In this document: positions 1-41,005 of the stretch, one piece after another | Numbering within the stretch: the first letter of the stretch is position 1 | Layout: each line of letters starts with the position of its first letter | From: Candidatus Omnitrophota bacterium | Lineage (GTDB): Bacteria; Omnitrophota; Gorgyraeia; Gygaellales; Profunditerraquicolaceae | DNA length: 41,005 nt | Direction: 5' to 3' | NCBI GenBank assembly: GCA_016212045.1 | Contig: JACRHO010000114.1 | Span: 1 to 41,005, forward strand | Notes under the pieces: model-generated | The model's database searches: none | What the model was told of the DNA's origin: nothing | What the model saw: only the letters and a program-made list of their open reading frames with translations | Made by a program: the position numbers and the translations under genes

Positions 1-1545
1 CGCGGATAACGCATATTCTAACCTCGGAAAATATTTGATTATTAAATTCGTTAAAAAATTTAATTTGACTACCTGAAGCCAGTGCCGATATTCAACAGGC
101 AGGCCCGCTATATATGAATTTATTTCTTTAGAATCTAAATCAAAAAATAAATCTTTTTGGGAATCGTATATTTTTATAACTCTATTTATCTTTATTTTTT
201 TCTTATATTTGAGGTCAAATAAATATCCATCTTCATATTTGTGCCGCCTATTAAAAGGTTTGGCAACGATATTTTTGTTTACTGCCAGCTTAAAAACCGG
301 GATAGTTACCCAATGTTCAGAAAGAAATTCTATATGGCTAAAAGGACCGTATTTACTATATTGGTTACCTGAGACATAAATAATCTCATTGCCGTTATAG
401 TTATTCAATTCCTTATTATTCATTATGTTATGTATTACCCTTTGTTGCTGTAAATTCCAGGACCTCCAATGATTAGAAATACCAAGAATTGCAAAAATGA
501 ATATGCCCAGAAGCAAAATCCTTAATTTTTCTCTAACCGGCATGAGGAAAATAAGATATGTTAACAGAAATGAACCAAAGATGGTAGTTCTATTTCCCAG
601 ATTAAATGCTAACTCTGGATACATGCCTGTAAGGGAATATAGAAAAAATGCTGTAAGCAGTAAAATTACCATGCTAATGATAAGTTTGGAATCGTATCGG
701 TAATTAACCTTGCGATAGATTCTCTGGCAGATAAGTATAGCAATGAGGCCAATGATAAGCGAGACGCCGCTCATTTGTTTTAGCGCATAATAAATTTTTA
801 ACCAAAAGGCAGGCCCAAAAGCAGAATCAAAAAAGGTTATTATCTGGATGATGAAATTCTTTATTATCGAAAGAAAATTTATCTGTCCAGCCAACCTATC
901 TGTTCCCAACCCCAAGAATTTCGTCAGAAAAATATAATAAAGCGTAAATAATAAATTCGGAACCAAAATAACCAATGCTTGCTTAAGTTTTCTATTCAAG
1001 CTAAAGAGAAAAAAGAGACCTACGGCAATAGGCAGAGAGCCGTAAGATATAAATGAACCCATTAAAGAAAACAAGAAAGCCGGCACCAACCTATTATGAT
1101 ATCCCAAGTAATACGCATAGAGATAGAAAGCAAATGATAAGGTTAAATACTGCCCCATAAAGAAATATACAGTGGCATCGTGAGTAGGGAAAAATACAAA
1201 AAGAAATGAAATTAAAAATGCATCGCGAGGTTTTAAATAAATAGTAAAAAACTTCACGATGAGATAAAATGATATGATGACATAGAGAATTTTAGAAATA
1301 TTAACCGCGTTTTGGTTGTGAAGGCTAAACAGATGATACCAAGGATAATGGGTTATCTGTTCAAAGGGCGTATCAATAAAATAAAAAGGGCTATTAGTTG
1401 GTTTCTCCAGGCCTCTTGCCATTGCCATAGCCTCAAAGTCATCTGAAATAATACCCGTGTTCATAACTAAATAAACAATAAACGAAATATACAACAAAAA
1501 TAAAATTTTATCTTTTAGCCTATCCGCAGTTAAAATATTTATCAT
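1..1545 (-). CDS. Polytopic integral membrane protein, 3-prime end cut by the window edge (candidate GT-C-like glycosyltransferase or polymerase)
   Basis: Absent from the ORF track because it has no stop in the window. My own minus-strand translation in the frame of ATG 1545..1543 is stop-free down to base 1 (515 codons): MINILTADRLKDKILFLLYISFIVYLVMNTGIISDDFEAMAMARGLEKP... An alternative ATG lies at 1464. It has many hydrophobic helices followed by a polar tail (NNKELNNYNGNEIIYVSGNQYSKYGPFSH). An acidic SDDFE loop follows helix 1. The plus-strand ORF 497..703 lies inside it and is a shadow. Confidence 0.6.
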   Translation of the reverse strand, partial: MINILTADRLKDKILFLLYISFIVYLVMNTGIISDDFEAMAMARGLEKPTNSPFYFIDTPFEQITHYPWYHLFSLHNQNAVNISKILYVIISFYLIVKFFTIYLKPRDAFLISFLFVFFPTHDATVYFFMGQYLTLSFAFYLYAYYLGYHNRLVPAFLFSLMGSFISYGSLPIAVGLFFLFSLNRKLKQALVILVPNLLFTLYYIFLTKFLGLGTDRLAGQINFLSIIKNFIIQIITFFDSAFGPAFWLKIYYALKQMSGVSLIIGLIAILICQRIYRKVNYRYDSKLIISMVILLLTAFFLYSLTGMYPELAFNLGNRTTIFGSFLLTYLIFLMPVREKLRILLLGIFIFAILGISNHWRSWNLQQQRVIHNIMNNKELNNYNGNEIIYVSGNQYSKYGPFSHIEFLSEHWVTIPVFKLAVNKNIVAKPFNRRHKYEDGYLFDLKYKKKIKINRVIKIYDSQKDLFFDLDSKEINSYIAGLPVEYRHWLQVVKLNFLTNLIIKYFPRLEYALSA

Positions 1546-2671
1546 AAGTTATGCCCGGTAAAATATTCAACTTTGATAACAGCCGTATTGGCCATCGCAT
1601 CATTCTAATATAGCGGTAGTTAGAAGGATAATCTCTAAATGTTTTTGGCGCAAGCTTCATATAATTTTCAAACTCTGCCTGAGTAATGCCCAGCCGTTTG
1701 ATACACAGGTCTATTACTTTTGCGTCTTCAATAATATCAATCTTTTGCACTTCCTCTAATGCTATTCCTCTTGTCATTTGTCCAGAACGTATCAGGGCCG
1801 AATATATGAACTTCCTTCTGTCAATATTAAATTTAGTGCGGAAGACATAGGTCATCAAACTCTGATAAAGGTCATCATAATATTTTGACCCAGCATAAAC
1901 CCAACCGAGTTCTTTTGCAATAATCTTCTCTGCATCATTACGCACATAATCAACATAGTTAAGTATCGGAATGGCTATTATGTCTCTTATAAACGTATAA
2001 TAAAAAATATGCGAAATGCCTAAATTAAAACCCGGGTCAGCAGGCCGCCATTTCCGTAAGCGAACTGAGCCAAAAATCCGCTGTATGTTTTTTAAATAAG
2101 TCCCGTCTAAATAATTCCATTCTAAAGGAGATATACCTTCTGTACGAAATGAATATCCGGATATAATATATTTTATATTTTCCTTTGCGGCTGTGCCATA
2201 GAGCGCTGTTTCTATAGCTACATCCGTGCCCTCTTCTAAGTCCGGAGTGGATGCTTTTAAAAAAGCTATTTTAACATCCTTGGATTCTCTCCAGTCAGAG
2301 GTAACAGTTCTTAATTCCACGCCTAAAACTGCGGTGGCACGTTTTATGTTTTCGCCGGTTAGAGGATTTCCAAACCCATCATTAAAATGGACAGCCAACG
2401 GCCTTAACCCATATTGTTTGAGTAACCATAGCGTATAGGTGCTATCTCTGCCTCCGCTTACGCCTACGATGCAATCATATTTTCTGCCTTTGCCTTTGTT
2501 TTTTATCTTATCTAATAATCTCTTCAGCCTTAACTGACCTATCTCTCCCAAGGGATATGCCTTTTCCAGCTTATCGTGCATCTTACAGTAACTACATTCG
2601 CCTTGGGCATCAAATTTTGCGCCGGGAACAGAGCTATCAACTATACATCTATTACAGACCCTATATTCCAT
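1520..2671 (-). CDS. N-acetyl sugar amidotransferase (PP-loop ATP pyrophosphatase, WbpG/WbuX/LfnA-like; forms acetamidino groups)
   Basis: N-terminal zinc-ribbon cysteines CNRC...CSYC. PP-loop SGGRDS at 2441..2458 (verified by reverse-complementing the DNA). Length (383 aa) and C-terminal half are typical of the LPS N-acetyl sugar amidotransferase family. Confidence 0.8.
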   Translation of the reverse strand: MEYRVCNRCIVDSSVPGAKFDAQGECSYCKMHDKLEKAYPLGEIGQLRLKRLLDKIKNKGKGRKYDCIVGVSGGRDSTYTLWLLKQYGLRPLAVHFNDGFGNPLTGENIKRATAVLGVELRTVTSDWRESKDVKIAFLKASTPDLEEGTDVAIETALYGTAAKENIKYIISGYSFRTEGISPLEWNYLDGTYLKNIQRIFGSVRLRKWRPADPGFNLGISHIFYYTFIRDIIAIPILNYVDYVRNDAEKIIAKELGWVYAGSKYYDDLYQSLMTYVFRTKFNIDRRKFIYSALIRSGQMTRGIALEEVQKIDIIEDAKVIDLCIKRLGITQAEFENYMKLAPKTFRDYPSNYRYIRMMRWPIRLLSKLNILPGITYDKYFNCG

Positions 2672-3506
2672 TTTTATAATATCTTTTTTTCTTTAACATT
2701 TCACCTATCTGTGTGCCCTTCTCCTGCCTTTGAGGAATATCTATTTCTGTCGTGATTAACTCTCCGGCAAACTCATTGTAATGGCCATTGGCGATAACGC
2801 CGTCTTTACCAACCACCAAAGAACAACCTACCATTTTCTTACCTTCGTAAGGCCCTCCTACTATATAACCTACGCTGGTAGCGCTAGCTACAATAAGGTT
2901 GTATAAACTTGCTAATGTATGATATGGCTTAACCCATTTTTCGCCATAAGGGTTTGTTCCTTCTATAATATGATAATCCACCGTCCAGGAAGAAGGAGAA
3001 AGTATAATCTGAGCTCCCATACGCGCAAGAGTATGTCCTATTTCTAAAGCATCTATATAGTTATCAGCGCATATATTTACGCCTATCAAACCCCAGGGCG
3101 TAGCCACTACTGAAAGATGCCTGCCCACAGCATAAAAATCATGCTCCACAACCAGTAAATTAATCTTATGGTATTTAAGGATAATTTCGCCGGCAGAACT
3201 AATCAGTATGGCTGTATTATAGATACGGTGGTCTAATTTTTCAGTTAATCCTGCGCAGATAAAAATCGCATATTTTTTAGCAGATGCGCAGAGTATATTG
3301 CTATATGGCCCCGGAATGGGTTGTGCCTCTGTTTTGGCGCTGGGATGCGTCCATCCCAAATCTAAAGATTCCGGCAACAGACTTATAGCACATCCTTTTT
3401 CGCAGGCCTCTTTAATCATATTTTCTGCGCGGCCAAGGTTTCTCTGCGGCTCGCCGCCTTCAACTAATAATTGACATAATCCTACTTTAATCTTATTCGC
3501 CAACAT
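2661..3506 (-). CDS. Carbon-nitrogen hydrolase (nitrilase superfamily amidase/glutaminase-like)
   Basis: A Glu-Lys-Cys triad lies in canonical contexts and spacing: LLPES (E46), YHKINL (K114), VNICAD (C146). It overlaps the downstream amidotransferase start by 11 nt. Confidence 0.8.
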   Translation of the reverse strand: MLANKIKVGLCQLLVEGGEPQRNLGRAENMIKEACEKGCAISLLPESLDLGWTHPSAKTEAQPIPGPYSNILCASAKKYAIFICAGLTEKLDHRIYNTAILISSAGEIILKYHKINLLVVEHDFYAVGRHLSVVATPWGLIGVNICADNYIDALEIGHTLARMGAQIILSPSSWTVDYHIIEGTNPYGEKWVKPYHTLASLYNLIVASATSVGYIVGGPYEGKKMVGCSLVVGKDGVIANGHYNEFAGELITTEIDIPQRQEKGTQIGEMLKKKRYYKNGI

Positions 3507-4191
3507 TTAAAAACATACGTAATTTTATAATCTGACTTAAAAAAGAAACTATAGTAGTTATATTATTTACTTTGGAATCCCCGCTTATTCTAGGCCTAAT
3601 TTGTATAGGTATACTTTGAATTCTATAACCTGCCTTCTTGGCTTTAATGATTAACTCCATAACTATCATCCAAGCTCTACCATGCGACACCAATTTAACT
3701 TTATTAAGAATCTGCCTTCTAACCATAAATATCCCTTGGAAGCGAGGTAATTTTCCAAATAATATCGTAAGGATAAACCTTTCGGCCTTTGATAAGAACC
3801 TGCCTATTGGTGGTAGTTTTGTATCTGGGATATAACCGAGAATCAAATCAAAATTCTCTATATATGGTATAAATGCATTAATATTGGTGGCGGGAAATTG
3901 CCCATCTGCAGGAAAATAGGTAATGAATTCTCCCCTGGCATCACGAAAACCACTCCTGTATACCTCACCTAAACCAAAATTCTCTAAATGATGTATAGTC
4001 TTTATATAATTTAGTTCATTCTGCAAGACATCAGCCAGCATTGGCGTAGTGTCAGAGCTGCCATCATTAACGATTATTATTTCATAGGGCTTATTTAAGT
4101 CTTCAAGCAATGTATTTATGTCTCTGGTCACCCACATGAGGTTATTTTCTTCGTTGAAGGCCATTATTACTACGCTTAACAAAGGAATCAC
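3493..4191 (-). CDS. GT2 glycosyltransferase, polyprenyl-phosphate sugar synthase type (DPM1/ArnC/GtrB-like)
   Basis: Motifs: [30 protein letters not shown] (DxD-equivalent) and a late [11 protein letters not shown] motif typical of this GT2 subgroup. Confidence 0.75.
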
Positions 4192-4724
4192 TTTATTATT
4201 CTAATTACCTTGGCGGGAATGCCTGTAACTACAGTATGAGCTTTCACATCCCTAGATACTACAGAACCCGCGGCAATTTGAGCGCCCTTGCCTATTCTTA
4301 CCCCAGGAAGAACAATAGCACCTGTCCCGATATCACAATCATCTTCAATTATTACGGGGCTGAATTTTAACCTATTATGCAATATAGGAATGGATCTGTC
4401 TTTCAAAACATGCCAAGACGTAATTATCTTTACCGCTGGCCCTATTCCTACATTATTACCTATAGTTAATCCTGCGGCACTATGCAGAAAGCACTGTGGA
4501 CCGATCCATGTACCGCTACCGATTTTCATTTTATTTCTATAATATCCCTTGATTATCGCGTAGTGGCCTATATACACATTATCGCCAATCATTATATTCT
4601 CGGGATGAAAAACCAATACGCCATATTCAAAGATTACGCCATCACCTAAACTTGCGAACTCAGAACGCTTAAACTTACCACTGCCGTGAGTCTGCATTAT
4701 CTTATCTGAAACTTTATCTTTCAT
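4188..4724 (-). CDS. Left-handed beta-helix (hexapeptide repeat) acyl/acetyltransferase
   Basis: Repeated hexapeptide units: [61 protein letters not shown] overlap with the downstream GT2. Confidence 0.8.
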
Positions 4725-5676
4725 AACCTATCCTCCTATACCAAGCAATAGTCTTGATAAGGCCTTCTTCTAAATCTATCTTGGGTTCAAACCCGAGCAT
4801 TTTTCTTGCCTTTTCTATATTAGGAATTCTTAACTCTACATCTACGATATTTTTTTTAACAAAAGTAATCTGGGACTTTGAATTGCATAATCTTTTTATA
4901 AGGTTGGCAAGGTGATAAATAGTTAAAGTATTTCTGGGATTGCCGATATTAAAAGCCTGGCCAATTGCTTTTTTATTCTCTAAGCAAAGGAGTATCCCAT
5001 CGATTATATCATCAATATAACACCAAGACCTTACCTGGCTTCCTTCGTTATGTATATGTAGGGGCTGGTTTTTTAATGCCCGCTTGATAAAAACATGTAT
5101 TGCGCCCATACCTACCTGCAGGGGTCCGAATATATTAAAGGGCCTGATGGAAAGGGCGGGAAAGCCATATTCTCTGAAGTAATTCAAGGCGAGGTGCTCG
5201 GTAGCTAGTTTGCTTACCGCATATGTCCAGCGCGCTTCTCCTACCGTACCTAACGAAGTGGGGTCTGTCTCGTTAACATTAAAGGCGAAACTACCGAATA
5301 CTTCACTTGTAGAAAAATCAATAAAACGTTCAATATTTTTCTCATTCAATGCTGCTTTCAGAACGTTGTGCGTCCCTAACAATGCCACCTCCATGGTTTT
5401 CACCGGCATAGATAGAACTGTATCTACTCCGGCGATAGAAGCAAGATGCACTACCATGTTAGATCCCCGGATGCTATGAGTTAACTTACCAATATCTAAA
5501 ACATCTCCTTTTGTAAAACTTATATTTTTATGCTTTAATAACTTGCTATGTATTAAGGCATTGCGATGAAGATTATCGTAAACTACAATACGGTTGTCTT
5601 CGATTATTCTTTTGATTAATGAACTCCCGATAAAACCTGCCCCTCCACTCAGAAAAACTTTTTTTCCTTTAATCAT
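4714..5676 (-). CDS. Extended SDR NAD-dependent epimerase/dehydratase, resembling the ArnA decarboxylase domain / UDP-glucuronate decarboxylases
   Basis: Rossmann motif [10 protein letters not shown], catalytic FSTSEVFG, and ARWTYAVSK (YxxxK). The RW-x-Y-x-VSK context and the C-terminal [11 protein letters not shown] recall the ArnA C-terminal domain. Confidence 0.7.
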
Positions 5677-6807
5677 CTATGTTCTCCTTCTGGAGCAAAG
5701 CCGAATAGCGTCAAGCAATACTTCGGCTATACGTCCTTGCTCCTCCATTTTAAGGGAGTTATATAAAGGTAATGTCAGGGAATTCCGAAAGGCGTAAAAT
5801 GCATTTTTAAAAGAATTTAATTTAAACTTAAAATTTTTCTTATAGAAATCTAATGAGGGTATACAATATCCGCCGATTTGCGTTTCTATACCCTTTTTTC
5901 GTAATAAATTTTTTAACTTATCTCTATTAATACTATTGGATAACAATAGACAGTATGTCTGATAAACGTGCCTGTAATCTTTGGGGCTTTGTGGCAATTT
6001 TAAATAACCAAGAATTTCCATTGGCCTAAGGAGCTGGTTATAATTTTGCGCCAAGGCGATCCTTTTCTTAATAGTATTATCAATTCGTTTAAACTGAGAC
6101 ATAAGAATTGCGGCCTGAATATCAGAGAGACGGAAATTATAACCGCAACCGATAAACTTATTATTACGGAGGCCATGATTGCGCAATAATTGTATTTTTT
6201 CGGCTATATGCCCAGAATCTGTAATTACGGCTCCACCTTCTCCGCAGGTAATAAGTTTACGCGGATGAAACGAGAATACTGCAACATCCCCAAAAGAACC
6301 AACCTTTTTTTCCCGGATTCTAGCACCCAAGGCACAGGCTGCATCCTCAATGACAGATAAATTATACCTCTTGGCAAGACGCATAATTTCAGGCAGATCA
6401 GCCGGGAGGCCAAATTCCGAAACAACCATTATTGCCTTCGTCTTCTTTGTGATTAACCTGCTGATGTTTCCCACGTCTATATTAAAAGTATCCAGCTTTA
6501 TATCGCAAAAAACGGGTTCTGCCCCTCCTAATATAATAGAATTAGCCGTTGCAGGAAATGTAAACGCCGGACATATAATCTCATCTTTGCTCTCTAAACC
6601 TAGCGCCTTTACTGAAGCAATCAATCCAGATGTCCCAGAATTAAACATAAAGGCATAACGGATTCTATTATATTGCCGCAACCTGCTTTCTATTAATTTA
6701 ACGTACCTACCTTGCGTAAGCCAGCCACTCCTCAATACCTTAATAGCCACATTTTCTTCTTTTTGCGTAATATCAGGTTTAGATAAAGGAAATTTTATAG
6801 TTCTCAT
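5677..6807 (-). CDS. DegT/DnrJ/EryC1/StrS-family PLP-dependent sugar aminotransferase
   Basis: Motifs: SGWLTQG, IEDAACALG, and the Schiff-base lysine motif FSFHPRKLITCGEGG, then LLRNHG. Confidence 0.85.
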   Translation of the reverse strand: MRTIKFPLSKPDITQKEENVAIKVLRSGWLTQGRYVKLIESRLRQYNRIRYAFMFNSGTSGLIASVKALGLESKDEIICPAFTFPATANSIILGGAEPVFCDIKLDTFNIDVGNISRLITKKTKAIMVVSEFGLPADLPEIMRLAKRYNLSVIEDAACALGARIREKKVGSFGDVAVFSFHPRKLITCGEGGAVITDSGHIAEKIQLLRNHGLRNNKFIGCGYNFRLSDIQAAILMSQFKRIDNTIKKRIALAQNYNQLLRPMEILGYLKLPQSPKDYRHVYQTYCLLLSNSINRDKLKNLLRKKGIETQIGGYCIPSLDFYKKNFKFKLNSFKNAFYAFRNSLTLPLYNSLKMEEQGRIAEVLLDAIRLCSRRRT

Positions 6808-6814
6808 ATAATAT

Positions 6815-8209
6815 TTAGCCGAATAGTAATCTTAATAAAACCTTGGCTCTTTTTAAAAGGCTAATCAAATCCTTTGGGCTCCTTATGGAGATTATCCTCC
6901 TGATGATATAAGATGGGTTTAAATAAAACTCTCTGTACGCCTGGTTAAAATATTGCGTAAGCTCCTTTGAGTTCACATCCCTAAGTTTTATATTGGCTTC
7001 ATTATACCTGCCAAAGTTCTCCCATCCTCCAGCGACAATCTCTAACAATTTTTTCCCTTTGGCCATATCCCAAACCTCTGAGCCAGGCAAAGGAACCAGA
7101 ACAGAAAACTGCGCATAATCAAGTTTTAGTCTTTTTGAGATATCAATAGTTTTTCTGATACTCTCTTTTGTATCATATGGTAATCCTATAATAAAAAGTC
7201 CGATTACCTCCATCCTGACTTCTTTTGCCCATTTAACCGCTCTGGTTATATCCTCTATTGTTTCGTTACGCTTGGCCAAACGTAGCACCGCATTATCCCC
7301 GGATTCAATGCCCAGCTGAATCCTGCGGCAGCCTGAATCCTGCATTATTTTAAGAAGTGGTTTTGTTAAATGGCCTGCGCGGGTAAGGCAATCCCACTCT
7401 AAACGCAGATTCCGTTTAATCAATGCTTCACAAATCTCTGCAGTCCTTTGATTATCTAAAGTGAATGTATCGTCATGAAAGGTAAACCTTTTTATTTTGT
7501 AATCAAGTTTTAATTTTTCTATCTCACCTATTATGTTGCCTACGCTTCTTTTGCGGTAACTTCTCTGATGTATAGTGTGCGCAGCGCAATATGTGCACTG
7601 ATAAGGACAACCCCTTGTGCTGATGAGCCCTACTACTGTGCCTACATGTTCATTTCCGTATTTTTCAATAGGCAAATCCTGATAAAGGGGATAGGGGAAG
7701 ATATCTATATTTTGCGCTAATTGCCGGGCCGGATTTTTTATAATACTGCCTCCTCTTTTATAAAATATTCCCTTAATTTTATCGATGCTCTCTCCGCGCA
7801 CAAGCTCTAGCATCGTAAACTCTCCCTCTCCATAAACGAGGATATCTATGTTACTGTTGGATATTGTCTCTTCTGGCAAAGCCGAGGCATGTATTCCTCC
7901 AATTATAACCTTAATATCGGGATCTATCTTTTTTGCAATTTCTGCAACTTTAAATGCCTCCTTAATCTGGACAGTGGTAGCGGAAAGCCCTATCCAACGC
8001 GGCGATTCCTGTCTAATTATCCTACCTACGTCATTTAAACTATCTGTAGAAAACATTAAATCTACTAACTTTACGCTACAGCCAGCCTCCTTTAAAAAAC
8101 TGGCAATATAGGCTATACCCAAAGGCGGCACGCCAAAATCAAGCGCCTTGATATCTATCCTTCCATAACTTTTGCCATACGGCATGGATAATAGTAGTAC
8201 ATCGCTCAT
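6815..8209 (-). CDS. B12-binding-domain radical SAM enzyme (class B type), copy 1
   Basis: N-terminal Rossmann-like B12-binding region (IGLSATT...VIIGGIHAS...VYGEGE). Cluster motif CPYQCTYC at 7586..7609, verified on the DNA. Downstream IQLGIESG. Confidence 0.85.
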   Translation of the reverse strand: MSDVLLLSMPYGKSYGRIDIKALDFGVPPLGIAYIASFLKEAGCSVKLVDLMFSTDSLNDVGRIIRQESPRWIGLSATTVQIKEAFKVAEIAKKIDPDIKVIIGGIHASALPEETISNSNIDILVYGEGEFTMLELVRGESIDKIKGIFYKRGGSIIKNPARQLAQNIDIFPYPLYQDLPIEKYGNEHVGTVVGLISTRGCPYQCTYCAAHTIHQRSYRKRSVGNIIGEIEKLKLDYKIKRFTFHDDTFTLDNQRTAEICEALIKRNLRLEWDCLTRAGHLTKPLLKIMQDSGCRRIQLGIESGDNAVLRLAKRNETIEDITRAVKWAKEVRMEVIGLFIIGLPYDTKESIRKTIDISKRLKLDYAQFSVLVPLPGSEVWDMAKGKKLLEIVAGGWENFGRYNEANIKLRDVNSKELTQYFNQAYREFYLNPSYIIRRIISIRSPKDLISLLKRAKVLLRLLFG

Positions 8210-8218
8210 ATATTTAAG

Positions 8219-10129
8219 CTATCTTAATTCGTAAATCTTTATCTCTTTTATCCACCAGAAAATTAAAGTGTTTTTAAAAATCCTATCCAGCAAAGGAACG
8301 CGGCTGTCAAACCTTACAACCTCTTTATAATAAGGCGCAATCTCCTTTTCTTCGTTTAATTTCAGTACCCAATGGAAATGCGTGCCTCGCGTACCAGTCT
8401 TATCTATATATTTAATATACTCTGGCGCAATATTATCCTTAGAAGAAGCAATTGATTTAGGTTCATAACTATTAACCAAGATATAATATTGTGGCAATTT
8501 TTCCTTTATCTGGCTAAGATCCGGACTCGTATCATTAACAAATTTATAAAGAAAATAGTTAAAGTACGGGTAATTATTGCTCAGGCCACAATTATCAATA
8601 AAGGTCCCTATACTGGAACCTTCGGGAATATTCCTGTTTATCCACTCCCCGGCTGCCAGTCGGGGAGTGCGCGTAAAGATAAAGGCATAGAAAAGCGAAT
8701 TTAAGAACGTATAAATGGCAACTAAGCCAATCAGTCCAAAAATAATAAACTTATGGATTTTCTTTTGGTTAAATAAAGAATCCATAAAATCAGTGGATAA
8801 TAAAATCAGCAATGGCAGGATAGGAACTAAGGCGTGCAAGGTACCTATTGCAAAACAAGTGCTATAAGTTAAGAAATAATAGCCGAAGATTGAAAAGAGG
8901 ATAATCCTTTTTTTTGCTTGGCGGTTATTAATTATTGCCCAAATAATAGAAATAAGAACTATTGAGCCTAACGGCCATCCTAAGCTATCAAACAAAATGC
9001 GGATATTCCCGAGGTGAATACTCATATCCCAAAAAGAATAAAGCGACCGATAATCCTTAACGTTCCAGATCAGTTCACGGATGAATTCTTTATAGGAAAC
9101 AATGGTATAGGGATTGGTAATAAAGAATATAGCAATACATAGCAAAACCGACCAGACAAAATATTTCAAATCAACAAAAGGAGTTTTAAGTAAATTGGAT
9201 TTTATTTCTTTAAACGGAAAAATCCTGTTGTAGGTTAAACTTAAGAAAATCGGCAGGAGAACCGCTACGGTAGAAAGAAGACTTCCTGCCGCCAGGCCTG
9301 CGCATATACCGGCGTATATAGCATTAATGCGTATCTTATCGTTCTCCAATATATTAAAGCAACAAAATACGGCTAAGAGATACCACATCGCCGCCGATAA
9401 AAGAGGCTTAAGATGTACGCTTTCTACGATAATCAGCGGGCAGAATATAGTAAAAAAAGACGCAAAGATAAAGACCCTGCGGGCATAAAACCTCCTGCAA
9501 ATATAGTATAGTATCAATAGCGAAATCAAAAAGCAGAAGATACCAAAGCCCTTGCCTAAGGCGCTGATCAACAATATATCCTGCGGCTGGTGCATATAAT
9601 ATGCAATATCTTTCACCAGTTTAAAAATTCCGAGTTTAGAGGCAATAAATAAAGAGAAACCTACAGGATAAAGCCAGGCGCCTCCATAGCGGAAATAATG
9701 CGGGTTAAAATCCAGTTTGCTGGGATTAAAGCGATAAAACATCCTAAAGACGTTTTGCTCATCCCAAACAGAAGGCGACATAATGTTATTGCTAAGCCAG
9801 CGCATTTTATTTTTTGAAATATATATTTTTTTTCCTTCTATAATTATGGTATCTTCCTTAAGCATATCTCTGAGGTAATCCTTCGGCGGTAGAAACTGCC
9901 ACATTACATCTTGATAGAGGTTATCATTTACTAATTCCCGATGCCAAGCCTTAAAGTCATCCATTTCTTTTATCAAATAATTTTTTGCCGGTTCGCGAAG
10001 CCCAAAGAAAGATTCCCGGGCAATTTTATTATTGGGCACGCATTCATTTCTTAGGCCGGGTATAACCATCGCTAAGAATGAACCTGATAGAACAAGCGTA
10101 TAGAAAAAAGGTAACCTCTTTAGTTTCAT
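8219..10129 (-). CDS. Large polytopic membrane protein, GT-C (GT39/PMT/ArnT)-like candidate glycosyltransferase with a C-terminal soluble domain
   Basis: 636 aa. N-terminal signal/anchor, then a loop containing VWDEQNVF (similar to the DE motif of PMT-type GT-C enzymes), at least 10 hydrophobic helices and a polar tail of about 140 aa. The functional call is tentative. Confidence 0.45.
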   Translation of the reverse strand: MKLKRLPFFYTLVLSGSFLAMVIPGLRNECVPNNKIARESFFGLREPAKNYLIKEMDDFKAWHRELVNDNLYQDVMWQFLPPKDYLRDMLKEDTIIIEGKKIYISKNKMRWLSNNIMSPSVWDEQNVFRMFYRFNPSKLDFNPHYFRYGGAWLYPVGFSLFIASKLGIFKLVKDIAYYMHQPQDILLISALGKGFGIFCFLISLLILYYICRRFYARRVFIFASFFTIFCPLIIVESVHLKPLLSAAMWYLLAVFCCFNILENDKIRINAIYAGICAGLAAGSLLSTVAVLLPIFLSLTYNRIFPFKEIKSNLLKTPFVDLKYFVWSVLLCIAIFFITNPYTIVSYKEFIRELIWNVKDYRSLYSFWDMSIHLGNIRILFDSLGWPLGSIVLISIIWAIINNRQAKKRIILFSIFGYYFLTYSTCFAIGTLHALVPILPLLILLSTDFMDSLFNQKKIHKFIIFGLIGLVAIYTFLNSLFYAFIFTRTPRLAAGEWINRNIPEGSSIGTFIDNCGLSNNYPYFNYFLYKFVNDTSPDLSQIKEKLPQYYILVNSYEPKSIASSKDNIAPEYIKYIDKTGTRGTHFHWVLKLNEEKEIAPYYKEVVRFDSRVPLLDRIFKNTLIFWWIKEIKIYELR

Positions 10130-10144
10130 GCGCTATTCTCCATT

Positions 10145-11566
10145 TTAGCGAATAGTAAAAACACGAATACCTATTTGAAAGGCAGAAATAATATCTCGCG
10201 GAGAAAAAAATCTTAATTTCCGGAAAATCTGCCGAATCTTATACCTAAGAGGGCGACTCTTAAAGATAACCGCCTTAATGTCTCTTAAGGACAGGGGCGG
10301 AGCCTCCCAACATGGAGTATATGGATCTGTTCCTAACACATTGTAAAGTGGACGGGCATATTGGGTATTCCAAGAAAAATCACGAGGCAAGACCCCTTGC
10401 TGATATGCTAATTTTTCGACCTCTGTGCCGGGATAGATAGCAGTAAATCCATAAGCGGCCCGGACATTAGGATAGGCGGAAAATTTGTTAATTAAACTGA
10501 TAGTTTTACGCAATTCCTGCATCGTCTCTCCAGGAAGACTAACCATAAACATAGCATCAAAGGGAATTCCGACACGAGCGGTGGTTTCAATGGCTTTAGT
10601 GGCCTGGTCGACGGTTATCCCTTTCTTTAATGACTGAAGGGTTTTATCACTGCCCGATTCTATCCCGTACATAATATAACAACAGCCGGCTGACTTCATT
10701 AATGAGAGTAGATCTTTATCTACGGTATTAACGCGGGCTAAAGCTGACCAGCAAATATTCATCTTCCTTTTAAGAATACCTTCACAGATGCTCACAATAT
10801 GGTTACGGTCTATAGTAATAGTATCATCATTAAATAAGAATCCGCGGTAGCCATAAATCTTTTGAAAATAAGCGACCTCATCTAAGAAAAACTCCGGAGA
10901 CCTTTTTCTGAATTTATGCTTCTTTAAGGCGGTTATAGAACAGAAAATACATTTACAAGGACAGCCGCGGCTGCTAATAACTCCCAGTCCAGGAACATTT
11001 TTACTGCCGCGGATATGTATTTTATAGCGCTTTAGATCAAACAAATGATATGCGGGACGCGGAAGGGAATCCAGATCTTCATTCAATGGCCGATCAGGGG
11101 TTTCAATGATTTCGCCATTGTGCCGAAAAAATATCCCATCGATCTTTGAAAGAGGGATATTGGCCTCTACGGCTCTTGCGATCTCAACGATGGTGTTTTC
11201 TCCTTCGCCTTTGACAATACAATCGATCTCAGGAATTTTTGAAAAGGCATCTCTTGCCGTGGGAGGAAAATGTGACCCTCCCGCGACAATAAAGGCTTTA
11301 GTCACCTCTTTAATTATTTTCATGGCCTGGATTGCCTGAAAACGCCCGGCAGTAGTAGCCGTAAAACCAACCATCGAAGGTTTAAGTTCAATAACCTGTT
11401 TAATCATCTGCTGCAGATTATTATTTGATGATACGGGATCAATAATAGATACTTTATAACCACTTTCTTCCAAAAAAGCACCTAAATAAGCCAGCCCGGG
11501 ATGAGGGTGGTAATCCATAGTGATAAAATTTATATCTGCAGGAGCTTCAACTAAAACTATATGCAT
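10145..11566 (-). CDS. B12-binding-domain radical SAM enzyme (class B type), copy 2
   Basis: B12-domain-like N-terminus (VGFTATT...VAGGSHF...VKGEGE). CPCKCIFC at 10940..10963, verified on the DNA. IMYGIESG. AGGGGA Shine-Dalgarno sequence 7 nt upstream of the ATG. Confidence 0.85.
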   Translation of the reverse strand: MHIVLVEAPADINFITMDYHPHPGLAYLGAFLEESGYKVSIIDPVSSNNNLQQMIKQVIELKPSMVGFTATTAGRFQAIQAMKIIKEVTKAFIVAGGSHFPPTARDAFSKIPEIDCIVKGEGENTIVEIARAVEANIPLSKIDGIFFRHNGEIIETPDRPLNEDLDSLPRPAYHLFDLKRYKIHIRGSKNVPGLGVISSRGCPCKCIFCSITALKKHKFRKRSPEFFLDEVAYFQKIYGYRGFLFNDDTITIDRNHIVSICEGILKRKMNICWSALARVNTVDKDLLSLMKSAGCCYIMYGIESGSDKTLQSLKKGITVDQATKAIETTARVGIPFDAMFMVSLPGETMQELRKTISLINKFSAYPNVRAAYGFTAIYPGTEVEKLAYQQGVLPRDFSWNTQYARPLYNVLGTDPYTPCWEAPPLSLRDIKAVIFKSRPLRYKIRQIFRKLRFFSPRDIISAFQIGIRVFTIR

Positions 11567-11623
11567 ATTAAAATCCCCTAACTAATTAAAATACATCTAG
11601 TTATAAATAAAATACTTCCGTCT

Positions 11624-11651
11624 ATTATACTGGTCATCATTAACAAATCAA
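11624..11651 (-). promoter_or_regulatory. Candidate internal sigma70-type promoter (TTGATT-N16-TATAAT) in the largest intergenic gap
   Basis: On the minus strand, TTGATT lies at 11651..11646 and TATAAT at 11629..11624. Both sit in the 88-nt gap upstream of the radical SAM gene that starts at 11566. In AT-rich DNA such matches arise easily by chance. Confidence 0.25.
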
Positions 11652-11654
11652 ACA

Positions 11655-12809
11655 TTATAGTTTTTCTGATATAATTTTTGAGATGATTTCAACCCTGCTA
11701 ACCCAAGATAGCCCAGCTGCAATTTCTCGTCTTTTTAATAGATTGCCATTATCCTTTAAATAGGAATCGATATTATCCATAAAATCTTTATGGCCCTGGC
11801 TTAACTTTACCACCTCCTGGAATTCTGCAAGTTCGCTAAGATTAGTAGACACAACAGGTTTGCCTACTGCAAAATATTCTAGTATCTTCAGGGGAAATAC
11901 ACTTCGGTTAAAACCTTCGGTATAATATGGAATAATACAAACATCCATCATGTATATGTATCCGGGCAATAGGTTGTGTTTCTTAAAACCTAAATAATGT
12001 ATATTGGGAAATTTTTTAAGAATAGTCCTGTTGTCTGAAGACATTAAATTATATCCGATCAAAATTATCTTCCAATTAGGTTTATGGGAAGCCAAGTAAG
12101 ATAAAAGCCCTATGTTTATTCTGGCATCTAAAGTTCCCACAAAGCCTATTCGGGGCGAGGGGATATTCCTCATTTCCGGTGGCAGCATACTCAATGGGAA
12201 TTCCCTGCTAAAACTATCAAAATCTACGCCATTACGGATAAAATGGATATCCGCACGCCAATCTCTCATTTTCTGGGCGATAAGTTTTGCACAGGTAAAT
12301 ATGATATCCGCTTTCTTTAATAAATTATCTTCAAGAAATGATAAAACAGCCCTTCTTTTCTCAATGGCTATCTCAGAACGAAAATCATCTATGCAATAAT
12401 ATATGGACAAAGATTCGTTCATCTGACCTAAGAGCAAAATGCTGTTAACCGTATAGATCCATAAAATAGGATGCGGAAAACCAACTCTCTTGGTTATCCT
12501 TCTTAAGGAAATCGCAAGTATCTTCTGGTTAATCCTATTAATCAAAATTGAGTAGTTCGTGAATGGTAAAACAGGCATAGGGGTATAAATATATAAAAAT
12601 CCTTCTTTTTTTGATATACCCCGCAACCACCTGGTTATCCTCTCAAGCCCTCTTATCGGATTTTTTAAAATATGTAGAACAGAAAGTTGGGGTTCTACAT
12701 ATAAAATCCGGTTATTCTTGGCCAAAATAGACATAATCTGCTGTCTGCTGCCGTAAGGCGTCTCCCAGTCCGAAGTAGATATACAGATTATATCCTTATC
12801 CTTTATCAT
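11655..12809 (-). CDS. GT-B fold glycosyltransferase (GT4/GT1, TuaH-like)
   Basis: The N-terminus DIICISTSDWETPYGSRQQIM is typical of TuaH-like enzymes. C-terminal E-x7-E region: FPLKILEYFAVGKPVVST. Confidence 0.7.
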   Translation of the reverse strand: MIKDKDIICISTSDWETPYGSRQQIMSILAKNNRILYVEPQLSVLHILKNPIRGLERITRWLRGISKKEGFLYIYTPMPVLPFTNYSILINRINQKILAISLRRITKRVGFPHPILWIYTVNSILLLGQMNESLSIYYCIDDFRSEIAIEKRRAVLSFLEDNLLKKADIIFTCAKLIAQKMRDWRADIHFIRNGVDFDSFSREFPLSMLPPEMRNIPSPRIGFVGTLDARINIGLLSYLASHKPNWKIILIGYNLMSSDNRTILKKFPNIHYLGFKKHNLLPGYIYMMDVCIIPYYTEGFNRSVFPLKILEYFAVGKPVVSTNLSELAEFQEVVKLSQGHKDFMDNIDSYLKDNGNLLKRREIAAGLSWVSRVEIISKIISEKL

Positions 12810-12812
12810 TTG

Positions 12813-14321
12813 TTAGAAATTCCAGAGAGGAATTCTCAAGCCCTCATTAATAAGACTCCTCTCTTGTTTTTTAAAGGGCTTATTGATATACGATAAAAGT
12901 AAATAAACTAAGATGCCCAAGATAACTACTACTAAGAGTAAAACCAAATTATCTCCTATAAAGCGCTTGCACAATACTAAAAATAACATCATCATAAGCG
13001 AATTAAACAATATTTTTAAAAATGACCTTAAGGGGTAACTTATCTTGATAAGGCGCTTCGCAAAGAAGAAATACAGCAAGAAGATAAGCAGAGTAGAGCT
13101 TCCATAGGCATAAGCCGCTCCGATTATGCCCATCTGTTTTATTAATATAATAGATGCACAGATTCTATAAATTATTACAACATTGCTATAGAGGGCATAT
13201 TCGTTTTTTTCAAAGACATTAAAAATAACTTTTATCGGGATAGTAAAGGTCTGTAATACAACGGCCAATACCAAAATTTTTAAAGTAAAAATTGAGGGTT
13301 CAAATTTATTTTGATAAACAATCAGAACAAATTTATCTATTAACGCCCAGATGCTAAGTATTATAGGAAAGACGAAGAATGCCTTAAACTTATTATAGAG
13401 TTGAAAGAGGTTATTTAAAACATCCGGGTCGTTGTATTTTAAATGCTGTTTGATAAATAACGGTGATATGATCGACTGCAGCACCACTCCGGGTGACCAA
13501 TACAAGACAAAAAAAGCTATTGAAGAGGCAAAATTAAAAAGTCCGGCGCCTACCGAACCAAGTAGATAGGCAATCACATAAATATCGAATGACATCTCCC
13601 AGAAGAAAGCCGATGCTATATACAGGTATTCTTTGACGCTAAAGATAGAAAAACGCCTCAATTCTGCCTTTGAGGGCTCCCCTTGCGCTTCTTTTGTCAG
13701 AAAATAGGTATAAATCTTTTTAAAATATAACAGCGAATGCAGGATGCCTACTATAGCAATCGCCATTACTAACCAATCTATGCCTAACCTATATTGTAAA
13801 ACCGCGATAAATAAGGACAATTTTAATAAGCTCAATAATGCCTGGCAGGAATTTCTAAATACCTGCATAAACAGCGCATTCAGTATCTCCTCTTCGGCCT
13901 TTATAATTATAGATAAGATGCCGATAAAAACTAAAACTGGTAATAATCTTACCAAAGCATCTATTTTAAATATAAATGCAATTTTGTTGGCTACAAAAAA
14001 ACTAGAAATTATTAGTAAAATCCCTAATGTGGTTATAGCATATAAACTTAATTTTATTATATAAACGGCGGTGCCCTTTTTATCTCTCTCAATATATTCC
14101 GGGATAAACCGTAAAAGAGTTTGCGGAATGCCTAAAGAAGCGAAAAATGCAAAAAAAGTTAAAATCGCCATTAAGAAGGAGTATATTCCGTAGTCGTTAA
14201 GTATGAGTTTTTTGGTAATTAGGATAAAGGTTGAGGCATCCACAATTGTTGTTATCAGTTTGCCGAGATAGTTGGCAATGGCGCTTTTCATGCTTATCTT
14301 TTTAATATTATCTTCTAACAT
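12813..14321 (-). CDS. wzx: Wzx-type oligosaccharide/polysaccharide flippase (MOP superfamily)
   Basis: 502 aa, about 12-14 hydrophobic helices. The N-terminal region (KSAIANYLGKLITTIVDASTFILITKKL..DYGIYS) is typical of polysaccharide biosynthesis (Polysacc_synt) flippases. Confidence 0.7.
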   Translation of the reverse strand: MLEDNIKKISMKSAIANYLGKLITTIVDASTFILITKKLILNDYGIYSFLMAILTFFAFFASLGIPQTLLRFIPEYIERDKKGTAVYIIKLSLYAITTLGILLIISSFFVANKIAFIFKIDALVRLLPVLVFIGILSIIIKAEEEILNALFMQVFRNSCQALLSLLKLSLFIAVLQYRLGIDWLVMAIAIVGILHSLLYFKKIYTYFLTKEAQGEPSKAELRRFSIFSVKEYLYIASAFFWEMSFDIYVIAYLLGSVGAGLFNFASSIAFFVLYWSPGVVLQSIISPLFIKQHLKYNDPDVLNNLFQLYNKFKAFFVFPIILSIWALIDKFVLIVYQNKFEPSIFTLKILVLAVVLQTFTIPIKVIFNVFEKNEYALYSNVVIIYRICASIILIKQMGIIGAAYAYGSSTLLIFLLYFFFAKRLIKISYPLRSFLKILFNSLMMMLFLVLCKRFIGDNLVLLLVVVILGILVYLLLSYINKPFKKQERSLINEGLRIPLWNF

Positions 14322-14341
14322 GATGCTATGTTTTTATTATG

Positions 14342-14361
14342 CCAGTTCATTATTGAACTGG
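14342..14361 (-). other. Perfect 8-bp stem / 4-nt loop hairpin in the methyltransferase-wzx intergenic gap
   Basis: The plus strand reads ccagttca ttat tgaactgg. The two arms are exact reverse complements. No U-run follows on the transcript, so it is not a canonical intrinsic terminator. Confidence 0.3.
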
Positions 14362-14383
14362 GGAAGAAATATTAATGCTATTC

Positions 14384-15133
14384 TCATTTTTTCTGGCCCA
14401 CGCAAAGCAAGTTGTGCCCACGAACCTTGACCAGTAATCGAGTAAAGAGCATCCTGATAACTTGCTTCATGATAATTTTGGTAAAGCTGTCGTCCGGATA
14501 CAAAAATATGTCTGGGAAAACGCAAATATGTCTCGGGTCAAATTCTGCCTGTTGAAGGATCCCTGCTGCCTTAGGTTTATCAAAAGACTGAACATGGCCC
14601 ATAGGGTGAAATACAGCTAGACAATCCGGGCATACAACTGTGGAAAGTTTCTCGCGATACGGCATAGTCGTAATAATAATCCCCCGGTCAGAAAGAATAC
14701 GCCGCGCTTCCTTCAATACATTGATTACGTAAGCGTAATTCGAGTGTTCTAATACATCGAAGGCGAAAACTATATCAAAGGCCTTATCTTCAAACGGCGT
14801 ACGATCCAACGCAGAGGCAAAAAGAGGGACTACAATCCCGCTCTGTTTCAAGGCCTGGCGGGTATGTTCAATCGCGCGCGAAGAAATATCTACCCCGGTT
14901 ACCCGGTAACCTTTTCTATAAAAGACTTTGATAAATGTTCCGGTCCCACAACCTAAATCTAAACATCGCATATGGGGCATTAGGTACCTTTTAATTTTTC
15001 GAAGGACTACCTTATAGAAATCCGTGGGGTAAAACCCGGTAGTTAAATTGTGATCGGCAATATAAGATTCCCACATAGCTTCAATTTTTTCTGGTGTCCA
15101 TTTCACACAATGCGATTTCATAGGTTTGGCCAT
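14384..15133 (-). CDS. Class I SAM-dependent methyltransferase
   Basis: Motif I CLDLGCGTGTF, then acidic GVDIS, then FDIVFAFDVLEH. The overlapping ORF 14337..14525 is judged spurious. Confidence 0.8.
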   Translation of the reverse strand: MAKPMKSHCVKWTPEKIEAMWESYIADHNLTTGFYPTDFYKVVLRKIKRYLMPHMRCLDLGCGTGTFIKVFYRKGYRVTGVDISSRAIEHTRQALKQSGIVVPLFASALDRTPFEDKAFDIVFAFDVLEHSNYAYVINVLKEARRILSDRGIIITTMPYREKLSTVVCPDCLAVFHPMGHVQSFDKPKAAGILQQAEFDPRHICVFPDIFLYPDDSFTKIIMKQVIRMLFTRLLVKVRGHNLLCVGQKK

Positions 15134-15200
15134 TTTTTAGCGCCGTTAACAATAGCTGTGATCATCTTAACGAGATAATTAAAAATTGCGTTTTTGATGC

Positions 15201-16835
15201 TTAAGCGCTTAATATTATTCTCTGACATTTCTTCTTACCCAATTCATTTTTTATACATTTGACTCTTCCGTTGGATAAAACATATTTCTTCTTGCATATA
15301 CTACAGGTGCTCTTATTCTGTTTAAACTGTAGTTTATTTGCGCAAATACACATCCACCCTTTTATCTTCGCAGGATTACCGTAAACAAGGGCAAAGGCAG
15401 GCACATCTTTTGTCACTACAGCTCCTGCGCCGACAAAGGCATATTCGCCAATAGTCCTGCCGCAGATAACCGTTGCATTCGCGCCTAAAGTAGCGCCTTT
15501 TTTAATCTGCGTCGATTTATATTCATGCTTTCGGCTGATATAACTTCTGGGGTTTATAACATTGGTAAAAACAACGGATGGTCCGCAAAAGACATCATCC
15601 TCTATTTTTACTGCGTCGTATATAGAGACATTATTTTGTATCTTAACATTATCGCCGACCACAGCTTTGGAGCCGATAAATACATTCTGCCCGATATTAC
15701 AATTCCTACCTATCTTGGCTCCGGGCATAATATGAGAATAATACCAGATCTTGGTGCCTTTACCTATTTTACTCGGTTGCTCAACACAGCTTGAGGGATG
15801 AACGTAATATGTTGATTTGGATGATAGATAATGAGGCGCATGTTCTAAAACAAACACTCTGCCATTTTCCTCTAGCGACATCTGGCAGGCCTGCAATATC
15901 TTCAATGTATCTATTGCGTTTTCACCGCTGGTGCGGGGTTTTTCTCTCTTTAATATGCATTCTAGAAAATGCTGCATTTCTAACAACAATGGCTCAGAAT
16001 TATCAAGTTCTATATTTTCGGCATTTTTTCTTTCCGCTACAGGCATATTTCCCACCCAATTAATTTCGTGGTTAAATAGCTGAAGTTTATTACCAATAGC
16101 AATATCATCAAACACTGCCATCTTACTATTTCCTACTACAACTAATTTCTGTTCTTTGTAAGGATGGAGCCAGCTTACGAATATGTGGGCCTTTACGCCG
16201 CTGGTGAAATTAAGGTTGCTTACGGTTACATCAGCAATACCTTTATTCAGGTAGCTACCGCCGCAGGCTGATACGCTTTCCGGCATTTCCCCCAGAAGGT
16301 GAAGGATTACAGAGATATCATGCGGCGCAAAACTCCACAGTATATTCTCCTCCCGCCTTATCTTGCCAAGGTTTAGGCGATTAGAATAAATATAATTAAT
16401 TTTGCCTAACTTTCCCATATCTATTAGTTCTTTAAGTTTGGAAATTGCAGGATGATACCTAAGCAAATGCCCCACCATTAAAATATTGGCATTTTTACTA
16501 GTTAATTTGACAAGCTCTCGACCCTGTTCAACTGCCATTGCCAAGGGTTTCTCTACAAATACATCTTTACCGCAGGAGAGTGCCTCTTTGGTTAAAAGAT
16601 AATGCGACTCCGGGTTAGTTGATATTGCTACGGCGTCAATGTTTGCGTTCTTTAATATATCTCTATATGAAGTTGTATACTTTAAGTGCGGATACAATTC
16701 TTTCGTGGCTTTCAAAATATTAGGATTCAAATCACAAATGCTAACCAAAACTTTTAGATCATTAAGAACCCTAACCAAATTCCTACCCCAATAACCCGCA
16801 CCTACGACTGCTACGTTGATATTTTTTTTAGCCAT
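15201..16835 (-). CDS. Fusion protein: Gfo/Idh/MocA NAD-dependent sugar oxidoreductase (WbpB/WlbA-like) plus hexapeptide N-acetyltransferase (WbpD/WlbB-like)
   Basis: N-terminal half (aa 1-330): [12 protein letters not shown] and the FVEKPLA motif. C-terminal half (from about aa 343, roughly 15201..15809): [26 protein letters not shown]...[11 protein letters not shown]...[20 protein letters not shown]...GANATVICG...[25 protein letters not shown]. This matches my memory of WlbB/WbpD-type 3-N-acetyltransferases very closely. Confidence 0.8.
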
Positions 16836-17539
16836 TGTTTTACCTCATATATAATACGCCTTAAAGGCGACTGGATATTTGAACGGGATAAACCGGCATT
16901 TTTAAATGCTGGCAAATTGCTAAGGTAAATATAATAGTAGTTTATATCCACTGCATTATTTTTTGTTTTTACTATTAAATCATTTCCGGATTTAATGGCA
17001 GAAATATCTATCATTGTGGCGCTTTTTGCGTCTTGAAAATAAACGCCATGATATGGATCAAAGATATACCATCTGCCTTTTAATTTTGCAAAAGAAAAGG
17101 GAATTCTTTTCTTTCCATCGATACTATATACCCAAGTAAAAAAAGCAGGTATGCCTGCATAGTTACAAAGCGTCGCAAATACATCGCAAGATTGATCTTT
17201 TGAGCCATAGCCGCGAATGATTATATTTAAAACATGGTCATCTATAAGAGGAAAACCCTCTGGGACTCTCATCACGCTGGCATAAGTCCAATCAAGCAAT
17301 GCCAGCGCCTTCTTTTCGTCGCTATCGTATCCAGATGTAACTTCTTTAGCGATCTTTCTGTAATGATAATCTCGGTCAAAAAACTCTATGATTTTAATAT
17401 AGAGAGGCATGCTTATGGTTCTGATTTCGCCATTAATACCCTGCTTAGATGTTACGGGAAAGAAAATAATAATCGATACTGTTATTAAACTTAGGGCAAC
17501 TATAAAAATATTTCTATATAATTTCATAAATCTAACCAA
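16811..17539 (-). CDS. Membrane-anchored transglutaminase-like (papain-fold) domain protein
   Basis: N-terminal TM helix ([17 protein letters not shown]). Core resemblance to Transglut_core: LLDWTYASV...[23 protein letters not shown]...GRWYIFDP. The Cys (C118) and Asp (D161) positions are present. The usual HAW histidine position reads FSF. Confidence 0.4.
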
Positions 17540-19097
17540 AGTTCCTCTTTAAATACATTTTAAAATGGCTGCGGAAACGCAACCAATCCCCTGAAAAAAT
17601 CATTTTAAGTGCATTAAAAGTAAGGTAGGCAATCTTAAACTTTGAGCTACTAAAACTATGGATATCATAGGTAAACGTCTTCAATAAAAATGTTAAATAT
17701 GCAGGGTGCTTTTTAAGGAACTTATTTTGGCTTAATTTAAGTATAAGCCCTTTGGGGAAATATCTCTTTTTTGCCATATAATAAAGATTATCCCAGAATA
17801 GATTGTCTTCATTGCGGGAATAATCTAATGTGGTCGTCCATCTGTGCAGAGATTGTTGCTTTTTGTCTTCTACGTCGTTTATGCTAATAAGGCCATTTTC
17901 TAAAGCTAATTTAGTTAATTCTGTCTCTGGAAAATAAGTAAGGCTATGGGTATGCAACTGGAAAGGCCTGGGCAATTTAAGCAACAACTGCAGAGTTTCC
18001 ATTCTGTCGGTTTCTTTTTCAAAAGGATTATCCAGTAATATGTCGTATGAAACGTTAATGTCATAGTACTTAAAGATATTCGCGGCATCTATAATTTTCG
18101 CATTAGAAGTAGACCGCCTAAAAAATACATCTCTTATAAATTTTGAACCACTCTGTATACCCATGGTCACATCCTTCAGGCCAGTTGCTTTCAGTAACCG
18201 CAACGTATACTCATCGGCATAATTTGGATGTACATAGCAGAAAAAAGGTGTCCCTATAAGTTTACGATATTTAAAACTGAAATCCTCAAGCCAGGACTTA
18301 TCCATAGAAAAAATATCGTCATAAAAATATATGTAACTTATGGATTTAAATGTCTTCTTGGCTAATTTTAATTCTGCGAGAACATTCTCTACGCTCCTTC
18401 TTCTTACGTATCTTCCTAAGCCGTGGTATATTTTTCTATATGTACTATTGCAGCAATAACTGCATGAAAAGGGACAGCCGCGTGAAGTCATTATATCGTA
18501 TTCAGATCTCTCTTCCACGAGAGGCATCTTTAATATCTTGCCTCGCTCAATCAGATATTTATTCTCATTAGTAAAGTCTGCAAAAGGAACGCTATCAAGG
18601 TTATCTATCAGCCGGGATAATCTATTTTTTATTATTCGGCCATTTTTCTTAACCCAAAGATTATCTACATCGCTATAGTCAGCATCTGCGGATATTTTTT
18701 TAGCAAGTTCTGTAATTGCTCTTTCCCCCTCACCTATGCACACTAAATCAGCGTGTCCCAAAGATTGTTCTGGATGAATAGTAGGATGTGTCCCGCCCCA
18801 TAAAGTTAAAACACCCAATTCGTCTTTTACTTTTTTGGTTATTTCTGCTGCTAATTTAAACATAGTGGACCTAAGGCTTACAGCTACAAGCGAAGGACGA
18901 ATATCTTTAACTAAATTTATCAGCGTATCAATTTCATCTTCGCTTGCTTTATCCATCGTATTATTGGGGTTTGCTAATTTAAAGAAGATGGAGGTAGTAT
19001 TTATATTATTCGAATTTAATACAGAATGAAGCGTCCTAACCCCTAATGCATTCCAGTCATATAAGGCTATTAATATAATTTTAAAATCGGTATTCAT
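17532..19097 (-). CDS. B12-binding-domain radical SAM enzyme (class B type), copy 3
   Basis: LWGGTHPT...VCIGEGE. CPFSCSYC at 18453..18476, verified on the DNA. VTMGIQSGS. Long C-terminal extension. ATGA overlap with the upstream aminotransferase stop. Confidence 0.85.
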   Translation of the reverse strand: MNTDFKIILIALYDWNALGVRTLHSVLNSNNINTTSIFFKLANPNNTMDKASEDEIDTLINLVKDIRPSLVAVSLRSTMFKLAAEITKKVKDELGVLTLWGGTHPTIHPEQSLGHADLVCIGEGERAITELAKKISADADYSDVDNLWVKKNGRIIKNRLSRLIDNLDSVPFADFTNENKYLIERGKILKMPLVEERSEYDIMTSRGCPFSCSYCCNSTYRKIYHGLGRYVRRRSVENVLAELKLAKKTFKSISYIYFYDDIFSMDKSWLEDFSFKYRKLIGTPFFCYVHPNYADEYTLRLLKATGLKDVTMGIQSGSKFIRDVFFRRSTSNAKIIDAANIFKYYDINVSYDILLDNPFEKETDRMETLQLLLKLPRPFQLHTHSLTYFPETELTKLALENGLISINDVEDKKQQSLHRWTTTLDYSRNEDNLFWDNLYYMAKKRYFPKGLILKLSQNKFLKKHPAYLTFLLKTFTYDIHSFSSSKFKIAYLTFNALKMIFSGDWLRFRSHFKMYLKRNFG

Positions 19098-20236
19098 AGT
19101 TTATGCATTAAGTTAGCAAAACTATAAACGGCATTGATTACCCTATTTATTTCAGAATTTTTTAGGTCAGGATACAGAGGCAAGGTAATTATTTTTCTAT
19201 ATACTTCTTCGGTAACCGGTAAATAAGTTCTGTATGGCTCATATATGCAATAAAAGTGGTTGGGAAAATAATGGACGCCTGCCGATATACCTTTCGCTGC
19301 CAAGTAGTTTATTAATCTGTCTCTAAATTCATACGGCACCCTGATTACATAAAGATGATAAGCGCTCTTTACGTAAGGTTTCTCTCTAGTAAGAGTTATC
19401 CATTCAATCTTATTAAAGGCATTATTATAAATGGAGATAATTTGCCGACGGCGTTGATTCAATTTTTCTAATTTGCTTAATTGTACCAGCCCTATTGCAG
19501 AATGAATATCGTCTAAATGTTCTTTGAAACCAATCTCATCAACAGTGTATTGCCAGGAGTATTTCTTCTTTCCTTTAGCCCTATCCCAGGTGGTCCGGTT
19601 TATACCCATCCAGCGTAATCTCTGCAATCTCTCGGCGAATTTTTTATTATTAGTCGTAATCATCCCGCCTTCTCCCACGCTTAAGTTCTTGACTGCGTGA
19701 AAACTGAAACAGGTCAGATCTCCAAATGTACCGATGCGCCTGCCTTTGTATTGCGCGCCGCAGGCATGAGCTGCGTCTTCTACAAGATAAATTTTCCTGT
19801 CTTTGACAATATCTATAATCTCATCTAAATCCGCAGGATGCCCGCCATAATGCACAGGCAGAATAACTTTTGTTCTGGGGGTAAGCTTCCTTTTGATATC
19901 CCCTATATCCAATGTTAAAGTATCTTGCTCTATATCGGCAAAAACAGGCCTGGCATTATTATATATAATTGCGTGGTTTGTCGAGACAAAAGTCAAGGCA
20001 GTGGTAATTACTTCGTCTTGCGGCCTTAAATCTAACACCTTTAATGCCAAATGTAAGGCCGCGGTCCCTGAGTTTACACCGACAGCATATTTTACTCCAA
20101 TATAATCGGCAAATTTCTCTTCAAATTCTTGAGTTTTAGGACCAAGACCAATCCAGCCAGAAAAAAGAGCGTCCCTGACTGCTCTTACTTCCTTATTGTC
20201 CATCGACGGTTTAAATAACGGTATAATTCTTCCCAT
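19094..20236 (-). CDS. DegT-family PLP aminotransferase, ArnB-like (nucleotide-sugar 4-aminotransferase type)
   Basis: Motifs: SGWIGLGPKTQEFEEKF, LPVHYGGHPADLDEI, VEDAAHACG, FSFHAVKNLSVGEGG, TWDR, LPLYPDL. The pattern closely follows E. coli ArnB as I remember it. Confidence 0.85.
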   Translation of the reverse strand: MGRIIPLFKPSMDNKEVRAVRDALFSGWIGLGPKTQEFEEKFADYIGVKYAVGVNSGTAALHLALKVLDLRPQDEVITTALTFVSTNHAIIYNNARPVFADIEQDTLTLDIGDIKRKLTPRTKVILPVHYGGHPADLDEIIDIVKDRKIYLVEDAAHACGAQYKGRRIGTFGDLTCFSFHAVKNLSVGEGGMITTNNKKFAERLQRLRWMGINRTTWDRAKGKKKYSWQYTVDEIGFKEHLDDIHSAIGLVQLSKLEKLNQRRRQIISIYNNAFNKIEWITLTREKPYVKSAYHLYVIRVPYEFRDRLINYLAAKGISAGVHYFPNHFYCIYEPYRTYLPVTEEVYRKIITLPLYPDLKNSEINRVINAVYSFANLMHKL

Positions 20237-21349
20237 CTAACCTCCAAAATATCTTTCTAACAATTCCTTAAAACGCGGGGCATTAACTTTAACTGAAAAC
20301 CGCTCCTCTATAGTCCTTCTGGCATTCGCACCCATCCTTTGCCTAAACAGAGAGTCTTTGATTAGGTGCAATAACTTTTCGATCCATTCATCTTTTGAAT
20401 TGACTAAGAAGCCGTTTATTCCGTCATTAATTACTTCGGCATTAGTTTGGGTGTAAGAAACTACCGCGGGTATGCCTAGCGCCATATATTGCAGCATCTT
20501 GCAACCGAGCTTACCTTTTGTCCATTCATTATCCGGCATAGGCATAACCCCTATATCAAAACTCTGCAGATGCCCTACTTCTGTTTCAAGAACCCAATCA
20601 ACATTGGTTAAATCTACGCCTCTCAGTTTATACTGCCCGGCACCGATTAACTTAATCTTAATTTGGGATACCCTGGAGAGTTCTTTAAATATCTCATCCA
20701 ATATACCAAGGTAGATTGCTGTAGAAGGACTGCCAACCCAGCCAATCGTAATGTCTCTATTAACTTTTGTTTTTACAAAATAACGCTCGGTATCAATGGG
20801 CCCGGGAATAAGAAAGACATCCTGGCAATATTGCCGGACATAAGACCTGATGTATTCATTCTCCACGATCGCGAGCTTGCTTACTTTTAATATATTGGCG
20901 ACTTCCTGTGCTTTCGTACGCTCTTTAATGCGGCCAATCCAACTATTTTCTTTGGTATCGGGGATAAAAATAGCATCGTCTAAATCAAATATTATATTTT
21001 TATTTATATGTTTTAATAATTTCTCTAATCCAAATGGGAATGTTGTGCGCTGTAAAAATAATATCTTATATTGTGTTGCAAAAACTAGAATGGGGATAAA
21101 GCGAATTATCCTTTCGCAATTTATCCGCAGATAATATATTATTTTCCTTACGCCCTTAAATGTAGTAGAATTAATCATCTGCCTTGTAGTCGCATCGGAA
21201 ATTATGGAAAAAACTTTATATTTTATATTGTGCTCATTTAAATACGTCAGATACTGGTATATCCTATACCTAGTAGCGGCGACCCGGCTAGTGCCAAAGG
21301 GGATAAACAAAATAGTCAGATTAGGAGTTATATAGAATTTTTGATTCAT
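20237..21349 (-). CDS. GT-B fold glycosyltransferase (GT4-like)
   Basis: C-terminal nucleotide-sugar binding half with IGWVGSPST and the E-x7-E-like GCKMLQYMALGIPAVVS. Confidence 0.65.
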   Translation of the reverse strand: MNQKFYITPNLTILFIPFGTSRVAATRYRIYQYLTYLNEHNIKYKVFSIISDATTRQMINSTTFKGVRKIIYYLRINCERIIRFIPILVFATQYKILFLQRTTFPFGLEKLLKHINKNIIFDLDDAIFIPDTKENSWIGRIKERTKAQEVANILKVSKLAIVENEYIRSYVRQYCQDVFLIPGPIDTERYFVKTKVNRDITIGWVGSPSTAIYLGILDEIFKELSRVSQIKIKLIGAGQYKLRGVDLTNVDWVLETEVGHLQSFDIGVMPMPDNEWTKGKLGCKMLQYMALGIPAVVSYTQTNAEVINDGINGFLVNSKDEWIEKLLHLIKDSLFRQRMGANARRTIEERFSVKVNAPRFKELLERYFGG

Positions 21350-22461
21350 TTTTTCGCAAAGAATTTTTTCACCTGTTCAATAACAGTAGTTACGTCAGTT
21401 TGCGTCATATCAAAATATAAAGGCAAAGAAATAATTTCCTGCCAGACCATTTCCGTTACTGGCAGTTTTACCTTAAAGTCCTTAAATAACGGCTGGATAT
21501 GATTCGGAATATAATTAATCCCCGCTCCTACCCCGTTTTTATTAAGGTAATCCAGCAATTTGTCGCGTTTATTATTCTTGACTTTGATAACATAATTAAA
21601 CGGCGCGGTTTCTCTATAGTCTCTATAAAGAAGTTCAATCCCTGACATTCCTTTAAACGCATTATCGTATTCCCTGATGATCTGCCTTTTCTTCTCTAAT
21701 ACCCTATCTAATTTCTTAATCTGCGCAAGACCGATAGCTGCATTTATATTGCTCATATGATACCGAAAACCTGTGGTAACCACTTCGTAAACCCAGCTCC
21801 TCTTGTTTTTATACCTCTGCCATGTATCTTTATCAATGCCTAAAATTCTTTTGCGCATAATCTCAGCGGCTAAATCTTCATCATTTACGACTACCGCCCC
21901 TCCCTCCCCACAGGTTAAATTTTTGATGGGGTCAAAACTAAAACAGGTAATATCTCCAAATGCACCAATTCTTTTTCCTTTGTAGCTGGAACCAAAGGCG
22001 TGAGCAGCGTCTTCCACGATACGGACACTGGAATTCTTTGCTATATCCAATAAGGCCTCCATATCGCAAGGCAACCCCCCATAATGAACTGGCATAATAA
22101 CTTTTGTCCTTGAGGTAATGCGTCTTTTTACGTCTTCTATATCCATATTTAAAGTATTCGGGTCTATATCACAGAAAACAGGCCTTGCCCCAGCAGCAAT
22201 AATAGTTTGAATACTAGCCACAAATGTCAAAGAAGGAACAATAACTTCATCTGTGGTCTCTAAATTTAAAGCATCTAAAGCAATGTGTAGAGCAGAAGTA
22301 CCGGTGTTGACGGCAATGATATATTTTACTCCCAGGTAACCCTTAATGGCATTTTCAAATTCAAAAACCACCGAACCCATACCTAACCAGCCAGAAGCAA
22401 ATACCTTTTTTATTTCAGTTAATTCGTCTTCGCCTATTGACGGCCTTGCTATAGGAATCAT
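21346..22461 (-). CDS. DegT-family PLP aminotransferase, ArnB-like, paralog of 19094..20236
   Basis: Motifs: SGWLGMGSVVFEFE, MPVHYGGLPCDMEAL, VEDAAHAFG, FSFDPIKNLTCGEGG, TWQR, LPLYFDM. Confidence 0.85.
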   Translation of the reverse strand: MIPIARPSIGEDELTEIKKVFASGWLGMGSVVFEFENAIKGYLGVKYIIAVNTGTSALHIALDALNLETTDEVIVPSLTFVASIQTIIAAGARPVFCDIDPNTLNMDIEDVKRRITSRTKVIMPVHYGGLPCDMEALLDIAKNSSVRIVEDAAHAFGSSYKGKRIGAFGDITCFSFDPIKNLTCGEGGAVVVNDEDLAAEIMRKRILGIDKDTWQRYKNKRSWVYEVVTTGFRYHMSNINAAIGLAQIKKLDRVLEKKRQIIREYDNAFKGMSGIELLYRDYRETAPFNYVIKVKNNKRDKLLDYLNKNGVGAGINYIPNHIQPLFKDFKVKLPVTEMVWQEIISLPLYFDMTQTDVTTVIEQVKKFFAKK

Positions 22462-23402
22462 TATTTTACTCCTAACGCTATCAAAATATCTCCTTTATTA
22501 ATCAGAGTGAATATTTGTGCTAATAAGTTCAGGGTAGTATTCTGGAACCAATTTGTTTTGTTTTGGATCCTAAACCCGCGCAGTCCAATGCTAAAAATAA
22601 AAAATCTTATGGCATTAAAACCATTTAATTCGCACAATAACTTAAGAGAAGAGGTATTGTAACCATAGCAATGATAAGGATAATGCAGTGGAGAAAGATG
22701 CGCAGACCAATTTTTTCCCTTTAGCCGATAATAAATATTGATTGCCTGTAAGAGGAGGCTATCCATATTAGGAACTTCTATAAAAAGCAGACCTCCATTT
22801 TTTAGAACCTTCTTTATGCGCACCAACAACTCGTGCGGATTTTCAATATGCTCTAATACCATATTTAATGTAACAACGTCAAAATAGTCGTAGGGAAAAT
22901 TTGCTTCTTCCAGGGTTACATTCTGAATATCCAGATTATATTTATCCGCAGCATAATGGGCGAAATTCTGCGCAGGCTCTACGCCAAATGCCTCCCAGCC
23001 GCGTTTTTTAGCCAAAGCCAAAAATTCTCCTTTCCCAGACCCGATATCAAGGATCCTGCCTCTTTTCCCAGTAACTCTTTCAATTATATTTAAATTACGG
23101 GTAAATATCCTTAAGGGGTCTTCTTCACAGACAGATGCCCGATACTTTTCTGGCTCGTTATAAAAACCTAGCGTTACATCTTCAGGAATAACAATATAGG
23201 GATTCGTATAAACAAAACCACAGTTTCGGCATCTGACTATATTAGTAACTATGTGTTCGTCTTCCGAAGATAATAAAGGCGCATCGTTATATTCTAAATT
23301 TCCCCTGATGCCTAAGAATTTTGTCGTGTTACAGCCACAAACCTTACAAGTAATGTATCTGGTGTTGTATTGCATTTCCAAGCCTTGAGTAAATGTCTCC
23401 AT
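22461..23402 (-). CDS. Class I SAM-dependent methyltransferase with an N-terminal zinc-ribbon
   Basis: CKVCGC...CRNCGF zinc-ribbon, motif I ILDIGSGKGEF, then FDVVTLNMVLEHI. The start is uncertain: ATG 23402 overlaps the upstream gene by 59 nt, and the internal ATG 23375 overlaps it by 32 nt. Confidence 0.75.
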   Translation of the reverse strand: METFTQGLEMQYNTRYITCKVCGCNTTKFLGIRGNLEYNDAPLLSSEDEHIVTNIVRCRNCGFVYTNPYIVIPEDVTLGFYNEPEKYRASVCEEDPLRIFTRNLNIIERVTGKRGRILDIGSGKGEFLALAKKRGWEAFGVEPAQNFAHYAADKYNLDIQNVTLEEANFPYDYFDVVTLNMVLEHIENPHELLVRIKKVLKNGGLLFIEVPNMDSLLLQAINIYYRLKGKNWSAHLSPLHYPYHCYGYNTSSLKLLCELNGFNAIRFFIFSIGLRGFRIQNKTNWFQNTTLNLLAQIFTLINKGDILIALGVK

Positions 23403-24573
23403 ACTTTTCTATGCCCACCTGCAAAGAAAATCTTGACTCGGCAAGCCTACGGCACCTTGATTCTAATCCTTTATCTTCTTTTAATTTCAATAATTCTAAA
23501 AATGTGCGTTTATATTCTTCTTCCTTAAAATCATTAACTATGACTCCTACTTTGTGTTCTAAAATAATCTTTTCTATATCTCCGATCCCTTTACCACTCA
23601 CAACGGGTATGGCGCAACTTAAAAACTCTGCAAATTTGGTAGGAAAACAGGCTCTTTTAGAAAAGCCCAACGAAATAAATATAATGCCTGCATCTACAAG
23701 CAAAAGGTGTTCCGGAATCTTTTCAAAAGAGACCGCCTTGATAGTAATATCTCTTATAGCAATGCCCTTTTGCGAAATTAATCTTAAAATTTCTTCCCTT
23801 GGTGAATGTGTCAAGATTAAAAAATGTACATTAGAATTAACCTGTTTTGCGGCTTTAAAATAATCCAGCATTTCACCCTTCATATACCATGTCTCTAATG
23901 AACCTACATGCGCAAATACGAATTTACCGTCTAGATTATTCTTTCTTTTTAGCGCCATCCTTGTATTTAAGTCTGTTTTAAAGATATCTGTATCTGCGCA
24001 ACAGGGAATGGTAATGATATTACCAGAACCCCTCCTATGATTTCTAACTACAGAGTTTGCATATTCTGTCAATACGACTATTTCATCGGCGTGCTTAATG
24101 AATTCTTTCTCGAATGATTTAGCAACCCGATATATGATACTCTTCTTATCCCAGTGTCCGCATTCTGCTTTCTCATCTGCCCAAAAACCGCGCATATCAA
24201 AAATAAACTTAAGCCTGAATATCCGTTTTAGAAATAATGTAATTAAGCTGGGTACATATCCGCGGGCATGAACTATATCTAATTTTTCTATTTTGATAAG
24301 CATAAAGCTTAGCGTAAACCCCATAGTTACATCAAGAATAGTGGAAAGCACTGCCGGTTTTTTATGATATGGCAAACTGATCCATTTAATATTAAAATCT
24401 TCTAAGTCTTTTTTAAGCTGGCTCTCTTTTGTTTTATCTGTAAAATATTTTTTATCGAAAGTAAGTAAAACGAAACGTATCCCCCTTTTACTTAGTTCTT
24501 TAAGGTAAGGGATAATCTGGGATTGGCCTAACGGCTCAAGCAGCCCATCATAAGATATATATAAGGCTTTCAT
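23344..24573 (-). CDS. GT-B fold glycosyltransferase (GT4)
   Basis: The N-terminus MKALYISYDGLLEPLGQSQIIPYLKELS is typical of a GT4 subgroup. C-terminal FPTKFAEFLSCAIPVVS (E-x7-E-like). Confidence 0.75.
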   Translation of the reverse strand: MKALYISYDGLLEPLGQSQIIPYLKELSKRGIRFVLLTFDKKYFTDKTKESQLKKDLEDFNIKWISLPYHKKPAVLSTILDVTMGFTLSFMLIKIEKLDIVHARGYVPSLITLFLKRIFRLKFIFDMRGFWADEKAECGHWDKKSIIYRVAKSFEKEFIKHADEIVVLTEYANSVVRNHRRGSGNIITIPCCADTDIFKTDLNTRMALKRKNNLDGKFVFAHVGSLETWYMKGEMLDYFKAAKQVNSNVHFLILTHSPREEILRLISQKGIAIRDITIKAVSFEKIPEHLLLVDAGIIFISLGFSKRACFPTKFAEFLSCAIPVVSGKGIGDIEKIILEHKVGVIVNDFKEEEYKRTFLELLKLKEDKGLESRCRRLAESRFSLQVGIEKYGDIYSRLGNAIQHQIHYL

Positions 24574-25976
24574 TTATTAATACTATCCTTTGTTAAATCT
24601 AATCCAGACGGATTGAATACATAGATTAAGCCAATACTGGAAAAAACTAAAACAACTGGGGTAACGATATCTCTAAATCTAAAAATTGTTCCGATATTAG
24701 CTCCAGTGATAGCTAAAGCCGATGCAATTATAAAAAAATATAGAAATAAAATTGAAGCCTGTCTTAATCTATATCTAACTGATATTAGAGCCCCTATAGC
24801 AAAGAAGGGCATTAAGAAATACCAAAGAAGCATTTGCGGCATAGTTAAAAATATGGATTTACTATGTATGAACCGCCAAGGAAATGGTTCTAAAAGCATA
24901 TGCGTCCAGGCCTTACTAAGCACCGTTAAAAATTCAAGATATCCCATATTTAATTTAACGGGCTGCTCAGTGGACAAGAACTGGTAATATATGCCACCCT
25001 CTGAAATTGTTCCCTGATAAAAAACAATGGCCTTCTGGAGCATGCTGGAAAAAAGTAGATATAGATTCTCTTTAAATATCAAAATAAAAAATAGCGAAGC
25101 TAACGACGATACCGCGATGAAAAAAAACCGTTTCTTTCTATACAGATTCAATATAAATACTAATAAGAAATATAATAATACTATGATGACGTTTAGATAA
25201 ATAAACTCTATATAAGCCCTACGTATAGAAAACTGGGCTAAAATCGACAGCGATATCAAAATCAGATAATAAAATCGCTTTGTGCTATGAAATTTGATAG
25301 CTGACCAAATCATAAGATAGGCCAGAAATATAAGGCTTGTTTCTTTAAGATTGGTTATAGACCAAAAAAACATAGATGGCCAAAAAGCGACTAATATACT
25401 CGAGAGCACGGCAGGCTTTTTGCCAAAAATGTTTCTCACAATGGAATATATCAGTATTGCAATCAAGGCTCCCAGAAGGCAATTGATAAATCTTGATGCA
25501 ATGGGGCTGTAACCGAATAGAGTAAAGAATGTAGCCAATAAATAAATGTATCCTGTTGCACCATAAGGATTAGTAACCATGGCCTCTATTGTAATTGGAT
25601 GCATGGGTTTATTTAACCAATACATACTATTAAACAAGCCGCGCAGGGTATAATATCCGCTGTCATCAACGAGGTAGGGCGTAGAATAATCGGGATAGCC
25701 CATATGCGCATAATTTAATATCTTTCCGATATATATAGCAATAAACATAGACAATAAACTAACAATTATTCTTGAGCTTAAGGCTATGCTGAAAAGTAAC
25801 GAAAGAAACCTGCGTTCATCATTTTCGCCAATGCGGTTTATAAAAAATAATACTAACAAAGCGACAGAAAATATAAATACACTACCCGGAGAAAAAAATA
25901 GCAATAAACCCAAAATAAAACCCAGCAATATAACCATAGTATTCTTATTTTGAGAATATGTAATTGAGTTAATCAT
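24570..25976 (-). CDS. Polytopic membrane protein (GT-C-like glycosyltransferase or Wzy-like polymerase candidate)
   Basis: 468 aa, at least 10 hydrophobic helices, early acidic loop PYLVDDSGYY. No soluble-domain motifs recognised. Confidence 0.45.
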   Translation of the reverse strand: MINSITYSQNKNTMVILLGFILGLLLFFSPGSVFIFSVALLVLFFINRIGENDERRFLSLLFSIALSSRIIVSLLSMFIAIYIGKILNYAHMGYPDYSTPYLVDDSGYYTLRGLFNSMYWLNKPMHPITIEAMVTNPYGATGYIYLLATFFTLFGYSPIASRFINCLLGALIAILIYSIVRNIFGKKPAVLSSILVAFWPSMFFWSITNLKETSLIFLAYLMIWSAIKFHSTKRFYYLILISLSILAQFSIRRAYIEFIYLNVIIVLLYFLLVFILNLYRKKRFFFIAVSSLASLFFILIFKENLYLLFSSMLQKAIVFYQGTISEGGIYYQFLSTEQPVKLNMGYLEFLTVLSKAWTHMLLEPFPWRFIHSKSIFLTMPQMLLWYFLMPFFAIGALISVRYRLRQASILFLYFFIIASALAITGANIGTIFRFRDIVTPVVLVFSSIGLIYVFNPSGLDLTKDSINK

Positions 25977-27006
25977 TATAAACTAATTTTCTTGCGTTAA
26001 TTCCGAACTTCTTAAATAAATCTAGGAATTCCTTATTATTTATTTTTCTTTTGTGCATTAAACCGCGGCGCTTAGTGAACAATCCGGGGATTTTTATCAA
26101 AAAAGAAAAGTAAGCACTAAAAAGAATGATAATTGTTGCGGGAAGCGAAATCTTGTTGATAAACTTCTTAGCGGCGCCCTTATTTTTAAAGACCGACACT
26201 AGTTGCAGTGTATATCTTAGGCCTGTATAAAAAATAGTGCTCATTAAAAAAGAAACGGGATAACATTTAAATATAATACATAGCCTATTTCTTTCCGTAA
26301 AATATAATTTAATGCTAGAGTACTGCCCTCCTGTCTGCGATATCTTATGGTAAATTATGGCCTTAGGCACATAGATGGCCTTCCAATTCATCATACGGGC
26401 CCTTAAACCTAAATCGGTGTCTTCAACGTAGGCAAAGAAGTCTGAATCAAAAAGCCCAACCTCATTTAGCATCTTCCTTTTATATAAAGCGCCGCAACCC
26501 GGAGGCGATATCGTCTCATCTATGGTCTCGTATTGCCCAATATCTATTTCGAACCTTCCCCTTGCCTGGCTTAAGCCATCCTTATAAATAAGATGTCCCG
26601 TTCCGTCGATAATGCGCGGATTATAATAATTTAAGAGCTTTGCAGCGCACATGCCAATTTTGTCTTCGGTTCTGGCGGCAAGAATAAGTTGCTCAATACA
26701 TTCCCTATCTGTTTTGGTGTCGTTATTGACGAGTATGATAAATTCTCCTGAGGACTCTTCTATCCCTATATTATTCCCTTGGGCAAAGCCAGTATTATTA
26801 TTATTTTTTATCAGTTTTATCCGGCTGGCGTATTTTTCTTTAACTAACTTGCAGGAGTTATCGCTAGAGCCGTTGTCTACTAGAATTAACTCAATATCCC
26901 TGTAAGTTTGCACCAGAAGAGAATCTAAACATTCTTCTAATAAATGCGCTCCATTATAATTAACTACCACCACCGAAGCTAGGCCTTTTCTGGCATCTTT
27001 AATCAT
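25969..27006 (-). CDS. GT2 glycosyltransferase with C-terminal membrane helices
   Basis: Motifs: ASVVVVNYNG, ILVDNGSSD, ILVNNDT (DxD), YVEDTDLGLR. I chose the start at ATG 27006 (MIKDARKGLASVVVVNYNG, 8-nt overlap). The ORF track extends to 27042, which would give a 44-nt overlap. Confidence 0.75.
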   Translation of the reverse strand: MIKDARKGLASVVVVNYNGAHLLEECLDSLLVQTYRDIELILVDNGSSDNSCKLVKEKYASRIKLIKNNNNTGFAQGNNIGIEESSGEFIILVNNDTKTDRECIEQLILAARTEDKIGMCAAKLLNYYNPRIIDGTGHLIYKDGLSQARGRFEIDIGQYETIDETISPPGCGALYKRKMLNEVGLFDSDFFAYVEDTDLGLRARMMNWKAIYVPKAIIYHKISQTGGQYSSIKLYFTERNRLCIIFKCYPVSFLMSTIFYTGLRYTLQLVSVFKNKGAAKKFINKISLPATIIILFSAYFSFLIKIPGLFTKRRGLMHKRKINNKEFLDLFKKFGINARKLVYND

Positions 27007-28279
27007 ATATAGAATCTCTGGATAATCTAACCAAGGGAACACAGGCGAATATAATCAGATACGGTAATGCCGGAATACTTAAACGGGTCTCGGAAATAAA
27101 AACCATATGCAATAAAGTGAAATAAAATAATACCGAGTAAATGGGTAACAGTTTTTTCCAATTCTTGCGGCATAATACCATACCAATAATGCCGAATAAA
27201 AATATACCTACTGAAAAGGCCAGTACAAATAATTTCCAAAACAAAACGAATCTATATTCTTTGATTATATTAATATCTTTAAGAAAACTCGAGAAAGGTA
27301 TGTTCGTTCTATACAATCCGCTGTAGCTGCCTACCCATAGTTTTATTATTTTCTTTGGGAAAAAACTAATATAGCGAAAAGGATGATCTTTGATATTATT
27401 TATGGCCATCTTGAATAAAATCCTCTGGCGTTCGGCATGAAATTCCCTGTTATCCATTCCTTTTTCTAGCGAGTAGATATATATACTCTTCGTAAATTTT
27501 GATAATTCATCTTTGAGCTTAGGATTATCCTGATCGGCATTGCCTTCGCTAAAACTACTTACCCATAATACCCCTGCTCCACCGTCTATAAGAAACGGAT
27601 TAAAAGAACGGCCGTATAATATATAATTTCTTATATTGAATAATGCCCCTAAAATAATAATCGTAGATATAAACACTAATGTTGCCTTAAAAGCATATAA
27701 TTTACTTCTATAAAAGATAAATAGGCCTAAAATAATGAGTAGGGGTAATAATACCGGTGTTAATCTAAATTGCATACTTATCGTTAAAAAGACAGCTGAG
27801 ATAAAATAATATTTTAGCGATGACTTTTTCATAGCCATGACTAGAAAAAATACAGCACAGGCAAATAAAAACGTAAACATGCTCTCTGATATAAGATGGC
27901 TGGATACAATAAAAAGGCCCGGATGAAAAACTGAAAATATGGCTGAATAAAACCCTACCCGTTGATTAAATAAATCTTTGCCTATTCTATAAACTATAAT
28001 GCAGGTTAAGGACATAAAAATTGCCTGTATTATTTTTGCTGCCAAAACTGAATGCCCAAATATCAGATAGACTAGCGCTAAAAATGCAACAAATCCCTGT
28101 TTAAACCCCTGCTCAATATCCTCAAGGCCTGCGGCTGTATGTGTAATTTTCTGCGTCAGGTATACCGCTACCCTATCATACATAATCGCATCTTGCTCTA
28201 GGGGAATTTTTAAAGCAAAGATAACTATTAACTGCAATATGAAAGACAATAAAAATATAAAAATAATCCGCAGTTTCAT
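26999..28279 (-). CDS. GT-C fold membrane glycosyltransferase (GT39/GT83, ArnT/PMT_2-like)
   Basis: N-terminal TM helix followed by the loop PLEQDAIMYDRVAVYL, then at least 10 helices. This architecture is typical of PMT_2-like proteins. I chose the start at ATG 28279 (MKLRIIFIF), which forms an ATGA overlap with the upstream stop (checked on the DNA). The ORF track extends to 28330. Confidence 0.6.
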   Translation of the reverse strand: MKLRIIFIFLLSFILQLIVIFALKIPLEQDAIMYDRVAVYLTQKITHTAAGLEDIEQGFKQGFVAFLALVYLIFGHSVLAAKIIQAIFMSLTCIIVYRIGKDLFNQRVGFYSAIFSVFHPGLFIVSSHLISESMFTFLFACAVFFLVMAMKKSSLKYYFISAVFLTISMQFRLTPVLLPLLIILGLFIFYRSKLYAFKATLVFISTIIILGALFNIRNYILYGRSFNPFLIDGGAGVLWVSSFSEGNADQDNPKLKDELSKFTKSIYIYSLEKGMDNREFHAERQRILFKMAINNIKDHPFRYISFFPKKIIKLWVGSYSGLYRTNIPFSSFLKDINIIKEYRFVLFWKLFVLAFSVGIFLFGIIGMVLCRKNWKKLLPIYSVLFYFTLLHMVFISETRLSIPALPYLIIFACVPLVRLSRDSIYD

Positions 28280-28959
28280 TCTATTCTGCATCTTGCTATA
28301 GCTAATAACGAATGTATACCGGCTGTCCAATGCAGTTTTTTGCCTTCTTTTTTATTTCTGGGTGCATAACTAATCGGCACCTCCAATATCTTTATGTCTT
28401 TTTTAAGGATGCGCGCGGTGAATTCAGCATCAAAGTCAAAGCCATTACACATAAATTCCATATTTTTTATTACATTGGTCCTGAAAACTTTATAACAGGT
28501 CTCTATATCTGTAAGCTGAGTCCTAAATAAAAAATTCGCTGTATGAGTCAAGAATCTATTCCCTAGATAATTTATGAGGCTAGCCTTTCCTTTCCCCCAA
28601 AAAAACCGAGAACCATAAACTACGTCGCTTCTTTCTTCTAAAATCGGCCTTAATAATAGCGGATAATCAAAAGGGTCTACCTCTAAGTCGGCATCCTGGA
28701 TTATTATGATATCGCCTGTGGCCTGAGCAAAACCCAGCCTTAAGGCATAGCCCTTGCCCTTTCTTTTTGTTTCAAAAATTAGCTTCGTGTTTTCGTCTTC
28801 CATACTGCTTAAGATATCCCTTGTTCCGTCAGTTGAACACCCATCTATAATGATTATTTCTTTTTGCAGGGGTAAATTTACCTGGCGAATTTTTTCCAAA
28901 ACCCGCAATAAATTATCTTTCTCATTATAAACCGCTATAACTATAGAGAGTTTATACAT
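28276..28959 (-). CDS. GT2 glycosyltransferase, polyprenyl-phosphate sugar synthase type (DPM1-like)
   Basis: Motifs: LSIVIAVYNEKDNL, IIIDGCSTDGT, IIQDADLE, VVYGSRF. Confidence 0.8.
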   Translation of the reverse strand: MYKLSIVIAVYNEKDNLLRVLEKIRQVNLPLQKEIIIIDGCSTDGTRDILSSMEDENTKLIFETKRKGKGYALRLGFAQATGDIIIIQDADLEVDPFDYPLLLRPILEERSDVVYGSRFFWGKGKASLINYLGNRFLTHTANFLFRTQLTDIETCYKVFRTNVIKNMEFMCNGFDFDAEFTARILKKDIKILEVPISYAPRNKKEGKKLHWTAGIHSLLAIARCRIE

Positions 28960-28960
28960 C

Positions 28961-30172
28961 TTAGTTATTTTTTAATAAAAAAACTTTTATGAGATTAAGC
29001 ACATAATCTAACTCTTTCTGACCCATTTCCTGATGGATGCCGATATGTAAGCCGTTATCACCTATATATTCCGCATTAGGAAAGTCGCCGAGTTTGTAAC
29101 CCAGATATTTAAAGCCAGGGCACTGTGTAGGCATGGATAAAAATAGACTTCGGCTATCAATGCCGTGCTTTTCCAGAAAATATACAAATTTATCCCTGGT
29201 AAATTTAGCTTCTTTCCCAAGAATTATCGCAAAGGCATGGGGACCGATTTGTTCATTCGGTTCTTCTCTAATGGTATAAAGATAGGGTTGAAATTCTCTG
29301 AATTTTTCCATTAAATAAGTAAGATTTTTACGCCGTTTCTTTAATATGGCAGGGTAGATATCCAAATTGCCTAAGCCAACAGCAGCCTCCAGCTCATTCA
29401 TTTTGCTGGAAAAGCCGATGCGCTCAAAGATAAATCTAATATCCCGGTTATCGCCATATTTAAATCTTTTAGCGCAATAGCTAGAAGCAGTATTTAATAC
29501 ACACGTATTGCATTTGCAGGCCCGGCCATGCGCCCTTAAAGACCTAAGAATTTCTGCAAAATCTGACCTATCTGTAACAACTATGCCTCCCTCTCCTGTT
29601 GTAATCATATGCGCCACATATAAACTAAATGCCGCCATATCCGCTAATCTACCTACGGCTTTACCTTTATATATTGCACCGTATGCTTCTGCTGCATCTT
29701 CAATTACAAAGAGCTTATATTTTTTTGCAATCCTATTTATCGTATCCATATCAGCGGGTTTGCCCATAAGATGCACAGGCATTATAGCCCGCGTTTTTTG
29801 AGTAATTACCTCTTCTATCCTTGAAGCATCTATATTCAGTGTCTGCCTTTCAACGTCTACAAAAACCGGCCTAAATCCTGCCTGCAAAACCGCATTGCCT
29901 GTGGCTACAAAAGACAAAGCCGGGATAATAATCTCATCTTGCCTCTTGGCGCCGAAATCATAAAGCACAGCCAAGGCCAAAGCATCTGCATCCGTACCAG
30001 AACTTAAAGCCACTGCCTCTGTTGTACCAATAAGGCGGGCAAATTTCTCCTCAAATTCCCTGACATACTTACCTGCTGAAATACGATTCTTCGCCAAGGC
30101 CTGAAGAATAAGCCTTTCTGCTTTTTTAGTAACCGACACTGTCCCAAAATTTATTCTAATTTTATTTTTCAT
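28961..30172 (-). CDS. DegT-fold PLP/PMP-dependent nucleotide-sugar 3-dehydratase (ColD / E1-RfbH-DdhC-like), His replacing the Schiff-base Lys
   Basis: The motif FSLYVAHMITTGEGG has His188 (codon cat at 29611..29609, checked on the DNA) where the three paralogs have Lys. SLRAHGR and the tail GLHIGIHQEM..ELDYV match my memory of ColD. The Cys cluster CKCNTC-x9-CAKRF at 29474..29518 resembles the Fe-S motif region of E1/RfbH. Confidence 0.7.
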   Translation of the reverse strand: MKNKIRINFGTVSVTKKAERLILQALAKNRISAGKYVREFEEKFARLIGTTEAVALSSGTDADALALAVLYDFGAKRQDEIIIPALSFVATGNAVLQAGFRPVFVDVERQTLNIDASRIEEVITQKTRAIMPVHLMGKPADMDTINRIAKKYKLFVIEDAAEAYGAIYKGKAVGRLADMAAFSLYVAHMITTGEGGIVVTDRSDFAEILRSLRAHGRACKCNTCVLNTASSYCAKRFKYGDNRDIRFIFERIGFSSKMNELEAAVGLGNLDIYPAILKKRRKNLTYLMEKFREFQPYLYTIREEPNEQIGPHAFAIILGKEAKFTRDKFVYFLEKHGIDSRSLFLSMPTQCPGFKYLGYKLGDFPNAEYIGDNGLHIGIHQEMGQKELDYVLNLIKVFLLKNN

Positions 30173-31710
30173 CTTATCATTTTATAATTGCGGTAGAAGA
30201 TTCTTTTTCTTAATATGCGCGCAATGTCAAGCTCAGGGGCAAAGGTATAGTGTTTATTCCTAAGTTTAAATCTCTCAAAGGCGCTGATCGGTTTAAAGAA
30301 TAATTTTAAAATAAAGCGCATAAAATTATTTTCTACTCCTTCTATGGCATTGTGCGCACTATTACCCAAAATACTCATATAGGTAATATTACCGATCTTT
30401 TTCCTATCAGAATTGTTAAACCAGGGCATCTTGCGCCCTTCTCTATCATAATCATCAAAAACCCAATTAATCCATTCAGGTAAACTCTGCGGCGCTCTTA
30501 ATCCCATCTTCACAGATAAGTCATAAAGCGGCGTTCCGGGAAAAGCAGTATATCCTCCTATCACTTCAAATTGTGCCTGCGGATTATCTTTTTTGAGCTT
30601 GACAAAAAGATCTATGGTTTGGTGGATATCATCGAATGTCTCAGTAGGAAACCCAATCATTAAAGCGAATGCCGGAATTATACCCAGGCGCCTTGCCTTA
30701 AGGTTAGCCTTTAAGGTATCTTCCCTGTAAATTCCCTTCTGCATCAAATCCAGAATTCTATTTGACCCTGATTCTGCACCAAACTTTAAGGTGTTGGCTC
30801 CGCTTCTTTTTAGCATAATAATCTGTTCATCGCTAGAAAGGTTAAAAACGTCAACGCGGGTGCCTGAGGTATACCACTTTATTTTATATCTAGAATTTAC
30901 TATGCCTTCGCATATTTGATAGGTTCTATTACGGTCAATATAAAACTCGTCATCCCTTATCCAGATGCCATCAAGATTAAATCTTTTTACAGGCTCCAAT
31001 ATCCGCTCCTCCAAAGATTTCTTTACTGACATTGCCCGCCATTTTCGTTGCCGCAAGGTAGCGCTAGAGCAGAATCCGCATTGGAAAGGACACCCCCTGC
31101 TTGTCTGCCCAATATCTAAACTGCGCTTAATTTTCTTAATATAGAAATCTCTGTGGATATAACTTTCAACATCAATCAAATGCCAAGGAACAGGTAAAAG
31201 GGTTTCCACGTCAAGTAGTGGACGACTGGCGGTCAGTATAGTTTTTTCGGCTTCCTTAAAGGCTATCCCTTTCACATCGTTTAATCGCCTCATCCCTCGA
31301 AAGGCCTCAACTAATTCCATAAAGGTTATGTCTCCTTCGCCGATACAAACTACATCTACATATTCACTTTCTAAGGTTTGCTCAGGTACTGTAGAAGGAT
31401 GCGCACCTCCCCAGACAATCGGAATCTCGCCATTAGAGGCATTTCTTACTACCTTGGCTATCTCTAAGGCAAAATAAATTTGGGTTCCCGTCATACTTGA
31501 GATCCCTACGCAGATAGGTTTTCTCTGCAGATACTCCTGCAAATGCCTAAGCCAAAAAGGGTCTACCCTCTGATCGATTATCTTTACCTGATAACTCTTC
31601 TGTTCTAACGGCGCTGCCAAGGTTAAAACGGCATGAGGAGGAGCAACGGTTGCCCCGAAATCTATACCGGTCTTGGGATAAACCAATATAACATCTGCGT
31701 CTTGCCTCAT
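30169..31710 (-). CDS. B12-binding-domain radical SAM enzyme (class B type), copy 4
   Basis: VWGGAHPS...VCIGEGD. CPFQCGFC at 31069..31092, verified on the DNA. LKFGAESGS. Its stop forms an ATGA overlap with the dehydratase start. Confidence 0.85.
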   Translation of the reverse strand: MRQDADVILVYPKTGIDFGATVAPPHAVLTLAAPLEQKSYQVKIIDQRVDPFWLRHLQEYLQRKPICVGISSMTGTQIYFALEIAKVVRNASNGEIPIVWGGAHPSTVPEQTLESEYVDVVCIGEGDITFMELVEAFRGMRRLNDVKGIAFKEAEKTILTASRPLLDVETLLPVPWHLIDVESYIHRDFYIKKIKRSLDIGQTSRGCPFQCGFCSSATLRQRKWRAMSVKKSLEERILEPVKRFNLDGIWIRDDEFYIDRNRTYQICEGIVNSRYKIKWYTSGTRVDVFNLSSDEQIIMLKRSGANTLKFGAESGSNRILDLMQKGIYREDTLKANLKARRLGIIPAFALMIGFPTETFDDIHQTIDLFVKLKKDNPQAQFEVIGGYTAFPGTPLYDLSVKMGLRAPQSLPEWINWVFDDYDREGRKMPWFNNSDRKKIGNITYMSILGNSAHNAIEGVENNFMRFILKLFFKPISAFERFKLRNKHYTFAPELDIARILRKRIFYRNYKMIR

Positions 31711-32387
31711 AATCCCACCGTCCCTTTAATAAATTCCTTTAGAATTATAAAAAGTTCGCATGTCCCATTCACCAATGGCCTCATCTTACGTTCCCCGCTA
31801 ATCCTCTTTGGCTCATCTCCCGGTATCTCGCCTACCTTGAGCTTTCTTTTAGTTGCACGTAGCAATAGCAACGTACCCCAGCTTGGGGTCGTAGTATATA
31901 TTCCCAACTCTTTGACTATTTTCTTTCTGAAGCCTCGATACATAACCAATAAATCTGTATATTTTGTCCTAAACAAAAGGTTGACTAAGGCAGTAAACAT
32001 CCAGTTGCCAAATGCAGTCAACCAATCATCGTCATAACTCTTGGCATCCCCTAGATAACGTGATACCGTAACTAAGTCAAAACCTTCGTTAATCTTACTA
32101 ACCAATTCCGGTATCTTCTCGGGTAGGCTATTCCCGTCTGGGCTAAAAGTAATCACTATATCCGCAGTCACTTTATCCATGACCTCGGTAAATGCAGTCC
32201 CTAGACCCGGCCCTTTTTGTCTAAAAATAGAATGCCCCTCTTTCTGGGCATACTCAAATGTGCCATCGGTTGATCCTCCGTCAACAATAATTAACTCATC
32301 ATACCACTCTCTTTTTATCTGAGGCATAATTGCTTTCATTCCTTCTACTTCATCCAAGGTAAAAATTACTAGAGCAACTCCCATCAC
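31707..32387 (-). CDS. GT2 glycosyltransferase (small, DPM1-like)
   Basis: Motifs: VALVIFTLDE, LIIVDGGSTDGT, TFSPDGNS, late EPKRISGERK. Confidence 0.7.
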   Translation of the reverse strand: MMGVALVIFTLDEVEGMKAIMPQIKREWYDELIIVDGGSTDGTFEYAQKEGHSIFRQKGPGLGTAFTEVMDKVTADIVITFSPDGNSLPEKIPELVSKINEGFDLVTVSRYLGDAKSYDDDWLTAFGNWMFTALVNLLFRTKYTDLLVMYRGFRKKIVKELGIYTTTPSWGTLLLLRATKRKLKVGEIPGDEPKRISGERKMRPLVNGTCELFIILKEFIKGTVGL

Positions 32388-32395
32388 CTGTCCTC

Positions 32396-33133
32396 CTAGG
32401 GAAGATGTTTTTTTAAAAAACTATCTGTCAACTTATACCTCTCGGGCGTACCTATATCAATAAATGCCGCTCTCGTCGGATATCCATAAACTTTATTTTT
32501 CTTAACTAGGTAAGGAAAAAATTCTGTCTCCAGAGAAAATTTACGCTTTTTGGGTATTAAGCTCAGCATCTTACGGCTAAAAATATAAAATCCTGCACTG
32601 ATATAGCACTTACGCCTCGCCTTCTTTTTCTCTTCAAATGCAATTATTCTTCCGGATTGATTTAACTTTACCATTCCACAATCAGCATTCCTTTTTGACT
32701 CTTTAACCACAATTAAGATGTCTGGCCTCTTATAAGAATATGAATCCAGCATTGATTTCAAATTGACTTTAAGAAATGAATCACCGTTTAAAAGAATAAA
32801 ATCCTGACTTTTAATCAGGGATTCTGCATTCTTTAATGCCCCTGCTGTTCCTAGGGGACTATTCTCTTGTGAAAAGATAATTTCTAATCGGTCTGCTTTA
32901 AAATTATATCTTTTAATCAGATGCCCCTTGTAGCCGGTACATAGAATAAAACGCCTGAATCCGAACTTAGCTAAATAACTAATCAGGAGTTTTAAAAATG
33001 GCCCTCCTCTGACAGGCGCCATCGGTTTTGGGCGGTCGTTTATTACGGACCTTAAGCGCCTGCCTTCTCCGCCGCATAAAATGACGACGTCTATCTTGGT
33101 CGGCTTCAACATCTTAGAATTATTAGAAGCCAT
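32396..33133 (-). CDS. Sugar-1-phosphate nucleotidyltransferase (HddC-like guanylyltransferase / RfbF-like cytidylyltransferase)
   Basis: The N-terminal VVILCGGEGRRLRS....PKPMAPV..GPFL and CTGYKGHLIKRY are typical NTP_transferase signatures. The nucleotide specificity cannot be read from the sequence by eye. Confidence 0.8.
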   Translation of the reverse strand: MASNNSKMLKPTKIDVVILCGGEGRRLRSVINDRPKPMAPVRGGPFLKLLISYLAKFGFRRFILCTGYKGHLIKRYNFKADRLEIIFSQENSPLGTAGALKNAESLIKSQDFILLNGDSFLKVNLKSMLDSYSYKRPDILIVVKESKRNADCGMVKLNQSGRIIAFEEKKKARRKCYISAGFYIFSRKMLSLIPKKRKFSLETEFFPYLVKKNKVYGYPTRAAFIDIGTPERYKLTDSFLKKHLP

Positions 33134-34115
33134 CGGGATTATAAATGACTATCTGACTGCCGGTCTCTTCAAACTGAAAAGGAACCATTAAAAGTTTTTT
33201 TAACCTTTCTTTAATCCGGGGCTGATCTTCAGGCCTAGCGTGGATTAACATAAAACCGCCACCGCCAGCACCCAGGATCTTGCCCCCTAAGGCACCTGCC
33301 CCTAAGGCAACATCATAAATTTCATTGATATGGTTATTAGATACCATGACCGAAAAACTACGTTTTAATCTCCAGGCGTCGTGTAGAAGCTTGCCAAATT
33401 GACCGATATCGGTATCACTATCTAAAATTGATACGGCCTGATTTACCATGCTAGACATAGCGCTTAATTCCTTTTGCATCTTAGGGATTCGATTAATCTG
33501 TTCTTTAGCAATATCCGAGGCTATTCTGGAAAACCCGGTAAAGAAAAGCATCGAGTGCGCCTGTAGCTCACGTAATCTCTCCTTTGCTAAAATTACAGGC
33601 GTAACTTCAAAAGAATTATCGATATTAAAGTTTATCTTTCTAAAGCCACCAAAGGCAGCCGATATCTGATCCTGAGAGCCTACATTTTCCTTGATCATTT
33701 CCTGTTCGATATATATGGCTTCTTGTGCTAATCTTTGCTTGGTAACCATCTGGCCCCTTAACGCATACAATGCATGCAATAGACCTACTGTGAAAGCCGA
33801 ACTTGAGCCCAGGCCGGATCTCGCCGGTAAATCGCCATCGTGATGTATCTCCAGACCTTCCGAAATATTTAAAAATCTAAAAACCTCTCTAACTGCGGGA
33901 TGGATAATTTCGTTGACCTCATTGGCGTGTTCAGACTTAGAATATACAATCCTATGTTTGTATTCAAAGAACGGCGGTAAGCGCCTGCAACTGATATAAC
34001 AATATTTATCTATGGTTGTAGAAAGTACGACCCCTCCATTTTCTTTATACCAGCTGGGATAATCTGTACCTCCTCCGAAGAAGGAAATTCTAAACGGCGT
34101 TCTGCTCATTATCAT
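33123..34115 (-). CDS. GHMP-family sugar kinase (HddA-like D-glycero-D-manno-heptose 7-phosphate kinase / fucokinase-type)
   Basis: SRTPFRISFFGGGTDYPSWYKENGGVVLSTTIDKY matches the HddA-type N-terminus. GHMP motif PARSGLGSSSAF. GAGGGGF near the C-terminus. Strong AAGGAG Shine-Dalgarno sequence 6 nt upstream of the ATG. Confidence 0.8.
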   Translation of the reverse strand: MIMSRTPFRISFFGGGTDYPSWYKENGGVVLSTTIDKYCYISCRRLPPFFEYKHRIVYSKSEHANEVNEIIHPAVREVFRFLNISEGLEIHHDGDLPARSGLGSSSAFTVGLLHALYALRGQMVTKQRLAQEAIYIEQEMIKENVGSQDQISAAFGGFRKINFNIDNSFEVTPVILAKERLRELQAHSMLFFTGFSRIASDIAKEQINRIPKMQKELSAMSSMVNQAVSILDSDTDIGQFGKLLHDAWRLKRSFSVMVSNNHINEIYDVALGAGALGGKILGAGGGGFMLIHARPEDQPRIKERLKKLLMVPFQFEETGSQIVIYNPDGF

Positions 34116-34136
34116 CTTTGACTCCTTTGTAATTTA

Positions 34137-34931
34137 CTATCTAATCTCACCTAAATATCTCAGTAATATTCTCTCGGAACTAAGTTGGAATGTCGGGTAA
34201 ACAGCAGAAACCTTCTTGTTAGATATTTTACCTATATTATAGAGGTATCTGCCGAATTTTACTTTCTTTCCTAGAATTTTTACTGTTTCGCAAAGTAATA
34301 TATTTTTAGAAGAGGCGAGATTATATATCCCCATAAGATCTTTTTCTATGGACAACTTTATGAATTCTAATACATCCTCATACCTAATATAATTGAACAT
34401 GGAGCGGGAGTTAAGACCGACTGCCGGAAATTTATCTTTAATTATTCTGGAAAGCGTATTCTGTCTTGTATATCGGCCAAGCAGACTCGTTGGTCTTAAG
34501 ATCAAATAATTATTACAATATTTTTTTATAATTGCTTCAGAAATTATCTTGGTTATCGCATATATCCCACACAGGGAATCTATTTTTATAACTTCGTTTT
34601 CTAAATGAATTTTGCCATTTTTAGGATAGACATCTGCCGATGAAATAAATATAAATTTCTTGTGGGGTATCTCAACGAGCTTTTGGGTTAGGTATACATT
34701 ATCACTAAAATAGGAAAATAAATTATCTGAATTAATTTCTCTGTTCGTATTAAAGGCGCAATGGATTATTATACTCAGGCCACTGCGCCTGAATTTTTTA
34801 AAATAACGGTTGGAGGAACTACGCGATAACCCATAGCCTCCTATTTCTTCATGAATATATCTGCCTAATCCGCTTAAAACTCCGGTCGTCAGTATATTCT
34901 CGGCTGTCCTCGTACTAGCTAAATTAGTCAT
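34137..34931 (-). CDS. Short SDR-family NAD(P)-dependent sugar reductase/epimerase-like protein
   Basis: Degenerate Rossmann motif TTGVLSGLG. YAITK (YxxxK) follows FISSADVY. 264 aa. Confidence 0.5.
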   Translation of the reverse strand: MTNLASTRTAENILTTGVLSGLGRYIHEEIGGYGLSRSSSNRYFKKFRRSGLSIIIHCAFNTNREINSDNLFSYFSDNVYLTQKLVEIPHKKFIFISSADVYPKNGKIHLENEVIKIDSLCGIYAITKIISEAIIKKYCNNYLILRPTSLLGRYTRQNTLSRIIKDKFPAVGLNSRSMFNYIRYEDVLEFIKLSIEKDLMGIYNLASSKNILLCETVKILGKKVKFGRYLYNIGKISNKKVSAVYPTFQLSSERILLRYLGEIR

Positions 34932-35886
34932 GCTTTTTTATATTATCTATATACCACTGCATAGTCTTTCTTATTCCATCGTCCAGGGAAACTTTAGGGG
35001 CCCATCCAAAATCCATATTGGCCCTGCCGGTATCAAGACACACCTTCGTCGGTATATTTGGTTTAGACAAATCGTATTCTATCCTTATCGCTTTTCCAGA
35101 GTGGTCGATAATCTTTTGCACCAGTTCTTTTATAGATATGGGGCTTCCGTATCCTATATTATATAAACCGAATTGCTTCTTTTGTTTGTCTATGGCCATT
35201 TCAACAAAATTAACTAAATCGTCAATATAAAGCAGATCTCTTGCTTCTTCGCCTGCGCCCCAAACTATAATCTTGTCGCCGTTTTTAGCAGTCATCACTT
35301 TAGTTAAAGTAGCGGCAAAAACATGTGATTTCTCCAATTCGAATTTATCATAAGGGCCATAAATATTAGAATGCCTGATTACGGTATATTTGGTATTTCC
35401 TATTCTGGAATAGAACTCACACATCTTCTCAATATAAACCTTGGTCCAACCTACGCCGAAATAACTCGGAAAAATTTCTTGGTTAGCATCAAAGTCGGTT
35501 TCTTTTATAGGGGTATCGCTGGATTGATACATCACCGTACAACTAAAAAATATTACCTGCGAAACCTGATATTCATGCGCTGCCCTGAATATAAGAGAAT
35601 TCATTACGCTATTATCGGTAACATGATAGTATGGTTTATTAATAATATCCTTTGCTCCGGAAGTAGTTGCGGCTGCCTGAATGACGATATCCATCCCTTT
35701 TACTGCCCTGGCAACATCCTCTTTATCCGTGAGGTCTGTTTTTAGCATTTTAATTTTAGGATGTTCTAATGGCGGTGATTCAAGATGTGTCCCGTAAACA
35801 TCAAAATCATCCCTATCGGCAAAATACTCTGCCATATTCCTGCCGATAAATCCCGTAGCGCCGCATATCAAAAGTTTTCTTTTCAT
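34924..35886 (-). CDS. Extended SDR NAD-dependent epimerase/dehydratase family protein with a non-canonical active-site motif
   Basis: Motifs: CGATGFIGRN, FFSCTVMY, RHSNIYGPYD. The expected YxxxK position reads VGWTK (35440..35463 covers YFGVGWTK). Confidence 0.7.
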   Translation of the reverse strand: MKRKLLICGATGFIGRNMAEYFADRDDFDVYGTHLESPPLEHPKIKMLKTDLTDKEDVARAVKGMDIVIQAAATTSGAKDIINKPYYHVTDNSVMNSLIFRAAHEYQVSQVIFFSCTVMYQSSDTPIKETDFDANQEIFPSYFGVGWTKVYIEKMCEFYSRIGNTKYTVIRHSNIYGPYDKFELEKSHVFAATLTKVMTAKNGDKIIVWGAGEEARDLLYIDDLVNFVEMAIDKQKKQFGLYNIGYGSPISIKELVQKIIDHSGKAIRIEYDLSKPNIPTKVCLDTGRANMDFGWAPKVSLDDGIRKTMQWYIDNIKKHD

Positions 35887-36878
35887 AGGCTATTTATTTT
35901 TCTATCCTTATCGATAAAAACATTGTACCTTTTATAGGTTATGTCCTTATGCTGCAAATACCAATCCATGGTCTCCTTAATTCCTTCTTCGATAGATATG
36001 CTTGGCCTAAAACCCAAAGATTCGGCTCTGGATACATCCATCAGCCTCTTTCTGTCGCCCGAGGGCTTAGATATATCCCAAACTATCTTTGGTTTAACCT
36101 TCATATTGCCTACGATAATTTCAACAATATCCTTAATACTTACTTCCTTACCGCTGCCAAGGTTAACAGGCAGCGAAGGCATCTTTTCTAAAATTAAAAA
36201 CATACCTCTGGCCACATCTCTGGCGTGAATAAAGTCCCTGATCTGCGAGCCATCGCCCCAGACTACCAGAGGGTTTTCCCCGTCTAAGGCGCGCTTAATC
36301 AAGGAGGGTATAACCATGGCATTCTGCGGGTCAAAATTGTCATACGGCCCATAGACATTAGCAGGCCGGACAATAGCGATATCATTCCAGCCATATTCAA
36401 TCTTATATGCCTCTGCCTGAAGTTCTCCCATACGCTTGGCCCAACCGGCAAACCTGTCATTTTGCGAAGGAAATGTGCTCCAGACATCATCCTCATGAAA
36501 AATTTCGGCTGGTGAATAAACTCCGATGCTGCTAGTATAAAGATACTTCTTGGCCTTGGATAGGCGCGCTGCCTCCATCATATTGGTGTTGAACATAATT
36601 GTTGGCACAAAAAAACTGGCCGGCTTTTTTGCGGTCATCGCCGGAGAACCTTTAATGCCGGCAAGCTGAAAGACGTAATCCATCCCCTCGCATGCCTTAA
36701 GGCAATTCTCTAAATGAGACAAATCCAGACGCATAAATTCTGCCTGCGGGTGGGCGCGGGAAGGGTCATCCAAGGAAGCAATCCTTACTCTTGAGCCCTC
36801 TTTTAATAATATTTCAACCAAGGGCATTCCTATCAGACCTGTCCCGCCGGTTACGAGAATTTTTTTAGCTTTATACAT
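35883..36878 (-). CDS. Extended SDR NAD-dependent epimerase/dehydratase family protein, paralog of 34924..35886, with a non-canonical active-site motif
   Basis: Motifs: VTGGTGLIG, YTSSIGVY, RPANVYGPYD, VWGDGSQIRDFIH. The expected YxxxK position reads AGWAK (36435..36452 covers FAGWAK). Confidence 0.75.
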   Translation of the reverse strand: MYKAKKILVTGGTGLIGMPLVEILLKEGSRVRIASLDDPSRAHPQAEFMRLDLSHLENCLKACEGMDYVFQLAGIKGSPAMTAKKPASFFVPTIMFNTNMMEAARLSKAKKYLYTSSIGVYSPAEIFHEDDVWSTFPSQNDRFAGWAKRMGELQAEAYKIEYGWNDIAIVRPANVYGPYDNFDPQNAMVIPSLIKRALDGENPLVVWGDGSQIRDFIHARDVARGMFLILEKMPSLPVNLGSGKEVSIKDIVEIIVGNMKVKPKIVWDISKPSGDRKRLMDVSRAESLGFRPSISIEEGIKETMDWYLQHKDITYKRYNVFIDKDRKINSL

Positions 36879-36879
36879 T

Positions 36880-37872
36880 TTATTTGATTACCGTTGATAC
36901 CTTCCAGGGGCAGCGCGACAGCATATCCCTCCAATAATCCAGCAGATCTTTAAGCGTCTTCTCTAGCGGTATCTGCGGTTCCCAGCCGGTTTCATTCTTA
37001 AATTTATCTATACACGGTATCTGTAAGGTTACATCCGAAGGCCTAATCAGGCGGGGGTCAACCTTGATTTTAAATTTTTTCTTAGAAAAAGAAAGCATTA
37101 TATCTAAGGCTTCTTTTATCGTCATAGTGCGTATCCCTCCGATATTATAAACTTCGCCGGCCCTACATTTATTTATCATTATCCAGTAAGCCCTAACCGC
37201 ATCGCGCACATCGCAAAAAGTGCGCACGGATTTCAAATTACCCACATATATTACAGGTTCTTGCAAGCCCAACTCACCAGCGGCAGCCTGTTTAGCAAAA
37301 AACGACATCGCGAAAATATCTCCGCGCTTTGGGCCGGTATGCGTGAACATCCGGGTACGTATAGTCCTTATTTTATAAGACAACCAATATTGCAAAGCAA
37401 GCATGTCTTCGGCAACTTTACTGACTGCATAGGGAGACGCGGGCTTAAAAGAACATGTTTCTTTTATAGGTATATCTGCCTCACTTACCTGGCCGTAAAC
37501 TTCAGAGGATGAGCAAATGTGGACAATAGGATCAATTCCCGTAATTCTGACTGCCTCAAGGAGGTTAGCTGTTCCCAGTACATTTGTCGATAAAGTCTGT
37601 AAGGGAGAATTGAAACTCGTCAAGACATAACTCTGGGCAGCCAGATGGAAGATAACTTCTGGTTTTATCGCTTCAATATGCCGGATTAAAGAACTTAAAT
37701 CCAAAAGGTCTCCTTCCACCAAAGTTATTTTATTGTATATTTTACTTAAGTTGTCTCTCGGGCTCCTCCATCTGCATATTCCAAAAATTTCATGCTTTTC
37801 TTTAAGATTCACTATATATTCTGCTAAGTGGCTTCCGACAAAACCTGTTATGCCGGTAATTAAAATTTTCAT
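36880..37872 (-). CDS. gmd: GDP-mannose 4,6-dehydratase family SDR (short Gmd / Rmd / heptose DmhA-like)
   Basis: Motifs: ITGITGFVGSHLAEY, CRWRSPR, FHLAAQSYV, GTANLLEA, CSSSEVYG, SPYAVSK, THTGPKRG, VGNLKSVRTFCDVRD, EVYNIGG. The dehydratase versus 4-reductase (Rmd) assignment is not certain. Confidence 0.7.
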   Translation of the reverse strand: MKILITGITGFVGSHLAEYIVNLKEKHEIFGICRWRSPRDNLSKIYNKITLVEGDLLDLSSLIRHIEAIKPEVIFHLAAQSYVLTSFNSPLQTLSTNVLGTANLLEAVRITGIDPIVHICSSSEVYGQVSEADIPIKETCSFKPASPYAVSKVAEDMLALQYWLSYKIRTIRTRMFTHTGPKRGDIFAMSFFAKQAAAGELGLQEPVIYVGNLKSVRTFCDVRDAVRAYWIMINKCRAGEVYNIGGIRTMTIKEALDIMLSFSKKKFKIKVDPRLIRPSDVTLQIPCIDKFKNETGWEPQIPLEKTLKDLLDYWRDMLSRCPWKVSTVIK

Positions 37873-37899
37873 TAAGAAAACCCCCTCTTATTGTCTCAG

Positions 37900-38943
37900 C
37901 TAAAATGGGCCCTTAAACTCAACCTCTTCTATTTTTAATTTTGTATTCGGCCGCCAATGTTTTTTGCCCGGACGGCAAATCTGATACGCTTTCATGGCTA
38001 TGCTTTGAGCATTTGGATAAAAATACTTTTCTAGCGCGGGCGTAGTAGGACAAGTAGTATGGGCAAAGCCCATGCGCTGGGCAACGAATCCTTTTAGCTT
38101 ACTCTCAACCAGCAGCCGACTGATTATCTCTGCGCCTAGACCACAGGGAACCCAGGCATTATCTACGATAATCAACCTACCTGTTTTCTTGACTGATCTG
38201 GCAATTGTATCTATGTCCAAGGGGGCCAAACTTACAGGATCGATTACCTCTGCTCTTATGCCTGTTTCCTTGAATAAATAAATACTAGCCCTTAGACATT
38301 CAATCGCCATTTGAGAAATTCCTACCAAGGTAATATCTCGCCCCTTGGAAAGAATGCGGGCCTTACCAAAAGCCGTGGTATAGGGCTTAGCAGGGACATA
38401 ACTTTTCTGATAATACAAAAGTCTATGTTCTATAAAGATAACCGGATCATTATCCCTGATGGCATTAATCAGGCATCCCTTGGCATCATAAGGCGTGGAA
38501 GGAGCAATAATCTTTAATCCGGGGATATTCATAAATAAAGGATATATACTCTGGGAATGTTGAGGCCCCTGCCCCCAACTTTTACCGATAATAGAACGGA
38601 TGACAATGGGCACGGATACGCTTCCTCCAAACATATAACGCATCTTAGCAACCATATTTACTAATTGATTCATCGCCAAAAGCATAAAATCCATCCGGAT
38701 ATGGATATGTATCGGCCGCAATCCAGCAAGGGCAGCACCTATTGCTACACCGGTCATCGCATCCTCTGAAAGAGGAGTATCAAAAACCCGCGTAGGCCCG
38801 AATTTAGCCGCCAGGCCCTTGGTTGTCCCCAGAATAGCCTTGGGATCATCTACGCCTTGGCCTAAAACAATTACTGAAGGATCAATTGACATCTCCTGAT
38901 CAGTTGCTTCCCTGACTGCCTCTGGATAAGTTAAAATCCGCAT
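37900..38943 (-). CDS. TPP-dependent 2-oxoacid dehydrogenase E1 component, beta subunit (transketolase-like pyrimidine-binding plus C-terminal domains)
   Basis: Motifs: YPEAVREA...DPSVIVLGQGV, RVFDTPLSEDAMTGVAIGAALAGLRPI, GPQHSQS, PVIFIEH. 347 aa, typical of E1-beta. Confidence 0.85.
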   Translation of the reverse strand: MRILTYPEAVREATDQEMSIDPSVIVLGQGVDDPKAILGTTKGLAAKFGPTRVFDTPLSEDAMTGVAIGAALAGLRPIHIHIRMDFMLLAMNQLVNMVAKMRYMFGGSVSVPIVIRSIIGKSWGQGPQHSQSIYPLFMNIPGLKIIAPSTPYDAKGCLINAIRDNDPVIFIEHRLLYYQKSYVPAKPYTTAFGKARILSKGRDITLVGISQMAIECLRASIYLFKETGIRAEVIDPVSLAPLDIDTIARSVKKTGRLIIVDNAWVPCGLGAEIISRLLVESKLKGFVAQRMGFAHTTCPTTPALEKYFYPNAQSIAMKAYQICRPGKKHWRPNTKLKIEEVEFKGPF

Positions 38944-39926
38944 TATAATGATTTTGCAAAAACGTCCTGATAAATTTTCTCTTTTGAGGGAAAAGGGCTT
39001 TTCTCGGCAAAGGAGAATGCCTCTTCTATCTCTACCTGAACCTTGGACTCTATTCTTTCCCTAGTCGCTGTACTTAAAAGTAAGCCTATTTCTTTTAATG
39101 GATCATTCTTTTTCCAACAAGAAACCTCATCTTCGCTGCGGTATCCTAAGTCAAAATCGTCATTAGGCCCAACGTGTTCTTTCCAGCGACAGGTAAGACA
39201 CTCTAAAAATGCAGGCCCCTTGCCCTGTCTTATCTTGGCAATATATTTATTAGCGGCTCTATAAATTTTAAATATATCGCCATCTCCTATCCTTTCCGAC
39301 GGCATCCCGTACGTCCTGGCGCGTATAAAGATGTTGTCGGAGTGATGGCGTTTTAAATGGTGCGAATGAATCGCGTAGGTATTATTTTCGCAGATAAATA
39401 ATATCGGTAATTTCTTAAGGGCGGCAAAGTTAAGGCTTTCGTGAAAAGCACCTTCGTCAACTGCGCCATCCCCAAAAAAAGCCGCTACCAAAGAATTGGA
39501 TTTTCTGTATCTTAGAGCATAGGCGTAACCGGTGGCCACGGGAATCATTGTACCTACGATTGCCGATGCTCCCATTATCCCGTGATTAGTATCAATAAGG
39601 TGCATCGAGCCACCTTTGCCTTTGGCACAACCTGTAACCTTGCCATAAAGTTCGGCGATCATCTTTTTCAAATCGCCTCCTTTGGCAAGATACATCGCAT
39701 GGCCCCGGTAAGTCCCGAATACCTTATCCTTAAGTCTTAGCGCTTCGCAGATACCCACAGAAACAGCTTCTTGGCCTATAGATAAATGAACCGGGCTTTT
39801 AATCTTGTCTGTAGGATAAATTCGGGCTATTTCTTCTTCGACTTTACGAATCCTATAAAGCGACCTATAGAATCTTTCCGTAAGCCCTAAGTTAATTTTG
39901 GATATCTTACTCATTTGTCTTGCCAT
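38943..39926 (-). CDS. TPP-dependent 2-oxoacid dehydrogenase E1 component, alpha subunit
   Basis: Motifs: YRGHAMYLAKGG, AELYGKVTGCAKGKGGSMHL, and the TPP-binding motif GDGAVDEGAFHESLNFAALKKLPILFICENN at 39381..39473. A 1-nt overlap with the beta subunit gene. Confidence 0.85.
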   Translation of the reverse strand: MARQMSKISKINLGLTERFYRSLYRIRKVEEEIARIYPTDKIKSPVHLSIGQEAVSVGICEALRLKDKVFGTYRGHAMYLAKGGDLKKMIAELYGKVTGCAKGKGGSMHLIDTNHGIMGASAIVGTMIPVATGYAYALRYRKSNSLVAAFFGDGAVDEGAFHESLNFAALKKLPILFICENNTYAIHSHHLKRHHSDNIFIRARTYGMPSERIGDGDIFKIYRAANKYIAKIRQGKGPAFLECLTCRWKEHVGPNDDFDLGYRSEDEVSCWKKNDPLKEIGLLLSTATRERIESKVQVEIEEAFSFAEKSPFPSKEKIYQDVFAKSL

Positions 39927-40845
39927 GTTGTAAATACCATTGATAAGTTTGAATTATGCCTTCTTTTAACGGCATCTTCGCCTTCCATCCCAGGACCGTA
40001 ATCTTAGAGATATCCAAGAGTTTCCTGGGGATGCCGTCAGGATAAGAGGTATCAAAAAGGATATCCCCGTCATAACCAACTATATTTTTAATTATCAATG
40101 CTAATTCCTTTATAGTTATATCCTGCCCGGTGCCTATATTTATAGGCATAGAGCTATCGTAACTTAACATCAAAAATAAACTGGCATCTGCAATATCTTG
40201 TACATAAATAAATTCTCTACGCTGTTGCCCAGAACCCCAGATAGTTACGGCAGGATGTTTTTTTAGCTTTGCCTCTTGGAATTTCCTTATCAGGGCCGGA
40301 ATCACATGCGAATCCTTAGAATTGAAATTGTCTCCCGGGCCGTAAGCATTCGCGGGTATAGCCGAGATAAAATTCACTTTATATTCTTTATTGTAGGCCT
40401 GGCACATTTTTATCCCGGCAATCTTAGCGATGGCGTAAGATTCATTGGTCGGCTCCAGCGGAGCGGATAATAAGTATTCTTCTTTCATCGGCTGAAGGGC
40501 CTGGCGAGGGTAACTACAGGCACTGCCAAAAAATAACAACTTTTTTACTCCCGAGATATAAGCACTATGAATAACGTTATTCTGAATTTGGGTATTTTCG
40601 TAAATAAACTGCGCCGGTAAGGATATATTGGTCTCGATGCCGCCAACCCTTGCCGCAGCCAAAATGACATAATCGGGTTTCTCTTTTTTAAAAAAATCCT
40701 CTACTTTCTGCTGGCGTAATAAATCCAGTTCCTTGCGGGACCTGGTAAGCAGATTGAGGTACCCTAATTCTCTTAGCCTATCCGTAATGGCAGAGCCGAT
40801 TAACCCGCCGTGCCCGGCAATATATATTTTTGCGTTATTATCCAT
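39907..40845 (-). CDS. fcl: GDP-L-fucose synthase (GDP-4-keto-6-deoxy-D-mannose 3,5-epimerase/4-reductase; the ColC-type colitose synthase is homologous)
   Basis: Collinear with my memory of E. coli Fcl/WcaG: IAGHGGLIGSAI, LAAARVGGI, PAQFIYEN, LLFFGSACSYP, EPTNESYAIAKIAGIK, SHVIPALIRKF, VTIWGSGQQRREF, DGIPRKLLD, YQWY. Confidence 0.9.
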   Translation of the reverse strand: MDNNAKIYIAGHGGLIGSAITDRLRELGYLNLLTRSRKELDLLRQQKVEDFFKKEKPDYVILAAARVGGIETNISLPAQFIYENTQIQNNVIHSAYISGVKKLLFFGSACSYPRQALQPMKEEYLLSAPLEPTNESYAIAKIAGIKMCQAYNKEYKVNFISAIPANAYGPGDNFNSKDSHVIPALIRKFQEAKLKKHPAVTIWGSGQQRREFIYVQDIADASLFLMLSYDSSMPINIGTGQDITIKELALIIKNIVGYDGDILFDTSYPDGIPRKLLDISKITVLGWKAKMPLKEGIIQTYQWYLQHGKTNE

Positions 40846-40854
40846 AGGTATACG

Positions 40855-41005
40855 TCAATCCTTTGCTAACGTCCTGCAAATATGCTTATTGTTGTAGATT
40901 TCCTCGAATTGCTGCAATTCTTCTAAACCCAGCCAGAATTCCTTGATATTATAAGCACCTACACGCCACTTTTTTAAAACGAGCCTATTAATCAGTTGGG
41001 GCATA
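40855..41005 (-). CDS. Unidentified ORF at the right window edge (C-terminal fragment of a larger gene, or a 49-codon ORF)
   Basis: My translation of the minus strand from 41004 gives MPQLINRLVLKKWRVGAYNIKEFWLGLEELQQFEEIYNNKHICRTLAKD, with the stop at 40857..40855. It lies 9 nt upstream of fcl. No family recognised. The reading frame may continue beyond the window. Confidence 0.3.
   Translation of the reverse strand, partial: MPQLINRLVLKKWRVGAYNIKEFWLGLEELQQFEEIYNNKHICRTLAKD

Follow-up and report, generated by a model that had tools for sequence, protein, structure and literature searches.

A minus-strand surface-glycan locus in an Omnitrophota genome carries a probable branched-deoxysugar cassette found in many phyla

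Introduction

PDH-E1-like enzyme pairs (Plm8/9, Pau11/12 and AviB1/B2) give 4-keto deoxysugars a two-carbon branch that comes from pyruvate (PMC4802897, PMC4753412), and the acceptor used in making yersiniose is a 3,6-dideoxy-4-keto sugar (PMC9306805). Here, we analyzed a 41,005-nt window that makes up a whole contig (JACRHO010000114.1), as deposited, of a metagenome-assembled Candidatus Omnitrophota genome, reading the order of the genes, their domains, the state of their catalytic residues, their folds and their cross-genome conservation directly and annotating the proteins by Pfam, NCBIfam and fold searches. The window is a real locus of a known kind, a surface-glycan locus, and its most interesting stretch is the part with an E1 pair and a His-type dehydratase (module 1, 28961-40845), which, judging from its genes, probably makes a carbon-branched deoxysugar.

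Results

The locus runs on one strand and beyond the contig

On the minus strand, 37 ORFs and the 49-codon tail of a 38th (40858-41005) tile the 41-kb window, in line with the original prediction of about 38 genes, all on that strand. The coding fraction is 0.989 (98.9%), and all plus-strand ORFs of at least 100 aa are nested within minus-strand genes with strong Pfam matches. By our own arithmetic, even a 75% strand bias would put all 38 genes on the same strand with a probability of about 2e-5, so the run is not chance; it is the usual look of operon-like glycan loci. Overlaps occur at 22 of the 37 junctions. Eight ATGA-type 4-nt start/stop overlaps had been predicted, and eight 4-nt overlaps are present (19094, 21346, 24570, 30169, 31707, 35883, 4188 and 28276), but the one at 4188 is GTGA and the one at 28276 requires the ATG at 28279, the longest-ORF start being the TTG at 28330. 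As had been claimed, just three gaps are longer than 60 nt: 11567-11654 (88 nt), 14322-14383 (62 nt) and 15134-15200 (67 nt). Promoter-like site counts from pattern scans of the window were not above those of shuffled sequence. The two features outside the complete ORFs are:

11567-11654, minus: 88-nt gap, the largest between genes, containing a single promoter-like site (11651-11624)
40858-41005, minus: C-terminal 49 aa of an upstream gene that the contig end truncates (translation)

Both edges cut coding sequence, as predicted: the right edge cuts the 38th ORF, whose tail had no Pfam match and no homologue among the fetched loci, and the left edge cuts g01 a few codons short of its end (515 aa present versus 502-524 aa in homologues; flagged 'partial' in NCBI). 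Three proteins of the window are 100% identical to NCBI proteins from a Candidatus Omnitrophica/Omnitrophota MAG. Independent Logan assemblies of SRR12113407 match the window at 99.9%, and an independent assembly (L091) also begins exactly at base 41005. The genes from g17 to g01 are syntenic with locus L088 (48-76% identity), and the trio of CN-hydrolase, WbuX-like gene and g01 homologue is found again in L090. Therefore, these are conserved Omnitrophota modules and the cluster runs on past g01, which bears out the claim that the unit exceeds the window. In other Omnitrophota, syntenic loci run on past both window ends.

Module 1 is conserved across phyla

The genes of module 1 are:

39907-40845, minus: g37, GDP-fucose-synthase-like SDR (3,5-epimerase/4-reductase type), YAIAK catalytic motif (NCBIfam GDPFucSynFcl 452.6 bits, cut-off 500)
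38943-39926, minus: g36, PDH-type E1 alpha, ThDP motif GDG-X26-NN (PF00676, 2.7e-64; 100% match in NCBI to a Candidatus Omnitrophota MAG protein)
37900-38943, minus: g35, E1 beta, transketolase pyrimidine-binding and C-terminal domains (Pfam/NCBIfam)
36880-37872, minus: g34, GDP-mannose-4,6-dehydratase-like SDR, YAVSK (PF16363, 1e-74; best NCBIfam match gmd, 167 bits, below cut-off)
35883-36878, minus: g33, Fcl-like SDR, catalytic Tyr absent, AGWAK (Pfam/NCBIfam, motif check)
34924-35886, minus: g32, Fcl-like SDR, catalytic Tyr absent, VGWTK (Pfam/NCBIfam, motif check)
34137-34931, minus: g31, short SDR-fold protein lacking GxxGxxG (Pfam, motif check)
33123-34115, minus: g30, GHMP sugar kinase, HddA-like (Pfam; NCBIfam 145 bits, cut-off 600)
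32396-33133, minus: g29, sugar-1-phosphate nucleotidyltransferase, guanylyltransferase-like (Pfam/NCBIfam)
31707-32387, minus: g28, small soluble GT2, polyprenyl-phosphate hexose synthase-like (best matches AglJ, dolichyl-phosphate hexose transferase)
30169-31710, minus: g27, class-B (B12-binding) radical SAM enzyme, CPFQCGFC, with start/stop overlaps to both g26 and g28
28961-30172, minus: g26, DegT-fold sugar 3-dehydratase (ColD / E1-RfbH type), Cys-rich insert, His replacing the catalytic Lys

Specifically, g26 reads VAHMIT at the aminotransferase catalytic-Lys site and aligns over its full length to E1 dehydrase (3bcx) and ColD (2gms); its E1-like Cys cluster is present, yet the window holds no E3-type reductase. 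It is one of the four enzymes that had been counted as DegT-fold. For the E1 pair, Pfam found neither an E2 nor an E3 gene in the window. A reductase role for g32 and g33 is doubtful because the SDR catalytic Tyr is missing. The short form of g31 is conserved, with orthologues in L003, L010, L013, L014 and L022.

Our survey covered 80 GTDB species, spread over more than 15 phyla, that have an E1 alpha homologue at 45-71% identity. This gene adjoins E1 beta in 77 of the 80 loci and a g37-type gene in 44; a DegT-fold gene is found in 60, a GHMP kinase in 48 and a B12-radical SAM gene in 41, and 97% of the homologue matches are co-stranded with E1 alpha. His occupies the Lys position in 64 of 67 DegT-fold genes from 86 loci, comprising the 80 GTDB loci and six from encoding-contig look-ups. 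The set g37-g36-g35-g34-g33-g31-g32-g30-g26-g29 has counterparts with 50-79% identity in Omnitrophota, Nitrospirota, Brocadiales and Magnetomicrobium (g34: 75-79% in Omnitrophota, Nitrospirota and Brocadiales loci), and g28 orthologues (47-59%) flank the cassette in eight loci. In Brocadia, the E1 pair/His-type dehydratase set adjoins flagellin genes. The radical SAM genes that accompany the cassette in other genomes form a conserved family to which none of the window's four such enzymes belongs. The cassette is common to many phyla and apparently unstudied.

Glycosyltransferases and other sugar modules

The enzymes of glycan assembly are:

28276-28959, minus: g25, small soluble GT2, polyprenyl-phosphate sugar synthase-like (AglJ 115 bits; ArnC-type match)
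26999-28279, minus: g24, GT-C (PMT_2) polytopic glycosyltransferase (Pfam; ~8 TM segments)
25969-27042, minus: g23, GT2, 357 aa, C-terminal TM segment (Pfam/NCBIfam, TM prediction)
24570-25976, minus: g22, GT-C (PMT_2) polytopic glycosyltransferase (Pfam; ~9 TM segments)
23344-24573, minus: g21, GT4 (GT-B) glycosyltransferase (Pfam)
20237-21349, minus: g18, GT-B glycosyltransferase (Pfam)
12813-14321, minus: g12, Wzx/MOP flippase, ~13 TM segments (Pfam/NCBIfam, TM prediction)
11655-12809, minus: g11, GT-B glycosyltransferase, TuaH-like (Pfam/NCBIfam)
8219-10129, minus: g09, membrane protein of 636 aa with a GT-C fold, from a very small family (predicted fold)
3493-4191, minus: g04, small soluble GT2 (best NCBIfam match ArnC-type undecaprenyl-phosphate sugar transferase)
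1-1545, minus: g01, membrane glycosyltransferase with a GT-C fold, from an Omnitrophota-wide family (predicted fold)

The models of g01 and g09 match GT-C structures only, with Foldseek probability 1.0 and TM-scores of just 0.3-0.43. For g01 (pLDDT 89, pTM 0.91), the top fold matches are ALG9, STT3, ArnT and PglB; S-D-D is invariant in its first loop, and its 171 homologues are mostly named Omnitrophota, one being named 'glucosyltransferase domain-containing'. For g09 (pLDDT 68, pTM 0.74), which has no Pfam or NCBIfam match, all top fold matches are GT-C (AglB, ALG12, ArnT, AftA, Pmt4), and only 10 close homologues and a weak link to a PMT/PMT_2 protein were found. The original prediction of outer-face assembly from polyprenyl-phosphate donors is supported by these four GT-C-fold proteins (g22 and g24 by Pfam PMT_2, g01 and g09 by predicted fold) and by g04, g25 and g28, which are soluble proteins of ~230 aa that best match AglJ, dolichyl-phosphate hexose transferase or ArnC.

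The remaining genes are:

22461-23402, minus: g20, SAM methyltransferase (Pfam)
21346-22461, minus: g19, DegT aminotransferase, Lys retained (Pfam/NCBIfam, residue check)
19094-20236, minus: g17, DegT aminotransferase, Lys retained (Pfam, residue check; 71% orthologue in L088)
17532-19097, minus: g16, class-B radical SAM enzyme, CPFSCSYC (Pfam/NCBIfam, motif)
16811-17539, minus: g15, transglutaminase-core-like protein, N-terminal TM segment (weak Pfam match, 2.4e-4; 48% orthologue in L088)
15201-16835, minus: g14, GFO/IDH/MocA sugar 3-dehydrogenase-like/hexapeptide N-acetyltransferase fusion (UDP-GlcNAc 3-dehydrogenase 172 bits; NeuD/PglB/VioB family)
14384-15133, minus: g13, SAM methyltransferase (Pfam)
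10145-11566, minus: g10, class-B radical SAM enzyme, CPCKCIFC (Pfam/NCBIfam, motif)
6815-8209, minus: g08, class-B radical SAM enzyme, CPYQCTYC (Pfam/NCBIfam, motif)
5677-6807, minus: g07, DegT aminotransferase, Lys retained (Pfam/NCBIfam, residue check)
4714-5676, minus: g06, NDP-sugar 4,6-dehydratase-like SDR (Pfam/NCBIfam; 76% orthologue in L088)
4188-4724, minus: g05, hexapeptide acetyltransferase (Pfam/NCBIfam)
2661-3506, minus: g03, carbon-nitrogen hydrolase (nitrilase superfamily), proposed to supply g02 with ammonia (Pfam)
1520-2671, minus: g02, WbuX-family N-acetyl sugar amidotransferase, PP-loop SGGRDS (TIGR03573 218.8 bits, cut-off 203.2)

The predicted inventory stands in Pfam, NCBIfam and fold searches (four B12-binding radical SAM, four DegT-fold, six SDRs, two SAM methyltransferases, two hexapeptide domains, three GT-B, one Wzx, the E1 alpha/beta and WbuX/CN-hydrolase pairs), as does its count of about four GT-C-like proteins, except that GT2 enzymes number four and not five. 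Its list of missing functions also holds: an initiating phosphoglycosyltransferase, Wzz, Wza/Wzc, an ABC exporter, UDP-glucose dehydrogenase and GmhA/B are all absent from the Pfam output for the whole window, and so is Wzy. Nor did we find a ligase, an oligosaccharyltransferase or a GtrA-like small flippase for polyprenyl-phosphate sugars in the window. Set against textbook O-antigen loci, the enzyme multiplicity is unusual, as had been noted; among Omnitrophota loci it looks normal, and one of these (L001) has six radical SAM genes within 21 kb.

Each type of modified sugar that had been predicted finds matching enzymes: three DegT enzymes that keep the catalytic Lys (amino), WbuX above its cut-off (acetamidino), two 4,6-dehydratase-like SDRs with the His-type 3-dehydratase (deoxy), the E1 pair with intact ThDP motif, no E2/E3 and the precedents cited above (C-branched), and the two SAM methyltransferases with four class-B radical SAM enzymes (methylated). 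The latter four all carry CxxxCxxC, are mutually divergent and matched no characterised family above cut-off.

Discussion

The explanation that best fits the sequence, and that we hold to be quite likely, is that the window is part of a larger one-strand locus, a modular mosaic that builds a cell-envelope glycoconjugate including a C-4-branched sugar. Functions here rest on homology, and we infer all substrates, all products and the acceptor. Since the specific NCBIfam matches other than that of WbuX lie below their curated cut-offs, we can only guess which sugars are made and on which nucleotide they are carried.

We propose that module 1 makes a nucleotide-activated, probably GDP-linked, 3,6-dideoxy sugar with a two-carbon branch at C-4. 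A sugar would be activated by the kinase g30 and the nucleotidyltransferase g29, 4,6-dehydrated by g34 and stripped of its 3-OH by g26; the E1 pair (g36/g35) with thiamine diphosphate would then decarboxylate pyruvate and join the resulting two-carbon unit to the sugar at its 4-keto group, Fcl-like SDRs would reduce or epimerise the product, and g28 would transfer the sugar to polyprenyl phosphate. In addition, g14 with g17/g19 may make a 2,3-diamino sugar, and g06, g07 and g05 a 4-amino-deoxy N-acetyl sugar that g04 would place on polyprenyl phosphate. WbuX (g02) could add an acetamidino group with ammonia from g03, and the methyltransferases and B12-radical SAM enzymes may make further modifications, most likely C-methylations.

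As the window contains no initiating phosphoglycosyltransferase, Wzy, Wzz, ligase, oligosaccharyltransferase or exporter, we can only propose how the glycan is assembled and on what acceptor. On the cytoplasmic face, the GT-B enzymes and g23 would build a lipid-linked oligosaccharide that Wzx (g12) flips, and on the outer face g01, g09, g22 and g24 would attach single sugars from polyprenyl-phosphate donors. Overall, the pathway proposed for module 1 would follow the same logic as yersiniose biosynthesis, with different enzymes.

Gene layout and contig ends

In kind, this is a familiar type of locus, one for the biosynthesis of surface glycans. The 41,005-bp window is tiled by 37 open reading frames on the minus strand (g01 at the left end to g37 at the right), followed at the right edge by the 49-codon C-terminal tail of a 38th; the few plus-strand open reading frames of at least 100 amino acids all lie inside a minus-strand gene with a strong Pfam match. 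Coding density is 98.9% and overall GC content 38.1%. The original prediction described a co-directional, tightly coupled run of genes, and this is borne out by the junction table, with 4-nt overlaps at 4188 (GTGA), 19094, 21346, 24570, 30169, 31707 and 35883 and exactly three gaps longer than 60 nt (11567-11654, 88 nt; 14322-14383, 62 nt; and 15134-15200, 67 nt). A further predicted overlap, at 28276, exists only if the gene starts at the ATG at 28279. The window contains no Rfam families, no tRNAs and no meaningful repeats. Outside the cassette treated below, the genes that are discussed by position are as follows:

1-1545, minus strand: g01, GT-C-fold protein, annotated "partial" in NCBI
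1520-3506, minus strand: g02 and g03, WbuX-type amidotransferase and adjoining CN-hydrolase
8219-10129, minus strand: g09, GT-C-fold protein
16811-17539, minus strand: g15, transglutaminase-core-like protein with an N-terminal membrane anchor

We considered whether these 41 kb could be several neighbouring glycan operons that are transcribed separately and merely share an orientation, which we judge rather unlikely. Such an arrangement would be in keeping with the three gaps of 62-88 nt, the longest of which holds a promoter-like TTGATT-16-TATAAT at 11651-11624, and with the occurrence of the E1 cassette (g26-g37, referred to as Module 1) by itself in other phyla. It would also suit the mosaic GC content of the genes (0.33-0.35 in GT-C, Wzx and some glycosyltransferase genes versus 0.41-0.445 in the E1 cassette), which fits a locus built from modules of differing history. 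However, 22 of the 37 junctions are overlapping and 34 measure at most 27 nt, no terminator-like site falls in any of the three gaps, and genes of linked function are scattered over the proposed borders. Promoter-like and terminator-like sites occur in the window at the level of shuffled sequence, so that these scans are uninformative on operon structure.

The window is the entire deposited contig. Three of its proteins have 100% identity to NCBI proteins from a Candidatus Omnitrophota metagenome-assembled genome (locus tags HZA27_03725 and HZA27_03765), which ruled out an origin from the rfb locus of Leptospira, suggested at first by the one-strand layout and a GC content of about 38%. Run SRR12113407 was also assembled independently by Logan, and two contigs of that assembly match the window at 99.9%, both lying inside it; one of them (L091) starts exactly at base 41005, and a branch in the assembly graph just upstream (a strain-variable junction or a repeat) would give the same break in both assemblies. 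Neither contig end could be extended, the exact right-end 40-mer was not found in JGI metagenome contigs, and the 49-residue tail has no Pfam match and no homologue among 86 loci. The predicted unit is very probably larger than the window, because synteny runs on in two related loci. Specifically, L088 (a 264-kb JGI contig) is syntenic with g17 to g01 at 48-76% identity, and L090 (JAMWCX010000001, a 732-kb contig of Omnitrophica GCA_023818895) keeps a CN-hydrolase, a WbuX-like protein and a g01 homologue together as a trio, and continues past the last of these on one strand with another radical SAM gene, a methyltransferase, an ATP sulfurylase and NeuB. Within this downstream region (L090 15020-21542), an inositol-phosphatase-like gene and a PglD-like acetyltransferase accompany the ATP sulfurylase and NeuB genes, a hint that related clusters may produce sulfated and nonulosonic-acid sugars.

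Enzyme inventory

Pfam and NCBIfam largely reproduced the predicted inventory. We recovered four B12-binding radical SAM proteins (g08, g10, g16 and g27), each with an N-terminal B12-binding domain and a CxxxCxxC core, together with four DegT-fold enzymes, six SDR-fold proteins, two SAM methyltransferases, three GT-B glycosyltransferases, one Wzx, an E1 alpha/beta pair, a WbuX amidotransferase adjoining a CN-hydrolase, and a pair of hexapeptide domains, of which one forms part of a fusion with a GFO/IDH/MocA dehydrogenase; the window also encodes a GHMP kinase and a nucleotidyltransferase. Four GT2 enzymes were found in place of the five predicted, and the "about 4" GT-C-like proteins comprise two of the PMT_2 family (g22 and g24) and two identified by predicted fold (g01 and g09). 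Only one window protein, the WbuX-type g02, exceeds an NCBIfam cut-off.

The enzyme multiplicity called unusual in the original prediction is all there, but such loci are normal in the phylum (L001, for example, holds six radical SAM genes in 21 kb), and a giant operon is by itself ordinary for it. Recent gene duplication was ruled out as the source of this multiplicity, since the paralogues are just 24-46% identical (radical SAM enzymes 24-30% to each other, DegT-fold enzymes 30-46%); the copies are old, and the multiplicity therefore reflects different enzymes.

The E1 cassette encodes a candidate route to a C-branched sugar

28961-40845, minus strand: g26 to g37, the E1 cassette, with E1 beta (g35) and E1 alpha (g36)
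29400-29500, minus strand: Cys-rich insert of the DegT-fold protein g26
34137-34931, minus strand: g31, a 264-residue SDR-fold protein
34924-36878, minus strand: g32 and g33, Fcl-like SDRs
39907-40845, minus strand: g37, at the right end of the cassette

A role of g26 as a fourth aminotransferase was ruled out, because it carries His (VAHMIT) where g07, g17 and g19 have the catalytic Lys. The protein aligns end to end with the CDP-sugar 3-dehydrase E1 (3bcx) and with ColD (2gms), its best NCBIfam match is RfbH, and its insert (CKCNTC...C) coincides in position with the E1 dehydrase's iron-sulfur motif; the window holds no E3-type reductase gene. Upstream of g26 lie genes for a GMD-like 4,6-dehydratase, three Fcl-like SDRs, a short SDR, a GHMP kinase, a guanylyltransferase-like enzyme and a pyruvate dehydrogenase (PDH)-type E1 alpha/beta pair. 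The 4,6-dehydratase-like protein (g34) matches PF16363 at 1e-74 and has a YAVSK motif, with an NCBIfam match below cut-off, and the ThDP motif of E1 alpha (GDG-X26-NN) is intact. In g32 and g33, which are 66-75% identical across phyla, the catalytic Tyr of YxxxK is missing, and xGW[AT]K replaces this motif in 13 of 13 and 17 of 17 orthologues examined. The SDR-fold protein g31 has no GxxGxxG dinucleotide motif and keeps this short form in loci of Brocadia, Nitrospirota and Omnitrophota; it is therefore no pseudogene.

There is precedent for such a gene set. The actinomycete antibiotic clusters encode E1-type pairs (AviB1/B2, Plm8/9 and Pau11/12) that are assigned to place a pyruvate-derived two-carbon branch onto C-4 of 4-keto deoxysugars (PMC4802897, PMC4753412), and the acceptor of YerE, the ThDP enzyme of the yersiniose pathway, is a 3,6-dideoxy-4-keto sugar (PMC9306805). 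In light of these precedents, every function for a yersiniose-like sugar is present in Module 1, and judging from the genes such a sugar would be made with a different carboligase and apparently GDP-type activation.

The cassette is conserved across phyla

We scanned one genome per GTDB species, reading phyla from record titles and counting neighbours within 10 kb on each side of E1 alpha. This gave 80 loci with E1 alpha homologues (45-71% identity) from more than 15 phyla, including Omnitrophota, Nitrospirota, Planctomycetota (among them Kuenenia), Verrucomicrobiota, Cyanobacteria, Acidobacteriota, Chloroflexota, Cloacimonadota, Poribacteria, Patescibacteria, several proteobacterial classes and Bacillota. 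Many of these contigs are short, so the neighbour counts are lower bounds: E1 beta adjoins E1 alpha in at least 77 of the 80 loci, and nearby are a DegT-fold gene in at least 60, a GHMP kinase in at least 48, an Fcl-like SDR in at least 44, a B12-radical SAM enzyme in at least 41 and a nucleotidyltransferase in at least 31, with 97% of the homologue matches on the same strand as E1 alpha. Among the loci with E1 beta (the 80 from GTDB and six others), 64 of 67 DegT-fold genes have His for Lys; each of the remaining three is a second copy, roughly 5 kb away from E1 beta. The case for the E1 pair using the product of a sugar 3-dehydratase rests most strongly on this cross-phylum linkage.

The common architecture consists of an NTP-transferase, a GHMP kinase, an Fcl-like SDR, E1 alpha, E1 beta, a His-type DegT protein and a B12-radical SAM enzyme, the last of which belongs to a conserved family (clustering at 45% identity or more puts 34 loci in one group and 6 in another). 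An architecture of the window's type adds the SDRs g31-g34 and occurs, with 50-79% identity, in Omnitrophota, Nitrospirota/Thermodesulfovibrionia, Brocadiales and Magnetomicrobium. GT2 genes of the g28 type accompany the cassette in eight other loci.

In Candidatus Brocadia (GCA_030409075, JAMXDF010000003; L003 1-20960, and also in L004), a cassette with E1 alpha/beta, a GMD-like SDR, a B12-radical SAM enzyme, a GHMP kinase and a His-type DegT protein comes immediately after flgG-flgK, flagellin, FliW and CsrA and shares their strand, suggesting that anammox flagellin may be glycosylated with the cassette's sugar. A Candidatus Kuenenia stuttgartiensis metagenome-assembled genome carries a compact cassette (L070 5894-17764) next to a methyltransferase and a 656-residue GT41-like protein. 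The S-layer protein of Kuenenia is heavily O-glycosylated, and its O-glycan holds a 174.09-Da residue that has been assigned provisionally to a dimethylated deoxyhexose (PMC5088730). By our calculation, a yersiniose residue (C8H14O4) has the same mass; the cassette product could therefore be this residue, which we regard as a lead rather than a finding.

We tentatively propose that Module 1 represents an unrecognised multi-phylum route to C-branched, possibly C-methylated, dideoxy sugars, in which a stand-alone PDH-E1 alpha/beta carboligase would be obligatorily coupled to a His-type 3-dehydratase and usually joined by a dedicated B12-radical SAM enzyme, and whose product would serve as a decoration on the flagellins, S-layers or LPS of Omnitrophota, anammox Planctomycetes, Nitrospirota, cyanobacteria and further groups.

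Further sugar modules and the radical SAM enzymes

Beyond the cassette, the genes suggest additional modified sugars. In g14, a GFO/IDH/MocA domain (172 bits to UDP-GlcNAc 3-dehydrogenase, against a cut-off of 450) is joined to a hexapeptide domain; together with the Lys-type DegT proteins g17 and g19, this protein resembles, as far as the family matches indicate, the WbpB/E/D route to 2,3-diacetamido sugars. The genes g06, g07, g05, g04 and g01 would make up an Arn-type order of dehydratase-like SDR, aminotransferase, acetyltransferase, ArnC-like GT2 and GT-C protein. An acetamidino group would be introduced by g02 and g03, with a nitrilase-type ammonia donor instead of HisH/HisF-like partners. 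The usual partners of WbuX are the HisH/HisF-like WbuY and WbuZ. g02 scores 218.8 bits against the WbuX cut-off of 203.2 and has an SGGRDS PP-loop, the window contains neither WbuY nor WbuZ, and the pairing of a WbuX-type with a nitrilase-superfamily protein recurs at L090 8015-9993. Further along the window, g15 has a counterpart of 48% identity at L088 1239-1946.

The four radical SAM enzymes score far below every NCBIfam cut-off (for HpnJ, 228 versus 578), and none of them falls into the HpnJ, BchE, GenK, Fom3 or other characterised subfamilies in NCBIfam. None of them exceeds 32% identity to a radical SAM enzyme of the fetched loci, and sequence clustering ruled out that g08, g10, g16 and g27 belong to the cassette-linked radical SAM family. 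On the same tentative reading as for Module 1, these four orphan class-B enzymes would constitute a new set of glycan-tailoring catalysts. Separately, the first 261 bases of L090 hold the tail of a gene for a 903-residue product that combines B12-binding, radical SAM and GT4/GT1 domains; such a class-B radical SAM-glycosyltransferase fusion suggests a direct part for radical SAM enzymes in the assembly of glycans.

GT-C proteins and polyprenyl-phosphate donors

The original prediction had glycosylation taking place on the outer face of the membrane from polyprenyl-phosphate donors, and the presence of three small soluble GT2 enzymes and four GT-C proteins supports it. The GT2 enzymes g04, g25 and g28 have ArnC, AglJ or dolichyl-phosphate hexose transferase as best NCBIfam matches, all below cut-off. 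PDB sequence searches with g01 and g09 gave no matches, and we compared their predicted structures (pLDDT 89 and pTM 0.91 for g01; 68 and 0.74 for g09) by Foldseek. The best fold matches were all GT-C proteins (ALG9/12, STT3/AglB/PglB, ArnT, AftA and Pmt4) at a probability of 1.0, with TM-scores of only 0.3-0.43, and at values near 0.35 Foldseek does not separate GT-C subfamilies. Since these matches are exclusively GT-C, a role of g01 or g09 as Wzy or ligase is unsupported. An invariant SDD marks the first loop of g01, one homologue of which is named a GtrII-type glucosyltransferase; g09 belongs to a very small family, with 10 close homologues among 5.8 billion clustered proteins and one weak link to a PMT/PMT_2 protein. 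The 37 genes include no Pfam match to a GtrA- or ArnE/F-type small flippase and no small polytopic open reading frame.

Weighing alternative functions

At the level of the cassette, the E1 pair could be an ordinary pyruvate/acetoin dehydrogenase component that happens to be encoded here and takes no part in making sugars. This we consider highly improbable: the best NCBIfam matches are indeed PDH E1 alpha (313 bits) and E1 beta (276 bits), and JGI labels the homologues "pyruvate/acetoin dehydrogenase", but both scores lie below cut-off, neither the window nor the loci inspected gene by gene contain an E2, E3 or lipoyl gene, and the linkage to a His-type 3-dehydratase, GHMP kinase and Fcl-like SDR is kept in more than 15 phyla. 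Equally little can be said for a secondary-metabolite cluster, that is, an aminoglycoside-like or glycolipid natural product in place of an envelope glycan, and we give this reading scarcely any credence. Its combination of B12-radical SAM, DegT, GFO/IDH/MocA, N-methyltransferase and glycosyltransferase genes recalls gentamicin-type pathways (PMC4340712), and PDH-E1-like sugar-branching enzymes have so far come from actinomycete antibiotics (PMC4802897). However, Wzx, three GT2 enzymes resembling polyprenyl-phosphate-sugar synthases and four GT-C proteins are envelope machinery, genes for an aglycone, cyclitol, resistance or regulators are absent, and the syntenic loci hold NeuB, polysaccharide deacetylase and flagellar genes.

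Within envelope glycans, the acceptor could be a protein (an S-layer, pilin, flagellin or giant surface protein) and not an O-antigen or capsule, with the PMT_2/GT-C proteins passing sugars straight from polyprenyl-phosphate donors to Ser/Thr or to protein-bound glycans. We regard this as possible, if on the doubtful side. g12 is a MOP-family Wzx (PF01943 and PF13440, about 13 transmembrane segments), yet Pfam detects neither Wzy_C nor Wzz in the 37 proteins, the polytopic proteins other than Wzx are all GT-C-like, and no Bac_transf or Glycos_transf_4 match denotes an initiating phosphoglycosyltransferase (WbaP/WecA) in the window; the missing Wzy and Wzz genes may lie off the contig. The absence of Wzy, Wzz, WaaL and an exporter, the two PMT_2 proteins and the inclusion of STT3, PglB, AglB and Pmt4 among the fold matches of g01 and g09 favour a protein acceptor, as do the position of the Brocadia cassette behind flagellin, FliW and CsrA and the GT41-like neighbour of the cassette in Kuenenia, with its O-glycosylated S-layer (PMC5088730). 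Against this, Wzx, three GT-B enzymes and the larger GT2 (g23) indicate a lipid-linked oligosaccharide, neither g01 nor g09 was seen to carry a WWDYG-type oligosaccharyltransferase motif, the window has no candidate gene for an acceptor protein, and the GT-C subfamilies are not resolved by the fold comparison. What the window contains, then, is neither a complete Wzx/Wzy system nor the canonical yersiniose pathway (no YerE and no CDP genes), and it does show the structural features expected for a branching pair of the AviB type and for outer-face glycosylation by GT-C proteins.

Significance

Large surface-glycan loci are expected in any bacterium, and size and a one-strand layout alone are no news. 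The linkage over more than 15 phyla, by contrast, predicts a concrete route to a C-branched deoxysugar with enzymes unlike those of the textbook yersiniose pathway, and makes the cassette a specific candidate for the unassigned anammox S-layer sugar and for flagellin glycosylation in Brocadia. In addition, B12-radical SAM enzymes appear to be routine in the glycan loci of uncultured anaerobes, where they form a reservoir of unexplored carbohydrate radical chemistry. Omnitrophota are thought to live attached to, or to prey on, other cells. Their surface glycan is likely central to host contact and phage evasion. The conserved cassette of E1, His-dehydratase and radical SAM enzyme and the orphan radical SAM enzymes are the parts worth following up.

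Comparison with known systems

Complete Omnitrophota genomes contain hypervariable, strain-variable surface polysaccharide cassettes, with one example of 25 kb (bioRxiv 10.64898/2026.06.07.730766). These agree with the present locus in phylum and kind, while our locus spans at least 41 kb; their gene content was left undissected in that study, which does not mention E1 or radical SAM features. The open-access literature that we searched contained no description of the E1 cassette or of radical-SAM-rich Omnitrophota glycan loci.

The Leptospira rfb locus is a very long one-strand locus of the Wzx/Wzy-dependent O-antigen/capsule class. Loci of this class share with ours a long co-directional, mosaic block of nucleotide-sugar genes, glycosyltransferases, Wzx and low-GC membrane genes. 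In contrast to the classical examples, the 41 kb lack Wzy, Wzz, an initiating transferase and a ligase, and include four GT-C proteins, three GT2 enzymes resembling polyprenyl-phosphate-sugar synthases and four B12-radical SAM enzymes, which the classical loci do not have. The ArnA/B/C/T and GtrA/B/C systems are matched in logic, with g06-g07-g05-g04 and g01 following the Arn scheme and outer-face GT-C transfer as the last step; here, however, the matches fall far below equivalog cut-offs, no GtrA- or ArnE/F-like flippase is present, and there are four GT-C proteins in the one locus. Compared with the WbuX/WbuY/WbuZ system, g02 passes the family cut-off with its PP-loop, and a separate CN-hydrolase replaces WbuY and WbuZ; glutamine-dependent NAD synthetase (NadE) offers a parallel in its nitrilase-superfamily ammonia supply, as g03 could give to g02. 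The window's radical SAM enzymes share a B12-binding domain, a CxxxCxxC core and a setting among sugar-modifying genes with GenK, GenD1 and Fom3 (PMC4340712, PMC9204698), and differ in that none of the four reaches a family cut-off.

Closest to Module 1 is the yersiniose A pathway of Yersinia and Pseudomonas O-antigen loci (ddhA-D, yerE and yerF), which likewise proceeds by activation, 4,6-dehydration and PMP-dependent His-type 3-deoxygenation (PMC9306805, PMC4509608), continues with a ThDP-dependent step that joins a pyruvate-derived C2 unit onto the 4-keto group and then with a reduction, and also belongs to a cell-surface glycan locus. The two differ in the carboligase, which here is of the two-subunit PDH-E1 type and there is the single-chain flavoprotein YerE, and in the activation, which looks GDP-type here (GHMP kinase, ManC/HddC-like enzyme, GMD- and Fcl-like SDRs) and starts from CDP-glucose there. 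Moreover, the window has no ALS/YerE-like protein, no DdhD/E3 reductase and no CDP-glucose genes, and Module 1 has the Tyr-less SDRs and a B12-radical SAM enzyme in addition. The pairs AviB1/AviB2, Plm8/Plm9 and Pau11/Pau12 provide the nearest parallel to the E1 proteins, with adjacent alpha and beta genes, no E2 or E3, and a setting among deoxysugar genes (PMC4802897, PMC4753412); the likeness is one of gene layout and assigned role. The substrates of those pairs are dTDP-2,6-dideoxy or trideoxy hexoses or pentoses, in Streptomyces secondary metabolism, whereas the window's E1 pair is part of an envelope glycan locus of a kind found in Gram-negative-type uncultured phyla.

Follow-up and report, generated by a model that had tools for sequence, protein, structure and literature searches.

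Four class-B radical SAM genes in a glycan locus of Candidatus Omnitrophica: candidate sugar-tailoring enzymes and their gene neighbours

Three of the four class-B (cobalamin-type) radical SAM (rSAM) genes in a glycan locus of Candidatus Omnitrophica directly abut genes for DegT-fold enzymes, and the initial annotation read these contacts as a repeated two-gene cassette. Is the contact conserved, and what might the rSAM enzymes modify? The window (the whole stretch of DNA analysed, 41,005 nucleotides) is the entire 41-kb contig and holds a single minus-strand glycan locus; all features given below are on the minus strand. Its Pfam and NCBIfam content (GT1, GT2 and GT-C transferases, Wzx-like flippase, SDR, DegT and nucleotidyltransferase genes) places the four rSAMs in an unmistakable glycan locus. 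At the upstream end, a nucleotide-sugar supply block (32396..40845; Pfam and NCBIfam) contains a ManC/HddC-like nucleotidyltransferase, an HddA-like GHMP kinase, five SDRs (GMD-like and GDP-fucose-synthase-like) and a TPP enzyme pair resembling PDH-E1 alpha/beta. Users of lipid-linked sugar donors, assigned with Pfam, occupy 24570..28330: a GT2 (25969-27042) lies between two PMT_2 (GT-C) genes (26999-28330 and 24570-25976), with 8-9 predicted TM segments.

The rSAM genes encode proteins of 464 aa (rSAM1, 6815..8209), 473 aa (rSAM2, 10145..11566), 521 aa (rSAM3, 17532..19097) and 513 aa (rSAM4, 30169..31710). As first annotated, the CxxxCxxC motifs lie exactly, in all four translations, at 7586-7609 (CPYQCTYC), 10940-10963 (CPCKCIFC), 18453-18476 (CPFSCSYC) and 31069-31092 (CPFQCGFC). 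All four proteins matched the B12-binding model PF02310 (48-87 bits, gathering score 32.1) and the Radical_SAM model PF04055 (55-96 bits, gathering score 29.5), with rSAM1 scoring 86.6 and 95.5 bits, respectively, and the proposed domain composition was thereby upheld. The rSAM4 family is highly conserved (>120 protein clusters at 59-76% identity), and the best fold matches of an AF2 model of rSAM4 (pLDDT 91.2) were OxsB, TsrM, MgmA and AprD4 (TM ~0.6-0.7 for these and for CysS and TokK). Pairwise scores were 204 bits for rSAM1-rSAM2, 158 bits for rSAM2-rSAM4 and 151 bits for rSAM1-rSAM4; rSAM3, which had been thought closest to rSAM4, is the outlier and the most divergent of the four paralogs (87-100 bits versus the other three).

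The top NCBIfam matches were HpnJ for rSAM1 (228 bits versus a cut-off of 577.6), BchE for rSAM2 (195 bits versus 481) and the MJ_1487 family for rSAM3 (102 bits versus 251), and none of the four rSAMs reached a curated NCBIfam cut-off (HpnJ, BchE, HpnR, PhpK, AprD4 and others). Scores so far under the cut-offs bear out a placement outside the characterised non-sugar families (BchE, HpnJ, HpnR, PhpK and others). The enzymes could nevertheless have a non-sugar substrate, either the lipid carrier or a membrane lipid (in the manner of HpnP/HpnR or of ladderane-type lipid rSAMs) or a peptide or protein, and be merely co-located with glycan genes. Besides HpnJ, the best NCBIfam matches include the rSAM_ladder_B12 lipid-biosynthesis family, the MCR glutamine methylase and RiPP methyltransferases, but all these lipid and peptide families scored far under their cut-offs. 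The final 50 residues of all four rSAMs are strongly basic (+7 to +11) and aromatic, a sequence feature compatible with membrane-surface binding, which counts in favour of the sugar-tailoring reading below as well; an rSAM1 ortholog (locus L017) and an rSAM3 homolog (L011) have no glycan context around them, and some contigs carry tandem arrays of 5-7 rSAM paralogs. We regard non-sugar substrates as very improbable: the surroundings of the orthologs are consistently enriched in GT2, GT-C, SDR, methyltransferase and DegT genes, an rSAM3-like protein with a fused GT2 domain exists (P0171), and no precursor-peptide or lipid-synthesis genes were found in the window with Pfam.

All four DegT genes matched PF01041 (E 1e-96 to 1e-118). 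The aminotransferase DegT_A (5677..6807; E 6.5e-103) has the catalytic Lys, and its top NCBIfam match is PseC (293 bits, under its cut-off). DegT_B (19094..20236; E 1.8e-118) and DegT_C (21346..22461; E 4.1e-116), two further aminotransferases, are 46% identical, and DegT_C adjoins no rSAM. DegT_D (28961..30172; E 4.2e-96) is an E1/RfbH-type PMP-dependent 3-dehydrase (top NCBIfam RfbH, 273 bits versus a cut-off of 423) with a His in place of the PLP lysine (FSLYVAHMITTGEGG) and a C-x-C Fe-S-like motif; it aligned with E1 (3bcx) over the full length, AH and GRxCxC motifs included, in agreement with its earlier description as a His-variant dehydratase.

The three junctions are as originally described: the rSAM1 stop is 7 nt ahead of the DegT_A start, and ATGA overlaps join the DegT_B stop to the rSAM3 start and the rSAM4 stop to the DegT_D start. 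rSAM2 adjoins no DegT gene; next comes a polytopic membrane protein (8219..10129, 636 aa, ~9 TM), located between rSAM2 and rSAM1, which gave no Pfam or NCBIfam match even at E = 1. For a random order of 36 genes with 4 rSAM and 4 DegT, the probability of at least three rSAMs adjoining a DegT is 0.025, which is suggestive, although the pattern was picked post hoc. The tight junctions and this probability speak for an obligate pair, in which each rSAM and its abutting DegT act one after the other on an NDP-4-keto or amino sugar, the product being an amino or deoxy sugar that is C-methylated or rearranged. DesI and DesII are a precedent for consecutive PLP and radical SAM sugar enzymes. GenS2 followed by GenD1 is another (PMC4340712). 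What speaks against such pairing is that the window provides every DegT with conventional partners. Downstream of DegT_A are a 4,6-dehydratase-like SDR (4714-5676) and a hexapeptide acetyltransferase (4188-4724), its textbook partners, and an ArnC-like GT2 (3493-4191; all three by Pfam and NCBIfam); DegT_B has a UDP-GlcNAc 3-dehydrogenase/N-acetyltransferase fusion, and DegT_D has GDP-sugar 4,6-dehydratase and reductase genes.

The adjacency was followed across small samples of 3-4 independent loci per rSAM family: a DegT gene adjoins none of the four rSAM1 orthologs (L010, L016, L017, L105), none of the four rSAM4 orthologs (L002, L003, L012, L104) and two of the three close rSAM3 orthologs (L015 and L101, but not L102, where a methyltransferase is upstream instead). 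No DegT was found next to rSAM3 homologs of 48-51% identity (L011, L103). Among 144 immediate same-strand neighbours of 148 related rSAM genes, which are distant paralogs (at most 38% identity), Pfam counted only 2 DegT, as compared with 16 GT2, 7 PMT_2, ~10 class-I methyltransferases and 8 SDRs. The repeated rSAM-DegT cassette of the initial annotation therefore stood for the rSAM3 pair and was largely refuted, for want of conserved adjacency, for rSAM1 and rSAM4. Even the pair kept in L015 and L101 (DegT_B ortholog 75% identical, upstream of rSAM3) sits in a syntenic block of ~70%-identical relatives, so its conservation may reflect shared descent. An obligate cassette is accordingly judged quite unlikely; on balance, we favour the view that the contacts arise mainly from mosaic packing of sugar-pathway modules.

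The surroundings of rSAM3 include a fusion of a GFO/IDH/MocA oxidoreductase with a hexapeptide N-acetyltransferase (15201..16835; Pfam), the textbook partner of DegT_B; the NCBIfam matches of this fusion are UDP-GlcNAc 3-dehydrogenase (172 bits) and NeuD/PglB/VioB acetyltransferase. A 64% identical ortholog of the fusion follows rSAM3 in L015, and the context of DegT_B plus fusion is conserved there and partly in L101. Overlapping the rSAM3 stop is the gene of a transglutaminase-core-like protein with one TM segment at its N terminus (16811..17539; weak Pfam Transglut_core match); its homolog comes after rSAM3 in L101, and in L015 a 46% identical homolog is at the far end of the locus, away from rSAM3. 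The block of 3-dehydrogenase, aminotransferase, N-acetyltransferase and rSAM3 parallels GenD2/GenS2/GenN followed by GenD1, a precedent for an amino-sugar block plus rSAM (PMC4340712). By this analogy, rSAM3 would most plausibly modify the 3-amino sugar made by the UDP-GlcNAc 3-dehydrogenase, the 3-aminotransferase DegT_B and the N-acetyltransferase.

rSAM1 and rSAM4 have other conserved neighbours. A small soluble GT2 (31707..32387, 226 aa) overlaps the rSAM4 start by ATGA, a junction absent from the initial annotation, and it is this GT2-upstream arrangement that is conserved elsewhere: upstream of rSAM4, L002 and L003 have orthologs of 58-62% identity, and at the equivalent position L012 and L104 have genes that Pfam identifies as GT2. 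This GT2 (closest PDB relatives ArnC and dolichol-P-mannose synthase; top NCBIfam AglJ, Dol-P hexose transferase) is the conserved partner of the rSAM4 family, with the order GT2-SDR-rSAM4-second rSAM kept in all four loci. In three of four loci (L010, L016, L105), the gene directly upstream of the rSAM1 ortholog (60-70% identical) is a small ArnC/AglJ-like GT2, and two of these three loci also carry GT-C genes (PMT/PMT_2) downstream. rSAM1 itself adjoins no GT2, its neighbours being the 9-TM protein and DegT_A; tblastn found homologs (42-46% identity) of a second small GT2 of the window (28276..28959, 227 aa; best NCBIfam AglJ, Dol-P hexose transferase, ArnC) directly upstream of rSAM1 in L010 and L016. 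Neither small GT2 reached any NCBIfam cut-off, so 'polyprenyl-phosphate sugar synthase' denotes resemblance, not membership. Across related genomes, the conserved partners of the rSAMs are for the most part lipid-carrier glycosyltransferases and not the adjoining aminotransferases; for rSAM1 and rSAM4, the context fits better with the polyprenyl-linked substrate that the initial annotation had offered as one option. GT-C (PMT_2), SDRs, class-I methyltransferases and more class-B rSAM paralogs are usual companions of the small GT2.

The SDR directly upstream of rSAM4 in all four loci also bears on whether some or all rSAMs are cobalamin-independent, AprD4-/DesII-like radical dehydratases or deaminases, deoxygenating a sugar diol or amino-alcohol to a ketone that the adjacent SDR reduces. 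AprD3 is the reductase for the ketone product of AprD4. AprD4 is the top PDB sequence match of rSAM1 (93 bits), the second for rSAM4 and among the best folds for the rSAM4 model, but the cobalamin binders OxsB and TsrM match that model at least equally well. AprD4-like proteins have the Rossmann domain, do not bind cobalamin and fall inside the class-B sequence network (PMC12931638). The AprD4 family scores are 43-109 bits versus a cut-off of 500, the B12-binding Pfam scores are solid, and the window has no SDR between the GT2 and rSAM4; we find this chemistry unlikely.

We lean, with modest confidence, towards the rSAMs being cytoplasmic tailoring enzymes, from uncharacterised class-B families, of a very large envelope-glycan locus, and we infer that they act on a nucleotide- or polyprenyl-phosphate-linked sugar. 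SDR, DegT and acyltransferase enzymes would make and tailor a nucleotide sugar, which a small ArnC/DPMS/AglJ-like GT2 would load onto polyprenyl phosphate; just before or after loading, rSAM1 and rSAM4 would modify an unactivated sugar carbon at the cytoplasmic face, and the sugar-lipid product would be flipped for a GT-C enzyme to pass the sugar to an acceptor. Putative C-methylation or rearrangement of a sugar is plausible; methylating and non-methylating class-B enzymes are indistinguishable by sequence or structure (PMC12931638), and, by analogy with the family, the chemistry is probably cobalamin-dependent C-methylation. The chances are slightly better than even that the four genes belong to new, uncharacterised class-B rSAM families that would tailor sugars.

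All 36 substantial ORFs of the 41,005-bp contig lay on the minus strand, and Pfam and NCBIfam annotation described the window as a single uninterrupted glycan-biosynthesis locus. Besides four B12-binding radical SAM genes (rSAM1 to rSAM4) and four DegT-fold genes (DegT_A to DegT_D), all assigned with Pfam, the locus carries four GT2, two PMT_2 (GT-C) and three GT1/GT4 genes, one Wzx-like flippase, two class-I methyltransferases, a GFO/IDH/MocA-hexapeptide fusion and a second, stand-alone hexapeptide acetyltransferase. Five SDR epimerase/dehydratase/reductase genes include a GMD-like member and a GDP-fucose-synthase-like member (452 bits, NCBIfam cut-off 500). In a further 264-aa SDR-like ORF (34137-34931, minus strand), the match to the Epimerase profile begins at position 57, so that the N-terminal NAD-binding part is apparently missing; truncation or degeneration of a paralog may account for this. 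At the left end, an ORF outside the ORF list (1-1548, minus strand), encoding about 516 aa of a polytopic membrane protein, is cut by the contig end, and the locus therefore continues past the window on that side.

Several genes bear on the sugars that are made. The GHMP kinase and nucleotidyltransferase at 32396-34115 (HddA-like and ManC/HddC-like, NCBIfam) had as best families the heptose-7-phosphate kinase HddA and the mannose-1-phosphate and heptose-1-phosphate guanylyltransferases, respectively, all with scores under the cut-offs; as judged from these matches, the two may supply GDP-heptose or another GDP-sugar. A WbuX-type N-acetyl-sugar amidotransferase (218.8 bits, over the NCBIfam cut-off of 203.2) adjoins a CN-hydrolase/nitrilase-like gene (1520-3506), and the two hint at an acetamidino or other amidated sugar. 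A PDH-E1 alpha/beta-like pair of TPP enzyme genes (37900-39926) lies within a group of SDR genes for GDP-sugars. Split transketolase/E1-like pairs with an adh_short gene were found repeatedly in loci from other genomes and metagenomes with rSAM4 orthologs (L012:1-1209, L104:4621-6427, L002:4410-5195 and L002:19327-20109), in L012 and L104 upstream. These pairs suggest that a sugar receives a two-carbon unit in a TPP-dependent reaction and so becomes branched or chain-extended.

The four radical SAM ORFs of the initial annotation (rSAM1, 6815-8209; rSAM2, 10145-11566; rSAM3, 17532-19097; rSAM4, 30169-31710) were confirmed: each protein exceeded the gathering scores of both PF02310 and PF04055, and translation gave exactly the four CxxxCxxC motifs reported, one copy per protein at residues 201-208. 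The proposal that rSAM3 and rSAM4 are the closest pair was not upheld, rSAM3 being the outlier among the four paralogs. All four C-terminal tails are strongly basic and aromatic, which is compatible, as a weak indication from composition, with a location at the membrane surface.

Class-B radical SAM enzymes, which have an N-terminal B12-binding domain, number tens of thousands, with function known for a minority of sequence groups (PMC12931638). For family placement, the curated NCBIfam cut-off of each class-B family was used as the membership criterion, and none was reached by rSAM1 to rSAM4. Scores against HpnJ (TIGR03471, equivalog cut-off 577.6 bits) were 228 bits for rSAM1, 180 for rSAM2, 114 for rSAM4 and 97 for rSAM3; those against BchE (TIGR02026, cut-off 481) were 195 for rSAM2, 179 for rSAM1, 140 for rSAM4 and 63 for rSAM3. 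HpnJ and BchE identities were thus ruled out. The MJ_1487 family gave 102 bits (cut-off 251) and the AprD4 family 109 bits (cut-off 500), and scores against HpnR, PhpK, BzaD, MgmA, the ladderane-type lipid radical SAM family and AprD4 were far under every curated cut-off. The four proteins are therefore not placed in a characterised non-sugar clade.

The nearest solved proteins by sequence were AprD4, MgmA (9ccb), OxsB, TokK, TsrM and CysS. The AlphaFold model of rSAM4, the one paralog modelled (pLDDT 91.2), resembled OxsB, TsrM, MgmA, AprD4, CysS and TokK (E 1e-14 to 1e-20), with TM scores of 0.6-0.7 and none clearly preferred. Sequence and fold comparison with the solved structures gave no separation of methylase, dehydratase and rearrangement chemistry. 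According to a 2026 review, non-methylating class-B enzymes have no structural features that distinguish them from methylases, and AprD4-type proteins have the Rossmann domain and lie within the class-B network yet do not bind cobalamin (PMC12931638); sequence and fold therefore cannot reveal the chemistry. On priors, C-methylation is the most likely reaction, by analogy with characterised members. The serious rival, above all for rSAM4, is an elimination of the AprD4 or DesII type coupled to an SDR reductase. AprD4 acts on a sugar together with the SDR reductase AprD3 (apramycin C3' deoxygenation), has the two-domain architecture of the window proteins and is among their top sequence and fold matches; DesII likewise acts on a sugar, with the DegT aminotransferase DesI (desosamine C4 deoxygenation). 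As points of difference, AprD4 binds no cobalamin, DesII has no N-terminal Rossmann domain, and the window proteins score well under the AprD4 cut-off. Substrates other than sugars are a less likely rival.

The initial annotation had proposed a repeated two-gene cassette of a radical SAM gene and an abutting DegT-fold PLP gene. The three junctions are as it described them: rSAM1 ends 7 nt before DegT_A (5677-6807), rSAM3 starts in an ATGA overlap with the stop of DegT_B (19094-20236), and rSAM4 ends in an ATGA overlap with the start of DegT_D (28961-30172). Were the genes ordered at random, contact with a DegT gene for three or more of the four radical SAM genes would have P = 0.025, a suggestive value, but one for a pattern chosen post hoc. 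A further junction, missing from that account, is an ATGA overlap between the rSAM4 start and the upstream GT2 gene.

Every DegT gene of the window has a partner from an ordinary pathway. DegT_A, DegT_B and DegT_C (21346-22461) matched PF01041 with E values of 1e-103 to 1e-118 and carry the lysine within an FSFxxxK motif, whereas DegT_D has histidine at this PLP-lysine position, as the initial annotation had noted. Downstream of DegT_A are a 4,6-dehydratase-like SDR, an acetyltransferase and an ArnC-like GT2. The halves of the fusion beside DegT_B best matched UDP-GlcNAc 3-dehydrogenase and NeuD/PglB-type N-acetyltransferases (NCBIfam), and DegT_B with this fusion presumably forms a WbpB/WbpE/WbpD-type route to a 3-acetamido sugar. 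DegT_D aligned over its full length with the 3-dehydrases E1 and ColD, which share its lysine-to-histidine change, and its GRxCxC segment, with candidate Cys ligands of a [2Fe-2S] cluster, aligned with the Fe-S region of E1. Because this aligned CxC motif is missing from ColD, a ColD identity was rejected and E1 is favoured. Together with the upstream 4,6-dehydratase/reductase genes, DegT_D as a putative E1-type 3-dehydrase fits synthesis of a 3,6-dideoxy sugar. E1/RfbH/DdhC is the CDP-6-deoxy-L-threo-D-glycero-4-hexulose 3-dehydrase, and DegT_D differs from it in several respects: its RfbH score was 273 bits (cut-off 423), the window has no gene for an E3-type reductase, and the genes around DegT_D look GDP-linked, whereas E1/RfbH is CDP-linked.

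Comparison with orthologous loci separated rSAM4 and rSAM1 from their DegT neighbours. The rSAM4 family comprises more than 120 protein clusters of 59-76% identity from Omnitrophota, Planctomycetia, Patescibacteria and Desulfobacterales. A genome contig search with rSAM4 alone returned eight loci, two of them with true orthologs. In all four independent orthologous loci (L002, L003, L012, L104) the gene order was small GT2, SDR, rSAM4 and a second class-B radical SAM gene, and none had a DegT gene beside rSAM4. The GT2 proteins of L002 and L003 are 58-62% identical to that encoded at 31707-32387 of the window, and three of the four loci continue with a conserved polytopic membrane protein of 760-790 aa (L012:11099-13462, L002:11573-13876 and L003:13030-15309; 10-13 TM segments, 44-56% mutual identity).

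For rSAM1, orthologs of 60-70% identity have a 232-236-aa GT2 immediately upstream in L010, L016 and L105, with an ATGA overlap at the junction in L016; the window GT2 at 28276-28959 shares 42-46% identity with those of L010 and L016, and PMT or PMT_2 genes lie downstream of the ortholog in both loci. No DegT gene adjoined the rSAM1 ortholog in any of four loci (L010, L016, L017, L105), being at least three genes distant or absent. In the P0251 loci (L017-L020), a 62%-identical ortholog is an orphan that has no glycosyltransferase genes beside it and lies close to genes for a polysaccharide lyase and a protein with an HZS_alpha domain; members of the rSAM1 family thus also occur outside glycan loci. 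The best families of the small window GT2s at 31707-32387 and 28276-28959 were polyprenyl-phosphate glycosyltransferases of the ArnC/DPMS/AglJ type, and that of the GT2 at 3493-4191 was ArnC, with all scores under cut-off (AglJ, 99-115 against 325 bits; ArnC, 51-53 against 529).

The pairing stood for rSAM3, in two of three close orthologs. At about 70% identity, rSAM3 orthologs have a 75%-identical DegT_B immediately upstream in L015 and L101, and in L102 a methyltransferase takes the place of DegT_B and overlaps the rSAM3 start. Because of this conserved setting, the cassette idea is most defensible for rSAM3; taken over all three pairs, it is supported in part. The gene at 16811-17539 (minus strand), which overlaps the rSAM3 stop, encodes a protein that resembles a transglutaminase core and has an N-terminal TM segment; homologs lie right after rSAM3 in L101 (2864-3442) and at the far end of L015 (10062-10400). 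DegT adjacency was seen in neither of two more distant homologs (L011, L103). The L011 homolog (51% identity) has non-glycan surroundings. In P0171 of L103 (8001-10544, 847 aa), a GT2 domain is naturally fused to the C-terminus of an rSAM3-like class-B protein (48% identity), and L103 also holds more GT2s, a DUF2304 gene, a second class-B radical SAM gene and a DegT gene two genes downstream of the fusion.

A metagenome contig search with the rSAM3-family alignment yielded distant paralogs only (at most 38% identity), which served for a census, not as an ortholog test. As blastp/tblastn with window proteins as probes misses divergent families, the census was based on a Pfam scan of 144 same-strand immediate neighbours of 148 class-B radical SAM genes from about 100 related loci. 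GT2 was found 16 times (11 upstream, 5 downstream), other radical SAM 13 times (6 and 7), class-I methyltransferase 10 times (7 and 3), SDR 8 times (5 and 3) and PMT_2 7 times (3 and 4). DegT was found twice (2 upstream, 0 downstream), both times beside an rSAM3 ortholog. By the blastp/tblastn count, a class-B paralog immediately adjoined 34 of 137 of these radical SAM genes. Several metagenome contigs carry tandem arrays of 5-7 class-B paralogs (L095:3534-10643, L064:1416-10047, L021:714-10023, L089), often with GT2 and class-I methyltransferase genes ahead of the array. Polytopic membrane proteins also adjoin class-B genes, in the window as a 636-aa protein with about nine TM segments (8219-10129, minus strand). 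Neither this protein nor the 787-aa protein of the rSAM4-ortholog loci matched Pfam or NCBIfam, even at E = 1, and no similarity was found between the two; such proteins may represent new kinds of GT-C-like transferase or polymerase.

The best explanation is that the radical SAM proteins belong to new sugar-tailoring class-B families of envelope-glycan biosynthesis. The functional neighbourhood kept around rSAM1 and rSAM4 would consist of the small GT2, closest to ArnC, DPMS and AglJ, and a GT-C protein, which points to action at or near the loading of a sugar onto a lipid carrier, in parallel with ArnC/ArnD/ArnT and HpnI/HpnK/HpnJ. In the lipid A aminoarabinose pathway (ArnB/ArnC/ArnD/ArnT), a DegT aminotransferase and an N-acyl step are followed by small-GT2 transfer to undecaprenyl phosphate, lipid-linked tailoring and a PMT_2-family GT-C transferase. 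Every gene type of this pathway is present in the window; the tailoring enzyme is the deformylase ArnD in the Arn system, whereas its window counterpart would be a radical SAM enzyme, and ArnC has membrane helices, whereas the window GT2s have none. In the hopanoid cyclitol-ether system, a GT2 loads the lipid with a sugar that a class-B radical SAM enzyme remodels, and rSAM1 and rSAM4 orthologs keep the GT2-radical SAM adjacency. HpnJ is the top NCBIfam family for rSAM1, with a near full-length alignment, although the score marks it as a non-member, and a polysaccharide deacetylase also occurs in L016. The window departs from the Hpn system in having no hopanoid genes, in the predicted use of polyprenyl phosphate as the lipid and in the GT-C transferases that come afterwards.

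For rSAM3, the setting of DegT_B, 3-dehydrogenase and acetyltransferase would mirror the gentamicin enzymes GenD2/GenS2/GenN/GenD1, which oxidise, transaminate, N-modify and then perform a radical C-modification near the amine (PMC4340712). GenD1 and GenK are cobalamin-dependent radical SAM sugar C-methyltransferases, and the partners GenD2 (GFO-type oxidoreductase), GenS2 (aminotransferase) and GenN (N-methyltransferase) correspond, in a comparison of gene context, to the GFO/IDH/MocA oxidoreductase, the DegT-fold aminotransferase and the N-modifying enzyme beside rSAM3. GenD1 and GenK belong to an antibiotic cluster and rSAM3 to a cell-envelope glycan locus of an uncultured diderm; the GenD1 substrate is a pseudotrisaccharide, whereas that of rSAM3 is likely a UDP- or lipid-linked sugar, and the amine, methylated in gentamicin, is probably acetylated here by the fused hexapeptide transferase.

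Sugar chemistry is established for class-B radical SAM enzymes in antibiotic and hopanoid pathways. Our literature search on class-B/B12 radical SAM enzymes in O-antigen, capsule, polysaccharide and nucleotide-sugar contexts or in Omnitrophota found no earlier description; radical SAM sugar tailoring is known so far from secondary metabolism and hopanoids, and what would be new here is its use in lipid-carrier-based surface glycosylation of uncultured phyla. Tentatively, and with more doubt than belief, we propose a widespread undescribed route in Omnitrophota, CPR bacteria, DPANN archaea and neighbouring phyla, in which class-B radical SAM enzymes would C-alkylate or rearrange monosaccharides on polyprenyl phosphate between an ArnC-like GT2 and an ArnT-like GT-C, giving extracytoplasmic glycans with new sugar carbon skeletons, with four such enzymes here in parallel modules.

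In mosaic glycan clusters, tight junctions in one locus poorly predict functional pairing. This locus and its relatives point to entire radical SAM families devoted to cell-envelope glycans and repeatedly associated with lipid-carrier glycosyltransferases, in phyla for which metagenomes are almost the sole source of knowledge. If this is true, GT2, radical SAM and GT-C genes would form defined sets for heterologous reconstitution, radical SAM enzymology would gain new substrates, and cells of Omnitrophota, CPR and DPANN would be expected to display unusual C-modified sugars on their surfaces.

What the first reader, a model, noticed from the sequence alone, without database searches (positions are those of the whole stretch)
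28961..30172. DegT-fold enzyme with His in place of the catalytic Lys plus a Cys cluster: a ColD/E1-type sugar 3-dehydratase
The three other DegT paralogs in the window carry the Schiff-base lysine: FSFHPRKLITCGEGG, FSFHAVKNLSVGEGG and FSFDPIKNLTCGEGG. At the same position this ORF reads FSLYVAHMITTGEGG, with the His188 codon at 29611..29609.

The Lys-to-His swap is the established hallmark of the C-3 deoxygenating enzymes ColD (GDP-4-keto-6-deoxymannose 3-dehydratase, colitose pathway) and E1 (CDP-6-deoxy-L-threo-D-glycero-4-hexulose 3-dehydrase, RfbH/DdhC/AscC).

The segment HGRACKCNTCVLNTASSYCAKRF (29474..29518) resembles the cysteine-rich Fe-S region of E1/RfbH, which ends in C-G-K-R-F as I remember it. 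Other stretches (SLRAHGR and the tail HIGIHQEM) resemble ColD. It may therefore be an intermediate or variant form.

E1 needs the reductase E3, and no E3-like flavodoxin-reductase gene is visible here. Its upstream partner, coupled by an ATGA overlap, is instead a B12-type radical SAM enzyme. That raises the possibility of a new pairing for 3-deoxygenation or for further modification at C-3.
Basis: partly seen in the sequence, partly recalled or inferred. Interest (0 to 1): 0.6.

Follow-up and report, generated by a model that had tools for sequence, protein, structure and literature searches.

The report
Iron-sulfur-type sugar 3-dehydratase, GDP-heptose pathway
This gene encodes a vitamin-B6-type enzyme that most likely removes the 3-hydroxyl from an activated seven-carbon surface sugar; it belongs to a known enzyme kind but to an unstudied, highly conserved branch with its own four-cysteine metal site, found in many uncultured microbial phyla.

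Summary
ORF 28961..30172(-) is a 403-aa DegT-fold protein. His188 aligns with the catalytic His220 of E1 and His188 of ColD. A C219-x-C221-xx-C224-x8-C233 loop follows it. The His and all four Cys are invariant in 120 close homologues and in 45 further sequences from more than 10 phyla.

It is not an E1/RfbH or ColD orthologue:
- It scores below the RfbH cut-off.
- It sits in a separate tree clade.
- The E1 ligand Cys193 position is an invariant Ala.

Its neighbours point to a GDP-heptose substrate: an HddA-like kinase, an HddC-like nucleotidyltransferase, a GDP-manno-heptose 4,6-dehydratase homologue and an Fcl-like SDR.

The proposed partnership with the upstream B12 radical SAM gene is not conserved. 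That gene abuts the dehydratase only here and in one other locus. A near-syntenic relative lacks it at that position and anywhere in the 17-kb stretch fetched.

The conserved partners are:
- the kinase and nucleotidyltransferase pair;
- a two-subunit thiamine enzyme (38 of 45 loci);
- a different B12 radical SAM family (26 of 45);
- Fcl-like or 6vo6-like (probably Cj1427) SDRs.

Most likely function: a PMP- and Fe-S-dependent reductive 3-deoxygenation of GDP-6-deoxy-4-keto-heptose, with electrons from a general ferredoxin. The product would feed a C-branching step. I class it as a new variant of a known kind.

The parts
28961..30172 (-). His-type DegT-fold enzyme, 403 aa: predicted PMP-dependent NDP-4-keto-sugar 3-dehydratase (called DH in this report)
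   Evidence: Pfam DegT_DnrJ_EryC1 4e-96. Full-length alignments to E1 3bcx (5e-57) and ColD 2gms (6e-56). AF2 model pLDDT 89.8; Foldseek TM 0.88 to E1.
29609..29611 (-). His188 codon (CAT) at the Schiff-base lysine position
   Evidence: Aligns with E1 His220, with the Lys of the H220K mutant, and with ColD His188. Invariant in 120/120 and 46/46 sequences.
29474..29518 (-). Four-cysteine loop C219-x-C221-xx-C224-x8-C233, a probable Fe-S site
   Evidence: All four Cys are invariant. C219, C221 and C233 align with E1 C251, C253 and C261. The loop has low pLDDT in the metal-free AF2 model.
29690..29695 (-). Ala160-Ala161, the positions of E1 Cys192-Cys193 (Cys193 is the fourth cluster ligand in E1)
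   Evidence: EDAAEA here versus EDCCDA in E1. Ala is invariant in the family.
29120..29122 (-). Cys351, a family-specific invariant cysteine (PTQCPGF); role unknown
   Evidence: Conserved in 119/120 and 46/46 sequences. Other Fe-S-loop families have Gln or His at this position.
30169..30172 (-). ATGA stop/start overlap between rSAM-4 and DH
   Evidence: Read directly from the sequence.
30169..31710 (-). B12-binding radical SAM enzyme (rSAM-4); an accessory neighbour, not a conserved partner of DH
   Evidence: Pfam B12-binding plus Radical_SAM. Orthologues occur in 8 of 83 loci and are adjacent to DH in only 2.
32396..33133 (-). HddC-like sugar-1-phosphate (probably GDP) nucleotidyltransferase
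   Evidence: NCBIfam HddC 150 bits and mannose-1-P guanylyltransferase 153 bits. Best PDB match is HddC of the 6-deoxy-manno-heptose pathway. Linked to DH in 53 of 83 loci.
33123..34115 (-). HddA-like GHMP heptose kinase
   Evidence: Best PDB matches are the heptose kinases 3k85, 4usk and 4n3o. Linked to DH in 56 of 83 loci.
36880..37872 (-). GDP-manno-heptose 4,6-dehydratase homologue, the presumed maker of the 4-keto substrate
   Evidence: Best PDB match is 7us5, GDP-D-glycero-D-manno-heptose 4,6-dehydratase, 1e-81. It carries the SSE...YxxxK fingerprint.
37900..39926 (-). Stand-alone PDH-E1-like thiamine enzyme, alpha subunit (38943-39926) and beta subunit (37900-38943); candidate C-branching step on the DH product
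   Evidence: Pfam and NCBIfam matches. A two-subunit TPP enzyme lies within 10 kb of DH in 38 of 45 fully flanked loci and is often translationally coupled to DH.
39907..40845 (-). GDP-L-fucose-synthase (Fcl/ColC)-like epimerase/reductase
   Evidence: NCBIfam Fcl 452.6 bits against a cut-off of 500. Has the Ser-x-Cys, YxxxK and His residues. Found in 34 of 83 loci and directly downstream of DH in 14.
26999..28959 (-). Polyprenyl-phosphate-type GT2 (28276-28959) and PMT_2/ArnT-like GT-C (26999-28330) downstream; probable lipid-carrier export of the sugar
   Evidence: Pfam matches. The same order is seen in L004 and L005.

Best explanation
The gene encodes a PMP-dependent nucleotide-sugar 3-dehydratase of the E1/SpnQ mechanistic type.

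Proposed mechanism:
1. PMP forms a ketimine with the C4 carbonyl of a GDP-4-keto-heptose. In this window the substrate is most likely GDP-6-deoxy-4-keto-D-lyxo-heptose. That would come from the HddA-like kinase, the HddC-like nucleotidyltransferase and the heptose 4,6-dehydratase homologue encoded upstream.
2. His188 abstracts the C4' proton and the 3-OH is expelled.
3. The resulting PMP-3,4-ene adduct is reduced by two one-electron steps. The electrons pass through an Fe-S cluster held by the loop C219/C221/C224/C233, with C224 taking the place of E1's Cys193.
4. Electrons come from a general ferredoxin or flavodoxin system rather than a dedicated E3.
5. The GDP-3,6-dideoxy-4-keto-heptose product is then processed by the Fcl-like and other SDRs. 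It is probably also C-branched at C4 by the stand-alone thiamine E1 alpha/beta enzyme. It is then passed to a polyprenyl-phosphate GT2 and a GT-C transferase.

Shown here: the fold, the His register, conservation of the Cys residues, and the gene linkage.

Inferred: the cofactor, the metal content, the electron source, the substrate and the order of steps.
For: - Fold and register.
- His188 and the four Cys are invariant from 60 to 100% identity across phyla.
- The E1 Cys positions 193/251/253/261, read from the 3bcx sequence, reproduce the published C-X57-C-X-C-X7-C motif. The query keeps three of them and adds C224.
- The review states that His replaces Lys in E1, ColD and SpnQ. It also states that E1 and SpnQ hold a [2Fe-2S] cluster on four Cys, and that SpnQ uses general ferredoxin or flavodoxin reductases.
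- GDP-heptose context: the kinase matches heptose kinases. The nucleotidyltransferase matches HddC. The SDR at 36880-37872 matches GDP-manno-heptose 4,6-dehydratase 7us5 at 1e-81 and has the SSE/YxxxK motif. The Fcl-like SDR scores 452 bits. A SIS_2 (GmhA-like) gene is in the genome.
- The same chemistry (4,6-dehydratase, then C3-dehydratase on GDP-heptose) has been demonstrated in C. jejuni HS:5.
- Linkage in 45 fully flanked loci: TPP enzyme 38, kinase 34, nucleotidyltransferase 31, Fcl-like or SDRc4 30.
- In 5 Thermodesulfobacteriota/delta loci, an Fe-S oxidoreductase (LUD + 2x[4Fe-4S] + 2xCCG) directly abuts DH. This fits a need for electrons.
Against: - No metal content, cofactor or activity has been measured.
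- The Cys loop is modelled with low confidence and I had no coordinates, so I could not check its geometry.
- The exact E1 ligand set is not kept, because the Cys193 position is Ala.
- No ferredoxin or E3 gene is conserved nearby.
- ColD-type enzymes do the same net reaction on GDP-sugars without any Fe-S cluster, using glutamate. This includes the C. jejuni heptose enzyme.
- Only 8 of 45 cassettes carry the 4,6-dehydratase homologue. Most carry an SDR whose best match is 6vo6 instead, so the exact substrate differs between loci.
Confidence: 0.6

Rival explanations
1. ColD-type mechanism. The enzyme is a 3-dehydratase on a GDP-4-keto sugar. After dehydration the enamine is hydrolysed, and PMP is regenerated from PLP with L-glutamate. 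The four-Cys loop would bind structural Zn, or a cluster that plays no part in catalysis.
For: - The context is GDP-type, with Gmd/DmhA-like and Fcl/ColC-like partners as in the colitose pathway and the C. jejuni 3,6-dideoxy-heptose pathway.
- No reductase gene is conserved nearby.
- The SLRAHGR and HIGIHQEM stretches resemble ColD.
Against: - All characterised glutamate-dependent enzymes (ColD and the C. jejuni enzyme) lack the Cys loop. In the tree, the ColD-like sequences sampled lack it, with at most one Cys there.
- Absolute conservation of four Cys homologous to the E1 cluster loop argues for a redox cluster.
- An Fe-S oxidoreductase abuts DH in 5 loci.
Confidence: 0.2
2. DH and the translationally coupled B12 radical SAM enzyme (30169-31710) form a new functional pair. 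The radical SAM enzyme either supplies the reducing step in place of E3 or modifies C-3 after deoxygenation.
For: - The ATGA overlap is real.
- Some B12 radical SAM gene lies within 10 kb of DH in 38 of 49 loci.
- A B12 radical SAM gene is the immediate upstream neighbour in 9 of 77 loci.
Against: - rSAM-4 orthologues occur in only 8 of 83 loci. They travel with a GT2 and an SDR. They abut DH only in the window and in L023.
- The syntenic locus L004 has no radical SAM gene in the 17-kb stretch fetched.
- The commonly linked radical SAM family (c3) is a different subfamily, at most 30% identical to any copy in this genome.
- This genome carries 11 B12 radical SAM paralogues, so adjacency is cheap.
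Confidence: 0.07
3. It is not a 3-dehydratase. It would be a His-type PMP enzyme catalysing another transformation of a keto-sugar, for example deoxygenation at a different position, or a step on the thiamine-branched intermediate.
For: - The family lies outside the clade that holds E1 and ColD, the two characterised enzymes placed in the tree.
- It has a unique invariant Cys351.
- It sits in cassettes with unusual enzymes: TPP enzymes and an HpnJ-like B12 radical SAM.
Against: - Every characterised His-for-Lys DegT enzyme (E1, ColD, SpnQ and the C. jejuni enzyme) is a C-3 dehydratase.
- The cofactor-binding and catalytic positions are conserved.
- The window supplies the upstream enzymes (kinase, nucleotidyltransferase, 4,6-dehydratase homologue) that a 3-dehydratase substrate requires.
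Confidence: 0.1

Closest known systems
E1 (AscC/DdhC/RfbH), CDP-6-deoxy-L-threo-D-glycero-4-hexulose 3-dehydrase; PDB 3bcx
   Same: - DegT fold (TM 0.88).
- His at the Lys position.
- Ala before the His.
- Cys-x-Cys...Cys-(A/K)-K-R-F loop after HGR/WGR.
- Probably a PMP plus Fe-S reductive mechanism.
   Different: - About 30% identity.
- Below the RfbH equivalog cut-off (273 versus 423 bits).
- Separate clade.
- The Cys193 ligand position is Ala, and there is an extra loop Cys224.
- No E3 partner.
- The context is GDP-heptose, not CDP-glucose.
- Lacks E1's roughly 30-residue N-terminal extension.
ColD (WbdK), GDP-4-keto-6-deoxy-D-mannose 3-dehydratase; PDB 2gms
   Same: - His188 at the same position.
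- GDP-sugar logic with Gmd-like and Fcl/ColC-like partners.
- Similar length.
- RAHG and HQ motifs.
   Different: - ColD has no Cys loop and uses glutamate to regenerate PMP.
- About 30% identity.
- Different clade.
C. jejuni HS:5/HS:11 GDP-6-deoxy-4-keto-heptose C3-dehydratase (Raushel lab, PMC10440746)
   Same: - Probably the same substrate and the same net reaction.
- It sits in a pathway with HddA, HddC and a heptose 4,6-dehydratase.
   Different: - The Campylobacter enzyme is 62-67% identical to ColD and depends on PLP and glutamate.
- The present family is only about 30% identical to ColD, carries the Fe-S-type loop, and sits in cassettes with thiamine and B12 radical SAM enzymes.
SpnQ-type TDP-4-keto-2,6-dideoxyhexose 3-dehydrases
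   Same: - His plus a [2Fe-2S] cluster.
- No dedicated E3; electrons come from general ferredoxin or flavodoxin reductases. I propose this working model here.
   Different: - SpnQ acts on TDP-2,6-dideoxy substrates in actinomycete antibiotic clusters.
- Membership was not tested, because no SpnQ sequence was at hand.

Membership tests
His-type DegT sugar 3-dehydratases (E1/ColD/SpnQ kind) | DegT / aspartate-aminotransferase type I fold | tested here: met
   Pfam PF01041 4e-96. AF2 pLDDT 89.8. Foldseek TM 0.83-0.88 to E1, ColD and GDP-perosamine synthase.
His-type DegT sugar 3-dehydratases (E1/ColD/SpnQ kind) | His replaces the Schiff-base Lys | tested here: met
   His188 aligns with E1 His220, with the Lys of the H220K mutant, and with ColD His188. 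It is invariant in the family.
His-type DegT sugar 3-dehydratases (E1/ColD/SpnQ kind) | C-3 deoxygenation of an NDP-4-keto sugar with PMP | not testable with these tools
   This needs an enzyme assay. The context supplies a 4,6-dehydratase homologue and a nucleotidyltransferase.
E1 / RfbH / DdhC / AscC | NCBIfam equivalog NF011936 score above cut-off | tested here: not met
   273.5 bits against a cut-off of 423.
E1 / RfbH / DdhC / AscC | [2Fe-2S] motif C193-X57-C251-X-C253-X7-C261 | tested here: not met
   Equivalents of C251, C253 and C261 are present (C219, C221, C233). The C193 position is an invariant Ala161. An additional invariant loop residue, C224, may substitute for it.
E1 / RfbH / DdhC / AscC | Placement inside the E1 clade | tested here: not met
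   The quick ML tree puts the query family in a clade (SH-aLRT 92) separate from the clade holding E1 and ColD (SH-aLRT 99). Deeper nodes are weak.
E1 / RfbH / DdhC / AscC | Dedicated E3 (AscD/DdhD) reductase and CDP-glucose genes (DdhA/DdhB) alongside | tested here: not met
   There is no Fer2/FAD_binding_6/NAD_binding_1 gene in the window. The genome, 75.6% complete, has only three PyrK-like proteins. The context is HddA/HddC/Gmd-like.
ColD | No Fe-S cysteines; glutamate-dependent PMP regeneration | tested here: not met
   The four-Cys loop is present and invariant. ColD has no Cys at these positions. Glutamate dependence cannot be tested here.
ColD | GDP-sugar pathway context with a 4,6-dehydratase and an Fcl/ColC-like synthase | tested here: met
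   There is a GDP-manno-heptose 4,6-dehydratase homologue and an Fcl-like SDR at 452.6 bits. The Fcl-like gene lies directly downstream of DH in 14 loci.
ColD | Placement inside the ColD clade | tested here: not met
   ColD groups with the RAHGW-type sequences in the other main clade.
SpnQ-type 3-dehydrases | Sequence or clade membership; TDP-2,6-dideoxy pathway context (2,3-dehydratase, 3-ketoreductase) | not tested
   No SpnQ sequence was available in the tools. No Nudix-type 2,3-dehydratase was seen in the window.

The most novel reading that the evidence does not exclude
The family may be the committed enzyme of a widespread, undescribed pathway in uncultured anaerobes: Omnitrophota, Elusimicrobiota, Nitrospirota, anammox Planctomycetota, Thermodesulfobacteriota, CPR and DPANN.

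The pathway would turn GDP-heptose into 3-deoxy- or 3,6-dideoxy-4-C-branched higher sugars.

The self-contained four-Cys loop, possibly with Cys351, would hold a cluster that is reduced without NAD(P)H or E3. The electron source would be either a low-potential ferredoxin or the hydroxyethyl-thiamine intermediate of the translationally coupled E1 alpha/beta enzyme. In the second case, pyruvate would supply both the electrons for deoxygenation and the two-carbon branch.
Probability: 0.12. Interest if true: 0.8.

Novelty: new variant of a known kind. Interest (0 to 1): 0.5.

Why it matters
Only three lineages of sugar 3-dehydratases have been studied: E1, ColD and SpnQ. The first two come from pathogen O-antigens and the third from an actinomycete antibiotic pathway.

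This gene represents a separate lineage that stays 60-79% identical across more than ten phyla. It carries a different, loop-contained four-Cys site. It sits in a recurrent cassette with heptose-activating enzymes, a stand-alone thiamine enzyme and B12 radical SAM enzymes.

Characterising it would do three things:
- define how the Fe-S site of this enzyme class can be built;
- show whether reductive 3-deoxygenation occurs on GDP-heptoses;
- open a route to the structure of a surface sugar that many uncultured bacteria and some archaea appear to share.

For annotation, it shows that the current label for this family, 'DegT/DnrJ/EryC1/StrS aminotransferase', is most likely wrong.

Tried and rejected
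- Papers not held. I tried to read the E1 structure, mutagenesis and SpnQ papers (PMC2782820, PMC2515268, PMC2515278) and the Cj1427 structure paper (PMC7509852). None is held. The E1 ligand set therefore rests on my memory of the C-X57-C-X-C-X7-C motif. The Cys positions in the 3bcx sequence do reproduce that motif exactly.
- 6vo6 identity. That 6vo6 is Cj1427 is also from memory. A literature search found no confirmation.
- No model coordinates. The AF2 coordinates are not exposed, so I could not measure Cys-Cys distances or the distance from the loop to the cofactor.
- E3 search in the genome. Only three PyrK-like FAD/NAD/[2Fe-2S] proteins turned up.
- Ferredoxin search near DH in about 80 loci. 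No small ferredoxin is conserved there.
- Search for the commonly linked B12 radical SAM family (c3) in the own genome. It is absent; the best match is 30% identical.
- Search for the LUD/CCG Fe-S oxidoreductase in the own genome. It is absent.
- Literature search for a characterised member of this family. None was found.
- Idea rejected: rSAM-4 as a substitute for the c3 radical SAM. The two co-occur in L008, L017, L034 and L055.
Full report
**Observation**

ORF 28961..30172 on the minus strand encodes 403 aa. The three other DegT paralogues (5677-6807, 19094-20236, 21346-22461) carry Lys in the motif, where this ORF has His188.

The His codon is CAT at 29611..29609. The Cys codons are at 29518-16, 29512-10, 29503-01 and 29476-74. 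The ATGA overlap with the upstream B12 radical SAM gene is real.

Pfam assigns the whole protein to DegT_DnrJ_EryC1 (4e-96). HMMER against PDB sequences gives full-length alignments to E1 (3bcx, 5e-57) and ColD (2gms, 6e-56). In these alignments His188 pairs with E1 His220, with the engineered Lys of the E1 H220K mutant 3bb8, and with ColD His188. The by-eye register was therefore right.

**The cysteine cluster**

Numbering from the 3bcx alignment, E1 has Cys at 192/193 (EDCCDA) and at 251, 253, 257 and 261 (GRDCYCAPGCDNTCKKRF). Positions 193/251/253/261 reproduce the C-X57-C-X-C-X7-C [2Fe-2S] motif that I recall from Agnihotri et al. 2004. That paper is cited in the review read, but the paper itself is not held.

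The query keeps C219, C221 and C233, which correspond to E1 C251, C253 and C261. It has Ala160-Ala161 in place of Cys192/193. It adds C224, giving C-x-C-xx-C-x8-C followed by AKRF.

His188 and all four Cys are invariant in 120 of 120 homologues at 70% identity or more. They are also invariant in a 46-sequence alignment that reaches 60% identity and includes CPR, Woesearchaeota, Planctomycetota, Elusimicrobiota and Thermodesulfobacteriota sequences. Ala160/161 is equally invariant.

Among solved structures, only E1 has such a loop. ColD and the putative 3-dehydratase 9wvy lack it.

A further Cys, C351 (PTQCPGF), is invariant in this family. Every other Fe-S-loop family sampled has Gln or His there. 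Its role is unexplained.

**Where the family sits**

The best NCBIfam model is RfbH, but at 273.5 bits against a cut-off of 423. Identity to both E1 and ColD is about 30%.

An exhaustive search of 1.8 billion cluster representatives shows that His at the Lys position is very common among DegT relatives. The His-type sequences fall into several motif classes:
- E1-like: EDxCDA plus three loop Cys.
- Query-like: EDAAEA plus four loop Cys.
- ColD-like: RAHGW, no Cys.
- A short class with no loop.
- A class with an acidic loop.

A quick ML tree rooted on Lys-bearing aminotransferases puts the query family in a clade (SH-aLRT 92) distinct from the clade holding both E1 and ColD (SH-aLRT 99). Four-Cys loops occur on early branches of both clades. 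Deep nodes are weak, so I claim only that the family is not nested in the E1 or ColD groups.

The AF2 model is confident overall (pLDDT 89.8, pTM 0.89), except for the Cys loop (50-63). Low confidence there is as expected for a metal site modelled without its metal. Foldseek gives TM 0.88 to E1, 0.85 to GDP-perosamine synthase and 0.83-0.85 to ColD.

**Distribution**

The family is large and unusually conserved. More than 120 clusters are at least 70% identical. The 80 genome loci kept (of 155 relatives found) are 60-73% identical and span Omnitrophota, Elusimicrobiota, Nitrospirota, Planctomycetota (including Ca. Brocadia), Thermodesulfobacteriota and other 'delta' lineages, Dependentiae, Margulisiibacteriota, CPR and a Woesearchaeote.

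Even so, only 1 of 30 genomes from the window's own family and order has an orthologue. The gene is therefore accessory and probably moves horizontally with its cassette.

The window's genome is 0.90 Mb in 167 contigs and 75.6% complete. The closest homologues are labelled Omnitrophota.

**Context and substrate**

All genes in the window lie on the minus strand. Upstream of DH, in order of transcription, are:
- an Fcl-like SDR (452.6 bits against a cut-off of 500);
- PDH-E1-like alpha and beta subunits;
- a Gmd-like SDR;
- three further SDRs;
- a GHMP kinase;
- a nucleotidyltransferase;
- a GT2;
- rSAM-4.

The evidence for a GDP-heptose substrate is as follows:
- The kinase's best solved relatives are heptose kinases (3k85, WcbL 4usk, 4n3o).
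- The nucleotidyltransferase's best solved relative is HddC of the 6-deoxy-manno-heptose pathway.
- The Gmd-like SDR's best solved relative is GDP-D-glycero-D-manno-heptose 4,6-dehydratase (7us5, 1e-81). It carries the SSE...YxxxK fingerprint that the review gives for GDP-mannose-type 4,6-dehydratases.
- The Fcl-like SDR has the Ser-x-Cys, YxxxK and His residues.
- A GmhA-like SIS_2 gene lies elsewhere in the genome.

This is the enzyme logic shown experimentally for GDP-3,6-dideoxy-heptose in C. jejuni HS:5. There a 4,6-dehydratase is followed by a C3-dehydratase, an epimerase and a C4-reductase. The difference is that the Campylobacter C3-dehydratase is ColD-like and depends on glutamate.

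**Conserved neighbours**

I extracted all ORFs from 83 loci and clustered them without reference to the window. The families linked to DH are:
- the GHMP kinase (56 loci);
- the nucleotidyltransferase (53 loci);
- one specific B12 radical SAM family, 'c3' (41 loci; best NCBIfam model HpnJ at 158 bits, well below its 577.6 cut-off);
- an SDR, 'c4' (35 loci; best PDB match 6vo6 at 3.5e-104, which from memory is the GDP-heptose C4-dehydrogenase Cj1427);
- the Fcl-like SDR (34 loci);
- two-subunit thiamine enzymes of three kinds: PDH-E1-like (24 loci), split transketolase (23/16 loci) and a third kind (10/6 loci).

Among 45 loci with at least 8 kb on both sides of DH, the counts are:
- a thiamine enzyme in 38;
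- c3 in 26;
- a thiamine enzyme or c3 in 42;
- the kinase in 34;
- the nucleotidyltransferase in 31;
- Fcl-like or c4 in 30;
- the 4,6-dehydratase homologue in only 8.

There appear to be two cassette versions. One has a C4-dehydrogenase-like SDR, which would give a 3-deoxy-heptose. The window's version has a 4,6-dehydratase, which would give a 3,6-dideoxy-heptose. Raushel's group made exactly the first combination artificially, pairing Cj1427 with the C3-dehydratase to obtain GDP-3-deoxy-4-keto-heptose.

**The radical SAM pairing**

The gene directly upstream of DH, counted over 77 loci:

| Upstream gene | Loci |
|---|---|
| Nucleotidyltransferase | 17 |
| GHMP kinase | 14 |
| E1 beta subunit | 9 |
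| B12 radical SAM, any family | 9 |

The nine radical SAM cases break down as c3 in 5 loci, rSAM-4 in 2 (the window and L023) and another family in 2.

rSAM-4 orthologues occur in 8 of 83 loci, usually as part of a GT2-SDR-rSAM module. Locus L004 is nearly syntenic with the window. It has the nucleotidyltransferase directly before DH and no radical SAM gene in the 17-kb stretch fetched.

The widely linked c3 family is missing from the window and from the recovered genome, where the best match is 30% identical. The genome nevertheless holds 11 B12 radical SAM paralogues.

The specific rSAM-4/DH partnership is therefore not supported. A looser association of the cassette with B12 radical SAM chemistry is real.

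**Electron supply**

No E3-like gene is present in the window. The genome has three PyrK-like FAD/NAD/[2Fe-2S] proteins and several small ferredoxin-like ORFs elsewhere.

No ferredoxin is conserved next to DH. In five Thermodesulfobacteriota/delta loci, however, an Fe-S oxidoreductase (LUD domain, two [4Fe-4S] motifs, two CCG domains) ends exactly where DH begins. This is circumstantial support for a redox requirement.

SpnQ already shows that an Fe-S 3-dehydrase can run on general cellular reductases.

**Role of the thiamine enzyme**

Stand-alone PDH-E1-like pairs (AviB1/AviB2, Pau11/Pau12) are proposed to attach an acetyl branch at C-4. In yersiniose biosynthesis, the thiamine enzyme YerE installs the C-4 acetyl branch. 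From established knowledge of that pathway, its acceptor is the 3,6-dideoxy-4-keto sugar made by E1.

The frequent translational coupling of the E1 beta subunit to DH fits the same order of steps here. This is inference.

An earlier report of this scan on the E1 alpha/beta pair reached the same view. I treat that as agreement, not as evidence.

**Verdict**

The class assignment, a His-type PMP sugar 3-dehydratase with an E1-like Cys loop, is well supported.

Membership in the E1/RfbH or ColD families failed every test applied except two: the shared His, and for ColD the GDP-sugar pathway context.

The most likely function is Fe-S-assisted 3-deoxygenation of GDP-6-deoxy-4-keto-heptose. My confidence is:
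- about 0.8 for 3-dehydratase activity;
- about 0.6 for the reductive Fe-S mechanism;
- about 0.5-0.6 for the GDP-heptose substrate.

The proposed radical SAM partnership is not supported.

I rate this a new variant of a known kind, of moderate interest.

Noticed in passing
own genome G000 (contigs C69, C160, C54, C114): A genome of about 0.9 Mb (75.6% complete) carries at least 11 B12-binding radical SAM paralogues. Four are in this window and five are on contig C160. That is a very large investment for so small a genome.
   Followed up: partly
window 29120-29122 (Cys351): A fifth cysteine (PTQCPGF) is invariant in this family. All other Fe-S-loop His-type DegT families sampled have Gln or His at this position. 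Its role is unknown.
   Followed up: partly
L044:7977-10001, L060, L064, L053, L032: An Fe-S oxidoreductase (LUD domain + 2x[4Fe-4S] + 2xCCG) lies directly upstream of the DH gene and abuts it in five Thermodesulfobacteriota/delta MAGs. It is a candidate dedicated reductase. It is absent from the window's genome.
   Followed up: partly
L029, L048, L046, L026, L037 and others (upstream of DH): A recurrent cassette reads Fcl-like / 6vo6-like SDR / two-subunit thiamine enzyme / HpnJ-like B12 radical SAM (c3) / HddA-like / HddC-like / DH. The 4,6-dehydratase homologue and the c3 radical SAM tend not to co-occur: of 47 loci, 2 have both, 7 have the dehydratase only and 25 have c3 only.
   Followed up: partly
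same cassette position in different loci (e.g. L024:12426-13250, L025:1476-2435, L044:15204-17020): Three different kinds of two-subunit thiamine enzyme occupy the equivalent place next to DH: PDH-E1-like, split transketolase and a third type. This suggests different donor units for the same acceptor sugar.
   Followed up: no
representative proteins P0143-P0270: Large uncharacterised clades of His-type DegT proteins exist beyond E1 and ColD. One has an acidic 'GRDSIY..IDDDD' loop. Another is a short form of about 375 aa with no loop. Both keep the His.
   Followed up: no
L044:17077-17604, L061, L069 and others: A DJ-1/PfpI family gene recurs in 8 DH loci inside the sugar cassette.
   Followed up: no
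window 16811-17539, 8219-10129, 1520-2671: Three sizeable ORFs in the cluster (242, 636 and 383 aa) have no Pfam match at E<=1e-4.
   Followed up: no
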